Of a DNA stretch of 64,000 nt, positions 1-64,000 are shown piece by piece; within the stretch, counting starts at the first letter, position 1; each line of letters begins with the position of its first letter. The notes under the pieces are model-generated. The model saw only the letters and a program-made list of their open reading frames with translations, was not told the origin of the DNA and did no database searches. The DNA lies in assembly GCA_964432915.1 (NCBI GenBank), contig CAYSPL010000014.1, positions 1,676 through 65,675 on the forward strand, in the 5' to 3' direction. Both the position numbers and the translations under genes were made by a program. Source of the stretch: an uncultured Maribacter sp. Its GTDB lineage: Bacteria > Bacteroidota > Bacteroidia > Flavobacteriales > Flavobacteriaceae.

Positions 1-131
1 AGCTGTTCATTTAAAACATCAAGCATTTCCAAAAAAGACATATCACCTTCAACCCCGTTGATCGGATAGTTGACCATTTTCCCTTTTGACGTGGCATCGT
101 TTTGACGCCATATTTTAAGATTTAGTTTCAT
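1..131 (-). CDS. sdhB: Succinate dehydrogenase/fumarate reductase iron-sulfur subunit, 5' part (runs off window start)
   Basis: ATG at 131 just after the sdhA stop; manual translation MKLNLKIWRQNDATSKGKMVNYPINGVEGDMSFLEMLDVLNEQL is the typical SdhB N-terminus. Confidence 0.9.
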   Translation of the reverse strand, partial: MKLNLKIWRQNDATSKGKMVNYPINGVEGDMSFLEMLDVLNEQ

Positions 132-137
132 AGCTTT

Positions 138-2141
138 TTATTTGTATGAACGTGTCCTCAGTTCAATATTTTCATAGATGAGGTCTTCTTTGTGAAGAAC
201 CGCATCTTTCGGTTCACCTTTATATTCCCAAGCAGAGACGAATTTGAAGTTTTCATCATCACGCAGAGCTTCGCCTTCCGCGGTTTGGTATTCTTCCCTA
301 AAGTGACCGCCGCAAGATTCATTTCTGGTCAAAGCGTCTTTGGCGAACAATTCGCCCAATTCCAAAAAGTCAGCCACGCGACCAGCCTTTTCCAATTCTG
401 GGTTCATGCCATTTGCATTTCCTGGAACTTTAACGTTTTGCCAGAAATCGGCACGAAGCGCGGAAATCTCATCGATCGCTTCTTGTAGCTCCTTCGCGTT
501 TCTTGACATTCCACATTTGTTCCACATGATTTTACCCAATTTCTTGTGGTAATAATCAACCGAGTGATTGCCATTGGCACTCATCAATTTTTCAATGCGG
601 TCGGTAACATCTTTTTCAGCTGCGTCAAACTCTGGCGTATCTGTTGAAATGGTTCCTGTTCTGATATCGTTTGATAAATAGTCCCCAATGGTGTACGGCA
701 AAACAAAATAGCCATCAGCCAAACCTTGCATTAAAGCAGATGCACCAAGTCTGTTGGCACCATGGTCGCTGAAATTGGCTTCCCCAGCGGCATAACATCC
801 TTCAATGGTGGTTTGTAGGTTGTAATCTACCCAAAGACCTCCCATGGTATAATGCACTGCCGGATAAATCATCATTGGAGTCTTATACGGATTCTCATCA
901 ACGATTTTCTCGTACATCTGAAACAAGTTTCCGTATTTGGTCTCGATGACTTCCTCTCCAAGTCTGCGAATGGTTTTATCATCGGCATCTTTCATACCCG
1001 ACGTCAATGCTTTTTCTTTTCCGTAGCGCATAATGGCAGAATCAAAATCCAGATAAACTGCTTCCCCTGTTTTATTCACTCCAAAACCAGCATCACATCG
1101 CTCTTTTGCAGCTCTGGAAGCCACATCACGCGGCACTAAATTTCCGAAAGCCGGATATCTTCTCTCCAAATAATAATCCCTTTCCTCTTCGGCTAATTGC
1201 GTGGGTTTTAATTTGCCTTCCCGTATTGCCTGAACATCTTCAATTCTTTTGGGCACCCAAATGCGACCATCATTTCGCAAAGATTCCGACATCAAAGTCA
1301 GTTTTGATTGATGGTCACCGGAAACCGGAATACAAGTTGGGTGAATTTGTGTGTAGCATGGGTTGGCAAAATGGGCTCCTCTTCTGTGCGCTCGCCAGGC
1401 CGCCATTACATTACTGCCCATGGCATTGGTCGAAAGAAAGAAAACATTGCCGTAACCACCAGTTGCCAAAACAACGGCATGGGCGGCATGGCGTTCTATT
1501 TCCCCGGTAACCAAATTTCTTGCGATGATTCCTCTTGCCTTGCCATCGATTTTGACCAAATCCAACATTTCGTGGCGGTTAAAGGGTTGAATCTTTCCGC
1601 GGTTGATTTGACGGTTCATTGCCGAGTAGGCACCGAGCAATAGTTGCTGTCCTGTTTGACCTTTGGCGTAGAAAGTTCTTGAAACTAAAACACCACCAAA
1701 AGAGCGGTTGTCCAACAGACCACCATATTCTCTTGCAAATGGTACTCCTTGGGCGACACACTGGTCAATGATGTTTCCTGAAACTTCTGCCAAACGATAT
1801 ACATTGGCTTCCCGTGAACGGTAGTCACCCCCTTTTATGGTGTCGTAAAAGAGACGGTAATTGCTATCACCATCGCCTTGGTAATTTTTTGCGGCATTGA
1901 TTCCGCCTTGAGCTGCAATTGAATGTGCTCTTCTTGGTGAATCTTGATAACAAAAGGTTTTTACATTGTAACCCAATTCAGCTAAAGTGGCCGCAGCTGC
2001 CCCTCCAGCTAAACCAGTGCCAACAACAATAATATCGATGTTACGCTTGTTTGCCGGATTGACAAGGTTTATTTTATTCTTATGGTTGGTCCATTTATCG
2101 GCCAATGGCCCTTTAGGAACTTTCGAATCCAATATGCCCAT
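138..2141 (-). CDS. sdhA: Succinate dehydrogenase/fumarate reductase flavoprotein subunit
   Basis: 667 aa; FAD-binding [23 protein letters not shown] (covalent FAD His), QIHPT, HYTMGGL and [11 protein letters not shown] motifs. Confidence 0.97.
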
Positions 2142-2143
2142 AC

Positions 2144-2812
2144 TTATTCTGTTATTGGGTTAAAGTGATGCCAGAGTGCAATGACTATAAAGCCTAAGGG
2201 AATTGCAATGGCATATATCTTTGTAAACGTTTTGATCGCTGGGGTGTATTTGTTGTTGAACCCCATACTTTGAAAAGAAGAGGCAAAGCCATGCAAAAGG
2301 TGCATTGCCAATAAAACAAAAGAAATCACATATAAAACGGTGCGCCACATGGGCTCGAACTTATGAACTGTTTCCGCATAATATCTTGTTGGGTCTTCAG
2401 GTTTTGCACTGACATATTTGTAGTCCATTTCATGAACCCAGAAATCATAAAAATGAAGGGCAAGAAAGGCCAGAACCACAAGACCGGTAACAATCATGTT
2501 TCTTGAGATCCATGATGCATTCGCACTTCCCTTGTAACTGGCATATTTAGTTCCTCGTGCACTGTTATTCTTTAGTTCAAGTGCAATACCCATCACAAAA
2601 TGCACGATCACCCCTGCAATTAGAATAGGTTGCAATACATACTGAACCACAGGATTGTAGCCCATAAAGTGCGACCAAGAATTAAAAGTATCAGGGGCTA
2701 TTACCGAAGTGAAATTGATCACAAAATGTTGCCCAAGAAAAAAGACCAAGAAAAGACCTGATAAGGCCATGATTACTTTTAGGGCTATTGAAGATTTTAT
2801 CAATCCGCTCAT
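2144..2812 (-). CDS. sdhC: Succinate dehydrogenase cytochrome b subunit
   Basis: Multi-TM protein with His heme ligands, first gene of sdhCAB; start moved to ATG 2812 because the GTG at 2833 overlaps the promoter box. Confidence 0.93.
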
Positions 2813-2832
2813 TTGTTGTTGATTTAGCTTCA

Positions 2833-2840
2833 CAAATTTA
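2833..2840 (-). promoter_or_regulatory. Bacteroidota sigma70 -7 box (TAAATTTG) of sdhCAB
   Basis: Matches TAnnTTTG about 20 nt upstream of the sdhC ATG. Confidence 0.7.
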
Positions 2841-2885
2841 GTGCACGGTCAAGTCATTAACAAACTTTACAGGGCTTTAGTATGC

Positions 2886-2906
2886 TATTTGGAAGAAATC
2901 TAAAAA
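2886..2906. promoter_or_regulatory. Candidate Fur-type palindromic operator upstream of sdhCAB
   Basis: TATTTGGAAGAAATCTAAAAA, 3 mismatches to the TATTTAGAA-N3-TTCTAAATA palindrome at 42277-42297. Confidence 0.45.
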
Positions 2907-3060
2907 GCGTTTAGATCATGTTTAACATATATCGTTAAAACAGTTAAAAACAAGATTATTCCTTAAACATGATTCGAGAAAATTTACATGCCATTTTCAC
3001 TCGGATAGGTTTTTTTGCCCGATATTTAAGGCCAATTTGAATCTTGAATAAACACTAACC

Positions 3061-3951
3061 ATGAACATCGGACTCTTATCGGTAAGCATGAATGTCTATT
3101 CCACCAAAAGAATAGCCGAAGAAGCCGACAAATTAGGTCATTTCATTGAACAAATCGATCATACAAAGTGCGTGGTCAAATTAGGCAAAAACAAACCCCA
3201 GATATTTTACCATGGGGAAAACATTACCAATGACTTTGATGCAATCATACCGAGAATAGGTACTAAAGTAACGCGACATGGAGCAGCAATAGTGAAGCAA
3301 TTTGAGATGAACGGCGTTTTCAGTACGGCTCGTTCATTAAGCATTACAAGAGCACGCAACAAGATCAGAACACTTCAAATAATGGAGCGAAAAGGAATAC
3401 CCATTCCTGAAACGCTATTCGCCATCAACCCTGATAATATTAAAGAACAGATTGAGATTTTAGGGGGTGCCCCGGTCATCATTAAACTTCAAGAGGGTAC
3501 ACAAGGGTTGGGTGTGATTTTGGCCGAGACGAAAAAGTCGGCAAAATCAATTATAGATACCTTTTACAAAATGGACACCAGTGTATTGATGCAAGAATAT
3601 ATAGAAGAATCAAATGGCGAAGACATCCGCATTTTTGTGGTTGGCAATAAAATTGTGGCGAGTATGAAGCGCAGCAGTGAGGCCGGTGAATTTCGCTCAA
3701 ATGTGCACCGTGGCGGTGCCACTGAGGCAATCAAGCCCACGCAGAAAGAAAGGCATATTGCACTAAGTGCAACAAAACACCTGGGTCTGGGTGTGGCCGG
3801 TGTAGATTTGATAAGATCTAAAAAGGGACCATTGTTAATTGAAGTGAATGCCTCTCCGGGCTTGCAGGGCATTGAGGGTGCAACGGGCGTAAACATTGCA
3901 AGGGAAATCATATTATACGTAGAAAGAAATGGGCGGCGAAGAAGAAAATAG
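3061..3951 (+). CDS. rimK: RimK family ATP-grasp alpha-L-glutamate ligase
   Basis: 296 aa; IIPRIG, GTQGLGV, GEDIRIFVVG, FRSNVHRGG, GVDL and IEVNASPGL motifs. Confidence 0.92.
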   Translation: MNIGLLSVSMNVYSTKRIAEEADKLGHFIEQIDHTKCVVKLGKNKPQIFYHGENITNDFDAIIPRIGTKVTRHGAAIVKQFEMNGVFSTARSLSITRARNKIRTLQIMERKGIPIPETLFAINPDNIKEQIEILGGAPVIIKLQEGTQGLGVILAETKKSAKSIIDTFYKMDTSVLMQEYIEESNGEDIRIFVVGNKIVASMKRSSEAGEFRSNVHRGGATEAIKPTQKERHIALSATKHLGLGVAGVDLIRSKKGPLLIEVNASPGLQGIEGATGVNIAREIILYVERNGRRRRK

Positions 3952-4900
3952 AGACATTGTAATTGGTGGCAAAACCGTTTCTCCAGGAGAAGACAAATTA
4001 CTGAAAATCAACATTGACAGGCTTCCTACGGGCACGTTGATTGATATACCGATATATGTTTTCAACTCTAAAAAACCGGGACCAACCATTTTGGTTCAGG
4101 CAGGATTGCACGGTGATGAAATCAACGGTATTGAAATCGTGCGGAGAATGTTGGCTGAAAAGCGCTTCAATGTTGAAAAAGGTGCGATAATCGCGGTGCC
4201 GATCCTCAATATATTCGGATTTATACATTTTTCGCGGGATGTACCTGACGGAAAGGATGTAAATAGGAGTTTTCCAGGCACCAAATCGGGTTCAATGGCC
4301 AGTAGGATAGCATATCATTATGTGTCTGAAATCATGCACCAAATTGATTATGGTATCGATTTACATACCGGTGGGGGTCAACGGAACAATTACCCCCAAA
4401 TTCGTTATACCCTGGAAGATTCTAAGAGTGCTGAACTTGCACGGGTGTTTAATGCACCTATTTCATTTTCTTCCAAATTGATAAAGGGTTCTTTTAGAAA
4501 TGCCGCTTTCAGATTGAATAAACCCACGGTGGTTTATGAAGCGGGTGAAAGTATGCGCTTTGATGACTATTGTATCTTGGAGGGCATTAAGGGTATTTTG
4601 AATGTTTTAAGGTATTTCGGAATGATTTCAAAAGATGAGCCCGAATATTTGGAACGGAACAAATCAGTTCATCTTGAAAGGAGGCGATGGCTTCGAGCTC
4701 CAACCGCAGGAATGTTCATACCTGAGATTACCAATGGCAGTGAAATCAAAAAAGGGCAAGAAATGGGTATGATCACCGATACTTATGCCAAAAGAATCAA
4801 AACCATAAAGGCACCCTTTGACGGATATGTGTTTTGCATCAACCACCAAGCCGTGGTCAATCAAGGGGAAGCCCTTTTTCATGTGGGAAAGCAGAACTAA
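3929..4900 (+). CDS. Succinylglutamate desuccinylase/aspartoacylase (M14-like) family protein
   Basis: 323 aa; AGLHGDEING zinc motif, DVNRSFPG, IDLHTGG, YEAGE; overlaps rimK stop. Confidence 0.9.
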   Translation: MGGEEENRDIVIGGKTVSPGEDKLLKINIDRLPTGTLIDIPIYVFNSKKPGPTILVQAGLHGDEINGIEIVRRMLAEKRFNVEKGAIIAVPILNIFGFIHFSRDVPDGKDVNRSFPGTKSGSMASRIAYHYVSEIMHQIDYGIDLHTGGGQRNNYPQIRYTLEDSKSAELARVFNAPISFSSKLIKGSFRNAAFRLNKPTVVYEAGESMRFDDYCILEGIKGILNVLRYFGMISKDEPEYLERNKSVHLERRRWLRAPTAGMFIPEITNGSEIKKGQEMGMITDTYAKRIKTIKAPFDGYVFCINHQAVVNQGEALFHVGKQN

Positions 4901-4929
4901 TCTATTTTTTAGCACATAATTTCACAAAT

Positions 4930-5418
4930 TCAGGATTTCTTTTTTATTGGGATCCATACTTCCTCTTCAGAATCAGGACTATTGTTTTTATATTTTGTAC
5001 CAAGCACTTCAAAATGTGGTCTGTTATCCAAAACATATTCTGAATTGGGCAACCATTGCCCCATGATATAGTTCATGGTTCTCGGGAAGTCGCTGACCAA
5101 TCCCTTATGAACGAAAACCGCGTAAAGCCCCGATATCAATCTTTTCGAAACAAAACCAATAGGTATATTATTTAAATCGGCAACCTCTATGGCCGCCCAT
5201 TTTGTAAACTCTGTATTCGGGTTGAAATTAATGAAATAGGTATCGCTGTCATACTCTTGAACGGAATATAGATCGGTGCCAACAGTGTTTTGTATTACCT
5301 TTTTTTGGCGCATAAAACTTCCCCATAATTCTGGGGTTTTATTGTCGACCAAAGACATTCTCAATGATTTGCCAACCAATGTTTTCTCAGGTAAAAGTTC
5401 AATGCGTGCTTTCATCAT
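4930..5418 (-). CDS. GyrI-like small-molecule-binding domain protein
   Basis: 162 aa; GLYAVFVHKG, WLPNSEY, RPHFE, EEEVWIPI pattern. Confidence 0.85.
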   Translation of the reverse strand: MMKARIELLPEKTLVGKSLRMSLVDNKTPELWGSFMRQKKVIQNTVGTDLYSVQEYDSDTYFINFNPNTEFTKWAAIEVADLNNIPIGFVSKRLISGLYAVFVHKGLVSDFPRTMNYIMGQWLPNSEYVLDNRPHFEVLGTKYKNNSPDSEEEVWIPIKKKS

Positions 5419-8267
5419 TATTCAATGGAAAAAGTTGTTTTTTCCTTTTGACCATTCCCGTTGATTTCAATGAAATATTTTCCTTTGGGCAGATAGGTTT
5501 TACCGTCTTTGGCCGTTTTTAACTCGGTTTTATGTTTTTTAAGATAAGCTGATTTTCCTGCTTTTGAAAAGGCCATGTCATAGGATAAAATGTTGAGTCC
5601 TCGTATGGCATCAAGCGTTGTATTGCTTACGGTAATACCATCATCTGTTTTGATTTGTGCATCGATTTCGCCCGCTTTTGAACAATAAAAAGGAACATCC
5701 AAACCGGGGGTTTGAGGTTTTCCCCAAGTGCTCCATGAACTGCCCCAACGTTTTGAATGCTTCAAGTTCTTTAATTTGAAGACATGGAGGTCTTTTGCTA
5801 TCAACTCTGGGGTCATTTGCTGCAATTTTGATATGTCAGCTTTATAAATGCTGCGCCCATGGGTGCCTACCAAAAGATGTTTTGCCTCTTTTTGAATGAC
5901 CAGATCATGAACCGCCACATTCGGAATGCCATTTTGAAAAATTTCCCAAGAATCACCTTGATTAAAGGAAATATAGAGTCCGTTATCGGTGCCCACAAAT
6001 AAGAGATCCTCATTTTCAGGATCTTCAACAATCACGTTGACTGGTGAATCAGGAATTCCTTTAGAGATACTTTTCCAAGTTTTTCCATAGTCATCACTTT
6101 TATAGACGTAGGCTGTAAAATCATCCCATCGGTAGCCATTCAATGTGGTATAAACCCTTTCTTTTTTGTGTTTTGAGGCCGCAACCCGACTTACCCATAA
6201 ATCTTTTGGAAATGATCCAGAGAGGTTTGCCCAAGAACCTCCCCCGTTTTGCGAAACTTGAACCAGACCGTCATCACTACCGGTATAAAGCAAACCGAAC
6301 TTAAATGGGGACTCAGAAATGGTGGTGAGCGTTCCGTAGGCCACATTTCCTTTTTTGCCGCCTTGTGTCAAATCGAGCGAAATAGCTTCCCAATCATCTC
6401 CTTTGTTGAGAGACCGATGTAGTTTATTGCCTCCCAGATAGAGAATATCTTGATTGTGGGGCGATAGTAAAATCGGCGTTTGCCAGTTGAAACGGTACGG
6501 GGTCTCGCCCAACTCGTGTTTGGGCTGAATGTAGGTTCTTTTTCCGCTTTCTCTGTTGATTCGATAATAATTGCCAAACTGAAAACCGGTGTATATAATG
6601 TTGTGGTTTCGATAATCGATCTGAACTTGCATACCATCACCGCCCATGATTGATTTCCACGGATTTTGACCAGTCTGATGCCAACGGCTGTTCAAAGGAG
6701 AATTATGTGGCCCTGTCCACACCCCATTGTCTTGCAGGCCACCGTAGACGTGATAGGGTTCTTGATTGTCCACGTTTATGGCATAGAATTGACCTACCGA
6801 AGTAGAGTTCAATTTTGTCCAGTTCTTACCATCATCATAGGTCATGTTGAGTCCGCCATCATTGCCATTCAATAAGTGCCCGGGTCGCTTCGGGTTTACC
6901 CAAAGGGCTTGATGATCTGAATGCACATTGTCCCCACTGATTGAAACATAGGTTTTGCCAGCATCTTCCGATTTGATAATGGGCACCCCCTCAAGATATA
7001 TTTTATCTTTATTATTAGGGTCTACGCGTATTTCTCCAAAATAATAACCATAACTATAATAAAGGTCATCAATGTAATTTTCATTTTGTTTCTGCCAAGT
7101 TTTTCCACCGTCATCACTTCTGTATACTTCAGCACCTATAACGGGAGTGTCGAACAATTGTGAATTTGCATTTTCAAGGTATTTAGCCAAATCATTTGGT
7201 TTCACGGAACCACTACGAACCATTTGCCTCACATTGGTAGCCCGATATTTTTCTTGAAAGTTGTTGGTTTTCAGAAAAGCGTTCAATTTTTTATCACTGA
7301 GGTTGAGAAAGTCGTCCACGGTCATGCTTTTGAAATCATCTTTGGTCAAACTCGCCGTCTTCTTTTTGACTTCTTTCTTTTTCTCACGACGGAATTGACT
7401 ATCGTGCACGGCATAAACCGTGTTCTCATCAAAAACTGCGAGCCCGATCCGGCCCACACCATCTCCTGTGGGAAAACCACTTTCAGCAACAGAAACTTTG
7501 CTCCAAGCAGAGCCGCCATCAGTACTTTTATAGATTCCGGAAGCATTGCCACTTCCGTTGAAATCCCAGGCTTTTCGATCTTTTTGCCAAGAAGCAGCAT
7601 ACATGATATTGAAATTGTTGGGTGCATGTGCAATATCGATAATACCCGTTTCATCATTTATGTATAGCGTTTTTGTCCATGTTTCACCACCATCTACGGT
7701 TTTATACACTCCCCGCTCTTCATTTTTGGAATATAAATGACCTGTAGCGCCGACCACCACTTCATTTGGGTTGGAAGGATTGATAAGAATGGCCCCAATA
7801 TGATGTGAGTCATTAAGCCCCACATTGGTCCAGGTCGTACCCTTGTCAATGGATTTCAAAATACCGATTCCGGCATAAGAAGATCTTGAAGAGTTATTCT
7901 CCCCTGTTCCTACCCAAATAACACCCGAGTTCCAATCCACTGCTATTTGACCCACATTTTGGGTTTCTGAAGAATCCAAAACCGGAAGGAAGGAGGTGCC
8001 GTTATTGTTGGTGTACCAGAGTCCACCCGAGGCATAACCCACATAAAACTCAGTTGGGTCACCTGGGTTGACATCCACATCAACCACCCGCCCACTCATT
8101 ACGGTGGGGCCAATATTTTCAAATGCAATGTTCTTGACTAAAGAATTGGCTTCCATCTGTTTTTTCAGGGAAAAAGCCTCAGCTATGGTTTGGGCTGAGG
8201 TTGCTGATTGTTGAGTGTAACAAATGGATGAAATCAAAAATAGGGCTAGAAATGGATTCGTTTTCAT
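5418..8267 (-). CDS. Secreted BNR/Asp-box (VPS10-like) beta-propeller glycosyl hydrolase-like protein
   Basis: 949 aa; signal peptide, NIGPTVMSGRV, many S/T-x-D-x-G-x-T/S-W Asp-box repeats. Confidence 0.85.
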   Translation of the reverse strand: MKTNPFLALFLISSICYTQQSATSAQTIAEAFSLKKQMEANSLVKNIAFENIGPTVMSGRVVDVDVNPGDPTEFYVGYASGGLWYTNNNGTSFLPVLDSSETQNVGQIAVDWNSGVIWVGTGENNSSRSSYAGIGILKSIDKGTTWTNVGLNDSHHIGAILINPSNPNEVVVGATGHLYSKNEERGVYKTVDGGETWTKTLYINDETGIIDIAHAPNNFNIMYAASWQKDRKAWDFNGSGNASGIYKSTDGGSAWSKVSVAESGFPTGDGVGRIGLAVFDENTVYAVHDSQFRREKKKEVKKKTASLTKDDFKSMTVDDFLNLSDKKLNAFLKTNNFQEKYRATNVRQMVRSGSVKPNDLAKYLENANSQLFDTPVIGAEVYRSDDGGKTWQKQNENYIDDLYYSYGYYFGEIRVDPNNKDKIYLEGVPIIKSEDAGKTYVSISGDNVHSDHQALWVNPKRPGHLLNGNDGGLNMTYDDGKNWTKLNSTSVGQFYAINVDNQEPYHVYGGLQDNGVWTGPHNSPLNSRWHQTGQNPWKSIMGGDGMQVQIDYRNHNIIYTGFQFGNYYRINRESGKRTYIQPKHELGETPYRFNWQTPILLSPHNQDILYLGGNKLHRSLNKGDDWEAISLDLTQGGKKGNVAYGTLTTISESPFKFGLLYTGSDDGLVQVSQNGGGSWANLSGSFPKDLWVSRVAASKHKKERVYTTLNGYRWDDFTAYVYKSDDYGKTWKSISKGIPDSPVNVIVEDPENEDLLFVGTDNGLYISFNQGDSWEIFQNGIPNVAVHDLVIQKEAKHLLVGTHGRSIYKADISKLQQMTPELIAKDLHVFKLKNLKHSKRWGSSWSTWGKPQTPGLDVPFYCSKAGEIDAQIKTDDGITVSNTTLDAIRGLNILSYDMAFSKAGKSAYLKKHKTELKTAKDGKTYLPKGKYFIEINGNGQKEKTTFSIE

Positions 8268-8459
8268 AATAAAATATTGTTAGTCAGCAGAAAGGTAATG
8301 AAACTTGACTGAATTCTCTTGAAAAGCCCGTGAATAAGGAGGCTCTGTGTATTAGTTTCAAACATTTACATGTTAAATTGACAATTTATACCTATCTAAA
8401 TTGGTAATCTCTTTAAATTTTTGTTAATTTATTTTATATAACCAACTAAATTTTAAGAA

Positions 8460-8774
8460 ATGGAAGAGTATTTACCATTAATCATTCAATTAGTTACGGG
8501 TGCCTTAGGAGGTAACGTAGCTGGAAAATTGTTAAAGAATTTATCTCTTGGAACTGCTGGAAATAGTATTGCAGGTATCTTAGGAGGTGGTATAGGAGGA
8601 AAACTTCTAGGAATGTTAGGCATGGGTGCTGGTGCTGATGGTGCGATGGAAGCGGCAGAAGCTGCAAGTAGCATGGACATGTCAAGCATTCTAGGCAGCG
8701 TTGCCGGCGGTGGTGTCGGTGGTGGTGTTTTAATGGCCATTGTAGGAGCCATCAAAAATGCAATGTCAAAATAA
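8460..8774 (+). CDS. Small glycine-rich membrane protein (GlsB/YeaQ/YmgE-like glycine zipper)
   Basis: 104 aa; GALGGNVAG and GILGGGIGG GxxxG repeats; followed by a terminator. Confidence 0.7.
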   Translation: MEEYLPLIIQLVTGALGGNVAGKLLKNLSLGTAGNSIAGILGGGIGGKLLGMLGMGAGADGAMEAAEAASSMDMSSILGSVAGGGVGGGVLMAIVGAIKNAMSK

Positions 8775-8796
8775 GTTAATTAACCAACTTAAACTT

Positions 8797-8825
8797 AAAA
8801 AGAGGCTTTTCGGGGCCTCTTTTTT
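8797..8825. terminator. Intrinsic terminator (bidirectional-type)
   Basis: AAAAAGAGGC-TT-TTCG-GG-GCCTCTTTTTT hairpin with A and T tails just after the stop at 8774. Confidence 0.9.
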
Positions 8826-8931
8826 ATTGTAATAGTACCAGACGATTATTCGTCACGACAAAACAATTCCTAAGGAATATGGAAGGTCTAAGGACTGACT
8901 TTTTCCTATTTTTGAACAAAGTAATCTTGAA

Positions 8932-10230
8932 ATGAAGTATACTCCAATATCCAATCAATTATTTAAAAAGAATCGAAAGAAGTTCATGGCGAAAATGCAG
9001 CCAAAGAGCATCGCCGTTTTTAATTCAAATGATATTTACCCCATTGGCGCTGATAGTATCATGCCTTTTGAACAACATCGAGATATTTTTTATCTGAGTG
9101 GAGCGGATCAAGAAGAGACCATTTTGGTTTTATTTCCTGATTCGATGAGCAAGAAACACAGAGAAGTACTTTTTGTAAGAGAGACCAATAAACACATCGC
9201 CATCTGGGAAGGTGCAAAATTGACCAAAGAACAGGCCACCAGTGTGTCAGGCATAGAAACCATCTGTTGGTTATCTGATTTTGACAAAGTCTTTTTTGAT
9301 TTAATGACCGAGGCTGAGACCATTTACTTCAATACCAATGAACATTACCGTCAAGCCGTAGAAACGCAAACACGCGAGGACCGTTTCATTCTAGATTGCA
9401 AACGGAAATTTCCGGCACATCGCGTTGCAAAGAGCTTTCCTATTCTTCAAGAAATTCGTGGGGTAAAAGAAGCAGAGGAAATTGCCTTGATGCAAACCGC
9501 ATGCGACATTACCGAAAAAGGTTTTCGAAGGTTGTTGGGCTTTATCAAACCTGGGGTTTGGGAGTATGAAATTGAGGCCGAACTTTTGCATGAATTTATT
9601 CGTAATAGATCAAAAGGGTTTGCGTATACCCCAATAATTGCCTCAGGAAATAATGCCAATGTGCTTCATTATATCGAAAACAATCAGCGCTGTCAAGATG
9701 GCGATATGATTTTGATGGATGTTGCTGCCGAGTACGCCAACTACTCCAGTGATTTAACGCGAACCTTGCCCGTCAACGGAAAGTTTACGCAAAGGCAAAA
9801 AGATGTTTACAACGCCGTTTTAAGAGTAAAAAACGAAGCTACGAAACTATTGGTACCTGACACCCTTTGGGTAGAGTTCCATAAAGAATGCGGAAAAATA
9901 ATGACTTCTGAATTATTGGGCCTCGGCCTTCTTGACAAAGCAGATGTTCAAAACGAAGACCCTTCATGGCCGGCGTATAAAAAATATTTTATGCATGGCA
10001 CTAGTCATCATATTGGGTTGAACACCCATGATTATGGCGAACTGAAAACACCCATGAAAGCCAATATGGTTTTTACCGTTGAACCGGGCATTTACATACC
10101 TGAAGAGAAAATGGGCATCAGGCTTGAAGATGATGTGGTAATTCAAGAAAAGGGCGCCCCATTTAATCTGATGGAAAATATTCCGATTGAGGTTGAGGAG
10201 ATTGAAGATTTGATGAATGCCCCATCCTAA
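8932..10230 (+). CDS. pepP: Xaa-Pro aminopeptidase (aminopeptidase P, M24B)
   Basis: 432 aa; DVAAEYANYSSDLTRT, HGTSHHIG, TVEPGIY, GIRLEDD metal-binding motifs; TATTTTTG box at 8907-8914. Confidence 0.92.
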   Translation: MKYTPISNQLFKKNRKKFMAKMQPKSIAVFNSNDIYPIGADSIMPFEQHRDIFYLSGADQEETILVLFPDSMSKKHREVLFVRETNKHIAIWEGAKLTKEQATSVSGIETICWLSDFDKVFFDLMTEAETIYFNTNEHYRQAVETQTREDRFILDCKRKFPAHRVAKSFPILQEIRGVKEAEEIALMQTACDITEKGFRRLLGFIKPGVWEYEIEAELLHEFIRNRSKGFAYTPIIASGNNANVLHYIENNQRCQDGDMILMDVAAEYANYSSDLTRTLPVNGKFTQRQKDVYNAVLRVKNEATKLLVPDTLWVEFHKECGKIMTSELLGLGLLDKADVQNEDPSWPAYKKYFMHGTSHHIGLNTHDYGELKTPMKANMVFTVEPGIYIPEEKMGIRLEDDVVIQEKGAPFNLMENIPIEVEEIEDLMNAPS

Positions 10231-10250
10231 CCTTCCCTAAAGGGAAAGGA
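10220..10250. repeat. Short palindromic repeat (GCCCCATCCTAACC plus TTCCCT-AA-AGGGAA hairpin) overlapping the pepP stop
   Basis: GC-rich hairpin in AT-rich context; loosely resembles the inverse of the large repeat 30 bp downstream. Confidence 0.5.
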
Positions 10251-10277
10251 ATTCTAACAAATAATTGTAAAAATGAA

Positions 10278-10340
10278 AAAGCTCCTCCCCTTGGTTAAGG
10301 GGAGGTGGCTCCGCCTTTTGGCGGAGACGGAGGGGATGGT
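10278..10340 (+). repeat. 63-bp double-hairpin REP-like repeat, copy 1
   Basis: Identical to 11215-11277; hairpins CCTCCCCTT-GGTT-AAGGGGAGG and CTCCGCC-TTTT-GGCGGAG. Confidence 0.95.
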
Positions 10341-10399
10341 TTCATTGGGGAATAGCTTTTATTTGTTTAAGCACTTAAAAATCAGAATCTGTATTATAA

Positions 10400-11209
10400 A
10401 TGTTAAAAACGCTCTTCAAAATAAGTTTTCATTTATTAGTAACCGTGTTTTTGACAGTTGTTACTCAAATAGGGGGACTATTTTATTTGTTGACTTTTGT
10501 TATTGTCAAAAAGACAAGCACAAAATATCGATTGAAACGTTTGGTTTTTTTCTTACTCTTTTATCTCATTGCCACAATCATTTTTGTTCCAATAATCGCC
10601 CCAATATTTGGAAGAGAAAAAATAAAGAAATCCGATTTCATTGAAGCGAGAACATTTATGACTGATTTGACGAATCGAAATTATGTTCGGCCAGAATTGA
10701 ATGCATCACTTCAAAAAATAGCTAAGAGACTTGATACAACACACAGGGGCATTAAAGTGGTTTATTTGGATGCTAATTTTCCATTTATAAATAAATTTCC
10801 ATTGCTCCCTCATTTAAGTCACAATGATGGAAAGAAAATAGATATTTCATTAATATATCAAGATGAATCAGGGAAACTTACAAATAGGAAACCATCAGTT
10901 AGTGGGTATGGTTTTTTTGAAAAACCTAAATCTGGCGAATACGATCAAATCAAAAGATGTTTTGAAAAAGGTTATTGGCAATATGATTTTCCAAAGTATT
11001 TAACTTTCGGCACAATTAATTCGCATCTAAGTTTTTCTGAAAAAGCTACAAAAGATTTGATTAGAGAAATTTTGAAGCAACCCATTACAGGTAAATTGTT
11101 CATTGAACCTCATTTGAAAAATAGACTGAAATTGAACAATCCTAAAATCAGATTTCATGGCTGTCAGGCAGTTCGACATGATGACCACATTCATTTTCAG
11201 CTCAAGTAA
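10400..11209 (+). CDS. Membrane-anchored hypothetical protein, probable LAS-type (MepA/M74-like) zinc peptidase
   Basis: 269 aa; N-terminal TM segments, H-x6-D (SHNDGKKID) and C-terminal H-x-H (HDDHIH) motifs. Confidence 0.65.
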   Translation: MLKTLFKISFHLLVTVFLTVVTQIGGLFYLLTFVIVKKTSTKYRLKRLVFFLLFYLIATIIFVPIIAPIFGREKIKKSDFIEARTFMTDLTNRNYVRPELNASLQKIAKRLDTTHRGIKVVYLDANFPFINKFPLLPHLSHNDGKKIDISLIYQDESGKLTNRKPSVSGYGFFEKPKSGEYDQIKRCFEKGYWQYDFPKYLTFGTINSHLSFSEKATKDLIREILKQPITGKLFIEPHLKNRLKLNNPKIRFHGCQAVRHDDHIHFQLK

Positions 11210-11214
11210 ATTCC

Positions 11215-11277
11215 AAAGCTCCTCCCCTTGGTTAAGGGGAGGTGGCTCCGCCTTTTGGCGGAGACGGAGGGGATGGT
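11215..11277 (+). repeat. 63-bp double-hairpin REP-like repeat, copy 2
   Basis: Exact direct repeat of 10278-10340. Confidence 0.95.
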
Positions 11278-11278
11278 A

Positions 11279-12574
11279 CTATTCATCCGTGTTTTTTTGA
11301 CCGAACAAGTTGGCTAAAACAAAAACAACTACCGCCGGCACTACCCAACCCATGTGATATTTTTGAAGTGGGATCCAAGAAAAACCATCCCCTATTGCAG
11401 CTAGTGGGCTTATACTCCCCAAAAAATCAGGTAAACTAAAAAGTATGGTTGCAAGAACTACCGCTTTAAAAACTTTGGGCGCAGCATATTTCTCAGGTAG
11501 TACATTGAGCAAAATCAATACAATGGTAATAGGATAAATAATCATCAGTACTGGAATCGCAATGACGATTATGGAATGAAAATCTAATTGCCCAATCAAA
11601 ATTCCAATGGCACAGGCCAAAATTCCGGTGATCACATAAGCCTTTTGAGAACCTTTAAATAGCCCTTTAAAATAATCGGCCGTACCGGTAACAATACCCA
11701 CGGCCGTGGTAAAACAGGCCAAAGCGATGAGTATACTCAGTACTTTGTTGCCGAAAGCGCCCAACGAGGCCAAGCTGATTCCACGTAGCAAATTTGCCCG
11801 TTGCATATCATTGCTCAGCGTATAATCAACTTCTATATTCGCACCAAAAAATGAACCTACTGAGATCAATCCAGCATAAATAAGGAGTAATCCGAGCCCT
11901 GCGATGAATCCTGATTTTCGAATGATTTCCTTTTTGGCATCGAATGAAGTATGTCCTTTTAAATTGAGTGAAATAATAACAACAGCTCCCACAACCACCG
12001 CACCAATGGCATCAAAAGTTTGATAGCCTTCTAAAAGACCACTGACCATCGGAGTTTCAAAAGTAGTCGCGTTCATTGTTCCATCCGAAGAAAACAACCC
12101 TATGCCAATGACCGCTAGAAGCATCATTACAATAATGGGTGTCAAGAACTTGCCTATGAAGCTCAGTATTTTAGACCTATTCAAAACAAATACCAAAACA
12201 AGGGAAAAATAGATGCTGCTGGTCAATAAGGGACTTGTGCCAAAAGCAGGATGAATTGCAATTTCGTGTGTTGCAGATGCCGTTCTAGGAGAGGGTATGG
12301 TCATCGAAATAAGGTAAACGGTAATGCAATAGATGGTACTGAAAATGGGAGATACCTTTTTTCCGAAATCATACATGGTTCCTTGTAATCTGGCATGCGC
12401 CAGTATGCCCAAAATAGGAATCACCACTGCAGTGATCATGAACCCAAGAGTTACCCACAGCCAATCTTCACCCGCATTGTATCCTAAAAGGGGAGGCAAG
12501 AGTAAATTGCCTGCTCCAAAGAAAAGCGAGAATAAAGCGAAGGCGGTTATAAGCGTTTCTTGATTTTTTTTCAT
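11279..12574 (-). CDS. brnQ: Branched-chain amino acid transport system II carrier protein
   Basis: FALFSLFFGAGNLLLPP, EGYQTFDAIG, ACFTTAVG motifs; about 12 TM; start set at ATG 12574. Confidence 0.93.
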   Translation of the reverse strand: MKKNQETLITAFALFSLFFGAGNLLLPPLLGYNAGEDWLWVTLGFMITAVVIPILGILAHARLQGTMYDFGKKVSPIFSTIYCITVYLISMTIPSPRTASATHEIAIHPAFGTSPLLTSSIYFSLVLVFVLNRSKILSFIGKFLTPIIVMMLLAVIGIGLFSSDGTMNATTFETPMVSGLLEGYQTFDAIGAVVVGAVVIISLNLKGHTSFDAKKEIIRKSGFIAGLGLLLIYAGLISVGSFFGANIEVDYTLSNDMQRANLLRGISLASLGAFGNKVLSILIALACFTTAVGIVTGTADYFKGLFKGSQKAYVITGILACAIGILIGQLDFHSIIVIAIPVLMIIYPITIVLILLNVLPEKYAAPKVFKAVVLATILFSLPDFLGSISPLAAIGDGFSWIPLQKYHMGWVVPAVVVFVLANLFGQKNTDE

Positions 12575-12843
12575 CAAAAGATTTTGAAAAGGTTTTGAAA
12601 GATAGCCCAAAAAAAGCGTTCAAAAAAAGTTGTGGATCGTACTAGAATCATGTCATTCATCGAATAAAATGCAGTTCATCGAAAATATGCAATAATCGGA
12701 AACCCCTACCCAATAAAAAACAAAAGCTTGGCGTTGGGGTATAAGAATTTGCGAAAAGCGATTCAAATCAATTACCCAAATTTTACGTATGGAACTCAGT
12801 GCTCCATCACTGGCGGTCATATTCAAAACCTACAAAGTCTAAC

Positions 12844-13062
12844 ATGAAAAAAATATTATGTAACATCTTCGGACACCATTACTCCGTTTCAAAAAAAGTT
12901 ACCCAACATATCAAGGAATATAAATGCGTTCATTGTGACAAACAAGTTACTACTGATGTCAGTGGCAACCTATCGATTTTGACACCTGAGTTGCAAGACA
13001 TCAACAAAACCTTGGAAAAAATTTATCGAAAAAGGCATAGAGCCGCCTTTCAGGCCGCTTGA
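12844..13062 (+). CDS. DUF1660-like small zinc-ribbon protein
   Basis: 72 aa from ATG 12844; LCNIFGHHY ... YKCVHC pattern. Confidence 0.7.
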   Translation: MKKILCNIFGHHYSVSKKVTQHIKEYKCVHCDKQVTTDVSGNLSILTPELQDINKTLEKIYRKRHRAAFQAA

Positions 13063-13240
13063 TATGTAATACACTAAGCATAAACCATGCTATGGCATCG
13101 AGTTCTGATTTAAAATTGGAATTCAAGACTTATTCCCGAGAATTAAGTTAGCACCAAAACTCTTACCTGTCGTTCGCCCCACAACAGTTTAGATTGGATT
13201 GCGCTTGATTTTTGGGAATTTTTTAGTATCGATTCTTTTC

Positions 13241-13268
13241 ACCTCTTTGAAGGAAGAGGTCTTTTTTT
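13241..13268 (+). terminator. Intrinsic terminator between the convergent DUF1660 gene and thiL
   Basis: ACCTCTT-TGAAGG-AAGAGGT followed by CTTTTTTT. Confidence 0.7.
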
Positions 13269-13289
13269 GGTTTGTTTTGAACACCTAAT

Positions 13290-14342
13290 TTATTCGTTTG
13301 ATTTAAAAGAATTCCACCCTTGGGCAGTCAGAGGAACTTTCGTGTTCGCTCGGGTAATCATATGGCTTCCTTCTTTTGCTTCGGTCATGTGACCAATGAC
13401 AGTCAAGTTCGGATTGCCTTTGATTTTATCAAAATCTTTTTGACTGATCGTAAAAAGCAATTCAAAATCCTCTCCGCCACCCAACGCTACCATGGTACTA
13501 TCAATATTGAACTCTTCACAGGCTGAAATCACGGTTGGATCAAGAGGAATCTTGTCTTCGTACATATTACAACCCACCTCACTTTGTTTGCAAAGGTGTA
13601 AAATCTCAGATGAAAGTCCGTCGCTGATATCGATCATCGAGGTAGGTTTTACCTCCAAAACTTCCAAAAGTTCAACAATATCTTTCCGGGCTTCTGGTTT
13701 GAGTTGTCTTTCGACAATATAAGAATAGGCTCCTAAATCAGGTTGATTGTTTGGGTTGACTTTAAAAACCTCTTTTTCGCGCTCTAAAACCTGTAAGCCC
13801 AAATAGGCCCCTCCCAAGTCTCCGCTTACCACCAAAAGATCACCAGGTTGTGCCCCAGTTCTAAAAGTGATTTTTTCCTCATTGGCCAGGCCGATCGCCG
13901 TGACACTTAACAGAAGTCCTTTATTTGATGAAGTGGTGTCGCCACCCACTAAATCGACCCCATATTTTTTCGTGGCCAAGGCAATACCCTCATATAATTC
14001 TTCTAGGGCCTCCAAAGGAAATCGATTTGAAACCGCCAGCGAAAATGTAATTTGGGTGGCCATGGCGTTCATGGCGTACACATCAGAAAGATTTACCATG
14101 ACGGCTTTGTATCCTAAATGTTTTAAAGGAACATAGGCCAAATCAAAATGTACCCCCTCTACCAAAAGGTCTGTTGAAACCACCGTTTTCTTGCCTTTAT
14201 GGTCAAGAACGGCACAGTCATCACCAATACCTTTTAATGTAGATTTTTGGGTAATGGAGAAATCTTTTGCCAATCGGTCTATCAGTCCGAATTCGCCCAA
14301 TTTGTCCAGCGAGGTACGGGTTTGGTTTTTATCCTCTAACAT
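13290..14342 (-). CDS. thiL: Thiamine-monophosphate kinase
   Basis: 350 aa; GEFGLI, GIGDDCAV, NLSDVYAM, GGDTT, MIDISDGL, GGEDFELL. Confidence 0.96.
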   Translation of the reverse strand: MLEDKNQTRTSLDKLGEFGLIDRLAKDFSITQKSTLKGIGDDCAVLDHKGKKTVVSTDLLVEGVHFDLAYVPLKHLGYKAVMVNLSDVYAMNAMATQITFSLAVSNRFPLEALEELYEGIALATKKYGVDLVGGDTTSSNKGLLLSVTAIGLANEEKITFRTGAQPGDLLVVSGDLGGAYLGLQVLEREKEVFKVNPNNQPDLGAYSYIVERQLKPEARKDIVELLEVLEVKPTSMIDISDGLSSEILHLCKQSEVGCNMYEDKIPLDPTVISACEEFNIDSTMVALGGGEDFELLFTISQKDFDKIKGNPNLTVIGHMTEAKEGSHMITRANTKVPLTAQGWNSFKSNE

Positions 14343-14489
14343 GCTACAAAAGTAGTAGTATTAACTGTGCATGCAATGAACATCTTTTCTTTTGTAGGGT
14401 TTTAAGGCTTTGAACTGTTGTAAAGTTGACGGTCAAAATACGACATCGATTTTATATGCTTTATCTTTGCGACACCATACACTACAATC

Positions 14490-16421
14490 ATGAAAAAATC
14501 AATTTTCCTTAGCTCTTTCCTATCCTGCTTATTTCTATTGTTTTCATGTGGAAAAGATGACGATTCCGATGATAATGATGCTGAAGAGGTTGAGGTTGTA
14601 GTGCAATTTGTGCAAAGTAGTGGTTTTGATTTGGAGGGAGACAATGAAGATATTCCCAAATTGAGACTATTAGGTTCGGTTGAGTCGCCTACTACGGTTA
14701 CTGTTGATTTGGTAAACTCAGGAACCACGGCTAGTGGTGAAGACTTTAATTTCGACGCTCCGGCAATTGTTATGATTCCTCCTGGAAACTATGATGGTTC
14801 CAATGCCAGTGCATTGCCCATCACAGATCTCTCCATTGTTGATGACACAGAAGAAGAGGAAACGGAAACTATCGAGTTAAGACTCTCAGACCCAACCGGA
14901 GACGCAGTTTTAGGAGACCGAACAAACACTACCTATAGCATACTTGATAATGATGGATTGACCATTTCCTTTTCAAGAGCTGTTAATTCGGCAAATGAAA
15001 GCTCAGAGGAAGACCTTCCTAAAATCTTGGTTATTGGTACAGTGCAACAAGAGACTACTATTACCGTAACCGATTTAGGTAATGGCTCTGCAATCAATGG
15101 AGAAGATTACCTATTGGAATCTCCTGTTGATATTGTGATTCCGGCAGGGGTCTATAATGGTGGAGAAGCTTCTTTGGTACAGATTCCAAGTCTCTCAATA
15201 ATTGATGATGATATTGTTGAGCTAACAGAATTTTTTGAATTGGAACTTTCTACGGCCACCAACGAGAATTTAGGAATCACATCGACTCGATATGAGATTA
15301 AAGGTTTTTCGCCTTGTGAAAATGGCGTAGCAGATTCATACCCGTGTTCAGGTTATGATTTATTGGGGAGTATTTCTTTGTCTGATTTTTTAGCAGGTTC
15401 AGGAAATGATATATGGGGGTGGACAGACGAATTTTCAGGCAAGGAATATGCAATTGTTGGGCTTAATAATGGTACCGCCTTTGTTGAAATATCAGGAGAT
15501 GACCCAATTTATTTAGGCAAACTTCCTACTGCAACTGGCCCAAGTTCTTGGCGAGATATTAAGGTGTATAAAGATCATGCCTTTATAGTTTCAGAGGCGA
15601 ATAGTCATGGTATGCAAGTTTTTGATTTGACCAAATTACGCAATGTGTCGAACCCACCTGCCACTTTTCAAGCCGATACCAGATATCAAGGCTTTGGCAA
15701 TGCACATAACATTGTGATCAATGAAGACACTGGTTTTGCTTACGTGGTGGGCACGGATCGCGGCGATATATACGGTGGGGGCGCCCATTTCATAAACATC
15801 CAAGATCCAAAGAACCCTATCGCTGCTGGAGGATATGGTGCTGACGGCTATTCTCATGACGCTCAAGTGGTTACCTACAATGGCCCTGATGCTGATTACT
15901 TGGGTAAAGAAATTTACATTGGTTCAAACGAAAATGAAGTCATTATTGCAGATGTGACCGATAAAGATAATCCTGTGAATATTTCCAAGGTTTCCTATTC
16001 GAATATATCCTATACGCATCAAGGTTGGTTCACCGAAGATCAGCAGTATTTTATTTTGGGTGATGAATTGGATGAAGTGGATTTTGGTTTTCAATCAAGA
16101 ACATTGGTTTTTGATTTTACCGATTTGGATAACCCTCTTTTCTTTGACACCTATTTAGGCACAACCAGTGCAATTGATCATAATGGTTATGTAAAAGGCG
16201 ATGAATATTATTTGGCAAATTACACGGCAGGGCTGAGGGTGCTTGATATAGCGGGTATTGCAAATAAATCTATCAATGAAATAAGTTATTTCGATACTTT
16301 TCCAACTTCTGACAATGCACAATTTTCCGGTGTTTGGAGTGTATATCCGTACTTCTCAAATGGCAAAGTCGCTATCAGTGATATCAATTCAGGACTCTTC
16401 ATTGTTAAAAAATCGAATTGA
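14490..16421 (+). CDS. Lipoprotein with two Calx-beta-like repeats and a choice-of-anchor B (LVIVD-type propeller) domain
   Basis: Lipobox LFSC; two TA.NGEDY...IDDD...E.F.L.LS repeats; DIWGW, WRDIK, AHNIV, HQGW, LGDELDE, WSVYP motifs; TATCTTTG box at 14462-14469. Confidence 0.8.
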   Translation: MKKSIFLSSFLSCLFLLFSCGKDDDSDDNDAEEVEVVVQFVQSSGFDLEGDNEDIPKLRLLGSVESPTTVTVDLVNSGTTASGEDFNFDAPAIVMIPPGNYDGSNASALPITDLSIVDDTEEEETETIELRLSDPTGDAVLGDRTNTTYSILDNDGLTISFSRAVNSANESSEEDLPKILVIGTVQQETTITVTDLGNGSAINGEDYLLESPVDIVIPAGVYNGGEASLVQIPSLSIIDDDIVELTEFFELELSTATNENLGITSTRYEIKGFSPCENGVADSYPCSGYDLLGSISLSDFLAGSGNDIWGWTDEFSGKEYAIVGLNNGTAFVEISGDDPIYLGKLPTATGPSSWRDIKVYKDHAFIVSEANSHGMQVFDLTKLRNVSNPPATFQADTRYQGFGNAHNIVINEDTGFAYVVGTDRGDIYGGGAHFINIQDPKNPIAAGGYGADGYSHDAQVVTYNGPDADYLGKEIYIGSNENEVIIADVTDKDNPVNISKVSYSNISYTHQGWFTEDQQYFILGDELDEVDFGFQSRTLVFDFTDLDNPLFFDTYLGTTSAIDHNGYVKGDEYYLANYTAGLRVLDIAGIANKSINEISYFDTFPTSDNAQFSGVWSVYPYFSNGKVAISDINSGLFIVKKSN

Positions 16422-17767
16422 TGAAAAGATGGTTTTTCACATACCTCACGATTTTATTTTTTGCTTGTTCTGACGAATCAAGCATAGTTGAGATTGATAA
16501 CGATACAAGTACCACTTTTTTTGGCGAGTTGGATTATGTCAAAAATTTTGGAGGCACAGGTGAAGACACGGCAAGGGCCATTATTTCTACCAATGACGGG
16601 GGTTATGCTATTTTGGGTTTTTCGAATAGCACAGACGGTGATCTAAGCGAAAAGTCCACACAGGTCAATGACTATTGGTTGCTTAAATTGGATGCCGACG
16701 GAAATGTACAATGGAGCAAGACATACGGTGGAAGTAAAGATGATCGAGGGCAAAGTTTGATTCAAACCTTGGACGGAGGTTATGCATTGACCGGTTATGC
16801 GATGAGTGATGACGGTGATGGTAGTGTGAACAAGGGTTTTCATGACAACTGGATCCTGAAATTGGATGCCCAAGGCGAAATAGAATGGGAAAAGAGCTTT
16901 GGATTCTCAGGGCATGATCATTCCTACGATCTTTTACAAACTGAAGAGGGAGGTTTTTTCTTCGTCGGATTTTTAGACATCACATCGGCTCGAGCCGACG
17001 GAAATACTGAAAAAGCAACCTCATTGACACGTCATGGGGTGGGCGAGTTTTGGGGTACTAAAATAGACCCTTCAGCCAATTTACAATGGCGTGGATATTA
17101 CGGGGGCACAAGCAATGACCGAGCACATTCTGTGGTTCGGGCTGATGATGGGGGTTATGTCATGGCTGGTTTTACCGAAAGCAATGATTTTGATATTGAC
17201 AACTCGCGGGGCAGTTATGATTTTTGGGTGGTAAAGATCGATGATTCAGGTAATTTGAAATGGCAAAAATCATTGGGTGGATCGGGTATTGAAAGGGCCC
17301 AAGATATTTCGAATACGGCAGATGGCGGCTATGTCATAACAGGCAATACCTTCAGTATTGATTTGGATATTTCGAAGAACAATGGAGAGTCAGATATCTG
17401 GCTTGTTAAGATTGACGATCAAGGCAAGTTGATCTGGGATGTCTCTTTTGGTGGCTCGCAATTTGATGCTGCGCAAAGTGTGACCCTGAGTAAAGATGGA
17501 GGTTTCATCATAACAGGAAATACAAAAAGCAGTGATAAAGACGCCAATGCCAATGCAGGCGAAAATGATATTTGGCTCATTAAAACCGATGCCAACGGAA
17601 ATATGGTTTGGCAAAAAACTTTTGGCGGTGCCGGATTGGACTATGCTTTTGATGCCATGGAAACTACAACAGGTGCTATTATATTGGTTGGTGAAACCTC
17701 AAGCGGCGACTTTATGGGTGTGACCAATAAAGGAAAATCCGATCTAGTGGTAATCAAGATAAAATAA
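16418..17767 (+). CDS. Lipoprotein with GGS.D/T.DGGY beta-propeller repeats (hypothetical)
   Basis: 449 aa; lipobox FFAC; repeated W.K.yGGs..D.A..i..T.DGGy.i.G units. Confidence 0.75.
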   Translation: MMKRWFFTYLTILFFACSDESSIVEIDNDTSTTFFGELDYVKNFGGTGEDTARAIISTNDGGYAILGFSNSTDGDLSEKSTQVNDYWLLKLDADGNVQWSKTYGGSKDDRGQSLIQTLDGGYALTGYAMSDDGDGSVNKGFHDNWILKLDAQGEIEWEKSFGFSGHDHSYDLLQTEEGGFFFVGFLDITSARADGNTEKATSLTRHGVGEFWGTKIDPSANLQWRGYYGGTSNDRAHSVVRADDGGYVMAGFTESNDFDIDNSRGSYDFWVVKIDDSGNLKWQKSLGGSGIERAQDISNTADGGYVITGNTFSIDLDISKNNGESDIWLVKIDDQGKLIWDVSFGGSQFDAAQSVTLSKDGGFIITGNTKSSDKDANANAGENDIWLIKTDANGNMVWQKTFGGAGLDYAFDAMETTTGAIILVGETSSGDFMGVTNKGKSDLVVIKIK

Positions 17768-17880
17768 CGGATTCCGTTTTAAGGCTACTGTAATTTCGAT
17801 ACGAACTTGCCATAGAAATCCCCTATATAAAGATTTGTTATTTTAATGTTGCCAATTGGGCTGAAAAGTAAGGAATGGCG

Positions 17881-17914
17881 TATATTTGCGTACTATTTAG
17901 AATAAATCCAGTTA
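17881..17914 (+). promoter_or_regulatory. SUF operon -7 box (TATATTTG, 17881-17888) and candidate Fur-type operator (17894-17914)
   Basis: TATTTAGAATAAATCCAGTTA has a perfect left arm of the 42277 palindrome and lies between the promoter and the iscA ATG. Confidence 0.6.
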
Positions 17915-17917
17915 AGA

Positions 17918-18247
17918 ATGATTCAGGTTTCTGAAACGGCAAAGCAAAAAGTCATCAACCTTATGACCGAAGAAGGTTTTGACGCTACGAAAGACTATGT
18001 CAGGGTTGGGGTCAAAAGCGGGGGTTGTAGCGGCTTGTCGTACGAGTTGAATTTTGATGCTGAAATGGGTGAAACCGACAAGGTTTTTGAAGACAATGAG
18101 GTGCGCATTATTGTTGATAAAAAAAGCTTTCTGTATCTCGTAGGAACAACTTTGGAGTATTCTGGCGGTTTGAACGGAAAAGGGTTTGTTTTCAATAACC
18201 CGAATGCTCAAAGAACCTGTGGCTGCGGAGAAAGTTTTTCATTGTAA
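17918..18247 (+). CDS. iscA: HesB/IscA/SufA family Fe-S assembly accessory protein
   Basis: 109 aa; GGCSG and TCGCGESF motifs. Confidence 0.95.
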   Translation: MIQVSETAKQKVINLMTEEGFDATKDYVRVGVKSGGCSGLSYELNFDAEMGETDKVFEDNEVRIIVDKKSFLYLVGTTLEYSGGLNGKGFVFNNPNAQRTCGCGESFSL

Positions 18248-18255
18248 AATTAAAT

Positions 18256-18280
18256 TCCCCCTTTGGGGGATTAAAGGGGG
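18256..18280 (+). repeat. Short GC hairpin repeat TCCCCC-TTT-GGGGGA-TTAAAGGGGG
   Basis: GC-rich hairpin plus G tail in the iscA-sufB gap; same hairpin-then-GGGG layout as the large repeat family. Confidence 0.55.
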
Positions 18281-18283
18281 TCA

Positions 18284-19729
18284 ATGGCATATACCGAAGA
18301 GGAATTAAAAAAGGAGTTGGAAACCAAAGAATATGAGTATGGTTTCTATACGGATATTGAATCAGACACTTTCCGGAAAGGACTGAATGAAGACATTGTT
18401 CGGGCTATTTCCAAAAAGAAGAATGAACCCGAATGGATGACCGAATGGCGTTTGGAGGCTTTTCGAATTTGGAAAGGGATGGAAGAACCAGAATGGGCGA
18501 ATGTCAATTATGAAAAACCCAATTTTCAAGACATCAGTTATTATTCAGCACCTAAAAAAGCAGATCCCAACAAATCTTTAGACGATGTAGATCCTGAATT
18601 GCTCGAAATGTATCGCAAATTGGGAATTTCGGTAGATGAACAAAAGAAATTGCAAAATATAGCGGTTGATATTGTTGTTGATTCTGTTTCGGTGGCAACC
18701 ACATTCAAAAAAACCTTGGCAGAAAAAGGCATCATCTTCATGCCTATTTCTGAGGCGATTCAAGAACACCCAGATTTGGTCAAGAAATACATGGGTACGG
18801 TAGTGCCTAAGACTGATAACTTTTATGCGGCCCTGAATTCTGCGGTTTTTACTGACGGATCATTTTGTTACATCCCGAAAGGCGTAAAATGCCCTATGGA
18901 ATTATCAACCTACTTCAGAATTAATGAAGGCGGCACTGGGCAATTTGAACGCACTTTAGTTATCGCTGATGAAAGTAGTTATGTAAGTTACCTAGAGGGT
19001 TGTACCGCACCGTCAAGAGATGAGAATCAATTGCATGCAGCTGTTGTAGAATTGATTGCTTTAGATGGTGCAGAAATTAAATATTCAACGGTACAAAACT
19101 GGTATCCGGGCAACGCTGAAGGCAAAGGAGGCGTTTATAACTTTGTAACGAAAAGAGGTTTGTGTGAAACAAATTCAAAAATTTCATGGACCCAAGTCGA
19201 AACAGGTTCTGCCGTGACTTGGAAATATCCTTCCTGTGTTTTGAAAGGGAATAATTCTGTTGGAGAATTCTATTCCATTGCTGTGACCAATAATTTTCAG
19301 CAGGCCGACACAGGTACCAAAATGATTCATTTGGGTAAGAATACCAAAAGTACTATCATTTCCAAAGGCATATCGGCAGGAAAATCACAGAATAGCTATA
19401 GAGGATTGGTGCAAATTGGCTCTAGAGCTGAAAATGCCCGTAATTTTTCGCAATGTGATTCTTTACTGATGGGAAATGAATGTGGAGCACACACTTTTCC
19501 GTACATCGAAGCAAAAAATAAAACGGCTCAAGTAGAACATGAGGCCACTACAAGTAAAATAGGCGAAGATCAGATTTTTTACTGTAACCAAAGAGGCATT
19601 GACACCGAAAAGGCGATTGCATTGATTGTAAATGGTTTTAGCAAAGAGGTTTTGAACAAACTACCTATGGAATTTGCGGTTGAGGCTCAGAAATTGCTCG
19701 AAATAAGTCTAGAAGGGTCGGTTGGTTAA
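18284..19729 (+). CDS. sufB: Fe-S cluster assembly protein SufB
   Basis: 481 aa; [30 protein letters not shown]. Confidence 0.97.
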
Positions 19730-19784
19730 ATTTAGTCAAAATCAAAAAATGCCAAAGGCTCCCAATTATTTAAATTAGAAGTAT

Positions 19785-20537
19785 ATGTTGAAGGTTAATA
19801 ATCTGCATGCCCAAGTAGATGACAAAGAAATATTAAGGGGAATAAACCTCGAAGTAAAGGCAGGTGAAGTACATGCCATAATGGGCCCTAACGGTTCGGG
19901 TAAAAGCACCTTGGCCTCCGTTATAGCTGGAAAGGAAGAATTCGAGGTAACCAAAGGATCCATTGAATTGGATGGTGAAGATCTGGAAGATGCGGCCCCT
20001 GAGGAAAGAGCCCACAAAGGTGTTTTTCTATCATTTCAGTACCCAGTGGAGATACCGGGTGTTTCGGTAACCAATTTTATGAAAACCGCCATTAACGAAT
20101 CTCGAAAGGCTAGGGGTCTCGAAGATATGCCGGCGAATCAAATGCTGAAGCTGATTCGTGAAAAAGCGGAGATGCTCGAGATTGACCGCAAGTTTTTGTC
20201 ACGTTCTTTAAACGAGGGTTTTTCAGGTGGTGAAAAAAAACGAAACGAAATTTTTCAAATGGCCATGCTCGAACCTAAGTTGGCCATATTGGACGAAACA
20301 GATTCAGGTTTGGATATTGATGCCCTTCGCATTGTTGCCAATGGGGTCAACAAATTGAAAAGTAAAGACAATGCCGTAGTGGTCATTACCCATTATCAAA
20401 GACTTTTGGAGTATATCGTGCCCGACTTTGTGCACGTTTTGCACAACGGTAAGATAGTAAAGTCAGGAGGCAAGGAACTCGCTCTAGAGCTTGAGGAAAA
20501 AGGATACGATTGGATCAAACAAGAAGCCACGGTTTAA
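19785..20537 (+). CDS. sufC: Fe-S cluster assembly ATPase SufC
   Basis: 250 aa; GPNGSGKS, FSGGEKKRNE, LDETDSGLDID. Confidence 0.97.
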   Translation: MLKVNNLHAQVDDKEILRGINLEVKAGEVHAIMGPNGSGKSTLASVIAGKEEFEVTKGSIELDGEDLEDAAPEERAHKGVFLSFQYPVEIPGVSVTNFMKTAINESRKARGLEDMPANQMLKLIREKAEMLEIDRKFLSRSLNEGFSGGEKKRNEIFQMAMLEPKLAILDETDSGLDIDALRIVANGVNKLKSKDNAVVVITHYQRLLEYIVPDFVHVLHNGKIVKSGGKELALELEEKGYDWIKQEATV

Positions 20538-20539
20538 TT

Positions 20540-21856
20540 ATGGAATTGAAAGAAAAATTGGTTTCCTCTTTTATGGCATTTGAGAACAATGTCGACATCG
20601 ATAGTCCTGTTCACGATATTCGTACTGAAGCCTTAAAGAATTTTGAGGCAAAAGGCTTTCCTTCAAAAAAAGAAGAGGCTTGGAAGTATACTTCCCTTAA
20701 AGCATTACAAAAAGTCGATTTCAGTATTTTTCCTAAAAAGGAGAATTCACTTGAATATAATGATGTAAAGAAGTATTTCATTCACGAAATTGACACGTAC
20801 AAAATTGTTTTTGTTGATGGTGTCTTTAATTCGCATTTGTCTGAAACCACACATGACGGGGTTGATATATGCTTGATGAGCTCGGCTTTGACAAAACCCA
20901 TGTACAAGGCGATCATTGAGGTGTATTTTAACAAAGTGGCATCGAAGGAAGAGTCGTTGACCACTTTGAACACCGCTTTTAGTAAAGAAGGGGCGTACAT
21001 TTATATTCCGAAGAATAAAATGCCCAAAAAACCTGTGGAGATCATACATTTCGCCACGGGTAATGAAGCAAGTTTGATGCTGCAACCAAGAAATTTGGTG
21101 GTGGTTGAAGAAAATGCGGAGGTTCAAATCATAGAGCGTCATCAAAGCCTTACAAGCAATGAGGTTTTGACCAATTCGGTTACCGAAATTTTTACTGCCA
21201 AGAATGCCATTATAGACTATTATAAAGTCCAAAATGACGCTAGTACGGCATCATTGATTGACAATACTTATATCAATCAAAAGAGCAAGAGTTTTGTCAA
21301 GGTGCATACCTTCTCTTTCGGAGGCAAATTGACCCGCAACAATCTGAACTTTTACCAGAATGGCGAATACATGGACTCTACCATGAAGGGCGTTACTATT
21401 TTAGGTGAAAAGCAGCATGTAGATCATCATACGCTGGTACACCACATTGAACCCAATTGCGAAAGCCATCAAGATTACAAGGGTATTTACGGTGAAAATT
21501 CCACTGGTGTTTTCAATGGGAAGATTATCGTTGATAAAATAGCCCAAAAGACCAATGCCTTTCAACAGAACAACAATATTCTAGTAAGCGACAAAGCCAC
21601 CATCAACACAAAACCACAGCTTGAAATATTCGCCGATGATGTGAAATGCTCTCATGGGTGTACTATTGGTCAATTGGATGAAGATGCGTTGTTCTATCTG
21701 CAATCTCGTGGTATTCCAAAAAAAGAGGCTCGTGCTTTAATGATGTATGCCTTTGCCAATAACGTATTGGAGAGTGTACGTATACCTGAATTGAAAGCCC
21801 GAATCAATAAATTGATTGCCAAAAAACTAGGCGTAAAAATGGGTTTTGATTTATAA
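20540..21856 (+). CDS. sufD: Fe-S cluster assembly protein SufD
   Basis: EAWKYT, KPQLEIFADDVKCSHG, YLQSRGI; start set at ATG 20540. Confidence 0.96.
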   Translation: MELKEKLVSSFMAFENNVDIDSPVHDIRTEALKNFEAKGFPSKKEEAWKYTSLKALQKVDFSIFPKKENSLEYNDVKKYFIHEIDTYKIVFVDGVFNSHLSETTHDGVDICLMSSALTKPMYKAIIEVYFNKVASKEESLTTLNTAFSKEGAYIYIPKNKMPKKPVEIIHFATGNEASLMLQPRNLVVVEENAEVQIIERHQSLTSNEVLTNSVTEIFTAKNAIIDYYKVQNDASTASLIDNTYINQKSKSFVKVHTFSFGGKLTRNNLNFYQNGEYMDSTMKGVTILGEKQHVDHHTLVHHIEPNCESHQDYKGIYGENSTGVFNGKIIVDKIAQKTNAFQQNNNILVSDKATINTKPQLEIFADDVKCSHGCTIGQLDEDALFYLQSRGIPKKEARALMMYAFANNVLESVRIPELKARINKLIAKKLGVKMGFDL

Positions 21857-22529
21857 CAAATCAAGTATACTGTTATATATAAGAAAAGCACTAGTAGTGC
21901 TTTCGATTTTCTGTTTTTATAACTTACCCAAATTACATGGGCAAGACAGTCGTTTAGGTGTAAAAGCAGGGCTTAATTATTCTTCGGTTGTTGGGGATTT
22001 AACAGATGGCATAAAATTTCGTCTTTCAGGTCATGCCGGTCTTTTTTTGGAGTCAAGATTTACAGATAAGTTCGCCTTGCAAACCGAGCTTTTATATTCT
22101 TCACAAGGGTTTCAAGTCAGTTCTGATTTACTTTCAATTGAAAATGGGGGCAATCCTTTAGATGAAAATGATTTTAGAACCAACGTACTGTTGAATTACT
22201 TAACAGTGCCCGTTTTGGGGAAGTTTGCGCTGAATGCGGAATTCGATGTTGTTTTCGGGCCACAGTTTGGCTTTTTGTTGAATCAAGTGTCAAAAATCAA
22301 AAATCTTGACCAACGTGATGAGACCATACCCGGTAATCGCCAGAGTGTGTCAGGACGATTTCAATTGGATTATGGCGTATTAGCAGGCATATCCTACCAT
22401 ATTAATCAAGCAATCTCAGTTGAATCTCGTTTTTATATTGGTCTTCGCAATCGTTTAAATGGCCTTGATGGAACACTTCAAAACTATAATGTAGCCATTC
22501 AAGTTTCAGCCAATTATATAATCTTTTAA
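21846..22529 (+). CDS. Porin family / outer-membrane beta-barrel protein
   Basis: GVKAGLNYS, LQTELLYSSQG, LNYLTVPV, GPQFGFLL, terminal aromatic residue; start codon uncertain (TTG, no nearby ATG). Confidence 0.8.
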   Translation: MIYNKSSILLYIRKALVVLSIFCFYNLPKLHGQDSRLGVKAGLNYSSVVGDLTDGIKFRLSGHAGLFLESRFTDKFALQTELLYSSQGFQVSSDLLSIENGGNPLDENDFRTNVLLNYLTVPVLGKFALNAEFDVVFGPQFGFLLNQVSKIKNLDQRDETIPGNRQSVSGRFQLDYGVLAGISYHINQAISVESRFYIGLRNRLNGLDGTLQNYNVAIQVSANYIIF

Positions 22530-22539
22530 CCAGTTATTT

Positions 22540-23178
22540 ATGAAGCGCATTTTAGTTTTCACGACCATCCTATTTGTAACGTAACAGCTTAAGTCGCAAG
22601 ATTTTAGCGGGGGCATTAAAGGCGGATTGAATGTCTCAAATCGAACAGGGGATTTTCCATCAAATCCAAGATTGGCGTATCATTTCGGAGGTTTTATAAA
22701 TATTCAATTATCAGAAAAGTTTTCACTTCATCCAGAATTACTTTACCTCTCGATTGGAAGTACTTTTGAAAGTAACTTACAGAATTTTTCATCGCAAGAC
22801 CCTTTTAACCCCTCATTTAATTCCTCTTTAAAATTTGTAGATAGAGTGAATTTCTTGGCAATTCCAGTAAACTTCAGATATAGTTTTACGAGTAAATTCG
22901 GTCTTGATTTTGGCCCGCAAGTGAGTTTCTTGTTAAACACCTTTTCAAAGATTAAGGAAACACCTGGTAATATTGATGTAACTAGTCGAAGGGTCTCAGG
23001 TAAATTCAAACCAGATTATGGTGCTAATTTAGGTTTGACCTTTTCATTGAATGAGAAAATGAACATTCAACTACGATATTATCAAGGGTTGAAAAATTTA
23101 AATCGCAATAGTATTATACCTGATGATAAGAGTTATAACATTGCTCTTCAAGCCTCCGTGGGGTATACCCTTTTCTAG
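22540..23178 (+). pseudogene. Second porin-family beta-barrel gene interrupted by an in-frame TAA in its signal peptide
   Basis: ATG 22540 reads MKRILVFTTILFVT*QLKSQDFSGGIKGGLNVS in frame with ORF 22627-23178; stop at 22582-22584. Confidence 0.85.
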
Positions 23179-23236
23179 GGAATTCAGACGCTATTTCAAT
23201 ACATAGTAAGTATCTTTGTAAGCCAATTGATTTGCT

Positions 23237-24451
23237 ATGTTAGAGGCACAAAAAATACGCAAAGATTTTCCGATTCTAAACCGTCAAGTTAATGGCAAAC
23301 CGCTGGTTTATCTTGACAATGCGGCTACTTCGCAAACTCCCCAGCAAGTTGTGGATGTCATTGTGGACTATTATAAAACCTACAATGCTAACATCCATAG
23401 GGGCGTACATACACTTTCGCAAGAGGCGACCGACAAATATGAGCAAGCACGCATTAAAATTCAGAAACATTTAAATGCTGCTAAGCCTCATGAAATCATA
23501 TTTACATCAGGCACAACGCATAGTATCAATTTGGTGGCAAACGGATTTACCTGCCTATTGAAAAAGGGCGATGAAATCTTGGTTTCGGCCATGGAGCATC
23601 ATTCGAACATCGTGCCTTGGCAAATGCTTTGTGAGAGAACAGGTGCATTACTTAAGGTGATTCCTATGAATCTCGATGGCGAATTGTTGATGGAAGAATA
23701 TGATAAACTCCTTTCAAATAAGACCAAACTGGTTTTCTGCAATCATATTTCAAATGCCTTAGGAACTATTAATCCTATTGAAGAAATCATTGAAAAAGCA
23801 CATCAAGTAGGTGCCGCTGTTTTGATTGATGGTGCTCAAGCTGCTCCGCATATCAAAGCAAACCTTCAAGAATTGAATGTTGATTTCTATACGGTTTCAG
23901 CCCATAAAATATGCGGACCCACAGGTGTTGGAATACTTTATGGAAAAGAGGAGTGGTTGAAAAAACTTCCTCCATATCAGGGTGGCGGAGAGATGATCGC
24001 TGAGGTAACTTTTGAAAAAACCACCTACGCTGATTTACCTCATAAATTTGAAGCAGGCACACCCAACATATGTGGTGGCATTGCTTTTGGTGCAGCATTG
24101 GATTATATGAATTCAATTGGTTTTGATGCAATTACCAAATATGAAGATGAACTTTTGACATACGCGACCCAGCAATTATTGAAAATAGATGGGTTGAAAA
24201 TTTATGGCACGGCTGAAAATAAGACCTCGGTCATTTCCTTTAATATTGAGGGAATACACCCGTATGACATAGGATCTATTTTAGACAAATTAGGAATAGC
24301 CGTGCGCACAGGGCACCATTGTGCACAACCCATCATGGATTTCTACAAAATACCCGGTACAGTTAGGGCCAGTTTCTGTTTTTACAATACGAAAGCGGAA
24401 GTTGATGTTTTGGTGGAAGGCGTTAAAAGGGCAAGAAATATGCTACTATAG
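23237..24451 (+). CDS. sufS: SufS cysteine desulfurase
   Basis: 404 aa; YLDNAATSQ, SAHKICGPTG (PLP Lys), RTGHHCAQP; own TATCTTTG box at 23211-23218. Confidence 0.96.
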   Translation: MLEAQKIRKDFPILNRQVNGKPLVYLDNAATSQTPQQVVDVIVDYYKTYNANIHRGVHTLSQEATDKYEQARIKIQKHLNAAKPHEIIFTSGTTHSINLVANGFTCLLKKGDEILVSAMEHHSNIVPWQMLCERTGALLKVIPMNLDGELLMEEYDKLLSNKTKLVFCNHISNALGTINPIEEIIEKAHQVGAAVLIDGAQAAPHIKANLQELNVDFYTVSAHKICGPTGVGILYGKEEWLKKLPPYQGGGEMIAEVTFEKTTYADLPHKFEAGTPNICGGIAFGAALDYMNSIGFDAITKYEDELLTYATQQLLKIDGLKIYGTAENKTSVISFNIEGIHPYDIGSILDKLGIAVRTGHHCAQPIMDFYKIPGTVRASFCFYNTKAEVDVLVEGVKRARNMLL

Positions 24452-24565
24452 TTTTTTGAAAGCAACCTCTGGAAGAACGGATACCATTGATGAAATTGAT
24501 ACTCAGATCAGCGAAAACTGTTGAATAGGAGGCTTTCTTATCGTATTTTTGCCTAAAATCAATGC

Positions 24566-24988
24566 ATGACCATTCAAGAAATACAAAAAGACATTGTCGA
24601 TGAATTTTCGATGTTCGAAGATTGGATGCAGCGCTATGAATATATGATCGATTTGGGCAAAGCCTTACCCTTGATCGATGCCCAATATAAAACCGATGAC
24701 AATATCATCAAAGGTTGTCAAAGTAAGGTTTGGGTGCATGCAGAATTGGTCGATGATAAATTGGCATTTAGGGCAGATAGTGATGCTATTATTACCAAAG
24801 GAATCATTGCCATTTTGATTCGTGCGTTTAGCAATCAAAAACCACAAGACATCATTGATGCCAATACTGATTTCATTGATGAAATTGGCCTGAAAGAACA
24901 TCTTTCACCAACTAGAGCCAATGGTCTTGTTAGCATGATAAAACAATTGAAGTTGTATGCTGTGGCATATCAAACACAGCTAAACTAA
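24566..24988 (+). CDS. sufE: SufE sulfur acceptor protein
   Basis: 140 aa; IKGCQSKVW, DSDAIITKG, LSPTRANG; TATTTTTG box at 24544-24551. Confidence 0.95.
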   Translation: MTIQEIQKDIVDEFSMFEDWMQRYEYMIDLGKALPLIDAQYKTDDNIIKGCQSKVWVHAELVDDKLAFRADSDAIITKGIIAILIRAFSNQKPQDIIDANTDFIDEIGLKEHLSPTRANGLVSMIKQLKLYAVAYQTQLN

Positions 24989-24993
24989 GAGAC

Positions 24994-25323
24994 ATGAGCA
25001 CAGAAGTAGCGGAAAATAGTCAAGAATTGGGCGAAAAAATAGTCAAGATTTTAAAAACCATATATGACCCTGAAATCCCCGTTGATATATATGAATTAGG
25101 ACTCATTTATGACGTATTGGTCAATGAAGAGAATGATGTGAAGATTTTGATGACATTGACATCCCCCAATTGTCCTGTAGCAGAGACACTTCCTGTTGAG
25201 GTGGAAGAGAAGGTAAAATCACTTAATGCCATAAAAGATGCGGAGGTGGAAATCACATTTGACCCCCCGTGGACACAAGATTTAATGAGCGAAGAGGCTA
25301 AATTGGAATTGGGATTGCTATAA
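24994..25323 (+). CDS. sufT: DUF59/SufT Fe-S assembly protein
   Basis: 109 aa; DPEIPVDIYELGLIY, MTLTSPNCP, FDPPW. Confidence 0.88.
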   Translation: MSTEVAENSQELGEKIVKILKTIYDPEIPVDIYELGLIYDVLVNEENDVKILMTLTSPNCPVAETLPVEVEEKVKSLNAIKDAEVEITFDPPWTQDLMSEEAKLELGLL

Positions 25324-25339
25324 ACTAAAAACGGTCTGG

Positions 25340-25376
25340 TCGAGCACACCTTGCCTGCCGGTAGGTAGGGTCGAGG
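25340..25376. repeat. TCGA-type REP-like palindrome carrying a nested 21-bp palindromic insertion
   Basis: TCGAGCACA-[CCTTGCCTGCCGGTAGGTAGG]-GTCGAGG; the outer parts match the reverse complement of 47759-47775. Confidence 0.6.
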
Positions 25377-25400
25377 CCGAACCACCTGAAAATATTCAAA

Positions 25401-25907
25401 ATGCCAGAGGAAATCATAAACAGAGTCGCCCAGAGCAAATTAATTACTTTTGACCTTGAGGAATATTATCCTCAGGGCGAGCGATATGTTTTTGATATCA
25501 AAGACTGGCTTTTTGAGGGGTTGATATTAAGAGAGAAAGAATTTAGGGCCAAAGTCTCTGAACATAACTGGAAACAATATCAAGATGGTTTCGTTGCTCT
25601 TAGTTGTTCTTCTGAAGCCATAATTCCCGGTTGGGCATATATGCTACTTTCTTCAAAATTGCAGCCATTTGCCAAAAAAGTTGTTCATGGATCTTTGAAT
25701 GATTTGGAATCCGCAATTTTTCAATCCATTATTGAAAATCTAGATGTTTCCACTTTTGAAGGAAAACCAGTGATAGTCAAAGGGTGCACAAACAAAGCAG
25801 TACCTGTTAATGCCTATTTGTGGATAACTTCAAAACTACAAACGGTTGCAAAAAGTGTGATGTACGGCGAGGCATGCTCTTCAGTGCCCTTATTCAAAAA
25901 AGGATAA
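25401..25907 (+). CDS. DUF2480 family protein
   Basis: 168 aa; INRVAQSKLITFDLE, LILREKEFR, IIPGWAYML, VKGC, MYGEACSSVPL. Confidence 0.85.
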   Translation: MPEEIINRVAQSKLITFDLEEYYPQGERYVFDIKDWLFEGLILREKEFRAKVSEHNWKQYQDGFVALSCSSEAIIPGWAYMLLSSKLQPFAKKVVHGSLNDLESAIFQSIIENLDVSTFEGKPVIVKGCTNKAVPVNAYLWITSKLQTVAKSVMYGEACSSVPLFKKG

Positions 25908-25988
25908 TCGTTACTAACGGAATTGTTCATTTGTTGACAATTATTACCTTTGCAGCAATATTTCAACATAAATTAAACACTAAACATT

Positions 25989-26912
25989 ATGAAAAAAGTA
26001 ATTTTTGCAATTTTTGCAATGGGTACCCTAACGATGGTCAATGCACAAACCGATATGGGTAAGGCAGAGGAGCTAAAGGCCATGTTGGGCCCGAAGACAG
26101 ATTCAATAGCCGCGATTCAAGGAAGAATAGATGCCATTCAAGGCGAAATCGATGCCCTACCCGGATGGAGAAAAGGCATGTTCGGTACCATCGGGGCCAA
26201 TCTTTCAGGTGCGAAAAACTGGTTTCAACAAGCCATATCGAACAACTCTTCTGGTAACATTGGTATTGGTGTCAATGGTTTTGCCAATTTAAAACAAGAG
26301 AAATATTTCTGGAATAACTCGCTCAATGTAAATCTTCAATGGGTGAAAATCGATAATAAAGATGATGCAACAGATAGTGAAGATTTCAATGGCACCACTG
26401 ATGTATTGAATATAACTTCTTTATATGGTTATAACATCAGCCCAAAATTCGCGGTTTCCGCTTTAGGGGAATATCGTACTTCGGTCATTAACAATTTCAA
26501 TAATCCGGGTTATTTGGATGTTGGTGTTGGTGGTACGTGGTTGCCAATTGATGGTATGGTCGTGGTAATACACCCATTGAACTATAACTTTGTTTTTTCA
26601 GACAACGATGCTGTTTTCGAGTCTTCAACAGGTGCTAAAATTGTTGTTGATTATACAAGACAGATCGGTGCGGTTAACTTTAAGACCAACTTCTCTACTT
26701 TTCAAAGTTACAAGAGTAGTAACCTTTCAAACTGGACTTGGATAAACTCTTTTGGCTATACTTTATGGAAAGGAATTGGTTTGGGCTTTGAATTTGGTCT
26801 CAGGGATAACAAGCAAGAAGGTTTGGCCAGTGGACGATTCGGAGATACTTTCGACAATTTGGATAACCCTATACAAAGCTATTATTTATTCGGGGTTAAT
26901 TATTCGCTTTAA
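25989..26912 (+). CDS. DUF3078-like outer-membrane beta-barrel protein
   Basis: 307 aa; signal peptide, short coiled coil, alternating beta strands, terminal FGVNYSL; TACCTTTG box at 25945-25952. Confidence 0.75.
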   Translation: MKKVIFAIFAMGTLTMVNAQTDMGKAEELKAMLGPKTDSIAAIQGRIDAIQGEIDALPGWRKGMFGTIGANLSGAKNWFQQAISNNSSGNIGIGVNGFANLKQEKYFWNNSLNVNLQWVKIDNKDDATDSEDFNGTTDVLNITSLYGYNISPKFAVSALGEYRTSVINNFNNPGYLDVGVGGTWLPIDGMVVVIHPLNYNFVFSDNDAVFESSTGAKIVVDYTRQIGAVNFKTNFSTFQSYKSSNLSNWTWINSFGYTLWKGIGLGFEFGLRDNKQEGLASGRFGDTFDNLDNPIQSYYLFGVNYSL

Positions 26913-26946
26913 ACAAATTGATAAAACCAAATTTTTAGATAAAAAG

Positions 26947-26976
26947 AAAGTCCCGCAATTTGCGGGACTTTTTTTT
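26947..26976. terminator. Bidirectional intrinsic terminator
   Basis: AAAGTCCCGCA-ATT-TGCGGGACTTTTTTTT. Confidence 0.92.
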
Positions 26977-27205
26977 AAGTAGGATTTTTAAATTTGGTTG
27001 ATACTTAAATCAAACTTTAGCTTTCGGCTAAGATTAGTTTCATCAGGACTAACACTAAATCTCAAATACCCAACTAAGGTAACTTTGGTCTTGTCATTCC
27101 TTAAACTTTTGTTGTGAATTTCAACAATCATGTGGTGAATTAATGCTAAAAGTGTGGTTAGATCGATAAAATACCCCTTTTTTGAAGGTTTTGGCATATA
27201 AAATT

Positions 27206-27237
27206 AAAAAGCCCCTGCTAAGAGCAGGGGCTTTTTT
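27206..27237. terminator. Bidirectional intrinsic terminator
   Basis: AAAAAGCCCCTGCT-AAG-AGCAGGGGCTTTTTT. Confidence 0.9.
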
Positions 27238-27376
27238 AAGTTGAGTAGGTATTTAGGAATTCGGGGGTTTTTGTTTTTGACGTTTTGTCATTGGGGAAAA
27301 CAAAACTTTTAGCAAAATGGTTAAGATCATGGCTTGTTTTGGGCAAACACTAAAACTCAATTACACTGTAAAGATA
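27206..27376 (-). ncRNA. Candidate small transcript (sRNA or 25-aa sORF at 27253-27330)
   Basis: Minus-strand TATCTTTA box at 27376-27369, then about 130 nt, then a strong terminator; no long ORF. Confidence 0.35.
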
Positions 27377-27508
27377 TGTCAGTGCTCCAATATTTCTAAA
27401 TGTTTGTTGTGAACCTGATCCGTGATGTTGTGAAAAATATGAGGGGTAAGTTTTCTTCGATGAACTGCACTAGGGTATTTGAAATTCCACTTAAAAAAGA
27501 ATGAAAGG

Positions 27509-28720
27509 CTAATACTGATCTAGGTTTTCAGGGTATAAAAAGTTGTTATACGGAAAACGGGTCACGTGAATATCCCTTACCTCACTGTACACCCTTTTTC
27601 TGAACTCGTCTAGATTTTCTTTGTTCAGGGCAGAGATAAAAATAGCCCGGTTACCAACTTTGTCCATCCAAGTTTTTTTCCAATCCGCGATGGTAAAATG
27701 CCTTCCCGTTTTTTCGGTGATCAAATCATCTTCATCAATGATCTCATGTCTGTACTGGTCTATTTTATTGAAAATGAGAATGGTTTTTTTATCAGAACTT
27801 TTGATTTCGCCAAGGGTTTTATTGACCGATTCTATTTGCTCTTCAAATTGCGGATGCGAAATGTCAACCACATGCAATAACAAATCTGCCTCTCTAACCT
27901 CATCTAGAGTGCTTTTAAAGCTTTCAACCAGTTGTGTGGGCAGTTTTCTGATGAACCCTACGGTATCACTCAATAGAAAAGGTAGATTGCCAATGACCAC
28001 CTTTCTTACGGTAGTATCTAAAGTTGCAAAAAGCTTGTTCTCAGCAAAGACTTTGCTCTTACTGATCACATTCATCAATGTTGATTTTCCTACATTGGTA
28101 TATCCTACCAGTGCGACACGAACCAGTGCCCCTCTATTGCCGCGCTGAGTGGCCATTTGCCGATCGATTTTGGCCAGTCTTTTTTTCAACAAAGAAATTC
28201 GATCACGAACAATACGCCGGTCTGTTTCGATTTCAGTTTCCCCCGGGCCTCGCATACCAATACCACCCTTTTGACGCTCAAGGTGTGTCCATAAACCAGT
28301 CAATCGCGGTAGTAGAAATTCGTATTGTGCCAATTCAACCTGGGTTCGAGAATAACTGGTTTGCGCTCTTTGGGCAAAAATGTCAAGTATCAAGCTGGTA
28401 CGATCTATTATTTTACAGCGCAACTGTTTTTCAATATTGCGTTGCTGAGCTGGCGAAAGTTCGTCATCGAAGATGACCGATCCAATTTCATGGGCTTCCA
28501 CATAATCTTCAACCTCCTTCATTTTGCCGCTTCCTATTAGTGTTTTGGGGTTGGCCACATTCATTCTTTGAACAAAACGTTTGTGTACTTCCCCACCTGC
28601 GGTGTAGGTCAAAAATTCAAGTTCATTAAGGTACTCGGTTACTTTTTCCTCATTTTGGTCTCGATTGATAATACCAATCAAAACGGCTTTTTCATATACT
28701 ATTGATTTTTTCTCGAACAT
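27509..28720 (-). CDS. hflX: GTPase HflX
   Basis: 403 aa; GMRGPGETEIETDRR, GYTNVGKS, LFATLDTT, DTVGFIR, NKID. Confidence 0.97.
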   Translation of the reverse strand: MFEKKSIVYEKAVLIGIINRDQNEEKVTEYLNELEFLTYTAGGEVHKRFVQRMNVANPKTLIGSGKMKEVEDYVEAHEIGSVIFDDELSPAQQRNIEKQLRCKIIDRTSLILDIFAQRAQTSYSRTQVELAQYEFLLPRLTGLWTHLERQKGGIGMRGPGETEIETDRRIVRDRISLLKKRLAKIDRQMATQRGNRGALVRVALVGYTNVGKSTLMNVISKSKVFAENKLFATLDTTVRKVVIGNLPFLLSDTVGFIRKLPTQLVESFKSTLDEVREADLLLHVVDISHPQFEEQIESVNKTLGEIKSSDKKTILIFNKIDQYRHEIIDEDDLITEKTGRHFTIADWKKTWMDKVGNRAIFISALNKENLDEFRKRVYSEVRDIHVTRFPYNNFLYPENLDQY

Positions 28721-28793
28721 AGATTTTGCAAAGTTCGAACTTCTGAATAAGAAAACGAGCTATTTTTGTAAATTAAACCTCAAACCTCCTAAA

Positions 28794-29768
28794 ATGCCCT
28801 TTTCATTTTTCAAAAAGAAAAAGAAGAAGAATCTCTATGCCGTAGGGTTTTATAATTTGGAAAATCTATTTGATATCATTGACGACCCCCATACCTTGGA
28901 TGACGACTTTACGCCCAAGGGGAAAAAAAAATGGTCAAAAAAGCGATACAAACGGAAGCTGTTCAAACTAGCCAAGACCATATCGGAAATAGGCGATGAC
29001 AAGATCAACCGTTATCCCGTTCTTATGGGAATCGCAGAAGTTGAAAACGCAATGGTGGTTCAAGATCTGATCAATGCAGAGCCGCTAAAAGATGCTAATT
29101 ATGGTTTTGTGCATTATGATTCTCCTGATGAGCGCGGTATAGATACTGGTTTGATTTACATCAAAGAAAATTTTGAGGTCATACATTCCGAACCCATTAC
29201 CGTAATGGTATTTGAAAAAAATGGACGGAGAGATGCTACCCGTGATATTTTATATGTAGAGGGAAAGTTAAACGGCGAAAGGGTACATGTTTTTGTAAAT
29301 CATTGGCCATCACGAAGGGATGGCCCTGAAGAGACGAGTCATAAACGTGTAAAGGCCGCCGAGACTTTGCGCGCATTCATGGCAAGAATCGAATCAAAAG
29401 AGGTGTCGCCCAACTTCATTATCATGGGCGACTTCAATGATGGCCCTGATTCTGATAGTATCAAGATACTGATGGAATCAAACCAACTCTACAATCCTAT
29501 GGAAAAATTGGTTACCCCCAATCGCGGTAGTGCCAATTATAAGAATTCTTGGTCATTGTTTGATCAAATATTGGTCTCACATAATTTTCTCAATTACGAA
29601 AAAGGAACCCATAGTTTTGCACATGCAAATATTTTTGACGAAAAATTCTTGACCGAATTCGAAGGAAAATATAAAGGCACTCCGTACCGTACGTATTCAG
29701 GGCGAAAGTATATTGGGGGCTATAGTGATCATTTTCCGGTTTATATTCAATTGAAATACAATACCTAG
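28794..29768 (+). CDS. Endonuclease/exonuclease/phosphatase family protein
   Basis: FYNLENLFD, GIAEVEN, VNHWPSRR, MGDFND, FDQI, SDHFPV; start set at ATG 28794 after TATTTTTG box at 28761-28768. Confidence 0.92.
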   Translation: MPFSFFKKKKKKNLYAVGFYNLENLFDIIDDPHTLDDDFTPKGKKKWSKKRYKRKLFKLAKTISEIGDDKINRYPVLMGIAEVENAMVVQDLINAEPLKDANYGFVHYDSPDERGIDTGLIYIKENFEVIHSEPITVMVFEKNGRRDATRDILYVEGKLNGERVHVFVNHWPSRRDGPEETSHKRVKAAETLRAFMARIESKEVSPNFIIMGDFNDGPDSDSIKILMESNQLYNPMEKLVTPNRGSANYKNSWSLFDQILVSHNFLNYEKGTHSFAHANIFDEKFLTEFEGKYKGTPYRTYSGRKYIGGYSDHFPVYIQLKYNT

Positions 29769-29771
29769 GCC

Positions 29772-30485
29772 TTATACCTTCTTGAGCTCATCATCTTGTA
29801 TAAGGCTGTCATTTCTCAATCTCAAGAACACTTGGGCAGTGGTCACGACATCCAACTCACAGTAGTTGACAATGCGATCCAAATCTTTGTCCTCGTAAAA
29901 TACATCTCTTACCATACTGCCATCAATGTCTACTTTTGGAGAGGGAATGCCCAAAATGTTCGCGAGTAGCCTCAGTGATGTGAAATGTTTGTAATCTCCA
30001 AATTTCCAGAGTTCCATGGTATCCAAATGCGGAATTTCCCAGGGTTTTTTGCCAAAAAGATTCAATTTATAGGGCAATTCCAATCCATGAATTAGCATTC
30101 TTCTTGCTATATAAGGAAAATCAAATTCTTTAGCATTATGACCGCAAAGCAGGTGTTTACTTTTACTAAAATGATTTATAACTAACGATTTGAATTCCTT
30201 GAGTAGTTTTTTTTCTTCCCCGAAAAAAGAGGTTGTTCTAAAGGTTCTGATATCTCCTTTAAAATTGAAATAGCCCACCGAGATGCAAATGATTTTTCCA
30301 AATTCAGCCCATATTCCGGCACGTTCATAAAACTCCTCGGGGGTAAAATCTTCTTTTCGCTGGTATTTTGATTTTTGAGCCCAGAGTTCCTTCTTTTCAT
30401 CATCTAGTTCATTGAAACTTTCTTTTTCGGGCACCGTTTCAATGTCTAAGAATAAAATGTTCTCAAGGTCCATTCTATCTAACAT
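29772..30485 (-). CDS. 3'-5' exonuclease (DEDD, PolB-like)
   Basis: 237 aa; FLDIETVP, GHNAKEFDFPYI, HLDTMELW, YCELDV. Confidence 0.9.
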   Translation of the reverse strand: MLDRMDLENILFLDIETVPEKESFNELDDEKKELWAQKSKYQRKEDFTPEEFYERAGIWAEFGKIICISVGYFNFKGDIRTFRTTSFFGEEKKLLKEFKSLVINHFSKSKHLLCGHNAKEFDFPYIARRMLIHGLELPYKLNLFGKKPWEIPHLDTMELWKFGDYKHFTSLRLLANILGIPSPKVDIDGSMVRDVFYEDKDLDRIVNYCELDVVTTAQVFLRLRNDSLIQDDELKKV

Positions 30486-32274
30486 CTGGGTTATATTTTA
30501 GTAATAAAAGTGCCTTGGTATTATTTAATTCAATTACGGAATCATTTTTAACGGAAAAGTTCAGTGTGTCAAAAATCAATTTTACAGCAACATTCTTATT
30601 TCTTTTATTAATTACCAATTCTTCTCCTGAATTATCATAATAATCACTACCATTTTTTGAAAATTCAATTAAACTTTTCTTCAGCGGAATTTTAAGAACA
30701 ACATTCGAATCTTCTTTAATCGTTAAAATTAGTTTCATGTTTTCACGACTATACTTTAATTCAAAAGAATTGGCATCAACATTCTGATTTGATTCATAAA
30801 ACCGATTTAATATTCTAAGCTCATCGAACTCGGAAATATCATAATTTGTATTTCCAAATGAGGAATAATTAAAGTACTCGAAGTATTCAAAAGCCTCTCT
30901 TATTCGATTTTTTTCAGTGACTTTAATCCCCAAAGAATCAAGAACTTTGTCTCCATAAAAGCTGTATTTTCTTCCACCATACTTTTCATAAGCCCCTTTG
31001 ATATTAATTCCGGTAACGGTATCAATGGTATTTAATGAATTTCTTTCCTTCAAATAATTCAATATTGATTCTAGTTGCTCGTTTTCTTTTAAAGTCGCTA
31101 TTTTATCATTAGATAGTACAGTTTTGTATACTTTTTCAAATTGGTTGATTTGACTTCTTTTTGATACACTTGATGCTCCCCAAAACCCAAAAGAAGAGAG
31201 AATTGTCAAAACAAACAATGAAAGCGGTAGCAGTAACAGTTTTTTCTTTTTGCTGAACAACAAGTACAATGTCATGCCCAATATCCACAGGGCAATGACC
31301 AAAACAAAATATCTATTTTCGGTAATACCGTAGTCACTGATACGCCTGAATATTGCTGTGAACAATAAACCTATCAAGGGCAGTAAAAGGATATAAAACC
31401 AGGGGTGGAATATATTTATGGACCATGATTTGATTGTTTTTTGCACGGGATTGATGATTACCTGAATCACAAAACCTAAAATTGCCAAGGCGGTTACCAA
31501 ATAAGATACCCAACCTTTGGGAAGCTCCCATTGGAATAAAATTTTAAAAGCGTAAGCATAGAGAATAATGATGTATAAGATGACCAACGGAATCAAAATA
31601 TATTTCACAAATACCTCCAGTGCTTTGTTGAATTGGATCTTGGTTTCTTGATGAATCGCTCTGGGAAAGTCTGAGAGATAAATCCAGGTATTCACGATAC
31701 CCACGCAAAAGATAAATAACTGAAAATAGGTTTTCTCATCTATGTCAACCTCAAATAAGGCATCGATTGCCGCTAAAGCCAAAACCAAACCAACGTACAA
31801 AACGCCAGAAAACAGGGCGCTTCTCACAATGGCAAAGGCTATTGATTTTAGATAATTCCAATAGGAAGTTTTGTTCCATTGAAAAAGAAAAGGGGCAAAG
31901 AACACAAACAAATGACCTGAAATTATATAAAGAAAAAAACGAATAACAAATTTTGGGTGTTCATCAAAGGGATCCTCAAGAGGCAAATGATTACAAAAAA
32001 GCATAAGGAGAATGACAATGACGACCTGTATGATAATGCTCTTTATCTTATTTTGTAATTGTTCACTAAGAAAACGAGCACCAATCAGCCAGCTGATTCC
32101 CAAAATTGTTGTCAAAACTATATTTACTTGACCGTCAACCAGAGAATTAGAAGGCTCGTCGACCAGCCAAATCGCATATAAGGTGCCACAAATCGCCCAT
32201 AAAAGAGTTAAAGGAAACCTTTTGAATGCGTTTTGCGCTTTACCGGTAATTTCAGATAATGAAGGTAAATTCAT
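30475..32274 (-). CDS. DUF4153-like membrane protein
   Basis: About 12 TM segments, YILIPL..LY..ILYAY, RISDYGITENRY; AT-rich soluble C-terminus. Confidence 0.8.
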   Translation of the reverse strand: MNLPSLSEITGKAQNAFKRFPLTLLWAICGTLYAIWLVDEPSNSLVDGQVNIVLTTILGISWLIGARFLSEQLQNKIKSIIIQVVIVILLMLFCNHLPLEDPFDEHPKFVIRFFLYIISGHLFVFFAPFLFQWNKTSYWNYLKSIAFAIVRSALFSGVLYVGLVLALAAIDALFEVDIDEKTYFQLFIFCVGIVNTWIYLSDFPRAIHQETKIQFNKALEVFVKYILIPLVILYIIILYAYAFKILFQWELPKGWVSYLVTALAILGFVIQVIINPVQKTIKSWSINIFHPWFYILLLPLIGLLFTAIFRRISDYGITENRYFVLVIALWILGMTLYLLFSKKKKLLLLPLSLFVLTILSSFGFWGASSVSKRSQINQFEKVYKTVLSNDKIATLKENEQLESILNYLKERNSLNTIDTVTGINIKGAYEKYGGRKYSFYGDKVLDSLGIKVTEKNRIREAFEYFEYFNYSSFGNTNYDISEFDELRILNRFYESNQNVDANSFELKYSRENMKLILTIKEDSNVVLKIPLKKSLIEFSKNGSDYYDNSGEELVINKRNKNVAVKLIFDTLNFSVKNDSVIELNNTKALLLLKYNPDVR

Positions 32275-32330
32275 TTGAAGAAAATTCGTATTAAATATAC
32301 ACACAAAAAATATCCTCTACTGGTGAGGAC

Positions 32331-32804
32331 TTAAAATAGGCTTTGCTGTTTTACCGGACTTTCATGTTCCAAGAGCCATTTTTTTCGGTGCAGACCACCA
32401 GCATAACCCGTCAATGATCCATCACTACCAATAACCCTATGACAAGGCACGGCAATCCATAGGGGGTTTTTACCATTTGCTGCAGCAACCGCTCGAATGG
32501 CCTTTACATCGCCCAAAATTTTGGAAAGTTCCAAATAAGATATTGTTTTGCCATAAGGAATATTCAACAGAGATTTCCATACTTTTTGTTGAAATTCGGT
32601 TCCTTGAGGGTTCATTTCGAAAGAAAATTCTTTTCTTTTACCTGAAAAGTATTCTTGAAGTTGATACACTGCATCCTCCAAAGCTTCCGGAATTACAATA
32701 GTTAGCGGTTCTTTTTGATTTAAAACGGAAATGGCAGACACTCCTTTTTCATCGCCCTCTATCTTGGCAATGCCCAAAGGCGTTTGTATAAATGCGATTT
32801 CCAT
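32331..32804 (-). CDS. ogt: Methylated-DNA--protein-cysteine methyltransferase
   Basis: 157 aa; GTEFQQKVW, IPYGKTISY, PCHRVIG active site. Confidence 0.95.
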   Translation of the reverse strand: MEIAFIQTPLGIAKIEGDEKGVSAISVLNQKEPLTIVIPEALEDAVYQLQEYFSGKRKEFSFEMNPQGTEFQQKVWKSLLNIPYGKTISYLELSKILGDVKAIRAVAAANGKNPLWIAVPCHRVIGSDGSLTGYAGGLHRKKWLLEHESPVKQQSLF

Positions 32805-32830
32805 GGATATTGGGATTAATCAAAATATTT

Positions 32831-33958
32831 TTATTGGTTTTCAGCAGTGTTTTCATTTTCAATGACCCCGCTTTCCTTTGCTCGGGTCTCCCATTTTTTT
32901 CTGGCCAATTGTTGTAGGTCAACCACATGGTCACTCTCATCCATTATTTCAAGCCCTAAAAGGGTTTCAATGACATCTTCCATGGTCACCAAACCACTCA
33001 CAGAACCATATTCGTCAACAACCAAGGCAATATGTTCTCTTTTGGCAACAAATCGCCCAAACAACTCAGGAATTGGTGTTTTCCGTTCCGCAATTAGAAG
33101 TTCTCGTTTGATTTCAGCTAAATTCATGCCTCCATTTCCGTTGACCAATTCCTCCAAAATATTGTCTTTCAAAACAAAACCTGTGATATGGTCTTCCTTA
33201 TCACTATAAACCGGAATTCTAGAAAATCGCATTTTCGGATTTTCATCAAAATAATCTTGAATCGATACATCTTCTTTAGCTATTTTCATTACCGTTCGGG
33301 GGGTCATCACATCTTTAACTAGCACCTCATCAAATCGCAGTAAATTTTTGATAATGGTACTTTCTGATTTTTCAAAAACACCCTCTTCATGCGCAATATC
33401 CGTCATTGCTGTAAAGTCTTCTCGACTGAGCACACTTCCATGATGGCCCTTTCCGCCTACCATTTTGGTAAACAATTGCAATAGCCATAACAGTCCAGTA
33501 TACTTTAAAAAGAGCACCATGATCGTCAATGTTTTGGCCGTAAAATTGGCCAAACCTCTCCAGTAGGTGGCACCGATGGTTTTGGGTATTATTTCAGAGG
33601 CGACCAAGATTAGAATGGTCATAATGGTAGAGACCACCCCGACCATTAGATCTTCAGTAAATTCTATTCCGAAAAAGCTTCTGGCACTACTGCCGTATAG
33701 CTGTGCATAGGCTGCTTTTGCCTGAACACCCACCAAGATCGCACCAACGGTATGGGCAATCGTATTCAAAGTCAGAATAGCGATCAAGGGTTTGTCAACG
33801 TCGGCTTTTAACTCCTCAAAAGTATGGGCATAGGCCTTGCCTTCCTTTTTCTTGACACTAATAAAAGTGGGCGTGATACTTAAAAGTACGGCCTCAAGAA
33901 TTGAACATAAAAAAGAAAAGAAAATTGAGATGAATGCGTAAAATAGTAGTAAGCCCAT
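32831..33958 (-). CDS. CNNM/CBS domain membrane protein (hemolysin/CorC-like)
   Basis: 375 aa; SILEAVLLS, ILTLNTIAHT, SEIIPKTIG, MTPR, FSRIP, VVDEYG, TMEDVIE. Confidence 0.88.
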   Translation of the reverse strand: MGLLLFYAFISIFFSFLCSILEAVLLSITPTFISVKKKEGKAYAHTFEELKADVDKPLIAILTLNTIAHTVGAILVGVQAKAAYAQLYGSSARSFFGIEFTEDLMVGVVSTIMTILILVASEIIPKTIGATYWRGLANFTAKTLTIMVLFLKYTGLLWLLQLFTKMVGGKGHHGSVLSREDFTAMTDIAHEEGVFEKSESTIIKNLLRFDEVLVKDVMTPRTVMKIAKEDVSIQDYFDENPKMRFSRIPVYSDKEDHITGFVLKDNILEELVNGNGGMNLAEIKRELLIAERKTPIPELFGRFVAKREHIALVVDEYGSVSGLVTMEDVIETLLGLEIMDESDHVVDLQQLARKKWETRAKESGVIENENTAENQ

Positions 33959-33991
33959 AAAGTGTTTCGTCTGGTGCTAAGATACCAAAAT

Positions 33992-35344
33992 TCAGTGGTG
34001 AATGATATTTTTATTGGGTGGCGAGAATGCTTTATAGAATACTTGTTGAATTGCGGGGCGTACTTTCAGACGATATAAATTTCTATTTTCCCTTGAAGGA
34101 TAGACTCGATTGGACAAAAAGATAAAGACCAATTGGTGTTCAGGGTCTGCCCAAACAAATGTGCCCGTAAAACCACTATGACCAAAACTATCGGCACCCA
34201 CCTCGGGGGCCGGATATGATGCGGACAAATTCAAAACGGAATTATTAAGCAAGGGTTTATCAAAACCCAACCCTCTTCGGTTCTCATTTTCAGGATATTG
34301 AACCTTGATGAATTCTTTTACGGTTTCTTTTGAGATGTATCTTTTATCGGCATAGGTGCCGTACTGCATGTACATTTGCATGATTTTGGCCAAATCTGTT
34401 GCCGTGGCAAAAAGACCTGCATTGCCCGAAACACCCCCTAAAAGGGCAGCATTTTCATCATGTACCCAACCTTGGGTCAGGGTATTACGGAATAAGGTAT
34501 CATTTTCCGTCGGGACTATTTTATTGGAAAAATTTTTCAATTTAGGTCTGAAACCCATGGTTTTCATGCCCAAAGGCACATAGAATAGATCTCTTAGAAA
34601 TGTTTCATAAGGCTGCCCAGAAAGTTCCGCTATGAGTTGTGGAAAAATCAAAAAAGTCAAGCCTGAGTAGGTATACTTTTTTTCTCCTACCGCTGATTTT
34701 TCAATCATACGGTACATTTTTTTATTGAGGTTGTTGTTAATGAAAAGTCTGTCGTACGCCTGTTTTTCAAATTTTTTCCTTAGTGAGGTTCGCACATAGC
34801 GCCTTTTGAACTTTCCATTCTTTTTCAGAACCATATTCAAGAAAACAATATAGGGTTTCAAGCCGGCTTGGTGGGCCAAGATTTCTCGTAATGTAATATC
34901 TTTTTTGTTTTCGATTTTTTGCCAAGACTTCCAATAGGTGCTGAAAGGCGCATCTAAATCCAGTTTCCCCTCATCAACCAATTTCATTAAAGCTGGCAAG
35001 GGGCCAGTGATTTTGGTAACCGAAGCCAAATCATAGATATCATCCAATTGCACAGTTTGGGTTGAATCAAAAGTGTGATGCCCATATGCTTTGTGAAAGA
35101 TGATTTTAGCATCTTTGGCGACCAAAACTTGTGCTCCGGGGAAAGCCTCTTTTTTAATGGCAGTGGTCATTATGGAATCTACTTTTCTGTAAATAAAAAC
35201 GGAATCCATACCAACTTCAGAAGGGTTCGTATAAGTCAATTCAGAATTTGGACCAAAGTGTAGTTCTTGCGGAATACCTTCTTGTGAGGTTAAAACCAAA
35301 TAAGTCAAAGAAAACAGTATGCAAATAAAATTTCGCATCATCAT
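33992..35344 (-). CDS. Serine hydrolase, beta-lactamase class C-like family
   Basis: LASVTK (SxxK), YSG, HSGFTG, LSNRVYP; start approximate. Confidence 0.88.
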   Translation of the reverse strand: MMMRNFICILFSLTYLVLTSQEGIPQELHFGPNSELTYTNPSEVGMDSVFIYRKVDSIMTTAIKKEAFPGAQVLVAKDAKIIFHKAYGHHTFDSTQTVQLDDIYDLASVTKITGPLPALMKLVDEGKLDLDAPFSTYWKSWQKIENKKDITLREILAHQAGLKPYIVFLNMVLKKNGKFKRRYVRTSLRKKFEKQAYDRLFINNNLNKKMYRMIEKSAVGEKKYTYSGLTFLIFPQLIAELSGQPYETFLRDLFYVPLGMKTMGFRPKLKNFSNKIVPTENDTLFRNTLTQGWVHDENAALLGGVSGNAGLFATATDLAKIMQMYMQYGTYADKRYISKETVKEFIKVQYPENENRRGLGFDKPLLNNSVLNLSASYPAPEVGADSFGHSGFTGTFVWADPEHQLVFIFLSNRVYPSRENRNLYRLKVRPAIQQVFYKAFSPPNKNIIHH

Positions 35345-35373
35345 ATGGGTGTTGCACAAGAAAGGTACTTAAA

Positions 35374-36363
35374 TTAACCCATTAAGCTCACCGCATCTTT
35401 GGCAAAATAACTGGCTATGAAGTTCGCCCCCGCTCTTTTTATCGATATCAACTGTTCCATCATGACTGAATCATGGTCTAACCATCCTTTTTCGGCCGCA
35501 GCTTTAAGCATGGCGTATTCTCCACTTACCTGATAAACGGCAACGGGCACATCAACTTCGTTTCTTATTTCACGAACGATATCGAGATAAGCAAGGCCCG
35601 GTTTTACCATGACAATATCGGCCCCTTCATCAATATCTTGTTGTGCCTCGGTAATGGCTTCAAAGCGATTTGCTGAATCCATTTGGTAGGTTTTTTTGTC
35701 TTTTGGAACATTTTTTTCATCTACCGGGGCAGAATTCAAAGCATCACGAAAAGGACCGTAAAAAGCACTGGCATATTTGGCACTGTAAGCCATGATACCG
35801 GTATTTATATAACCCTCATCTTCCAGTGCTTCCCTGATGGTTAAAACACGACCATCCATCATATCACTCGGAGCAACAAAATCAGCACCTGCCTTGGCAT
35901 GAGAGATACTCATTTCAGCCAAAACCTCAAGGGTATCATCATTCACAATTTGACCGTCTTTAACAATGCCATCATGTCCGAGGGAAGAATAGGGATCCAT
36001 CGCAACATCGGTCATGACCAACATATCAGGACAAGCATCTTTTACTGTTTTAATGGCACGCTGCATGAGTCCGTCTTGACTTATGGCCTCTGTGCCTCTA
36101 TAGTCTTTCAAGTTATCTGGCACCTTCACGAACAAAAGCACAGCGCACAAACCCATATTCCAAAGTTCTTTGACTTCTTTTTCAAGATGGTCCAAACTGA
36201 GTCTGTAATAATTTGGCATAGAAGGAATTTCCTCTTTTACATTAGTGCCTTCCACCACAAAAAGAGGCACTAAAAAATCACTTGGTGTCAAAATGGTTTC
36301 ACGAACCAAACTGCGAATGGCTTCGCTGCTTCTTAGTCGTCTATTTCTTCTTAATGGAAACAT
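35374..36363 (-). CDS. hemB: Porphobilinogen synthase
   Basis: 329 aa; APSDMMDGR, YSAKYASAFYGPFRDA, MVKPG, YQVSGEY. Confidence 0.97.
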   Translation of the reverse strand: MFPLRRNRRLRSSEAIRSLVRETILTPSDFLVPLFVVEGTNVKEEIPSMPNYYRLSLDHLEKEVKELWNMGLCAVLLFVKVPDNLKDYRGTEAISQDGLMQRAIKTVKDACPDMLVMTDVAMDPYSSLGHDGIVKDGQIVNDDTLEVLAEMSISHAKAGADFVAPSDMMDGRVLTIREALEDEGYINTGIMAYSAKYASAFYGPFRDALNSAPVDEKNVPKDKKTYQMDSANRFEAITEAQQDIDEGADIVMVKPGLAYLDIVREIRNEVDVPVAVYQVSGEYAMLKAAAEKGWLDHDSVMMEQLISIKRAGANFIASYFAKDAVSLMG

Positions 36364-36384
36364 AGTTTTATGTTTTTGTAAATT

Positions 36385-37287
36385 TTAAACCCAATCTTTC
36401 GGCTTTTTGAGAACTTCCAATAATTTGGCTTCCGCACTCCCTTTTTCTGGTTGGTGATTATACTTCCATTGTACATGAGGAGGAAGACTCATCAGTATAC
36501 TTTCTATTCTTCCGTTGGTTTTCAGTCCGAATAACGTGCCTTTGTCATGTACCAGATTAAATTCCACATAACGCCCTCTTCTTATTTCTTGCCAATCGCG
36601 CTGAAGCTCAGTAAAATCATCATTCATACGTTTTGTAACAATCGGTATATATGATTCTAAAAAATTATCGCCTACTTCGGTTACAAAAGCATACCAATCT
36701 TGCATGGTCATAACCTCATTGGCTTTGCAATAATCAAAAAACAACCCGCCTACACCGCGTGCCTCATTTCTATGGGCATTCCAAAAATAGGCATCACATC
36801 GCTCCTTATATTTTGGATAGAATTCTGAATTATGTTCGTCGCAAGCTTTTTTGCAAATCGAGTGAAAATGAACCGCATCTTCTTCAAAAAGATAATAAGG
36901 AGTGAGGTCTTGACCACCTCCAAACCATTGATCGACTATGTTCCCTTTTTTGTCATACATTTCAAAATAACGCCAATTGGCATGAACCGTGGGCACCATT
37001 GGGTTTTTTGGGTGCAAGACTAAACTTAGTCCGCAGGCATAGAAATCAACTTCCCCCACACCGAAATAGCTTTGCATGCTATTGGGCAATGCCCCATGAA
37101 CCCCAGAGATATTCACACCGCCTTTTTCAAAAACGTTTCCATTTTCAATAATGCGCGTTCTGCCACCACCACCTTCAGGCCGCTTCCAAATATCTTCTTG
37201 AAATTTAGCCTGACCGTCTATTTCCTCCAGTTTGGCGGTAATTTGGTTTTGTAGGATTTGTATGTATGAAAAGAACTTGTCTTTCAT
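36385..37287 (-). CDS. hemF: Oxygen-dependent coproporphyrinogen III oxidase
   Basis: 300 aa; FEKGGVN, PTVHANWRYF, WFGGG.DLTP, RRGRYVEFNL. Confidence 0.97.
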   Translation of the reverse strand: MKDKFFSYIQILQNQITAKLEEIDGQAKFQEDIWKRPEGGGGRTRIIENGNVFEKGGVNISGVHGALPNSMQSYFGVGEVDFYACGLSLVLHPKNPMVPTVHANWRYFEMYDKKGNIVDQWFGGGQDLTPYYLFEEDAVHFHSICKKACDEHNSEFYPKYKERCDAYFWNAHRNEARGVGGLFFDYCKANEVMTMQDWYAFVTEVGDNFLESYIPIVTKRMNDDFTELQRDWQEIRRGRYVEFNLVHDKGTLFGLKTNGRIESILMSLPPHVQWKYNHQPEKGSAEAKLLEVLKKPKDWV

Positions 37288-37814
37288 GATGTCAATTCAT
37301 AAAGTTCCATATCTAAAGGTGGTTCATTTGGTGGCGTATGCTCGGCTTTCAAGACACCTTTCCATAAATAACCACATTTCTCTGCCACTCTAACACTGGC
37401 ACCATTCCCCTTATGTGCAATGATTTGAAGTGTTTTTAATTTCAATTCTTCAAAAGCCCATCGAGATATCGCTTTTACTACATCTGTCATATACCCTTTA
37501 CCTTCAGCTTTGTAGTCAATACAATACGCCAGTTCACCTTGTTTATTCTCCCAATCCAACTCTTTTAAATAAACGAGTCCGATTACTAAGTGATTTTCTT
37601 TTTCCTTTAAAACGAATAAAAATTCTTTTTTGGCTTCGAACTTTTTGACCTTGCGTTCAACAAAATATTTAGACAAATCAGGCGTGCTATTTTGTTCAAG
37701 TGTTTTCGAAAAAAACCGTTTTATTCGTTCTGCATTTATGGTGCAAAAATCACAAATACGCCAGGCATACTTTTCATGAATAGGGTCAATGTAGTAATTT
37801 TCAAATTCGAACAC
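37284..37814 (-). CDS. GNAT family N-acetyltransferase (RimJ/RimL-like)
   Basis: 176 aa; GELAYCI, EGKGYMT, N.ASVRVAEKCG. Confidence 0.85.
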   Translation of the reverse strand: MFEFENYYIDPIHEKYAWRICDFCTINAERIKRFFSKTLEQNSTPDLSKYFVERKVKKFEAKKEFLFVLKEKENHLVIGLVYLKELDWENKQGELAYCIDYKAEGKGYMTDVVKAISRWAFEELKLKTLQIIAHKGNGASVRVAEKCGYLWKGVLKAEHTPPNEPPLDMELYELTS

Positions 37815-37826
37815 CCAAATGACTTT

Positions 37827-38858
37827 TTATGTTGGACTTCTATATTCTTTTACCGCATCAATAAAAGCTTTCGCGTTTTCAACAGGAACGGTTGGCAAAA
37901 TACCATGTCCTAAATTCACGATATAATTATCCTTACCAAATTCATTGATCATTTTGGCAACCATCTTTTTTATTTCAGCAGGAGGGGAGAACAATCTAGA
38001 CGGATCAAAATTACCCTGGAGCGTTATCTTTCCTCCACTTAAGTAACGTGCATTTCGTGCCGAGCACGTCCAATCCACCCCCAATGCAGAAGCTCCTGAT
38101 TTTGCCATTTCGCCGAGTGCAAACCAGCATCCTTTTCCGAATACAATTACGGGGGCATCATCTTTTAATGCGTCAATAATTTGTTGTATGTACTGAAAAG
38201 AAAACTCTTGGTAATCAACGGGCGAAAGCATGCCTCCCCAAGAATCAAAAACTTGCACGGCATTAACGCCAGCTTTTACTTTCGCGTTTAAGTAAGCGAT
38301 TGTGGTATCAGTGATCTTTTGCAACAGTTCATGCGCAACATGGGGTTGTGTAAAACACAACTCTTTGGCTTTGTCAAAATTCTTACTGCCTTGACCCTGA
38401 ACACAATAACAAAGAATAGTCCATGGTGAACCGGCAAAACCTATTAAAGGCACTTCGTCATTCAACTTTTCTTTGGTAGCCTTAATGGCTTTCATGACAT
38501 AATCGAGAGCATCATTAACATCAGGAATGATAACTGAATCCAAATCTTTTTGTGACCGAATGGGGTTTGGTAAATACGGACCAAAGTTTGGCTTCATTTC
38601 AACCTCAATATTCATAGCCTGAGGAATGACCAAAATATCGGAAAAAAGAATGGCAGCATCCATACCATATCTTCGAATGGGCTGTACCGTGATTTCAGAG
38701 GCCAATTCAGGAGTTTGACAGCGGGTGAAGAAATCATATTTGGCTTTGATTTCCATAAACTCTGGAAGATATCTACCCGCTTGACGCATCATCCAAACCG
38801 GAGGTCTTTCAACAGTTTCGCCATTTAAGGCTCTAAGAAACAAGTCGTTTTTAATCAT
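37827..38858 (-). CDS. hemE: Uroporphyrinogen decarboxylase
   Basis: 343 aa; [38 protein letters not shown]. Confidence 0.97.
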
Positions 38859-38861
38859 ATG

Positions 38862-38889
38862 TAGGTGTTAGCTATTAGCTTTTGGCCTT
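38862..38889. repeat. Degenerate 7-bp tandem array (4 units) downstream of the four-helix-bundle pseudogene
   Basis: TAGGTGT TAGCTAT TAGCTTT TGGCCTT. Confidence 0.6.
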
Positions 38890-39246
38890 TAACTATTTTT
38901 TATTTTTCGAATAAGGACATTTATCATTTTTGCTTCGTTTTCGAGCAGGGCATGAATAACTTTAAGTTCTTCGGATTTAATCAATCCCATTTCTTCAATT
39001 ATTATTTGTGTTTCAACCTCAAACAGAGAATCAATTGCGATTTCTAAATAGCGCTTGAACTCAACTTCACTATTTCTACTACACTACAGCCTTCTGCAAT
39101 GTTGGAAGGGATAGTCACAGCAGCTCTGGTAATTTGACTTCGTAAACCAAATTTTTCTTCAGACGGTAGTTTTTCAGACAACCGTATCCTAGTTTTACGA
39201 TTTCAATACCGTTTCTACAAATATCAAGCTTTCTAAAATCTCTCAT
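38889..39246 (-). pseudogene. Four-helix-bundle (23S rRNA-IVP/S23/bAvd-like) protein pseudogene with two frameshifts
   Basis: Reconstructed MRDFRKLDI...[57 protein letters not shown]...; 1-nt loss near 39180 and 5-nt duplication ACTAC-ACTAC at 39078-39087. Confidence 0.9.
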
Positions 39247-39262
39247 CACAATTATCTATTTT

Positions 39263-39283
39263 CCAACACCCAATACCCAACCT
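39263..39283. repeat. Degenerate 7-bp tandem array (3 units) upstream of the four-helix-bundle pseudogene
   Basis: CCAACAC CCAATAC CCAACCT. Confidence 0.6.
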
Positions 39284-40863
39284 CAACTTCTTTTGTTCAC
39301 CAATTCAATAACACTTTCCACGGTTGGAATTTTAGCTACTTGAACGGTATCAAAATGTTTTTTAGCTTCAGCCGCGGTGGTTTCTCCGATGCAATAAGCG
39401 GTTTTTATGCCAGCATCGTTTTCTGACATGAAGCTCTGAACACCAGAGGGGCTAAAAAAGAGCACCCGTTTTACGCTGTCAGGCACTTTGACCGGCACGT
39501 GTTTGGTCTCATAGGCTATAACCTCCTTAACAGTGATATTGTTCTTAGTCAAAATTGAAGGTAATTCGTCAAGACGAATATTACTACAAAAGTAAGTTAC
39601 TTCGGTGCCTTCAATATAATCAACTAAATATGTTGCCAAGTTTTTAGCGCTTGAAGCAACATAGGTAACTTTACCAATTTTTCGCTCAATTAATTTTTTT
39701 GTTCTACGCCCTACACAATAAATATTTTTGAATTTTAAACGTGATAAATCAGTACTTGCTGAAAGGGCTTCAACAGCATTTTTACTAGTAATAATTACGT
39801 TTTGAATTTCTTGCTTTAATTCAATTGTTGGAATGCGGTTAAGTGAAATTTGAATAAAATCACTGGAGTCAACTTTCATTCTCTTGTCAAATAACTGCAA
39901 TTGTTCTGCGGTCATTTTTTTAGTTGCAAATACGGTCGCTTTTTGTTCAATTTCCTGTAACTCCTTCATCATTCGCTTTCCACCACGACTTAAAATACTA
40001 TTGACGCAATCACGTGCCAGATTTTGATGTTTGCCCAAGGGTGCATCGAATTCAGCTTCCAATTTTTTACTTCCATCAACGGTCAGCAAAGCACCTTTCA
40101 GGGTCACTTGCTCTTCATTATTGATGGTGGCCAAAGCACCAATAGGGGCGGTGCAGCCTCCCTCAAGCAGTCGCAAAAACTCCCGTTCCAAAGAGGTGCA
40201 GATTTCTGTTGGCGTGTGATTGAGTTGTTGGCATGCTTCAATGGCCTCTTCGTCATTTTCGTTGGCCACAACCACTATGGTACCTTGAGCCGGCGCAGGC
40301 AACATCCAAGTCAGCCCAATAGTGTCTTTTGGGTTCAAATTAATACGATTTAAACCCGCCGCCGCAAAGATGGCCCCGTTCCAATGGTCATTGGTTTTAA
40401 GTTTTTCAAGTCGCGTGTTGACATTGCCACGAAGGTTTACAATGGTATGCGTCGGGTAGCGGCTTAACCATTGGGCCTTTCTTCGAAGACTTCCGGTTGC
40501 TATGATGGCATCTCTTTGACTTAGAAATTCTTGATTCCTCTTGTAGGCAAGTATATCCAAATAGTTTCCTCTTTCTAAAACCGCTGCCTGAACAATGCCT
40601 TTTGGTAAAGCAGTGGGGACGTCTTTGAGGGAGTGAACGGCAATATCCACCTCACCTTTCAACATGGCCACATCTAAGGTTTTGGTAAAAATTCCTGTAA
40701 TACCGAGTTCGTACAAGGGTTTGTCAAGAATGATATCGCCAGTTGATTTTACCTTAACCAATTCCGCTTGATGCCCCAAAGCCTCGAGTTGGTCTTTAAC
40801 TGTATTTGCTTGCCAAAGGGCCAATTCGCTTTCACGTGTGCCGATACGGATGATCCTTTTCAT
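39283..40863 (-). CDS. hemC: Hydroxymethylbilane synthase fused to a C-terminal uroporphyrinogen-III synthase (HemD) domain
   Basis: 526 aa; GTRESELALWQA, FTKTLD, VHSLKD, LEGGCTAPIG then IITSKNAV, YCVG, FFSPSGV, CIGETTA. Confidence 0.93.
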   Translation of the reverse strand: MKRIIRIGTRESELALWQANTVKDQLEALGHQAELVKVKSTGDIILDKPLYELGITGIFTKTLDVAMLKGEVDIAVHSLKDVPTALPKGIVQAAVLERGNYLDILAYKRNQEFLSQRDAIIATGSLRRKAQWLSRYPTHTIVNLRGNVNTRLEKLKTNDHWNGAIFAAAGLNRINLNPKDTIGLTWMLPAPAQGTIVVVANENDEEAIEACQQLNHTPTEICTSLEREFLRLLEGGCTAPIGALATINNEEQVTLKGALLTVDGSKKLEAEFDAPLGKHQNLARDCVNSILSRGGKRMMKELQEIEQKATVFATKKMTAEQLQLFDKRMKVDSSDFIQISLNRIPTIELKQEIQNVIITSKNAVEALSASTDLSRLKFKNIYCVGRRTKKLIERKIGKVTYVASSAKNLATYLVDYIEGTEVTYFCSNIRLDELPSILTKNNITVKEVIAYETKHVPVKVPDSVKRVLFFSPSGVQSFMSENDAGIKTAYCIGETTAAEAKKHFDTVQVAKIPTVESVIELVNKRS

Positions 40864-42119
40864 TGGTCTGAATCAATTTCAAGTTGAAATACTTTTTGTA
40901 TCAATTGAAGACTCGCGTTGGCGTCAATGGAATCATCTTTCAAGTGGTTTGCAAACTGCGTAGTAATTTTTTGGATTATTCTGTTTGAAATAATATCCGC
41001 CTGTTCTTCGTTGAAATCAGCTTGTTTTTTTGACTGATAATCCATCTCTTCCTCCTTCATCGTCTTCAGCTTTTTGTTCAAAGCTTTAATAACCGGTGCA
41101 AATTTGCGGGTCTCCAGCCATTTTATGAATTCATCTTTGATTTCTTCATTTATGGACACTGCTTGCGGAATAAATTGTTTTCTGCGTTCCAATGTCTCAT
41201 CGGTCATTTGGGAAAGTTGATCCAAATGAACAGTGGAAACAGCATCTAACTCATGCACATTATCAGCCACGTTTTTCGGAATGGAAAGATCCAAGATCAA
41301 AAGCGGCTTTTTGGTGTGGATCATTTCTTTGGAAATAGTCGGTTTCTGTGCTCCTGTGGCAACAATCAAAACATCAGCGGTACGAATTTCCGTTTGCAAA
41401 TCGCCATAGTCTTTGACCACCAAATTGAACTTGCCGGCAATTTCTTCTGCCCGCGTTTTGGTGCGATTGATTAAAGTGATGTGTGGGTTTTTGGTATGCT
41501 TAATGAGGTTTTCGCAGGTATTCCTCCCGATTTTACCAGTGCCAAAGAGAACTATCTTTTTTTGGCCAATATCCTGAACATTTTTAAGAATGTACTGCAC
41601 AGAGGCAAAAGCGACCGAAGTCGCCCCTGAAGAAATTTCCGTTTCGTTTTTGATTCGCTTACTAGCCTGAATGACTGAGTTGCAAAGGCGTTCAATAAAC
41701 GGATTCGCCAAACCAACTTTTTTTGAGCGATAAAAACTTTGCTTTAACTGACTTATGATTTCGAAATCACCCAGAATTTGGCTATCAAGTCCTGTGCCCA
41801 CCTTAAAAAGATGTCCTATGGCATCATTGTTCTTGTACACATAGGCCACTTGTTGAAATTCTTCTACCGTGCCGATGGTATTGTCACAAAGTAATTTGAT
41901 GAGTTGAAAAGGATGTTGGGCAAAACCATGCAATTCAGTTCTATTGCACGTTGATGTTGCCAAAAGACCATCCATACCAGCTTTTATGGCTTGAAGCAAC
42001 AAGGCATTCATCGCTTCAGAATTCAAATTGAATTTGCCTCGCAATTCTGCATCAGCCTTTTTGTAGTTCAGGCCAATGGTGTAGAAAGAATTGAATTTAG
42101 AAATGTGGTACTCTTGCAT
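40860..42119 (-). CDS. hemA: Glutamyl-tRNA reductase
   Basis: 419 aa; STCNRTE, GLDSQILGDFEI, FGTGKIG, LDLSIPKNV. Confidence 0.96.
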   Translation of the reverse strand: MQEYHISKFNSFYTIGLNYKKADAELRGKFNLNSEAMNALLLQAIKAGMDGLLATSTCNRTELHGFAQHPFQLIKLLCDNTIGTVEEFQQVAYVYKNNDAIGHLFKVGTGLDSQILGDFEIISQLKQSFYRSKKVGLANPFIERLCNSVIQASKRIKNETEISSGATSVAFASVQYILKNVQDIGQKKIVLFGTGKIGRNTCENLIKHTKNPHITLINRTKTRAEEIAGKFNLVVKDYGDLQTEIRTADVLIVATGAQKPTISKEMIHTKKPLLILDLSIPKNVADNVHELDAVSTVHLDQLSQMTDETLERRKQFIPQAVSINEEIKDEFIKWLETRKFAPVIKALNKKLKTMKEEEMDYQSKKQADFNEEQADIISNRIIQKITTQFANHLKDDSIDANASLQLIQKVFQLEIDSDQ

Positions 42120-42273
42120 GCAAAATTAAAACAAAGGCAAAAGTAAGTCCGAGACACCTTTAAAAATAACGCTAGCGGTGCAATTTATAACGATTTGGGT
42201 ATTTTTAGACGTAATTCGATATTTATAGGGTAAATAACTCTAAATTAGTAGTAAATACTTGGGTTGCCATTAA

Positions 42274-42300
42274 TTTTATTTAGAAACATTCTAAATAAAA
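42274..42300. promoter_or_regulatory. Perfect 12-3-12 inverted repeat, candidate Fur-type operator between hemA and the AraC gene
   Basis: TTTTATTTAGAA-ACA-TTCTAAATAAAA. Confidence 0.75.
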
Positions 42301-42320
42301 TAATATAAATTTCAGTTGGG

Positions 42321-43208
42321 ATGAAGTCAAAAAATATCGCCAAAGGTTCTTTCAATGAGATTTTGATTGAAGATGGTTTTTTTGTGTTCAAAATTCAGAA
42401 TGATATCGCTCGGATACAGAAGGTTACACGTGAGATTGATAGCTCTTTTATTCAATTTCATTTTTGCTTGAAGGGTCATTGCAAATTCATTTTCAATGAT
42501 GGGCGTTATGCTTTGGAGGTGGATGAGGAGAATTCCCTTTTATTGTACAATACCCAATTGGATTTGCCCCTGAATGTGGAATTGAACCCCAATTCTTGGT
42601 TGGTCAGTGTCGTTATGACGATTAGAAAGTTCCATTCGTTGTTTTCCCGAGAGGCGAATTACATTCCCTTTTTAAGTGAGGAGAATAAAGACAAAAAATA
42701 CTATACCCAAGAAGGATTTAATCCGGCAGTGGCAGTCATTTTGAGTCAAATGATCAATTACAACCTGCATCCATCCATAAAGAAATTGTATATCAAAGGA
42801 AAGGTGTACGAACTTATTTCTTTGTATTTCAATAAAGGCACTGAGGCTGATATTGAACAATGTCCGTTTTTGGTTGATGAAGAAAATGTTCGCCGTATTC
42901 GTCAAGCCAAAGAAATAATGATAGCCAGAATGTCTGAGCCACCAACCCTTAAAGAACTTTCTGATGAAATAGGTCTGTCTTTAAAAAAACTGAAGGAAGG
43001 GTTTAAACAGATTTATGGCGATTCAGTGTTTAGTTTTCTGTTTGATTATAAAATGGAGTTTGCCCGAAAAATGCTGGAAACCGGTAAGTACAACGTCAAT
43101 GAGGTTGGTTTAAAAGTAGGGTATAGCACTGCAAGCCATTTTATTACGGCCTTTAAAAAGAAATACGGCACCACTCCGAAAAAATATCTGATGAGTAATG
43201 CCGGTTAA
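42321..43208 (+). CDS. AraC family transcriptional regulator (PchR/YbtA-like)
   Basis: 295 aa; C-terminal PPTLKELS...LKEGFKQIYG, VGYSTASHFITAFKKKYGTTP. Confidence 0.93.
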   Translation: MKSKNIAKGSFNEILIEDGFFVFKIQNDIARIQKVTREIDSSFIQFHFCLKGHCKFIFNDGRYALEVDEENSLLLYNTQLDLPLNVELNPNSWLVSVVMTIRKFHSLFSREANYIPFLSEENKDKKYYTQEGFNPAVAVILSQMINYNLHPSIKKLYIKGKVYELISLYFNKGTEADIEQCPFLVDEENVRRIRQAKEIMIARMSEPPTLKELSDEIGLSLKKLKEGFKQIYGDSVFSFLFDYKMEFARKMLETGKYNVNEVGLKVGYSTASHFITAFKKKYGTTPKKYLMSNAG

Positions 43209-43231
43209 CATATTGTATTTATACGAAAAGG

Positions 43232-43606
43232 ATGAATCTAAATCAAGTAACCTTACCCTCTTTGAATGTCGAAAAAGCTATTGCTTTTTATAAAAAGTTG
43301 GGATTTCATTTAATCGTTGAATCCTTACCCAATTACGCACGATTTGAATGCCCAGAGGGAGATGCAACTTTCTCAATTCATCAAGTGGATCAACTACCCA
43401 TCGGAGCGGGCATTTCTGTTTATTTTGAATGCGTTGATTTAGATGTTCGGGTAAAAAAGTTAGTTGAAAAAGGGGTGGTATTTGAAGAAATGCCGAATGA
43501 CAAAAGATGGCTTTGGCGAGAGGCCCGTTTGCGTGATTTGGACAACAATCACATTATTCTCTTTTTTGGTGGCAAAAACAGGAAAAATCCACCTTGGCGA
43601 ATTTAG
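43232..43606 (+). CDS. VOC/glyoxalase family protein
   Basis: 124 aa; LNQVTLP...FYKKLG, WLWREARLRDLDNN. Confidence 0.88.
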   Translation: MNLNQVTLPSLNVEKAIAFYKKLGFHLIVESLPNYARFECPEGDATFSIHQVDQLPIGAGISVYFECVDLDVRVKKLVEKGVVFEEMPNDKRWLWREARLRDLDNNHIILFFGGKNRKNPPWRI

Positions 43607-43608
43607 GT

Positions 43609-44451
43609 TTACAGAGGCCGTGCCACCATAATACCTGTATTCTTTTTGATTTTCTTGATGTAATCCACCAAAGGTAATTCGGTAACCTCCACTTCGTTTG
43701 AAATTGTTGAGGCATGCAGTAAATGAATACGACCATCTTTTTCTCGGGTGGCGATGCCGGTATGGGTAATATCCAATCCTTTGATTGACGTAGTTAGGGC
43801 GATGATGTCTCCTGTTTCAATCAGGTGTTCATTTTTTGCAATCTGATCTTGGGGTAAAATGCAGATGACTTCATTGTTCAGATAATGTTCAGAAGATTTT
43901 ATCTTTTCAAAATTTTCATCATCGCTCAAAAAGGGATACAAATCGCGATGCGTGCTCATGAAATTGATTTCCTTTTTCACTTCGCTTCCGCCAATGGTGG
44001 AGGTCATGTCTTTGAGTATTCCTTTTGACTCATTGTTGGCAATCCATTCGGAAAAATAATGGAGACGAGAAGCGTATCCATCTAGCTTCCCGTCTTTATA
44101 CCGAATGGTTTTTAATATATGGGTAAAGCTATCCAAATCATCCTTACCATCCCTTAAAAGGGTGCTGAACGCCAGAACATTTTCTACGAAGGTCGTACAA
44201 TCGAGACCTTGTAGATTGATGACCAAAGATTCGGTGGCACCTATTTCCAAAGTTTTTGCTACATAGGGTACGCCCTTGAAAGTCTTGCCAATGGCAACCA
44301 GTGTTTTACCAAAGTCATTTTCAAGCAAGCCGTCAATAGCTATTGTTTTGTCTTCAAATGCCTGCTTATCTTTAGGGGAACAGGTAATACTTTGAGCTAA
44401 AGTCAAATTAATAGTGCCAATTAAAAGTATAATGAAAGCAATTGATTTCAT
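43609..44451 (-). CDS. DUF1460 / AmiA-like NlpC/P60-fold amidase
   Basis: GVPYVAKTLE, LDCTTFVE, RLHYFSEW, ITHTGI, LLHAS; signal peptide from ATG 44451. Confidence 0.85.
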   Translation of the reverse strand: MKSIAFIILLIGTINLTLAQSITCSPKDKQAFEDKTIAIDGLLENDFGKTLVAIGKTFKGVPYVAKTLEIGATESLVINLQGLDCTTFVENVLAFSTLLRDGKDDLDSFTHILKTIRYKDGKLDGYASRLHYFSEWIANNESKGILKDMTSTIGGSEVKKEINFMSTHRDLYPFLSDDENFEKIKSSEHYLNNEVICILPQDQIAKNEHLIETGDIIALTTSIKGLDITHTGIATREKDGRIHLLHASTISNEVEVTELPLVDYIKKIKKNTGIMVARPL

Positions 44452-44593
44452 AGGCGCCTTTATTATCTCGAAATTAAGCAATTATTGTACCATGCAATCA
44501 AAACTATTTATATCACCATAAAAAAGTATTGAATATGAATCAAGGTCAGCTGAGAAGCATGGTTTATTTTTGCACTTGAAAAATCGCAAATTT

Positions 44594-45625
44594 ATGAAGG
44601 GAGTTTTATTGGTGAATTTGGGGTCCCCCGATAGCCCAACTGCTAAAGACGTAAAGCCATATTTAGATGAGTTTTTGATGGATGAACGTGTTATTGACGT
44701 GAATACGGTGTTGCGAAATATTTTGGTCCGCGGCATCATTCTTCAAACCCGCCCTAGAAAATCAGCTGCTGCCTACGCAAAGATTTGGTGGGATGAAGGC
44801 TCGCCACTCGTTGTGATATCGGAACGTTTTGCTGCTAAAGTGCGACAAAAAACCGACATGCCCGTGGCATTGGGCATGCGTTATGGCAGTATGTCAATTG
44901 AAAAGGCCCTCCAAGAATTAAAGGGCAAAGGGGTTGATGAGGTGCTTTTGGTGCCTTTATATCCGCATTATGCCATGTCATCTTATGAAACTGTGGTGGT
45001 CAAGACCATGCAAGTGAAGGAAGCGTCATTTCCTGAAATGAAGATTACCACGATGCCAGCATTTTATAAGAGTCAGGAGTATATTAAAGTCTTGTCGGAT
45101 AGCATTGCAGAAGGACTCAAAGATTTTGACTACGACCATATTCTATTTTCATACCACGGTATACCCGAGCGCCATGTGCGGAAAAGTGACCCTACAAAAT
45201 TTCATTGTAAGATTAACGGAAGTTGTTGCAGTATCAATTCTGTGGCCCATAATACTTGCTACCGACATCAGGTGTATGAAACCACCGAGTTGGTCAAAAA
45301 TGAAATAGGACTCTCCGAAGATAAAATCAGCACTTCATTTCAATCACGTTTGGCGGGCGACCCATGGTTAAAACCCTATACCGATTATGAGTTTGAGCGT
45401 TTGGCGAAGGAGGGAAAAAAGAAATTGGCGGTAGTTACCGCAGCCTTTGTTTCAGATTGTTTGGAAACCCTTGAAGAAATCGCCATGGAGGGCAAAGAGC
45501 AATTTGAGGAAGCCGGCGGTGAATATTATAAACATATTCCCTGTTTGAATGATAGTGATGCTTGGGTAGGGCTTATGGCGAAATGGGTTAATGAGTGGCA
45601 AACCGATGGTACTTTACCAGTATAG
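44594..45625 (+). CDS. hemH: Ferrochelatase
   Basis: LLVNLGSP, PLYPHYAMSS, LFSYHGIP, FQSRL, FVSDCLETLEEI. Confidence 0.96.
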   Translation: MKGVLLVNLGSPDSPTAKDVKPYLDEFLMDERVIDVNTVLRNILVRGIILQTRPRKSAAAYAKIWWDEGSPLVVISERFAAKVRQKTDMPVALGMRYGSMSIEKALQELKGKGVDEVLLVPLYPHYAMSSYETVVVKTMQVKEASFPEMKITTMPAFYKSQEYIKVLSDSIAEGLKDFDYDHILFSYHGIPERHVRKSDPTKFHCKINGSCCSINSVAHNTCYRHQVYETTELVKNEIGLSEDKISTSFQSRLAGDPWLKPYTDYEFERLAKEGKKKLAVVTAAFVSDCLETLEEIAMEGKEQFEEAGGEYYKHIPCLNDSDAWVGLMAKWVNEWQTDGTLPV

Positions 45626-45631
45626 ATATTA

Positions 45632-46288
45632 ATGCTGAGAGCTGTATTGTTTGATATGGATGGCGTCATCATTGACTCTGAACCCCTACATCACAAAGCA
45701 TACTATGGTATGTTCAAAGAAGTGGGAATTGCCGTTTCAGATAAACTTTATGAAAGTTTTACTGGGCAGGCAACATTGCACGTATGTTCACAATTAGTTG
45801 ATGAGTTTAAATTGAAAGAAGCACCTCAAAAACTGGTTCAAATCAAACGCCGTATTTTCAAAGAGCTGTTTTTCAACGACCCAGATTTAAAATTGATTGA
45901 TAGCGTAGAAGATTTAATAAAAGACTACCATCAAAACGGACTCACATTAATACTAGCCAGTTCAGCATCAATGCCAACTATCAATAGTGTATTTAAGCGT
46001 TTTGAACTAGACCAATATTTTAAGGCCAAACTAAGTGGGGCCGATTTAAAAGCTTCAAAACCACACCCAGAAATATTTTTAAAAGGAGCGGAAGCCTCAG
46101 GGTTTAAACGTGAACAATGTATGGTCATTGAAGACTCCACCAATGGTATAAAAGCTGCACATGCGGCTGGTATTTATTGTGTTGCCTATAAAAGCACTCA
46201 TTCTAAGAATCAAGATTATAGCTTGGCGCATAAAGTTATTGAGACTTTTGAGGAGATTGATTATGAGGCTGTAATGAAGTTATTTTAA
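45632..46288 (+). CDS. HAD family phosphatase (Gph/beta-PGM-like)
   Basis: 218 aa; FDMDGV, SKPHPEIF, IEDSTNG. Confidence 0.92.
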   Translation: MLRAVLFDMDGVIIDSEPLHHKAYYGMFKEVGIAVSDKLYESFTGQATLHVCSQLVDEFKLKEAPQKLVQIKRRIFKELFFNDPDLKLIDSVEDLIKDYHQNGLTLILASSASMPTINSVFKRFELDQYFKAKLSGADLKASKPHPEIFLKGAEASGFKREQCMVIEDSTNGIKAAHAAGIYCVAYKSTHSKNQDYSLAHKVIETFEEIDYEAVMKLF

Positions 46289-46297
46289 GGCAATACT

Positions 46298-46352
46298 TTT
46301 TTCCTTTCTCGAAATCTACGGATTTTCCACAGCCGTAGCATCCAGGCCGCTT
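46298..46352 (+). repeat. 55-bp imperfect direct repeat, copy 1
   Basis: TTTTTCCTTTCTCGAAATCTACGGATTTTCCACAG...CCAGGCCGCTT; first 35 nt match 46637-46671 with one mismatch. Confidence 0.9.
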
Positions 46353-46376
46353 ACTTGACGGAAAGCTTCTTGCAGG

Positions 46377-46534
46377 TTATTCCTTCTCCGCCGAATAAGG
46401 AGAAAAAGCTCCGAGATTCAGCTTTTTGAAAAAAAGCGCGGAGTTTTGCGACTGGTTTTACGAAGTAAAAATTCCTCTGGAGAAGGCGTGCTTTTCTTTG
46501 GTTCGTATCATTTGCACGAGCAAAAGAAATGAAC
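46377..46534. other. Multi-hairpin structured element (MITE-like or ncRNA)
   Basis: Pairs 46382-89/46479-86, 46403-10/46420-27, 46456-61/46465-70, 46501-15/46520-34. Confidence 0.55.
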
Positions 46535-46636
46535 ATAGAACTACTTTTTCCAACGCCCCATCTCGCACTTCACTTTAAAAGAAATCCAATACTTTTTTCT
46601 ATTGATGAAAAAAGTATCCAAAAAAAACTAGGCTGA

Positions 46637-46691
46637 TTTTTCCTTTCTCGAAATCTACGGATTTCCCACAGATACAGTGCCCAGGCCGCTT
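46637..46691 (+). repeat. 55-bp imperfect direct repeat, copy 2
   Basis: See 46298-46352. Confidence 0.9.
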
Positions 46692-46801
46692 CCATTTCAC
46701 GGAATGCTCTTTGGACACCTTCCATCTCCTACAGTAAAAATTCCAGGATTTCCAACAAAACGAAAAATAGGCCGATTACTTTCTAAAAAATATAATTTTA
46801 A

Positions 46802-46859
46802 AAAGCTCCTCCCCTCAGATGAGGGGGGGTGGATGCGCTTTTCGCGCAGACGGAGGGGT
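46802..46859 (+). repeat. Diverged copy of the double-hairpin REP-like repeat
   Basis: AAAGCTCCTCCCCTC-AGAT-GAGGGGGGGTGG-ATGCGC-TTTTC-GCGCA-GACGGAGGGGT. Confidence 0.88.
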
Positions 46860-46905
46860 TTGACTTCTTATTCCCCATCTCGCGCTTCAATAAAGGCTCC
46901 TAATT

Positions 46906-47586
46906 CTAAATTTCGGTAGTATTCGAAAATATCTGTCCTTTTGTAAGCCAAGAAACTCCAAAAGCGGCAAGTGCAATAGATTCTAATATAAAAACGATAT
47001 TAAATTTCTCTAAAGCGGGAAATTTATTTTTTAAAACAAGAAAATACAAAGACAATAAAACAAGGCACGCCAACATCACATAACCACTAACACGATAACA
47101 TGAATTTCGAATTTTTTTATCTTTTGTAAAATTATCAGGGGTATATGCTGATTTCGTGAACTGAAAGATGGACATAAAAGCCAGCGCAAGAAAGAAAATA
47201 GCAGCACTTATAAAGTGCACATAGTTTATCAATTTATTTTCTAGAATTCTTGGTATTAGACAACTATTGATAGTGGTGTCTTCAATAGACGTTGGAAAAA
47301 AAGCAACAAGCAGCGCTGCGCAGGCCGCAATACGGGTTAAATAAAAATCGCCCTTATCATAGCCCGTATAACAAAACATAAAAAATGAAATCGCACAAAT
47401 AATGCCTACAAACCCATCTCTCATAATGGTATGATAGTAGGCGCTTATTGAGGGCTGAACTGATTCGCAACTACCCACCAAAATAGACCCGATGATTAAA
47501 AAGAAGGGCATACCAATGGCGATAAAACCTATTGATTTGCGTAGCGTCAAAAAAGAAATAAGCTGAGCATTACGAGTGGCATTCAT
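46906..47586 (-). CDS. DUF998-like membrane protein (hypothetical)
   Basis: 226 aa; LTLRKSIG, SISAYYHT, HFISAAIFF, FGVSWLTKG; about 6 TM. Confidence 0.65.
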   Translation of the reverse strand: MNATRNAQLISFLTLRKSIGFIAIGMPFFLIIGSILVGSCESVQPSISAYYHTIMRDGFVGIICAISFFMFCYTGYDKGDFYLTRIAACAALLVAFFPTSIEDTTINSCLIPRILENKLINYVHFISAAIFFLALAFMSIFQFTKSAYTPDNFTKDKKIRNSCYRVSGYVMLACLVLLSLYFLVLKNKFPALEKFNIVFILESIALAAFGVSWLTKGQIFSNTTEI

Positions 47587-47758
47587 ATGTTGTTATTTAT
47601 GTGAAGGGGGAAGTGACTTAAAAGTAGGGAAATTCAAACAGATAATTAAATCATAATTAACCGGGGGAGCCAAATTTTCAATAAGTAAGTGCCTACTTTT
47701 TTTATAAACCCCATTTCACTACATTTAGTCTGACTAATTAAACCACTCAAAAAATCTT

Positions 47759-47782
47759 TTCTCGACTCCGCTCGAAATGACA
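47759..47782. repeat. TCGA-type REP-like palindrome
   Basis: TTCTCGACTCCGCTCGAAATGACA enclosed by AAAAAATCT/AGATTTTTT arms. Confidence 0.6.
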
Positions 47783-47805
47783 GATTTTTTTAAAAAGAAC
47801 TCAAA

Positions 47806-50800
47806 ATGAAATTACGCTACAACCTTCTAGGGCTAGTTCTAGCTGCCCTTTTTCTATTGCCTTTGACTTCTGAGGCGCAAAGACGCAAAAAAGTACAACC
47901 CGTAATAACAGCTTTCGCTGAAGACCTCTACTCGAGCATGCAATACCGGTCTATTGGTCCACATCGTGGTGGACGTTCTGCGGCCGTAACTGGGGTTCCA
48001 GGTGAACCCAATCTCTTTTATTTTGGAGCTACTGGTGGTGGCGTTTGGAAGACCCTCGATGGTGGCCGCAGTTGGGAGAATATTTCCGATGGCTATTTTG
48101 GCGGTAGTATTGGTGCCGTTGAAGTGTCGAAAAGCGACCCCAATGTCATTTATGTGGGTGGGGGCGAAAAAACCCTAAGAGGTAATGTTTCCTCGGGTTA
48201 CGGTATTTGGAAAACGGAAGATGGGGGCAAAACATGGACTTCCGCAGGGCTCAAAAAGAGTCGACATGTACCTAGAATTAGAATCCACCCGACCAATTCA
48301 GATATTGTTTATGCCGCAGTACTCGGAAATATCTACAAACCAACCCAAGACCGTGGTATTTATAAAAGTACCGATGGCGGAAAAACATGGAGCAAAAAAT
48401 TGTTTGTCAATAACCAATCGGGTTTTGTTGATTTGACATTGGATCCTAATAACCCTAGAATATTATATGCTTCTTCATGGCGTGCAAAGCGTACGCCCTA
48501 TAGTTTGAGTAGTGGTGGAGATGGTTCTGCCTTGTGGAAAAGTACCGATAGTGGCGAGACTTGGACAGCGATTTCCAAAAATGAGGGCTTCCCGCAAGAC
48601 ACTTTAGGTATTATCGGGGTAACCGTTTCCCCAAAAAACTCAGAGCGTGTTTGGGCCATTGTGGAGAACAAGGAAAAAGGGGGACTCTATCGTTCTGAAG
48701 ATGGGGGTAAAAAATGGACACAAGTTAATAGTGAGCGGAAACTGCGTCAACGTGCTTGGTACTATACCCGTGTTTATGCAGATACCGAAGATGAAGATGT
48801 GGTGTATGTTCTGAACGTACGCTATCACAAATCTACCGATGGTGGTAAGAGCTTCAATACTTTCAACGCACCACATGGCGACCATCATGATTTGTGGATT
48901 TCGCCTGAAAATTCAAAACGCATGATCATTGGTGATGACGGTGGGGCACAGGTCAGTTATGATGGAGGCGAAACTTGGAGCACCTATTACAACCAGCCCA
49001 CCGCTCAGTATTATCGCGTAACAACTGATAATGCAACGCCTTACCGCATTTATGTGGCCCAGCAAGATAACTCCACTTTACGGGTAAACCACCGTTCAGA
49101 TGGAGGCGGAATCAGCGAAGACGATTGGGAGCCGACAGCAGGAGGTGAATCAGCACATATTGCCATTGATCCCACTGATAATGATATTGTGTACGGTGGT
49201 AGTTATGGTGGATTTTTAACCCGTGTTAATCACAAAACAGGAACCGTAAGAGGTATCAATGTATGGCCCGATAACCCTATGGGATATGGTGCAGAGGGAA
49301 TGAAATATCGTTTTCAATGGAATTTTCCGATTATGTTTTCTAAGCACGACCCCAAGAAATTGTACACCTTTTCACAGCATGTACATAGGAGCACCAACGA
49401 AGGGCAAAGTTGGGAAATTTTGTCTGATGATTTGACCCGCAATGACCCTTCTAAATTGGTTTCAAGTGGGGGGCCAATCACCCAAGATAATACCGGAGTA
49501 GAATACTACTGTACCATTTTCGCGGCAAATGAGAGTCCGTTGAAAGAAGGCTTGCTATGGGTGGGCAGTGATGATGGTTTGGTTCACGTTTCTCAAGATG
49601 GAGGGGCAAATTGGTCAAATGTCACGCCAAAAGGAATGCCCGAATGGATGATGATCAACAGTATTGAACCTTCGGCCTTTGACGAGGGAGCATGCTATGT
49701 GGCAGGCACGCGATATAAGCTTGGTGATTTCAAACCATACCTCTACAAAACCACGGATTACGGAAAAACATGGAAAAAAATAACGAACGGTATAAATTCA
49801 GAGCATTTTACGCGAGTGATTCGTGAGGATCCAAAAAGAAAAGGTTTACTCTATGCAGGCACCGAAACAGGAATGTATATTTCTTTTGACAATGGAGCAA
49901 ATTGGAATCCGTTTCAGTTGAATCTGCCGATTGTTCCGATTACCGATTTGGCCATTAAAGAGAACAACCTTATCGTAGCCACCCAAGGAAGAAGTTTATG
50001 GATTTTAGATGACCTTACCGTACTACATCAATTGGATGCGACGAAGAAAAGTATGGGGGCTATTTTGTATGCGCCAAAAGACGCGTTGCGAACCAAAGGT
50101 GGAGCGGCAAGTAAACCATCAAAAACACAGGGTATGAATCATCCGAACGGGGTAATTACGCATTTCTATCTAAAAAATTTCAATAAGAAAAAGGACACGG
50201 TGCAATTGACGTATACTACAATGGCAGGAGATACTTTGGCCAATTTTAGCACTAAAGCAAAGGATAAAAAATTTGTGCTGAGGGAAGTCGAAGCAGGAGG
50301 TAATACCCAAGTCTGGGATACCCGTGGCGAAAAAGCAGAAACTTTAAACGGAATGATTTTCTGGTGGGCCAATTTTTCGGGTCCAAAGGCAGTGCCAGGC
50401 ACTTACAAAGTTCATTTAAATGTCAATGGCTCAAATCAAACGCAAGAATTTAATATTATTCCGGATCCCCGCGCTGAGGCATCTGTTGCTGATATGCAAA
50501 AGCAACATGATTTCATTTCCGCAGTGAATGCCACGATCAATCGGGCACATGGTTCGATCAAGAAAATTCGTGGGGTCAATGCCCAGTTGGATGCCTTTAC
50601 CAAACAATATGCCTGGACTCCGCCCAGCACAGGCGTCGACAAAGAAGCAATAAAGGAATTGGTAGAAAAAGCCAAAACCATGAAAGAAGAGTTTGGAAAA
50701 ATCGAAAAGGCACTGTATCAGACTAAAAATAGGAGTAGACAAGACCCATTGAATTTCCCTATTCGCTTGACCAATAAGTTAGGCCATTTGAACAGCCTAG

Positions 50801-50973
50801 TGGGCTTGGATGACTTTCCGCCCACTGATCAAGATCTTGCCGTTCAAAAAGAATTGACCGGAAAAATTGAAACCCAATTGAAGGCTTTTGATGCCATGCT
50901 CGATTCTGAATTGAAAGAATTCAACAAGGCGTTTAATGAACTGAATTTGAATTATTTGTTTGTTGAGGAGTAG
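47806..50973 (+). CDS. Secreted BNR/Asp-box (VPS10-like) glycosyl hydrolase-like protein
   Basis: 1055 aa; signal peptide, RSIGPHRGGRS, many T.DGG.TW repeats, helical C-terminus. Confidence 0.88.
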   Translation: MKLRYNLLGLVLAALFLLPLTSEAQRRKKVQPVITAFAEDLYSSMQYRSIGPHRGGRSAAVTGVPGEPNLFYFGATGGGVWKTLDGGRSWENISDGYFGGSIGAVEVSKSDPNVIYVGGGEKTLRGNVSSGYGIWKTEDGGKTWTSAGLKKSRHVPRIRIHPTNSDIVYAAVLGNIYKPTQDRGIYKSTDGGKTWSKKLFVNNQSGFVDLTLDPNNPRILYASSWRAKRTPYSLSSGGDGSALWKSTDSGETWTAISKNEGFPQDTLGIIGVTVSPKNSERVWAIVENKEKGGLYRSEDGGKKWTQVNSERKLRQRAWYYTRVYADTEDEDVVYVLNVRYHKSTDGGKSFNTFNAPHGDHHDLWISPENSKRMIIGDDGGAQVSYDGGETWSTYYNQPTAQYYRVTTDNATPYRIYVAQQDNSTLRVNHRSDGGGISEDDWEPTAGGESAHIAIDPTDNDIVYGGSYGGFLTRVNHKTGTVRGINVWPDNPMGYGAEGMKYRFQWNFPIMFSKHDPKKLYTFSQHVHRSTNEGQSWEILSDDLTRNDPSKLVSSGGPITQDNTGVEYYCTIFAANESPLKEGLLWVGSDDGLVHVSQDGGANWSNVTPKGMPEWMMINSIEPSAFDEGACYVAGTRYKLGDFKPYLYKTTDYGKTWKKITNGINSEHFTRVIREDPKRKGLLYAGTETGMYISFDNGANWNPFQLNLPIVPITDLAIKENNLIVATQGRSLWILDDLTVLHQLDATKKSMGAILYAPKDALRTKGGAASKPSKTQGMNHPNGVITHFYLKNFNKKKDTVQLTYTTMAGDTLANFSTKAKDKKFVLREVEAGGNTQVWDTRGEKAETLNGMIFWWANFSGPKAVPGTYKVHLNVNGSNQTQEFNIIPDPRAEASVADMQKQHDFISAVNATINRAHGSIKKIRGVNAQLDAFTKQYAWTPPSTGVDKEAIKELVEKAKTMKEEFGKIEKALYQTKNRSRQDPLNFPIRLTNKLGHLNSLVGLDDFPPTDQDLAVQKELTGKIETQLKAFDAMLDSELKEFNKAFNELNLNYLFVEE

Positions 50974-51006
50974 GTATTAGAGATTTTTGAAAGATAAAAA
51001 GAACAG

Positions 51007-51048
51007 GTCCTTCCCTGCAAAGGGGAGGTGCCCACAGGGCGGAGGGGT
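51007..51048 (+). repeat. REP-like unit A1 of the left inverted doublet
   Basis: GTCCTTCCCTGCAAAGGGGAGGTGCCCACAGGGCGGAGGGGT; 41 of 42 nt identical to 51532-51573. Confidence 0.95.
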
Positions 51049-51094
51049 CTTGGTAAGTTAATCTAAAAAGTTGAATCATTCGAGTTTCTAGCCT

Positions 51095-51139
51095 CTACCC
51101 CTCCGGCTGTCGCCACCTCCCCTTGAAAAAGGGGAGAAC
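51095..51139 (-). repeat. REP-like unit B1 of the left inverted doublet
   Basis: CTACCCCTCCGGCTGTCGCCACCTCCCCTTGAAAAAGGGGAGAAC; inverse orientation to A1, near-identical to 51621-51666. Confidence 0.93.
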
Positions 51140-51161
51140 CCATAGATTCAACTTTAGTATA

Positions 51162-51530
51162 ATGCCTGAAAAACTTAACAATCATAAATACTTAAAAGAG
51201 TTTAGAAAAGAGTTACGTAACAATCCAACAAAAGCTGAATCACAATTGTGGAAAGTGCTTCAAAAGAAGCAGTTAAATAGAAGAAGATTTAGACGACAGC
51301 ATAGCATTGGAAATTACATTCTTGATTTTTATTGTCCTGAAGAGAAATTAATAGTAGAACTTGATGGTCAGGTACATGACAATTTTGTAAATCAAGAATA
51401 CGATAGAAAAAGAGCAGAGTTTTTAGAGAGCTTAGGCTTTAAAGTTTTGCGTTTTGAAAACCATTTAGTCTTTGAACAATTAGACATGGTTCTAGAGGCC
51501 ATTAGAGCAGAATTTAAACTTGAAAAATAA
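51162..51530 (+). CDS. DUF559 family (Vsr-like) endonuclease domain protein
   Basis: 122 aa from ATG 51162; PTKAESQLW, FRRQHSIGNYILDFYC, IVELDGQVH, YDRKR, GFKVLRFEN. Confidence 0.92.
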   Translation: MPEKLNNHKYLKEFRKELRNNPTKAESQLWKVLQKKQLNRRRFRRQHSIGNYILDFYCPEEKLIVELDGQVHDNFVNQEYDRKRAEFLESLGFKVLRFENHLVFEQLDMVLEAIRAEFKLEK

Positions 51531-51531
51531 A

Positions 51532-51573
51532 GTCCTCCCCTGCAAAGGGGAGGTGCCCACAGGGCGGAGGGGT
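51532..51573 (+). repeat. REP-like unit A2 of the right inverted doublet
   Basis: GTCCTCCCCTGCAAAGGGGAGGTGCCCACAGGGCGGAGGGGT, starting 2 nt after the DUF559 stop. Confidence 0.95.
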
Positions 51574-51620
51574 TTTGTTGAAGTTGTCGAGAAGTTTTAG
51601 AAAATTTCAATATTGAATCG

Positions 51621-51666
51621 CTACCCCTCCGGCTATCGCCACCTCCCCTTTTTTCAAGGGGAGGAC
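51621..51666 (-). repeat. REP-like unit B2 of the right inverted doublet
   Basis: CTACCCCTCCGGCTATCGCCACCTCCCCTTTTTTCAAGGGGAGGAC. Confidence 0.93.
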
Positions 51667-51708
51667 GCTAGTAAAGAAATAGAATATTAAAAATTAAGAA
51701 TACCCAAT

Positions 51709-54700
51709 ATGAAAAACCTAAAACTCCTAATCCTAGCCATTTTAACCACAACAATTACCTTCGCTCAAACGGCTGAAGAGTACTTCAAACCCATGAAATT
51801 CAGGAATATCGGTCCGTTTAGGGGCGGCCGCTCCGTTTCAGCATCTGGGGTTATTGGCGATCCCATGACCTATTATATGGGTACCACGGGTGGCGGACTT
51901 TGGAAGACCGAAGATGCGGGCCAGCGTTGGTACAATATTTCAGACGGTTATTTTGAAATGGGTTCGGTGGGTGCCGTTGCGGTTTCTACCTACAATTCAA
52001 ATATTGTTTATGTGGGCATGGGCGAGCATGCACCGCGAGGGGTTATGACTTCCTATGGAGATGGGGTTTATAAATCTACCGATGCCGGAAAAACATGGAA
52101 GCATTTGGGATTGGGGAAAACACATCACATTTCACGAATAGTCATTCATCCCACCAATCCAGATATTGTTTATGTGGCGGCACAAGGGCAATTGTATGGC
52201 CCCAACAAAGAACGCGGAATTTATAAATCTACCGACGGGGGAAAATCTTGGAAAAACGTGCTTTTTGTCAATGATTTGACAGGATGCTCTGAACTTTCAA
52301 TCGATGCGAATTATCCTGAAATTATGTATGCCGCCATGTGGCAGCATCAACGCAAACCGAATATGGTAATCAGTGGTGGCGAAGGCAGCGGATTATACAA
52401 ATCAACAGATGCCGGCGAAACATGGACGGAGATGACCGAAGGTCTTCCTGAAGAAAAAGGAAAAATGGCGATTTCTGTGAGTCCGGCGAACTCCAACAAA
52501 GTGTATGCGTTGATTGAAAGCGATTCGAATCAAGATAAAGGCGGACTCTTCGTTTCAAACAATGCTGGGAAATCGTGGCGCATGGTCAGTGGCGATAATA
52601 GATTGGTGCAGCGTGCTTGGTACTATATCGAAGTATTCACAGATCCCCAAGATGAGGATATTGTGTATGTCTTGAGTGCTCCGGCACTTCGTTCTTTGGA
52701 TGGCGGTAAAAACTGGGAACGTATTACTGGCACCCATGGCGATTTTCATGATTTATGGATCAATCCGAAAAATTCGTTGAATATGGTCATTGCCAATGAT
52801 GGTGGTGCGGCGGTTACTTTTGACTTCGGAAAAACATGGTCGTCACAAGTGAACATGCCCACCGGGCAGTTTTATCGCATCAACACAGACAATCTTTTTC
52901 CGTATAACATTTATGCCGGTCAGCAAGACTATTCTTCGGCCATGATTGCCAATATGTCCGTTGGAAGAGGGGGCATTACCATGTCTGATTTTAGTCCGTC
53001 TGCTGGTGGTGAAAGTGCCTTTTTGGCCTTTGATCCAGATAACCCAAGGTATGTGATGGGGGGAAGTTATTTAGGCACTATTGATGTTTTGGATATGGAA
53101 TCAAAAGCATCGACCCAAGTCATGGCAGCGCCCATTCAGTATTTGGGAAGGGAAGCGCGAAATATGAAGTATTTGTACAATTGGAATGCCCCGACCTTGC
53201 GTTCGCAGCACGAGGAAAATACATTTTACCATGGCGCACAGTTGCTTTTGAGAACACGAGATATGGGGGTAACCTGGGAAGAAATGTCTCCTGATTTGAC
53301 TCGTGATATCGATGCGAAACAAGGCAATGGAGGCGGCCCCTACACCAATGAAGCTGTAGGAGCGGAGAATTATGGTACCTTGGCCTACGTATTGGAATCG
53401 CCTCACGAGGCGGGTATCTTTTACACGGGTAGTGATGACGGATACGTGCACATTACCAAAGACAATGGCGAAAGTTGGCAGAACATAACACCCAAAAACT
53501 TGGGCGAATCTTTGGTCAATGCGATCGAAGTGTCTCCGCATGACAAGGCAACGGTTTATTTGGCGACTACAAAGTACAAGTTCAACGATCATACGCCGGC
53601 GATTTACAAGAGTACTGATTATGGAAAAACATGGATGAATATTTCTTCAGGAATTCCCTATGGATCTTTTACAAGAGTGGTGCGTGAAGACCCGATCCGT
53701 AAGAACTTATTATACGCAGGTACTGAAAAGGGGCTTTATATTTCATGGAATGGTGGAAAAAGCTGGAAACCTTTTCAGTTGAACTTGCCAAAAACCCCAA
53801 TAACCGATATCAAAATACATCAAGGCAATTTGATTGTGGCAACTTCAGGAAGGGCCTTTTGGATTTTGGATGACCTTTCGATGCTAAGTAGATATCAACC
53901 CACCGAAAAGGGCATGAAATTGTATCAACCCAATGATGCCATGAACGGTCCTTGGTATGGTCCTATGAGCGGAAATATTGATAATTTTAAGGGAATGAGT
54001 GTTTGGTCTGGAATAAATCCCGCAAACGGAATGGTATTGTTTTATGAACTACCTGAATTGAATGATAGTATTCCTTTGACCATGGAAATCAAAGATACAA
54101 ACGGAAAGCTCGTGCGAAGTTTTTCCTCAGAAAAAGATAAAAACTACAAACCGCACAATGGCGGTGGACCTAGAAGGGCGCCCACTTTGCCAAAGAAGAA
54201 AGGTTTGAATCGATTTGTGTGGAATATGCAAACACCTATTTTGCCTGGTGTACCCAACACCTATATTGAATCGCGATTCTCAGGACATGTTGTGCCTCCA
54301 GGAACCTATACTGTTAACCTGAAAGCGGGTCAACAATCGGCAACGACTACCGGAAAGATTGTGGCCATGCCTACCTATAAAACTACTCCCGAACAATATG
54401 CCGAGTACCATGCCTTTATGACTGAGATGGAGGCACGCCTAACAGAAATGCATAACACTGTGAATTCACTTTACAAGGCAAAACAGCAAATCGAAGAGGT
54501 ATTGAAAGATATAAATGATGAAATGGTCAAATCGGTTGGAGAAAAGCTATTAAAAGATCTCGATGCTTGGGATAAAGACATGATTCAACGTAAATCTAAG
54601 GCCTATGATGATGTGGAGAACTTCCCCAATAAATTTACGGCGGAGTATCTCTTTTTGATCGATGCGACCAACAGTACTATTCCGAGAGTGAACCAAGCTT

Positions 54701-54834
54701 CCAAAGACCGTAAGTCAGAACTTGATGCGCAATGGAAAACATTGAAAAGTAGGGCTGATGTATTCAAGAACACAGAAATTCCTGCATTCAATAATAAACT
54801 TTGGGTATCTGGAGTTGGTGCCATTAGGTTTTAG
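51709..54834 (+). CDS. Secreted BNR/Asp-box (VPS10-like) glycosyl hydrolase-like protein, paralog of 47806-50973
   Basis: 1041 aa; [35 protein letters not shown] shared with the upstream paralog. Confidence 0.88.
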
Positions 54835-54889
54835 AAGTTCAGTATTCTTGGTTCAAGGTTGTTTCAGTAACTTTGAACTTTAAACCCTA
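54835..54889. repeat. Opposed degenerate heptamer arrays upstream of hemJ
   Basis: AAGTTCA..TGGTTCA AGGTT facing AACTTTG AACTTTA AACCCTA; AAGTTCA and TGAACTT are exact inverses. Confidence 0.5.
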
Positions 54890-55443
54890 TCCTAATCGAG
54901 TACTACAACTATATAAAAGCACTTCACCTCATATTTGTGGTAACCTGGTTCGCGGGTCTTTTTTATATTCCTAGATTGTTTATTTACCAAATCGAAGCTT
55001 CTGAAAAACCTTCTCCAGAAAAAGAAATTCTGACCAAACAGCTGCAGTTGATGACCAAGAGACTTTGGAATATCATAACCTGGCCGTCGGCGATTCTCTG
55101 CACCTTATTAGCATTGATTATGCTTCACTTGAATCCTTCATTGATTCATTTGCCATGGATGCAAGTCAAACTAGGCTTTGTGGTCTTGCTTTTTAGCTAC
55201 CATATCAAAAACCATATGATTTACAAACAATTACAGAACAATGAAATCAAATACACGAGCAACTACATGCGTATTTGGAACGAGGGTGCAACCTTGATTT
55301 TGTTCGCTGTGATATTCTTGGTCATTTTGAAAAGCGCCTTTAATTGGATATATGGGGTAATCGGATTAGTGGTTTTAGGAACCCTACTGATGTTGGGAAT
55401 TAAGCTTTACAGGAGAATTCGAGATAATAATCCGGAAGCTTAG
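54889..55443 (+). CDS. hemJ: Protoporphyrinogen IX oxidase HemJ (CopD-like); true start unclear
   Basis: Frame extends upstream of GTG 54937 as ILIEYYNYIKALHLIFVVTWFAGLFYIPRL; also WMQVKL, RIWNE motifs; no ATG before the upstream TGA at 54874. Confidence 0.85.
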   Translation: MLIEYYNYIKALHLIFVVTWFAGLFYIPRLFIYQIEASEKPSPEKEILTKQLQLMTKRLWNIITWPSAILCTLLALIMLHLNPSLIHLPWMQVKLGFVVLLFSYHIKNHMIYKQLQNNEIKYTSNYMRIWNEGATLILFAVIFLVILKSAFNWIYGVIGLVVLGTLLMLGIKLYRRIRDNNPEA

Positions 55444-55444
55444 T

Positions 55445-55479
55445 CAAATTCCATATCTCAAACTCCAAATTCCAAATAC
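55445..55479. repeat. 7-bp tandem array (5 units) after the hemJ stop
   Basis: CAAATTC CATATCT CAAACTC CAAATTC CAAATAC. Confidence 0.7.
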
Positions 55480-55591
55480 TTTCTTTTTAACATGGTCTGA
55501 ATTTTGATGTTATAGTTGGGAGATAAGAAACTCAATTATGAAATTTATGGCATAGCCATTATTGCTATCTTTGAGTACAAACACCCGTACT

Positions 55592-57058
55592 TTGTTTAAA
55601 ATACCATCGCTCAGATCACGGATTTTTTTCTACATGATTCTATTGGTACTGATTGCTTCAGTTTTGATAGCGGGGGTAACCATTTATCAGTATCGAGAGC
55701 AGTCTAAAGACTATCATGAGGATCGTCTTGAAAGAAAGGAAACTCAGATCAAGCAGAGTATAGATTATACCCTTAAGGAAACCACTTATCCGCAGACCAC
55801 TGAAAATTTGAACTTGATTTTCATGGATGAGATCTTTGAGATTGCGGATGTTCAAAACGTCAATTTCAATATTTATGATCTTGATGGCCAATTGATCAAA
55901 AGTTCTCGCCCAAAGTTGGAGAAAGATTCAATTTCCAATTGTTTGGATGCTGAGGTGCTCAACAATTTGAATGCCAGTGCTGAACGACGTTATGTTGAGG
56001 AAAATTCATCTGCGGGGGAAAAGTACAAGGCCTCCTATACCTATATAAATGACAGTAAATTTAAACCGATCGGTATATTGAACCTGCCCTATTTTGAGGA
56101 TAACTCTTTCAATGAAATGGAGCTTCGGGAATTCATGTTCAGGTTGGGTGGTGTTTATTTATTGATGCTGTTCATGGCCATTGGTTTGGCCTATTTTATT
56201 TCAAAATACATTACCAGATCTTTACAGACGGTTTCAGACATGATGACCAAGACTGATTTGACCAGAAGTAATGAGAAAATACATATCAAAGACCCAAGTC
56301 TCGAGGTGGGCAAATTGGTTGACTCTTATAACGCCATGATTGACGAATTAGAGGTAAGTGCCGCTAAACTGGCAAGAAGTGAGCGTGAGCAGGCGTGGCG
56401 TGAGATGGCCAAACAGGTGGCCCATGAAATCAAGAATCCTTTGACCCCCATGCGTTTGAGTGTTCAGAGTTTTCAACGAAAATTTGACCCTAATGACCCT
56501 GATATTGATAACAAGGTGGAGGAGTATTCCAAAACCTTGATTCAGCAGATTGATACCATGAGCAATATCGCAGGTGCCTTTTCAAATTTTGCCGAAATGC
56601 CAGCCCAGCAGAATGAAACTTTGAACGTGGTTGAAATTGTAAAATTGGCGCTGGATATTTTTACCGAAAAATACATTCTTTTCTCCACAGAGGAAGAAGT
56701 GATCATTGCGAAGCTAGATCGCACACAGTTGATTCGAGTGGTCACAAATTTGGTCAAGAATGCGATTCAGGCCGTTCCAGAGGTTGAAGCACCGCGGATT
56801 TTGGTTTCCGTGGCTTCAGAAAATGAGTTCGTCAAAATTTCGGTTGCTGATAATGGGGTGGGTATTTCAGACGAATTCAAAGAAAAGATTTTTGAACCTA
56901 AATTCACGACTAAATCCAGCGGAATGGGACTCGGTTTAGGCATGGTTAAAAATATTGTAGAAACTTATAAAGGAACCATAGATTTTACCTCTCTGCCTGA
57001 AAAAGGAACCGTATTCACAGTGCGGCTTCCCAAAGAAAATGAACCTGTGAAAAAATAA
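55592..57058 (+). CDS. Sensor histidine kinase (NtrY-like, HAMP-HisKA-HATPase)
   Basis: Two TM segments; AWREMAKQVAHEIKNPLTP, NLVKNA, DNGVG, FTTKSSGMGLGL; start set at TTG 55592 after TATCTTTG box at 55566-55573. Confidence 0.93.
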   Translation: MFKIPSLRSRIFFYMILLVLIASVLIAGVTIYQYREQSKDYHEDRLERKETQIKQSIDYTLKETTYPQTTENLNLIFMDEIFEIADVQNVNFNIYDLDGQLIKSSRPKLEKDSISNCLDAEVLNNLNASAERRYVEENSSAGEKYKASYTYINDSKFKPIGILNLPYFEDNSFNEMELREFMFRLGGVYLLMLFMAIGLAYFISKYITRSLQTVSDMMTKTDLTRSNEKIHIKDPSLEVGKLVDSYNAMIDELEVSAAKLARSEREQAWREMAKQVAHEIKNPLTPMRLSVQSFQRKFDPNDPDIDNKVEEYSKTLIQQIDTMSNIAGAFSNFAEMPAQQNETLNVVEIVKLALDIFTEKYILFSTEEEVIIAKLDRTQLIRVVTNLVKNAIQAVPEVEAPRILVSVASENEFVKISVADNGVGISDEFKEKIFEPKFTTKSSGMGLGLGMVKNIVETYKGTIDFTSLPEKGTVFTVRLPKENEPVKK

Positions 57059-57059
57059 G

Positions 57060-57977
57060 ATGGCTGAAATCGATTTTTATATCGTTGATGTTTTTGCTGA
57101 GAAGAAATATGCTGGTAATCAACTCGCTGTTTTTATGGATTTGGAACAACAACTAACTGCAGAACAGATGTTGCAGATGGCAAGGGAAATCAATTTTGCC
57201 GAAAGTACCTTCATAAGATCGGTTGAAAAAGACGGAACTTTTGGGGTGCGTATTTTCACTACTGAATACGAAGTGCCTTTTGCAGGGCATCCTACCTTGG
57301 GCACGACCTATATTTTGGCCAAACATCTAGTGAATGAGGCGTCAAGTGAGATCGCGCTGCGCTTAAAGAAAGGAGAAATTCCGGTTCAAATTTCCAATCC
57401 TAAAGATTTGGAGGCAAGTCGGTTTACAATGCAACAAGTGCAGCCTGAATTTGGGCCCGAATTTGATGCTCAAACCATATCTAATTCTTTGGATATTCCA
57501 TTGGAATATTTTGACACCTCCATGCCAATTCTAGAGGTTAACACAGGTTTGCCGTATCTGATTATCTTCCTAAAGAATTTAGAGGGCATAGGAAATATAA
57601 AATTAAACCCTGATAAAGTAGAACGGTTTTTAAAACAGGAAAAGTTGTTTAAAACCAATAACCCTAGAGGTTTGACAACCAATCTGTTCTTTGTGACCCC
57701 AGAAACTGTTGAAAAGAAAAATGACTTTCATTCCAGAATGCTGGTTTTGGAGGATGGACAGATTTGGGAGGATGCAGCAACCGGAAGTGCCAACGGGTGT
57801 TTTTTGGCCTATTTGTTGAAACACCAAAACACTTCAATTTCTGCCGTTGTGGAACAGGGTTTTGAAATGGGGCGAAAATCCATTTTGTATTTGGATGGCA
57901 AGCTGAACAATGAAAAATATCAATTAAAAGTAGGGGGTCAGGTAGTGCCTATAAGCAAGGGAACTTGGTCAATTTAA
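57060..57977 (+). CDS. PhzF family isomerase/epimerase
   Basis: 305 aa; VDVF..GNQLAV, RIFT..EVPFAGHPTLG, EDAATGSANG. Confidence 0.92.
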   Translation: MAEIDFYIVDVFAEKKYAGNQLAVFMDLEQQLTAEQMLQMAREINFAESTFIRSVEKDGTFGVRIFTTEYEVPFAGHPTLGTTYILAKHLVNEASSEIALRLKKGEIPVQISNPKDLEASRFTMQQVQPEFGPEFDAQTISNSLDIPLEYFDTSMPILEVNTGLPYLIIFLKNLEGIGNIKLNPDKVERFLKQEKLFKTNNPRGLTTNLFFVTPETVEKKNDFHSRMLVLEDGQIWEDAATGSANGCFLAYLLKHQNTSISAVVEQGFEMGRKSILYLDGKLNNEKYQLKVGGQVVPISKGTWSI

Positions 57978-57995
57978 AATAATATCAATTTAAAT

Positions 57996-58778
57996 ATGAG
58001 TTACAATAACCTTTTAGTTACTGAAGACGGAAGTATCGCGACCGTGACCATCAATCGCCCATCAAAATTGAATGCTTTGAACAAAGAAACCATTCAAGAA
58101 CTTCATGAAGCCTTTAGCGATTTGAATGAAGATAAAGCCATCAAAGTGGTTATTTTGACCGGAAGTGGCGAAAAAGCATTTGTTGCAGGAGCCGATATTG
58201 TTGAATTTGCTGATTTTTCGGAAAGTGAAGGCGGTCAATTGGCGGCCAAAGGGCAAGAATTGCTATTTGATTTTGTTGAAAATATGTCCACTCCCATAAT
58301 CGCCGCAGTAAATGGTTTTGCCTTGGGTGGGGGGTTGGAACTAGCTATGGCCTGTCATTTTAGGGTGGCAAGTGAAAATGCCAAAATGGGGTTACCAGAG
58401 GTCTCTTTGGGTGTGATTCCAGGGTATGGCGGCACCCAACGTTTACCACAATTGGTGGGTAAGGGTAGGGCTATGGAAATGATTATGACAGCCGGCATGA
58501 TCGATGCCAAAACAGCAGCGAATTATGGGTTGGTGAACCATGTAGTTGGGCAAGAAGAATTGCTTCCCTTTTGTGAAAAGCTGGCGGGTCGTATATCGAA
58601 TAATTCACTTGTGGCCATTGCGCATGCAATAAAAGCGGTAAATGCTGGTTTTAAAGAGGATAGTAACGGATATGCTGCTGAAATCGAGGCTTTCGGAAAA
58701 TGTTTCGCAACTGCTGATTTCAAAGAAGGCACATCTGCTTTTTTGGAAAAACGAAAAGCAGATTTCCCAGGCGCGTAG
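57996..58778 (+). CDS. Enoyl-CoA hydratase/isomerase family protein
   Basis: 260 aa; AFVAGADI, NGFALGGGLELAMAC, GLPEVSLGVIPGYGGTQRL. Confidence 0.94.
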   Translation: MSYNNLLVTEDGSIATVTINRPSKLNALNKETIQELHEAFSDLNEDKAIKVVILTGSGEKAFVAGADIVEFADFSESEGGQLAAKGQELLFDFVENMSTPIIAAVNGFALGGGLELAMACHFRVASENAKMGLPEVSLGVIPGYGGTQRLPQLVGKGRAMEMIMTAGMIDAKTAANYGLVNHVVGQEELLPFCEKLAGRISNNSLVAIAHAIKAVNAGFKEDSNGYAAEIEAFGKCFATADFKEGTSAFLEKRKADFPGA

Positions 58779-58799
58779 CATATTCTCAAAAACCTACTT

Positions 58800-60374
58800 A
58801 TGAAACCGCTAAAACTAATGGCAGTAACCTTAATTACTGCAGCTTTCCAATTTGTGGCCGCGCAAGAAATACCAGTAAATTATTCTCTGGGTGAAAAATA
58901 TGCCGATCGCCATAAGTATTCCACTGTACTTTCAATGGAGCGCACTGATAGCGACGAAACTGTATTGGTCCGCACCTATTACGGGGGTATGCCCTTACGT
59001 CCAAAAGGTCATTTTATTGAGATTTATAATGAGGATATGACCTTGAAAACCAACTATAATTATAAATATGCTGGTGAAAACATGGTAGGCGGTTTTGTAA
59101 AAAATGGACAGCTCAATCTGTTGGAATTGGTTTATGATTGGAAGCAAGAGGCCTATCAATACGTTGTTCATCAAAGCTCTATCGTGGAATTCAATTTCTC
59201 AAAAAAGGGACTTCTTTCCATTCCTTCCAAAGAAGTAATGAATCCACTTGCAATCAGTAAATACCATCGAGATTTTAAAAATGGCTTTACAACAGCGGTT
59301 CATTTCAATGATGAAAAAACTGCTTTTGCCATCACGGTGCATCACCGTGAAAGAAAAGACGAGAAATATAAAGTATTTCTGTATGATACCAGTTTGAACC
59401 AAAGGTTTAAATATGATTTCAGCAGCCAAATTGCTGAAAAAAACTATGCCTTTGAAAATATCGCCACCTCAAATGATTTGAACACGGTTTATTTGTTGGG
59501 CAAAGCATTTTTCAGAAAAAAACGTATCGGGGCGAAGGAGCGAAAATTTCAATATGAATTGGTAAAGATCGACGCAAACGGGCATGACACGCAAGAGTTT
59601 GCTGATGAGGGCAGGTATCCTGAATCTTTGAAACCCATTTTAATAAACAATGAATTGGTCGCGGTGGGGTTTTATTCCGATAGAAAAGACAATAGATATA
59701 ACGGATTGGCTTACTTCAAAATGAACTCCAACACTTTGGGTATTGTTGCCAAAAAATACAATGCCTTTTCAACACAATTCATGAAAGATAAATTTGGGCG
59801 TGATGTTAACGCTAAAATTAAAAACCTGATTTTTAAAGATGTTCATATCACTCGTAACAAAGACATTGTTTTCAGTGCTGAAGAATATTTTGTGACCTCA
59901 GGTGATGATATTAGTGAAGGCGCCACTAAAAAAGTACAGCGGTATCATTACAATGATATCGTATGTGCCAAAATGGATTCGAACGGAGAGATGTTATGGG
60001 CCAGAAACATCAACAAAGCTGAGGTAACACAGGGCGATGAGGCTTATGCGTCTTATACTGCTTTTGGTCAAGGCAATGACATGTATTTTTTTATCAATTC
60101 AGGGGAGCATCCTCAGAAAATAGGAAAAGATCGTATTCTTTTCAAGCAAGGTTTTAGTAGAAACCCAAATGTATTTGTTATCAAGGCTGATACAAATGGG
60201 GATCTCTCGTATAAGAAGTTAATCGATGACAAAGAAGTTCGTTTGCCCGTAATGGTTTCAAGACCTTTTATTGATAAAAAAGACCATGAACTTTTGTTTT
60301 ACGCTAAGCGTGGAAACAAAAAGCAATTGATCAATGTTGCATTTGACAAATTCAAAACGAAAGAGGCGAAATAA
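58800..60374 (+). CDS. Secreted hypothetical protein
   Basis: 524 aa ORF with a signal peptide and beta-rich composition; no motif recognised. Confidence 0.75.
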   Translation: MKPLKLMAVTLITAAFQFVAAQEIPVNYSLGEKYADRHKYSTVLSMERTDSDETVLVRTYYGGMPLRPKGHFIEIYNEDMTLKTNYNYKYAGENMVGGFVKNGQLNLLELVYDWKQEAYQYVVHQSSIVEFNFSKKGLLSIPSKEVMNPLAISKYHRDFKNGFTTAVHFNDEKTAFAITVHHRERKDEKYKVFLYDTSLNQRFKYDFSSQIAEKNYAFENIATSNDLNTVYLLGKAFFRKKRIGAKERKFQYELVKIDANGHDTQEFADEGRYPESLKPILINNELVAVGFYSDRKDNRYNGLAYFKMNSNTLGIVAKKYNAFSTQFMKDKFGRDVNAKIKNLIFKDVHITRNKDIVFSAEEYFVTSGDDISEGATKKVQRYHYNDIVCAKMDSNGEMLWARNINKAEVTQGDEAYASYTAFGQGNDMYFFINSGEHPQKIGKDRILFKQGFSRNPNVFVIKADTNGDLSYKKLIDDKEVRLPVMVSRPFIDKKDHELLFYAKRGNKKQLINVAFDKFKTKEAK

Positions 60375-60443
60375 TATCATTTAATTTGAAAGGGATAATT
60401 TATTTATCGGATATAATCCATATTTTTGGAATAAATCCTATAA

Positions 60444-61517
60444 TTGAAACAAAAAAATTACCTTAAAGGTAGGGGAGCCCAACAGAACACGCCCAACAGA
60501 TTTTTTAAGGAAATTTACGAAACCAGGGATGATTTCTTGGAGTTTTGTAGAATTGAGGGTGAGGAAGCCTCAAATAATAGCACCCAGTACATCCCTATTT
60601 TTCCGAAAACCATTGTGAACAAAATCAATAGTCCAGATGTGGGCATGGCCTTTTCCATGAATCCCTATCAGGGTTGTGAGCATGGTTGCATTTACTGCTA
60701 TGCGAGAAACACCCATGAATATTGGGGATATAGTGCTGGCTTGGATTTTGAACGAAAGATTTTGATCAAAAAAGACGCCCCAAAGTTATTGGAAGAAAAG
60801 TTGAAAAGTAAACGTTGGAAGGCCAAAACCATAGTTTTATCTGGAAATACAGACTGCTACCAACCTGCTGAGAAGAAATTCAAGATTACTAGGGCGTGTC
60901 TTGAAGTTTTTTGGAAGTACAGGCATCCTGTGGGCATCATAACCAAAAACGCATTGGTCTTGAGGGACTTGGATATTCTAAAAAAACTGAATGAACATCA
61001 ATTGATCGCCATCAATATTTCGGTAACATCACTTTCAGAAAAAACAAGAAGAATTTTGGAACCCAGAACAGCCACCATTAAAAAACGATTGGAGGCGATA
61101 CGCATTTTGTCTGAAAATGGCATACCCGTAAACGCGATGTTGGCCCCTATGATACCGGGCATTAATAGCCATGAACTATTGAATCTGGCAAAGGTGGTAT
61201 CTGACCATGGCGCTCGATCTTTTACATTTACCGTGGTTCGATTGAATGGTGCCATAGGAGCGATTTTCACTGACTGGATCGAAAAAACACTGCCTAACAA
61301 GGCAGAGAAAGTGCTCAATCAAATAGCCGCTTGTCATCACGGAACATTGAATGACAGCCGATTGGGTATTCGCGGCAAAGGAGAAGGTAAAATAGCGCAA
61401 CAAATACATGATATGGCACGCTTGGCCAAACAAAAGTATTTTAAGAATAAAGTCTTTCCTGAGTTAAACCATGAATTGCACGAACCATATAAAACTGGTC
61501 AAATGAAATTGTTTTAG
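60444..61517 (+). CDS. PA0069/Rv2578c-like radical SAM protein (SplB-related)
   Basis: 357 aa; NPYQGCEHGCIYCYAR, SGNTDCYQPAE, RILEPR; TTG start. Confidence 0.9.
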   Translation: MKQKNYLKGRGAQQNTPNRFFKEIYETRDDFLEFCRIEGEEASNNSTQYIPIFPKTIVNKINSPDVGMAFSMNPYQGCEHGCIYCYARNTHEYWGYSAGLDFERKILIKKDAPKLLEEKLKSKRWKAKTIVLSGNTDCYQPAEKKFKITRACLEVFWKYRHPVGIITKNALVLRDLDILKKLNEHQLIAINISVTSLSEKTRRILEPRTATIKKRLEAIRILSENGIPVNAMLAPMIPGINSHELLNLAKVVSDHGARSFTFTVVRLNGAIGAIFTDWIEKTLPNKAEKVLNQIAACHHGTLNDSRLGIRGKGEGKIAQQIHDMARLAKQKYFKNKVFPELNHELHEPYKTGQMKLF

Positions 61518-61525
61518 TTTGTCGA

Positions 61526-62950
61526 CTAACCCAATTCCCAGCCTTTTCTATAAGTGCCTTTGACCCATTGATTGGCCAAATCCCAATTGGTAACTTTCAT
61601 ATTGACACCGTCCCACTTAAGTTTGCGACGACCTGGGTATTGGTATGGATCCCAATCCCCTACTTTTTTACCTTCCTTTAATTCTTTTAATTGAAATGCC
61701 CTGATGGCCAAATTACCCATAAGAACAGCTTCTGTCAATGGGCCTGACTTACTAAAGTCAGAAGATGCTTTTGTTCCATTCAAACAAGCATTCACAAAGT
61801 TGGCTTTATGGCCTGAAGTATCACCAGGAATACGCTCTAAATAAGGCGCAGGTGGCGTAATCATTTTCATGGTATTGGAAGGCACCAAACGTGCATTTCT
61901 TGAATAAACATCACAAATCAATATGCCCCGAGTACCATAAAAGATCGAACCACCGCCACCTGCACCCATGGTTTCCCCGTCTTTTAACTCATCTGGCAAA
62001 TCAGGCATAATTCCACCATCATACCAATTCAAGGCAATATCACCATGTTTGGGTGTGTTGAATTTCAATCGGACCAAGGAAGATGACGGACAAGATTGAC
62101 TGTAATCAGCTTCCACAAAATCACCTACCCAATTGGTGGTACAGCTTGCTTCTGCTTCTGTGGGATACCCGAGGTCAAGAACACTGAAAGGGGTTTCCAT
62201 AATGTGACAACCCATATCACCAAGGGCTCCCGTACCAAAATCCCACCAGCCACGCCACTTAAAAGGCAAATAAGACGCATTATAATCTCTATTGGTAGCA
62301 GCACCCAGCCATAAATCCCAATCAAGACCTTCTGGTACTGCTTGTTTTTCAGTGGGAACAGGAATGCCCTGAGGCCAAACGGGTCTATTCGTCCAACAAT
62401 CCACTTTATATACTTTGCCTATAATACCAGATTCGATTAGCTCTCGTGCTTCTCTACTGCCATCTGATGAAGCACCTTGGTTGCCCATTTGACTTACAAT
62501 ACCATTTTCTTTGGCTACCTGGGTCATTATTCGCGCTTCATTGATATTATGTGTCAAGGGTTTTTCAACATAAGCATGTTTTTTGGCCCTCATGAATGGC
62601 AATGCGATTGAGGCATGCATATGATCGGGCGTCGCCACAACAATAGCATCGATATCCTTCACATGCTTATCATATAATTTTCTAAAATCTTTGAATTTTT
62701 TGGCTTTCGGAAATTTGGCATAAGTGCCCGAAGCTCTTCTATCATCTACATCACATAGGGCTATGAATTTTACTTTTCCGGTATCATAGAGAGCCTGAAT
62801 ATCTCCACCGCCTTGACCGCCGGCACCAAAGCCCGCCATATACAGAGTGTCACTGGGGGGCACATGGGTTTTACCCATCACAAAACTGGGTACAATTGAA
62901 AATGCCGCTGAGGCTGCTGCTGATTTTTTTATGAACTTTCTTCTTTGCAT
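61526..62950 (-). CDS. Tat-exported Gfo/Idh/MocA family oxidoreductase
   Basis: 474 aa; MQRRKFIK twin-Arg, VATPDHMH, YVEKPLTH, GALGDMGCH. Confidence 0.92.
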   Translation of the reverse strand: MQRRKFIKKSAAASAAFSIVPSFVMGKTHVPPSDTLYMAGFGAGGQGGGDIQALYDTGKVKFIALCDVDDRRASGTYAKFPKAKKFKDFRKLYDKHVKDIDAIVVATPDHMHASIALPFMRAKKHAYVEKPLTHNINEARIMTQVAKENGIVSQMGNQGASSDGSREARELIESGIIGKVYKVDCWTNRPVWPQGIPVPTEKQAVPEGLDWDLWLGAATNRDYNASYLPFKWRGWWDFGTGALGDMGCHIMETPFSVLDLGYPTEAEASCTTNWVGDFVEADYSQSCPSSSLVRLKFNTPKHGDIALNWYDGGIMPDLPDELKDGETMGAGGGGSIFYGTRGILICDVYSRNARLVPSNTMKMITPPAPYLERIPGDTSGHKANFVNACLNGTKASSDFSKSGPLTEAVLMGNLAIRAFQLKELKEGKKVGDWDPYQYPGRRKLKWDGVNMKVTNWDLANQWVKGTYRKGWELG

Positions 62951-63046
62951 TTTAAAAAAAATTTAATTGCAATGAAGATAAAGAAAATATGTATTGGATT
63001 TTAAATGATTGAATGACCTTCAAAAAAATTAGAGGAACATTTCAGA

Positions 63047-64000
63047 TTATTGTCCAGTGATTTCTTTGAGTTTGTCGAAGAAGTTTCTTTTTCTTTCTGA
63101 GTTGATGCCCCAATCAACAGGCACTGATTGAAACCCATCTTTGTACCCCTCACCGGGTTTTCTAAAGTCAAAGTAGCCCCATGATGCATATTCATCAATG
63201 GCCGCTAAAAAATTATAGTCTGTTTTGTCGAAATCAAAATGATCATCTTCATTGATGACAATGGGTTTATTATTGCCCCCTTCAACATTTCTGGTTCTTC
63301 TAATAATATCACGCAATCTGTTGGGATCCTTTACACCATTGCCATGAATAAGAATGTAATCAGAATCATTGATGACTTGTGATGATGGCACAGTACCGCC
63401 CGAGTAGCTAGTACTTACCAGTAGGCGTTGACCGTTTCTTTCAGTGTTCTTTACTCTTTGAACTAATTCGTGAATACGATTCTCACCCAAAATATCGTGG
63501 TCATATGCGTTAAGATTGCACTCATTGTTGACTTCGACCAATATATTTTGATAACCTTTTTCCAAAATCCAATAGGTGATATTGTCTACGGCATTCAGTA
63601 TTGCGGTCTCATCTTTCAATACCTGATCTTGACCAAAATAGAAATAGCCTAAAATAACCACCATCTGCAATCGATCTGCTTCATTCAATATGCGTTCCAG
63701 GCGTTTTCTATAACTTGGAATTAAATGGCCATCTGAATTAAAAGCTGAATTGATCCAAGGTTTATTATTGCCATAACCCGTGGGACTACCACCTTGCAAG
63801 TTTAAGGTAAATGCCAAGAGACCCCGTTTTTTCCATTCAGACATTTGGCTAATGAATTCATTGGTGTTTCTTTCAGGATCCCAAACATTGGTATCAGGAT
63901 AAACAAATTGTTGACGAGTGGCCCGATTTGTATCATCAAAAATACCTTGAACCATTCGTGAGTTCATCAGTAAACCTTCAATTTTTCTGCCTTGCCAATA
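63047..64000 (-). CDS. Hypothetical clan GH-A-like TIM-barrel glycoside hydrolase (5' end beyond the window)
   Basis: Frame stays open to the window end (YWQGRKIEGLLMNSRMVQG...); EVNNEC acid/base-like and INEDD nucleophile-like motifs. Confidence 0.6.
   Translation of the reverse strand, partial: YWQGRKIEGLLMNSRMVQGIFDDTNRATRQQFVYPDTNVWDPERNTNEFISQMSEWKKRGLLAFTLNLQGGSPTGYGNNKPWINSAFNSDGHLIPSYRKRLERILNEADRLQMVVILGYFYFGQDQVLKDETAILNAVDNITYWILEKGYQNILVEVNNECNLNAYDHDILGENRIHELVQRVKNTERNGQRLLVSTSYSGGTVPSSQVINDSDYILIHGNGVKDPNRLRDIIRRTRNVEGGNNKPIVINEDDHFDFDKTDYNFLAAIDEYASWGYFDFRKPGEGYKDGFQSVPVDWGINSERKRNFFDKLKEITGQ

Follow-up and report, generated by a model that had tools for sequence, protein, structure and literature searches.

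The window analysed here, i.e. the whole stretch of 64,000 nt, carries seven copies of a structured repeat, some of which stand around a gene of the DUF559 family. All seven had been listed in a preliminary description and all were found at their places: the pattern AGGGGAGGTG-N(3-30)-CGGAGGGG has six matches in the window against 0.00 expected, and the seventh copy, at 46808, is one base off it. A covariance model (R1), trained only on 22 copies from other genomes, recovered precisely these seven from the window with E values between 6.6e-12 and 9.4e-8, the next full-length match having E = 1.7. The features are the following.

10221..10248, minus strand: minimal motif of another sequence class, without hairpin 2, CTTTCCC-ttta-GGGAAGG-tta-GGATGGG (strict detector; weak R1 match)
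10284..10337, plus strand: copy A1, CCTCCCCTT-ggtt-AAGGGGAGG, loop 2 made of TG, a 7-bp hairpin and AC, tail GGAGGGGAT (R1 46.5 bits, E 6.6e-12; DNA folding)
11221..11274, plus strand: copy A2, same as A1 over about 63 bp (R1 match)
18256..18281, plus strand: intergenic mini motif of six triplets, TCCCCC-ttt-GGGGGA-ttaa-AGGGGG(T) (read by eye)
46808..46859, plus strand: degenerate copy, hairpin 1 CCTCCCCTC/GAGGGGGGG, hairpin 2 TGCGC/GCGCA (R1 38.6 bits; DNA folding)
51009..51048, plus strand: copy B1, CCTTCCCT-gcaa-AGGGGAGG, short hairpin 2 GCCC/GGGC, tail GGAGGGGT (R1; DNA folding)
51096..51137, minus strand: copy C1, inverted, right half of the doublet upstream of DUF559 (R1; DNA folding)
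51162..51530, plus strand: DUF559 gene, YcjD family, Vsr-like PD-(D/E)XK endonuclease of 122 aa, candidate partner enzyme (PF04480, E 8.3e-36)
51534..51573, plus strand: copy B2, left half of the doublet downstream of DUF559 (R1)
51622..51664, minus strand: copy C2, inverted, right half of the doublet downstream of DUF559 (R1)

Copies A1 and A2 bracket a 269-aa ORF (10400-11209). B1 is the left half of the tail-to-tail doublet upstream of the DUF559 gene, C1 ends 25 nt ahead of the start codon of this gene, and B2 starts 4 nt past its stop codon. The motif at 10221-10248(-) overlaps the stop codon of aminopeptidase P, and the one at 18256-18281(+) falls under the 7-bp threshold of the detector; both keep the architecture of the repeat in sequence classes different from the seven copies. 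The earlier statement that the copies lie next to accessory genes holds in part, since their neighbours in the window include aminopeptidase P, BrnQ, a HAD hydrolase and BNR/sortilin proteins.

The DUF559 protein of the window matched PF04480 with 122.6 bits (cut-off 20.6), the YcjD equivalog model NF007294 with E 1.8e-23, which is under the equivalog cut-off, PDB 3hrl with E 1.6e-30 and, distantly, the homing endonuclease PDB 3r3p with E 5e-6; the invariant residues of DUF559 are D55, E66, D68 and H72. To our knowledge the function of this very large family, to which E. coli YcjD belongs, is not known.

Hairpins and mirrored tail

In DNA folding both hairpins formed in all copies but 51622-51664(-), where only hairpin 1 was clean. 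Of the six copies folded, five left the CGGAGGGG tail unpaired, and in the sixth, 51622-51664(-), part of it was paired. The hairpins of the "double hairpin" described before are recovered in the folding, but the defining feature of the element had been missed, namely a tail which mirrors the purine arm and takes part in a three-way covariation.

Hairpin 2 is an optional, sequence-free stem closing the long loop 2. Five of its six pairs change on both sides in the 22 foreign copies of equal length, none of 500 shuffles reached the observed covariation, and 120 different hairpin-2 sequences occur among 145 copies. The compensatory base changes quoted in the preliminary description are correct, the covariation is significant in the larger set, and selection on a fold, not on the sequence of hairpin 2, is supported.

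Read as a mirror image, the purine arm of hairpin 1, AGGGGAGG, gives the conserved 3' tail GGAGGGGT; only in copy 46808, which has a T-G wobble in hairpin 1, is the tail GGAGGGGT no full mirror of the purine arm any more. Near DUF559 genes 50 distinct hairpin-1 sequences were observed, and in each of them the tail co-varies, G being answered by G and A by A or T (examples of purine arm and tail are AAGGAGGGG/GGGGTGGTT, AGGGGAAGG/GGAAGGGGT and AAGAGAGG/GGAGAGTT). The mirror was tested on pyrimidine/purine hairpins of at least 7 bp lying no farther than 400 bp from DUF559 genes, at loci picked by the protein and not by the motif. A fully mirrored tail was found in 146 of 424 hairpins, where the ceiling is about 50% because each hairpin is counted on both strands, and in 2.3% of the control with purine arms of other classes. 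The mirror stood on the 3' side in 139 of 389 cases and on the 5' side in 10, and there were 39 direct repeats, which are due to doublets. Tail G opposite G-C and tail A or T opposite A-T was seen in 149 instances covering the 50 classes, and the triads are restricted to C-G-G, T-A-A and T-A-T, as in class II of ITxF.

This tail rule is that of the antiparallel purine-motif DNA triple helix, therefore the element can be read as pyrimidine arm, loop, purine arm, loop 2 and third strand. The three-block order of pyrimidine arm, purine arm and mirrored arm passes the strict detector in six of the seven copies and in 10221-10248 (seven strict motifs in the window against 0.15 expected). The stems of 8-9 nt lie within the 6-15 nt and the single mismatch allowed by ITxF (copy 51009 has one G-T wobble), and loop 1 has 4-5 nt. 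Loop 2 measures 11-23 nt in the seven copies, because hairpin 2 lies inside it, and exceeds the ITxF limit of 1-6 nt for both loops; the two minimal motifs, at 10221 (TTA) and 18256 (TTAA), are the only ones to stay within it. Short-loop searches such as ITxF consequently undercount elements with a hairpin in the loop. The three-way covariation over 50 sequence classes provides comparative evidence for natural selection on a DNA triple helix.

The strand contains several G runs, and the quadruplex is a formal competitor for TMECO (PMC4666352), so that the G-rich strand might form a G-quadruplex, or the conserved blocks might be a protein-binding site, with incidental mirror symmetry. We hold this to be highly improbable: a quadruplex needs neither the pyrimidine arm nor the position-by-position A/T mirroring, yet they are kept across 50 classes, NMR of TMECO gave a triplex and not a quadruplex (PMC4666352), and mirror repeats are not read by proteins as equivalent sites. 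H-DNA in duplex mirror repeats shares with our element the purine-motif triplet chemistry and the mirror symmetry, but here one strand bears all three arms, its own pyrimidine arm included, therefore the fold needs single-stranded DNA or cruciform extrusion and not the strand exchange of H-DNA.

Relation to known triplex repeats

Judged by sequence, the seven repeats are a hairpin-carrying variant of the bacterial intrastrand triplex repeats (BoxC/PIT/TMECO type; class II purine motif). Knowledge of the BoxC/PIT/TMECO repeats dates from the 1990s. Like these and class II of ITxF, the window repeats have pyrimidine, purine and mirrored G/A/T arms on one strand, the triads C-G-G, T-A-A and T-A-T and stems of 8-9; like BoxC/PIT/TMECO they are also intergenic, without strand bias, present as singlets and palindromic pairs, strain-variable and widespread in bacteria. 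They differ in sequence class (CCTCCCCT/AGGGGAGG/GGAGGGGT in the window versus CCCTCNCCC/GGGNGAGGG/GGGNGAGGG in TMECO), in loop 2 (11-23 nt with a covarying hairpin versus 3 nt in TMECO, ITxF having searched 1-6 nt only) and in the associated gene (none reported in PMC4666352 versus DUF559 here). They are not TMECO or BoxC proper, since the window core departs from CCCTCNCCC-N3-6-GGGNGAGGG-N3-GGGNGAGGG; the TMECO consensus does match beside E. coli ycjD. The hairpin inside loop 2 and the strong DUF559 link look new.

That such a single strand would fold as a triplex is taken over from TMECO, whose single-stranded DNA was found to do so by NMR and CD (Holder et al. 2015, PMC4666352). The same work describes TMECO as intergenic, without strand bias and occurring in palindromic pairs, and ties repeats of this type to genomic instability. 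The work on BoxC or PIT (potential intrastrand triplex) elements cited there includes Hoyne and Maher 2000, and, in the same second-hand account, Maher's group saw no in vivo phenotype for PIT elements. In the searchable literature no function, spreading mechanism or partner protein of BoxC/PIT/TMECO was found to be reported.

Dispersal and an unlikely role in RNA

At the genome loci 35 tail-to-tail doublets were counted versus 105 singlets. Presence/absence polymorphism was observed as well: one doublet is present in four and absent in three orthologous loci, and three Maribacter relatives lack the copies that stand around the 269-aa gene in the window, the gene itself being retained in one of the three. 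The copies are thus not terminators fixed at orthologous positions. Comparison of filled with empty sites gave no readable target-site duplication, the flanks being too diverged; inverted doublets are present.

The preliminary description had also considered a mobile terminator or RNA-stability element. Copies do lie near gene ends, intergenic regions with copies being convergent in 20 cases versus divergent in 6, and on the opposite strand T-rich runs come after hairpin 1 at 10305-10284 and 51553-51534 (in a low-GC host), which would suit a mobile terminator or a hairpin stabilising mRNA 3' ends. This proposal could not be upheld and a role in RNA is very unlikely. The motif is oriented sense to the flanking genes 30 times and antisense 28 times, and no U-run follows it on its own strand; on these two grounds an intrinsic (Rho-independent) terminator was rejected. 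Furthermore, the mirrored tail and the covariation have no reason in a terminator, and the A/T alternation of the tail fits the rules of the DNA purine motif. T in the third strand suits the DNA purine motif as well, and purine-motif triplexes cannot form in RNA (PMC4666352). According to work cited in PMC4666352, PIT elements acted neither as promoters nor as terminators in E. coli. No Rfam family corresponds to the element: at the gathering threshold of Rfam 15 the window gave no match and 16 foreign loci gave only tRNAs, and beyond these only chance microRNA-like matches (E > 0.2) appeared.

The DUF559 gene as a candidate partner

Among 150 ORFs neighbouring the motifs no Pfam family but DUF559 recurs; 10 of 120 motif loci carry it, and in all ten it lies about 300 bp or less from a motif copy. 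In the reverse direction, a strict motif stands no more than 300 bp from 49 of 71 DUF559 genes, the other 22 have none nearby, and in the same loci the density of motifs is 2.32 per kb near DUF559 versus 0.18 per kb elsewhere (13x within 300 bp). Typically the gene is lodged between a (+) copy ending 1-60 nt ahead of the ATG and a (-) copy abutting or overlapping the stop codon. The orientation is variable, and the window shows a minority arrangement with (-) upstream and (+) downstream. Partial duplications of the DUF559 3' end along with a motif occur repeatedly. The flanking motifs belong to more than one sequence class in 22 of 72 genes, which makes sequence-specific recognition unlikely. 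The majority of motif copies lie far from any DUF559 gene, and Sphingomonas species keep DUF559 at a single conserved site, upstream of one and the same gene. The repeat core was found also in Clostridia, Sphingomonadaceae, Bacteroidota, Chlorobi, Patescibacteria and Deinococcales.

In E. coli K-12 a TMECO lies 168 bp downstream of ycjD. Phylogroups A, B1 and C, in which ycjD is present, have TMECO counts of 13-30, versus 1-2 in B2, 11 in O157:H7 (E), 12-15 in D and 6 in F, which mostly have no ycjD; this correlation comprises few independent events, and D and E keep 11-15 copies though mostly without ycjD. The phylogroups of the strains behind these counts are in part presumed. The link is an association across many phyla, E. 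coli included, and the DUF559 protein, named as a candidate already in the preliminary description, stands as the candidate enzyme partner on the strength of genomic neighbourhood. The link in several phyla and in E. coli K-12 merges two questions, the function of the repeats and that of DUF559, and makes both addressable in a model organism.

The explanation as a whole, with triplex repeats, DUF559 as their partner gene and a conjectured nuclease mechanism, seems to us fairly probable. Its boldest form is put forward tentatively, as possible but short of probable: DUF559/YcjD proteins might be structure-specific nucleases with the intrastrand purine-motif DNA triplex as natural substrate, and gene and repeats together might be a previously unrecognised selfish element spanning phyla, occurring as a triplex-ended unit, gene-less doublets and solo copies, and resembling RAYT/REPIN with another enzyme and another DNA fold. 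In the explanation as a whole, the pyrimidine arm CCTCCCCT of a single-stranded G-rich strand would pair with the purine arm AGGGGAGG, and the 3' tail GGAGGGGT would then turn back and lie in the major groove, antiparallel to the purine arm, with G*G-C, A*A-T and T*A-T triplets. As to nuclease specificity and spreading, we infer that DUF559 may recognise or nick the fold itself or the point where it joins duplex DNA; recombination with other copies, in repairing the break, might then homogenise and spread the motifs, move the DUF559 gene between doublets in a homing-like manner and cause local rearrangement. If triplexes were the substrate of DUF559/YcjD, a biological role would fall to DNA triplexes in nature as well as to a large family without an assigned function. 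A nuclease of about 120 aa alone cannot transpose DNA, which counts against the conjectured mechanism.

Alternatively, the repeats might be passive non-B-DNA sequences spread or kept by host processes such as replication slippage or recombination, and DUF559 an unrelated small mobile cassette which prefers to insert or survive there, the motif being a landing pad and not a product or substrate of the enzyme. Some IS elements target REP sequences. The many copies with no DUF559 nearby, the variable orientation and often different classes of the flanking motifs, the conserved site in Sphingomonas and the 11-15 TMECO of E. coli phylogroups D and E without ycjD agree with a landing pad. This alternative, which we find rather unlikely, does not account for a nuclease family as the sole recurrent neighbour in many phyla, for the repeated partial duplications of the DUF559 3' end with a motif, or for the higher TMECO numbers in lineages carrying ycjD.

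The arrangement with DUF559 as partner resembles several mobile systems. REP/REPIN-RAYT share the short structured intergenic repeats in singlets and inverted doublets, enriched between convergent genes, and the small enzyme gene itself flanked by repeats (one per genome); the doublets and flanking repeats are found here too. Membership was rejected, the partner gene being PF04480 DUF559 and not HUH Y1 (TnpA-REP). RAYT is a HUH Y1 transposase whereas DUF559 is a Vsr-like PD-(D/E)XK nuclease, by which any mobilisation of repeats would be hypothetical, and a REP is a simple hairpin that has a GTAG head but lacks a third strand. The doublets resemble terminal inverted repeats of MITEs with a short core, and the DUF559 unit a gene-carrying version; unlike in MITEs a transposase is lacking and the two ends may differ in sequence class, and the diverged flanks showed no readable target-site duplication. 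Vsr-like homing endonucleases (I-Bth0305I, PDB 3r3p; free-standing or intron-borne) have a homologous catalytic fold and, like DUF559, a small selfish-looking gene tightly inside a putative recognition context with partial gene-end duplications; unlike them DUF559 has no intron, intein or single cognate target gene, and its targets would be dispersed structured repeats.

Architecture of the repeat and its mirrored tail

The element is composed of a pyrimidine arm, a loop and a purine arm, which together form hairpin 1, followed by a second loop that often carries hairpin 2, and by a tail. In an alignment of 22 sequences hairpin 1 was invariant and five of the six pairs of hairpin 2 varied on both sides; 98.4% of cells were paired, against 39-59% when the 3' partner was slid by 1-3 columns, and the observed covariation was reached by none of 500 shuffles. 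The compensatory changes quoted in the preliminary description were upheld, and the pairs of hairpin 2 covary significantly. The term 'double hairpin' was correct in that both hairpins exist, but it was incomplete, since the tail had been overlooked: 5'-GGAGGGGT is the mirror image of the hairpin-1 purine arm 5'-AGGGGAGG.

The mirror rule was examined at loci selected through a protein and not through the motif, namely 80 metagenome and 26 viral loci encoding relatives of DUF559 (PF04480), a family of small Vsr-like nucleases that includes YcjD. The flanks of these loci had the same architecture with many different hairpin-1 sequences, and in each of them the tail was altered to match.

Purine arms and mirrored tails of hairpin classes found in the flanks of DUF559 genes
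Purine arm AAGGAGGGG, tail GGGGTGGTT
Purine arm AGGGGAAGG, tail GGAAGGGGT
Purine arm AAAGGGAGG, tail GGAGGGTTT
Purine arm AAAGGGAGA, tail AGAGGGATT
Purine arm AAGAGAGG, tail GGAGAGTT

A full 3' mirrored tail was found for 146 of 424 unique pyrimidine/purine hairpins (at least 7 bp, at most 400 bp from a DUF559 gene), a count whose ceiling is about half because each hairpin was scored on both strands; with purine arms taken from other classes, 2.3% of the control trials succeeded. Among 389 mirror-asymmetric arms there were 139 with a 3' mirror, 10 with a 5' mirror and 39 with a 3' direct repeat, the last being attributable to the partner copy in doublets.

The tail has G opposite G-C and either A or T opposite A-T, and these are exactly the triplets (G*G-C, A*A-T, T*A-T) of the antiparallel purine motif. 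A pyrimidine-motif triplex on the C-rich strand was ruled out, since a tail T on the G-strand would give A in the third strand; therefore the G-rich strand is the one expected to fold. In many copies merely 2-5 nt separate the purine arm from the tail, thus hairpin 2 is an optional stem closing a long loop 2. A Shine-Dalgarno/anti-SD mimic (GGAGGTG) was also rejected, as it is absent from the other classes of the same architecture. The selected fold that had been proposed holds up.

Copies in the window and their turnover among relatives

All seven copies reported earlier are present at their places in the window; they are given here by start position and strand, together with two further motifs.

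10284 (+) and 11221 (+): copies identical across about 63 bp, bracketing the gene of a 269-aa predicted membrane protein (10400-11209) between pepP and brnQ
46808 (+): copy with a HAD hydrolase gene on one side and a convergent DUF998-like gene on the other
51009 (+) and 51096 (-): tail-to-tail doublet on one side of the 122-aa DUF559 gene (51162-51530)
51534 (+) and 51622 (-): tail-to-tail doublet on the other side of this gene
10221-10248 (-): minimal motif of another sequence class
18256-18281: six-triplet motif

The composite pattern AGGGGAGGTG-N(3-30)-CGGAGGGG had six matches in the window against 0.00 expected from shuffles, and the seventh copy, 46808, was one base off. A search with R1, a covariance model of the element trained on 22 copies exclusively from other genomes, returned precisely the seven copies (E 6.6e-12 to 9.4e-8), the best full-length match beyond them having E = 1.7. 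DNA folding predicted hairpin 1 in every copy and a clean hairpin 2 in all folded copies except 51622-51664(-), where the CGGAGGGG tail was partly paired; in five of the six folded copies this tail was unpaired. Seven strict triplex motifs were detected in the window versus 0.15 expected: six are copies from the preliminary description and the seventh is the minimal motif at 10221-10248, whereas 46808 fails the strict detector because its purine arm has drifted. The spacers of the two doublets are of 47-48 bp and dissimilar.

The window derives from an uncultured Flavobacteriaceae population near Maribacter, with 89% identity between its aminopeptidase P and the M. algarum protein; the strains of this population have an identical arrangement with no polymorphism among them. 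Between pepP and brnQ, three Maribacter relatives have other gene content and lack the motif, and R1 had no match in 28 kb of these relatives. The copies are absent at the orthologous sites and are therefore not the fixed orthologous terminators that would have counted against the original proposal. Furthermore, at an orthologous convergent intergenic site a doublet is present in four related loci and the site is empty in three relatives; the sequence class differs among the four occupied sites, and the mirror rule is kept in each.

The two identical copies around the 269-aa gene are recent acquisitions or conversions. That this ORF was delivered as a cassette with its flanking repeats was ruled out, as M. 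algarum keeps the gene (74% identity) and both flanking copies are absent there. The protein had no Pfam, NCBIfam or PADLOC match; its C-terminus, ...RHDDHIHFQLK, resembles a metal-binding motif. As to the contents of the interval (window 10230-11279; L236, L237 and L238 in the relatives), the window has a single gene there, M. algarum has three small ORFs, strain MJ134 an amidohydrolase, and a MAG a phosphoesterase together with a LytTR two-component pair.

Two other features of the window were recorded. A 55-nt direct repeat, unrelated to the element (46298-46352 and 46637-46691, 85% identity, 339 bp apart), lies in a 500-bp non-coding stretch upstream of copy 46808, with shorter kin pieces at 46291, 46587 and 46630. 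The other is a strong plain hairpin with a T-run after it (aaaagcccctgctaagagcaggggctttttt), at 27208-27236; R1 matches it only weakly, and it looks like an ordinary bidirectional terminator.

Distribution and association with DUF559 genes

When one genome per species was scanned with the pattern CCCCT-N(3-9)-AGGGGAGGTG-N(3-30)-GGAGGGG, it was found at 120 loci at least. The hosts among the matches listed were Oscillospiraceae and other Clostridia, Sphingomonas, Sphingobium, Bacteroidales, Flavobacteriaceae, Prosthecochloris, Patescibacteria, Deinococcales, Negativicutes and other Proteobacteria. In these listed matches bases beyond the pattern were nearly fixed (a preceding CCT in 135-142 of 145 copies; a following T, which the pattern did not require, in 135 of 145), and the hairpin-2 segment had 120 distinct sequences in the 145 copies with its stem nearly always formed. 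Rfam, at gathering and at permissive thresholds, gave no relevant family for the window and 16 foreign loci. In genomes, 35 tail-to-tail doublets were counted versus 8 head-to-head pairs and 105 singlets, the main paired form being a gene-less tail-to-tail doublet with a gap of about 22 bp. Tandem arrays of the motif with its flanks, head to tail, were seen at three fetched loci (L044 105-1606, L165 1-200, and L158 upstream of the gene), the array of a Bacteroidales MAG having six copies that recur about every 100 bp, and that of L165 at least four that recur about every 47 bp.

Among the matches listed, 10 of the 120 motif-selected loci contained a DUF559 gene, each no further than about 300 bp from a motif copy, and the roughly 0.9 Mb fetched had no DUF559 gene elsewhere. 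DUF559 was the only recurrent family in 150 motif-adjacent ORFs, the others being unrelated housekeeping genes; it holds up as the candidate enzyme named in the preliminary description. Conversely, a strict motif lay within 300 bp of 49 of the 71 DUF559 genes having enough flank (44 of 56 in the metagenome loci), and motif density was 2.32 per kb near the gene versus 0.18 per kb over the remainder of these loci. Most commonly the gene is enclosed by a tail-to-tail doublet, with 1-60 nt between the end of a (+) copy and the start codon, and with a (-) copy adjoining or overlapping the stop codon; the window is among the loci with a different layout. Specificity of DUF559 clades for motif classes was considered and rejected: class sharing climbs with protein identity, but phylogeny confounds this, and the flanking motifs are of mixed class at 22 of 72 genes. 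By tblastn no DUF559 remnants were detected beside the other window copies.

The DUF559 profile matches PDB 3hrl (E 1.6e-30); more remote matches are the I-Bth0305I homing endonuclease in its catalytic domain (3r3p, 5e-6) and the PvuRts1I nuclease domain. Against the YcjD equivalog model the window protein gives E 1.8e-23. D55, E66, D68 and H72 are invariant in 10 motif-associated DUF559 proteins from several phyla, and DUF559 is assigned by reviews to the Vsr clade among the PD-(D/E)XK nucleases (PMC3424549, PMC1189080).

On either side of the DUF559 unit of the window lies a BNR/sortilin-Vps10 repeat protein of some 1050 aa (47806-50973 and 51709-54834), the two being paralogous, and a third such protein is found near pepP (5418-8267). 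In three Sphingomonas species (L032, L084, L118) DUF559 shares one position, directly upstream of a gene which starts MDFIAILSIFVLACFVGY and is probably transhydrogenase alpha subunit part 2; within the genus the arrangement is thus of long standing and stable. In L055 and L118 an inverted motif encodes the C-terminal residues of the DUF559 protein.

Relation to TMECO and a possible mechanism

Intrastrand triplex motifs are numerous among prokaryotes (Holder et al. 2015, NAR 43:10126, PMC4666352), with C-G-G, T-A-A and T-A-T as class II triads. The E. coli repeat TMECO, formerly BoxC and then the PIT element of Maher's group, has the form CCCTCNCCC-N3-6-GGGNGAGGG-N3-GGGNGAGGG; it is always intergenic, without strand bias, may occur as palindromic pairs, and has no association with transposons, phages or plasmids (PMC4666352). 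The window element is of the same kind: it is an intrastrand triplex repeat, a new variant that differs from TMECO in its core and in the hairpin in loop 2. Copies with hairpin 2 would escape the finder of Holder et al., because it allowed loops of 1-6 nt only (PMC4666352). DUF559 and ycjD are not mentioned in that paper (PMC4666352), and their link to triplex repeats is unreported in the literature open to search.

By NMR and CD the TMECO single strand adopts a stable triplex rather than a quadruplex (PMC4666352); that the element is a quadruplex or a plain protein-binding site is highly improbable. A role as RNA terminator or stabiliser, which the preliminary description had also offered, seems unlikely, since on the motif strand the terminator scan found no hairpin with T-run; RNA does not form purine-motif triplexes, and earlier work cited in the same paper did not find promoter or terminator activity (PMC4666352).

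In E. coli K-12 (L235) ycjD carries the annotation 'DUF559 domain-containing protein', and a consensus TMECO lies 168 bp downstream of it, a proximity with an estimated chance of about 0.5% given 23 TMECO copies in 4.6 Mb. Between the two there is a duplicate of the ycjD 3' end of roughly 40 bp, imperfect (35/40) and 48 bp past the stop codon (L235 5300-5420, NC_000913 about 1351300-1351420); the metagenome locus L125 has a similar duplicate of the gene end and a motif after its DUF559 gene.

To the architecture, three-way covariation, DUF559 association and presence/absence polymorphism demonstrated here, the literature adds triplex formation by such a single strand and the instability of such loci, TMECO loci being rearranged among E. 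coli strains more than control loci (PMC4666352). We propose that the G-rich strand would fold on unwinding and that DUF559 might recognise or nick the folded structure. Break repair from other copies could then homogenise and spread the motifs, move the DUF559 gene between doublets in a homing-like manner, and yield the partial gene-end duplications of E. coli and L125. Against this mechanism stand the incomplete association, the variable motif orientation around the gene, the mixed-class flanks, the finding of no target-site duplication between filled and empty sites, whose flanks have diverged, and the lack of a reported in vivo phenotype of PIT elements. That DUF559 merely targets, or hitchhikes on, passive repeats is a less probable explanation, to be kept in mind. 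The link between DUF559/YcjD and the repeats is directly testable in E. coli K-12.

According to a 2026 study ycjD occurs in phylogroups A, B1 and C, and the others have eefRABCD at this locus, with ST69 (phylogroup D) and ST182 (phylogroup E) as exceptions also having ycjD (PMC12817139). The gene is carried by 3378 of 5426 complete E. coli genomes. For the TMECO counts, the phylogroups of the strains are in part those which we take them to belong to. TMECO numbers 13-30 in A/B1/C strains (13 in UMNK88 and 19-30 in the rest); for D strains the count is 12-15, for O157:H7 it is 11, for IAI39 6 and for thirteen B2 strains 1-2 (Holder supplement, PMC4666352). This trend, with few independent events behind it, fits the model of a partner enzyme.

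Follow-up and report, generated by a model that had tools for sequence, protein, structure and literature searches.

What does a small nuclease gene have to do with the structured repeats that enclose it? The question is raised by a locus of an uncultured Maribacter sp., in which a gene for a DUF559 protein lies between two paralogous genes and has the same pair of inverted repeats on each side. The reading that we prefer, and to which we give slightly more credence than doubt, is that the block at 51007–51666 is a resident copy of a widespread partnership in which a YcjD-type DUF559 nuclease gene acts with the triplex repeats that flank it. The window is the whole stretch of DNA that was analysed, 64,000 nucleotides long, and in it the locus consists of the following features:

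47806–50973, plus strand: upstream BNR/Sortilin-Vps10 gene, given as context; it marks the insertion site
51007–51048, plus strand: unit A1, composed of the hairpin CCTTCCCT-GCAA-AGGGGAGG, TG, the mini-hairpin CCCACAGGG, C, and the mirror tail GGAGGGG
51049–51094, no strand: spacer 1, 46 nt
51095–51139, minus strand: unit B1, of the same family as A1 and inverted, with loop 2 GCGACAGC (B type)
51162–51530, plus strand: DUF559 gene, 122 aa, YcjD-family, with a Vsr-like PD-(D/E)XK fold and a dN/dS of 0.01–0.09 among orthologues
51532–51573, plus strand: unit A2 (A type), beginning 1 nt past the DUF559 stop codon
51574–51620, no strand: spacer 2, 47 nt
51621–51666, minus strand: unit B2 (B type), with loop 2 GCGATAGC
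51709–54834, plus strand: downstream paralogous BNR/Sortilin-Vps10 gene, given as context

The first-pass annotation had described two inverted doublets around a 122-aa DUF559 gene, and all of these features lie where it had placed them. Its claims of near-identity also stand, with 1 mismatch in 42 positions between A1 and A2 and a 30-nt core shared at 97% by B1 and B2, as does the terminal inverted repeat formed by the outer ends of the block (GTCCTTCCCT and AGGGGAGGAC, inverted). The spacers have the lengths reported, 46 and 47 nt, but they had been called unrelated and are instead weakly alike (about 22 nt shared at the 5' end; global p=0.07). The two spacers are clearly homologous in Maribacter relatives (186 nt at 85%), and spacer length in other Maribacter is 150–200 nt. 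The spacers of the window are probably shortened and diverged remnants of these homologous Maribacter spacers.

The repeat family is not confined to the DUF559 locus. A 27-nt unit core occurs twice in the window, compared with none expected from 100 shuffles, and three further units lie beyond the locus:

10280–10338, plus strand: unit with a long P2 hairpin (GCTCCGCC-TTTT-GGCGGAGA), the left direct repeat of a second cassette
11217–11275, plus strand: unit identical to the one at 10280, the right direct repeat of the second cassette
46804–46860, plus strand: solitary unit between convergent genes, in which the P2 stem differs by compensatory changes

The first two of these units enclose a 269-aa ORF (10400–11209) that is unrelated to DUF559, and we counted this second cassette against the proposed partnership. 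An ORF of another kind between identical units fits the main rival explanation, which we consider unlikely: the repeats would be recombination-prone landing pads at which host recombination integrates small accessory genes, and DUF559 would be the gene most commonly captured by them, inactive on the units themselves.

The DUF559 protein matches the Pfam DUF559 profile (PF04480) with E=8.6e-36 over profile positions 2–107 of 109, and its only other Pfam match is a weak one to MTES_1575 REase, in agreement with the earlier suggestion that the enzyme is not an HUH transposase. It matches the structure 3HRL (E=1.6e-21), and residues D55, E66, D68 and H72 are invariant across 16 DUF559 homologues. 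Pfam gave no match of the protein to the Vsr family. Its neighbours are the two BNR genes, which are alike in length (~1050 aa) and in BNR/Sortilin-Vps10 architecture (Pfam), and no pairing with a Dcm-type cytosine methyltransferase was present there in the 64-kb window.

An alignment of the window units with units of relatives gave a common architecture. Each unit comprises a pyrimidine arm, loop 1 and a purine arm (together P1), followed by TG, a small variable hairpin (P2), C or AC, and a G-rich tail that is usually followed by TT. Loop 1 measures 4–6 nt. Loop 2 is longer, with 11–12 nt in the units of the DUF559 locus and 23 nt in the unit at 10280. Two loop-2 types occur in Maribacter doublets, A (CCC(G/A)CAGGG) and B (GCGA(C/T)AGC), and both are conserved across species. 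Units were located with a pattern detector of measured background; a covariance model was dropped because MAFFT misaligned the 5' arm, owing to the variable loop length.

The defining feature is the tail, which is the reverse (mirror) of the purine arm and not its complement. Arm and tail covary as mirrors over at least eight subtypes, with pairs such as AAGGGGAGG with GGAGGGGTT, AAGGAGGGG with GGGGTGGTT, AAGGGAAGG with GGAAGGGT, AAGGAGGAG with GAGGTGGTT, and AAGGGGAGA with AGAGGGGTT. When tails were not preselected, 185 of 442 strand-records of perfect pyrimidine/purine hairpins in 1.46 Mb had a perfect 7/7 mirror 4–70 nt downstream; as controls, a direct copy lay downstream in 24 records, and upstream there was a mirror in 9 and a direct copy in 13. 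The three-block layout is present in all seven units of the window and in 451 distinct units overall, among which the mirror run is 7–13 nt (mode 9), A:T pairs face T in the tail 875 times and A 445 times, and the P2 stem averages 4.1 bp, compared with 2.0 in shuffled sequence. In a triple helix of the purine motif, the third strand places G on G:C and A or T on A:T and runs antiparallel to the purine strand, and the units satisfy this rule. DNA folding, with tools that model Watson-Crick pairs only, pairs P1 and P2 and leaves the tail free, as seen for A1. For doublets it also gives an alternative fold, one long hairpin.

Other structural readings were tried and rejected. A triple helix made by the C-strand RNA was set aside as the main reading, since it needs U at A:T, where A is present in two thirds, as well as consecutive protonated C residues; the G-rich strand obeys the purine-motif rule throughout. 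A G-quadruplex is less likely, since A positions show mirror covariation and no more than two long G runs are present in some subtypes. Intrinsic terminators were rejected because the hairpins have no T run after them. Rfam at gathering thresholds found no family in the window or in nine related loci, and permissive thresholds returned chance matches to miRNA hairpins alone.

Judged by their predicted structure, the units are intrastrand purine-motif triplex motifs of the BoxC/PIT/TM group, in a variant with a putative hairpin in loop 2. BoxC repeats were noted in E. coli in the 1990s, re-described in 2000 as potential intrastrand triplex (PIT) elements, and named triplex motifs (TM) by Holder et al. 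2015, with occurrences in more than 260 genomes and, for the E. coli consensus TM_ECO, a triplex fold supported by CD and NMR (PMC4666352). In inverted TM pairs, a type A loop 2 is always found with a type B, and TM loci have been linked to sequence variability and rearrangements (PMC4666352). The window units share with these repeats the Y-R-R order on one strand, with a G-rich block mirroring the purine arm (purine-motif class II); they are likewise multicopy, mostly intergenic, arranged as inverted pairs of two loop-2 types, and tied to locus variability. They differ in loop 2, which in the window family consists of TG, a small covarying hairpin and C, 11–30 nt in all. Because this exceeds the stated loop limits (1–6 nt in ITxF and 0–10 nt in Hoyne et al. 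2000; PMC4666352), the Bacteroidota units were probably missed by earlier searches.

It had been suggested that no description of such a system exists, which holds for the link with the gene and fails for the repeats. DUF559 is absent from Holder 2015, in which ycjD is named solely among the flanks listed in a supplementary table (PMC4666352). The published work on the repeats reports neither a partner gene nor a mobility function, nor does it mention the link with DUF559, the in-frame module or single units inserted in frame. Literature on DUF559, ycjD, the unit sequences and later triplex papers, in searches of incomplete coverage, did not report the gene-repeat link. Within this non-exhaustive search, the link appears to be new to the literature, as do the loop-2 hairpin variant and the in-frame module.

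The doublets had also been read as REPINs, and the whole block as a REPtron-like element. In PMC3733652, REP units are described as carrying a conserved GTAG or CGTC tag beside the palindrome; our units lack that tag and instead have the mirror block, predicted to form the third strand of a triplex, so the REP reading was abandoned. The REPtron comparison survives in layout and fails in family membership and chemistry. As in REPIN-RAYT systems, a nuclease gene, present as one copy in most loci, is flanked by inverted short structured repeats, and these are dispersed in many more copies, as doublets with spacers and as singles, with long vertical residence in a lineage. Unlike RAYT, an HUH Y1 transposase, DUF559 is a PD-(D/E)XK (Vsr-like) hydrolase that does not itself rejoin DNA, and unlike a REPtron, the DUF559 module occurs in frame in genes and across phyla at 55–65% identity. 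Spaced inverted doublets and repeat-bracketed cassettes do resemble REPINs and attC arrays, and a transposase or integrase encoded elsewhere could in principle move the units with DUF559 as a bystander. We regard this as very improbable. Adjacent attC copies in integrons typically differ, whereas the repeats that bracket the gene here are near-identical. No transposase or integrase has ever been found near TM sites (PMC4666352). Within a view limited to the 64 kb, the classical REP/RAYT and integron attC readings were ruled out on sequence features.

If the gene and the units belong together, they should be found together elsewhere, and the enrichment of the motif in DUF559 flanks had been proposed as a check. 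We examined 80 loci with DUF559 proteins 55–83% identical, drawn from contigs of one genome per species and covering many Flavobacteriaceae genera, Pedobacter, Adhaeribacter, Pontibacter, Ignavibacteriota-like MAGs and Acidobacteriota. Under strict detection criteria, 165 of the 190 units identified lay within 400 nt of a DUF559 ORF, a zone that makes up 7.8% of the 1.46 Mb. A looser detector, with a background of 0.028 per 600 bp, found units within 300 nt in 78 of 78 evaluable loci (on both sides in 60, on one side in 18, on neither in 0). Enrichment is thus clear by either measure. The left and right units of a locus are consistently of different subtypes. The commonest layout, U(+) gene U(-), was seen at 15 loci, and the layout of the window, U(-) gene U(+), at 4. 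We counted this occurrence of the gene in either orientation relative to its units against the proposed partnership.

The pairing extends to distant DUF559 homologues (35–50% identity), of which 10 of 11 examined are flanked by units. Units lie within ~60 nt of E. coli ycjD and of the gene for the N. gonorrhoeae protein of structure 3HRL, and equally close to DUF559 in Picosynechococcus, Pseudanabaena, Synechocystis plasmids, Azospirillum, Deinococcus, Sphingomonas and Sinorhizobium. In Photobacterium they lie within the same distance and are followed by an array of ~11 doublets. Altogether, the association spans at least six phyla at 35–85% identity. The pairing of DUF559 with the units is specific, ancient and general across phyla, and the nuclease is the first candidate partner enzyme for BoxC/PIT/TM repeats.

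The units also lie very close to the gene, 0–40 nt before its start and 0–20 nt after its stop. Among 61 free-standing DUF559 genes, 32 have the complement of a unit tail starting within 6 nt of the stop codon, and in 6 of those 32 it provides the TAA stop. Such positions would suit a cis-regulatory role, in which the units are autoregulatory sites, insulators or stabilisers of a potentially toxic nuclease and the dispersed copies are by-products, and the conservation of stems and tails where synonymous sites are saturated points the same way. We nonetheless find this explanation improbable. PIT elements showed neither promoter nor terminator activity in earlier work (cited in PMC4666352), unit positions are kept even where the module is part of another gene's reading frame and is translated with it, and the units, far more numerous than the gene, also insert in frame into unrelated genes.

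Evidence from the flanks bears on passive capture by recombination. Direct repeats of at least 30 nt between 400-nt flanks were found for 28 of 77 DUF559 genes, compared with 3 of 300 control genes at the same loci, and DUF559 itself is in tandem at two loci (three copies in L034, two in L063). Whole-doublet direct repeats and tandem arrays are what homologous recombination would produce, and TM-locus rearrangements occur without a nearby mobility gene (PMC4666352), as passive capture would have it. Yet capture alone leaves unaccounted why all 78 evaluable loci have units around one small family, over at least six phyla and 35–85% identity, why a unit end touches or overlaps the stop codon, and why left and right subtypes consistently differ.

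The preferred reading, a partnership of gene and units, is consistent with the way in which they occur together as a module. U(+)-DUF559-U(-) is a discrete insertion module of ~0.5 kb, found in 55 distinct neighbour contexts over 83 DUF559 loci, several of which are conserved across genera. At 10–11 of 80 loci, the module lies in frame inside a long ORF, without a start or stop of its own, and its units are translated as the linkers SSPPxKGGV... and ...PPRPSDTPPxKGGE. In one such host (L054), DUF559 occupies residues 692–795 of a 1425-aa type IIG enzyme, inside its Eco57I methylase domain, and in another (L079), it is nested in a Type_ISP_C domain (both by Pfam). Three taxa have the module at an identical site in a restriction-modification (RM) gene. 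An empty homologue reads ...LLKNAYYK-NS-TELETLPNID..., compared with ...AYYK[module]LRELETLPNID... when occupied, and from this comparison the ends of the module are therefore the outer ends of the two P1 hairpins. Single units also occur in frame in ordinary genes, which by eye look like genes for acyl-CoA synthetase, xanthine-dehydrogenase subunits and a phage portal protein; in the first two kinds, the inserted peptide is SPP(Y/F)EGGV.... No consistent target-site duplication was found around the in-frame single units.

Several known kinds of element invite comparison. Measured against an IS element or MITE with terminal inverted repeats, the block has inverted ends, shows no consistent target-site duplication and encodes a protein that is not a DDE enzyme; units also occur alone as MITE-like copies. 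Like homing endonuclease genes, DUF559 is small and selfish-looking, occupies the same site in homologous RM genes of different taxa, and shows presence/absence polymorphism and replacement at one site. Occupied and empty alleles of the homing type are found in Eco57I-family hosts and at the BNR|BNR site, which may be occupied, empty or filled by another module. I-Bth0305I, a Vsr-like homing enzyme of the EDxHD type, has been grouped with DUF559 (PMC3424549). Pfam found no Hint domain of an intein around DUF559 in the L054 and L079 hosts, and Rfam found no intron in the window or in nine related loci. Unlike homing endonuclease genes, DUF559 has its own terminal structured repeats, which are also found apart from it in large numbers. 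Rickettsia palindromic elements (RPE) are likewise short palindromic units lying in frame in genes and translated as extra peptides, but our units differ from them in sequence, in their triplex-type third block, in a much wider range of taxa and in the associated nuclease gene.

The site in the window has a history of its own. The BNR|DUF559|BNR arrangement is common to Maribacter species, a Croceivirga MAG and an Aggregatimonas MAG. Orthologues of the gene have a dN/dS of 0.01–0.09, with dS of 0.4–1.9 or saturated, and the purine arm, TG and tail are invariant in 16–17 of 17 units, whereas loop 1 has 8 variants. Low dN/dS and invariant unit parts indicate that gene and units have both been kept by selection, and the Maribacter locus looks, from these comparisons, to be vertically inherited, under purifying selection and not recently mobile, a point that we counted against the proposed partnership. 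An empty site between the two hydrolase genes, another of the proposed checks, was present in three related genomes, in which the BNR genes are adjacent, with 9–119 nt and no unit between them. The second BNR gene of one of these (L326) is 85.6% identical to that of the window, as close as in DUF559-bearing Maribacter. In another relative (L045), the same BNR gene is 87.7% identical, DUF559 is only 58% identical and the units are of other subtypes, with the layout unchanged. This pattern indicates that gene and units were gained, lost or replaced together at the BNR|BNR site, and the joint swap in L045 is a further observation for which passive capture does not account.

Escherichia coli allows the relationship between gene and repeat number to be examined within one species. 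In K-12, TM_ECO no. 9 (1351239–1351204) lies 168 nt beyond the ycjD stop, and a second, decayed unit has that stop codon in its loop. Either ycjD or the eefRABCD operon is reported to fill the sapF-fabI gap, and the strains with ycjD belong to phylogroups A, B1 and C or to two further sequence types (PMC12817139). Published TM counts are 1–2 in CFT073, UTI89, S88 and similar strains, 19–30 in K-12, BL21, IAI1, W and similar strains, and 6–15 in others (PMC4666352, supplementary table). A search with TM no. 9 and ycjD found ycjD in 3,377 of 5,426 complete genomes, and TMs were counted in an evenly spaced sample of 59 chromosomes. The ycjD-positive chromosomes had 12–29 further TM places (median 20), compared with 1–20 (median 4) in those that were ycjD-negative (Mann-Whitney p=3e-9). 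Repeat copy number thus tracks DUF559 presence, as had been put forward for checking, in a contrast that follows phylogroups and therefore represents few independent events.

The direction of this difference bears on a further explanation, that DUF559 is a domesticated, Vsr-like host repair factor that removes or resolves a replication-blocking triplex or hairpin and so counteracts the repeats. Strong purifying selection, long vertical residence, the Vsr-like fold and the finding that PIT elements block DNA polymerase in vitro (PMC4666352) would all suit such a role. Were it so, however, genomes with the gene should have no more repeats than those without it, whereas ycjD-positive E. coli has roughly five-fold more, and the explanation does not account for the in-frame module, the many contexts or the cross-phylum spread. 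We therefore give it little weight.

To return to a partnership of gene and units, we infer from the sequence comparisons that the nuclease acts on the repeats. It may recognise the folded or duplex unit and nick or cut there, after which copies of the units and of the enclosed gene could be made at broken or homologous sites by host recombination or repair; since the PD-(D/E)XK fold only hydrolyses, the joining of DNA would have to come from the host. Such a process would resemble RAYT/REPIN in layout and homing in chemistry, and it would explain why direct repeats flank the gene, why tandem arrays occur, how one module replaces another at a single site, and why TM loci are reported to be unstable. 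We counted against it that no cleavage site or target-site duplication could be defined. A wider proposal is that YcjD-type DUF559 is the missing enzyme of BoxC/PIT/TM, and that gene and repeats form a new class of mobile or self-maintaining element, with a triplex- or hairpin-reading nuclease and copying by host repair. Our belief in this proposal falls a little below even.

Either partner would gain from the connection. DUF559 is a large family for which a structure has been solved but no function assigned, and the origin and spread of BoxC/PIT/TM, which form triplexes in vitro and mark unstable loci, have so far been unexplained (PMC4666352); the link gives both a testable function, for which E. 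coli K-12, with one ycjD and 23 TMs, is a tractable organism. If the wider proposal is true, the element inserts in frame into genes and explains genomic instability around TM loci, an enzyme class that is neither HUH nor DDE joins the repeat-propagating systems, a natural protein reads a DNA triplex, and short in-frame peptide insertions in unrelated proteins are explained.

The relationship looks different when approached from the repeats. We scanned metagenome and viral contigs with an exact pattern, and among the matches listed, DUF559 lay within 600 nt at 3 of 59 metagenome loci with full units and at 1 of 33 viral loci, where the units are spaced as in a full module. By a rough estimate, these fractions, among the matches listed, are far above chance for a gene that is roughly single-copy. 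The units greatly outnumber the gene, and most units in nature are far from any DUF559. Given these low fractions, and since ycjD-negative E. coli keep 1–20 TM places, units persist without the gene nearby. Among the metagenome and viral matches listed, many units were at contig ends. On phage contigs, the units were intergenic and mostly antisense to neighbouring genes.

A second cassette lies in the window at 10280-11275, where a pair of 59-nt units, identical in sequence and arranged as direct repeats, encloses a 269-aa ORF (10400-11209), with an aminopeptidase P gene on one side and a branched-chain amino-acid transporter gene on the other. The ORF product carries membrane segments at its N-terminus and an HDDHIH motif at its C-terminus, and searches with it against Pfam and PADLOC gave zero matches. 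Immediately 3' of the aminopeptidase stop codon is a separate small hairpin, CCTTCCCTAAAGGGAAGG (10231-10250), whose pyrimidine-purine arm resembles P1; we noticed no mirror tail. A lone unit also occurs between convergent genes at 46804-46860. Comparison of this unit with that at 10280 showed that P2 stem pairing is kept despite sequence change (TGCGC/GCGCA versus CTCCGCC/GGCGGAG).

The variability of the neighbourhood of the BNR pair extends past the DUF559 site, as the genes 5' of the pair in the window are different from those in a relative. In Maribacter sp. 2308TA10-17 (locus L003, 59-1259), the pair is immediately preceded by a restriction gene of the HindIII type, a gene for an HTH regulator, and one for a methyltransferase.

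Single units of 45-51 nt were also found inserted in frame within genes at three other loci:

L189, 1985-2033, in-frame single unit
L134, 3094-3142, in-frame single unit
L134, 5868-5916, in-frame single unit
L288, 1486-1530, in-frame single unit

Visual inspection of the translated flanks suggests that the host genes encode an acyl-CoA synthetase, a pair of xanthine-dehydrogenase subunits, and a portal protein of a phage. The flanks AGCT...TCTC are common to several of these units.

Four viral contigs (L255, L262, L287, and L321) carry a phage unit subfamily of the form CCTCCCCTGTGTAAGGGGAGGTG-P2-CGGAGGGGTTG. Its units occupy consecutive intergenic gaps in structural gene clusters and are mostly antisense to the genes, and variation in P2 is compensatory.

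Arrays were observed both of DUF559 genes and of units. A Kapabacteria chromosome (L034, 10001-12049) contains three identical DUF559 genes in tandem with unit-containing repeats between the copies, and Gelidibacter salicanalis (L063, 9445-10357) has two, also identical and tandem and likewise separated by unit-containing sequence. In Photobacterium sp. GJ3 (L335, 3370-5010), approximately 11 near-identical doublets of ~150 bp, built of triplex-type units, are arrayed directly 3' of a DUF559 homologue. On a Synechocystis sp. B12 plasmid (L340, 2328-4852), DUF559 and its units are flanked by a 525-nt fragment of DUF1156 (methyltransferase-type) and a downstream ORF, arranged as though they split a DUF1156 gene; on pAQ6 of PCC 7002 (L329), they lie just upstream of an intact one.

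In E. coli K-12, a decayed unit encodes the final codons and TGA stop of ycjD, the DUF559 homologue (L334, 3908-3925). Strain KE47 has 12 nt at the ycjD 3' end (CACCCCAACCCT) that are missing from K-12, in agreement with the ycjD reported as "12 nt longer" in ST69/ST182.
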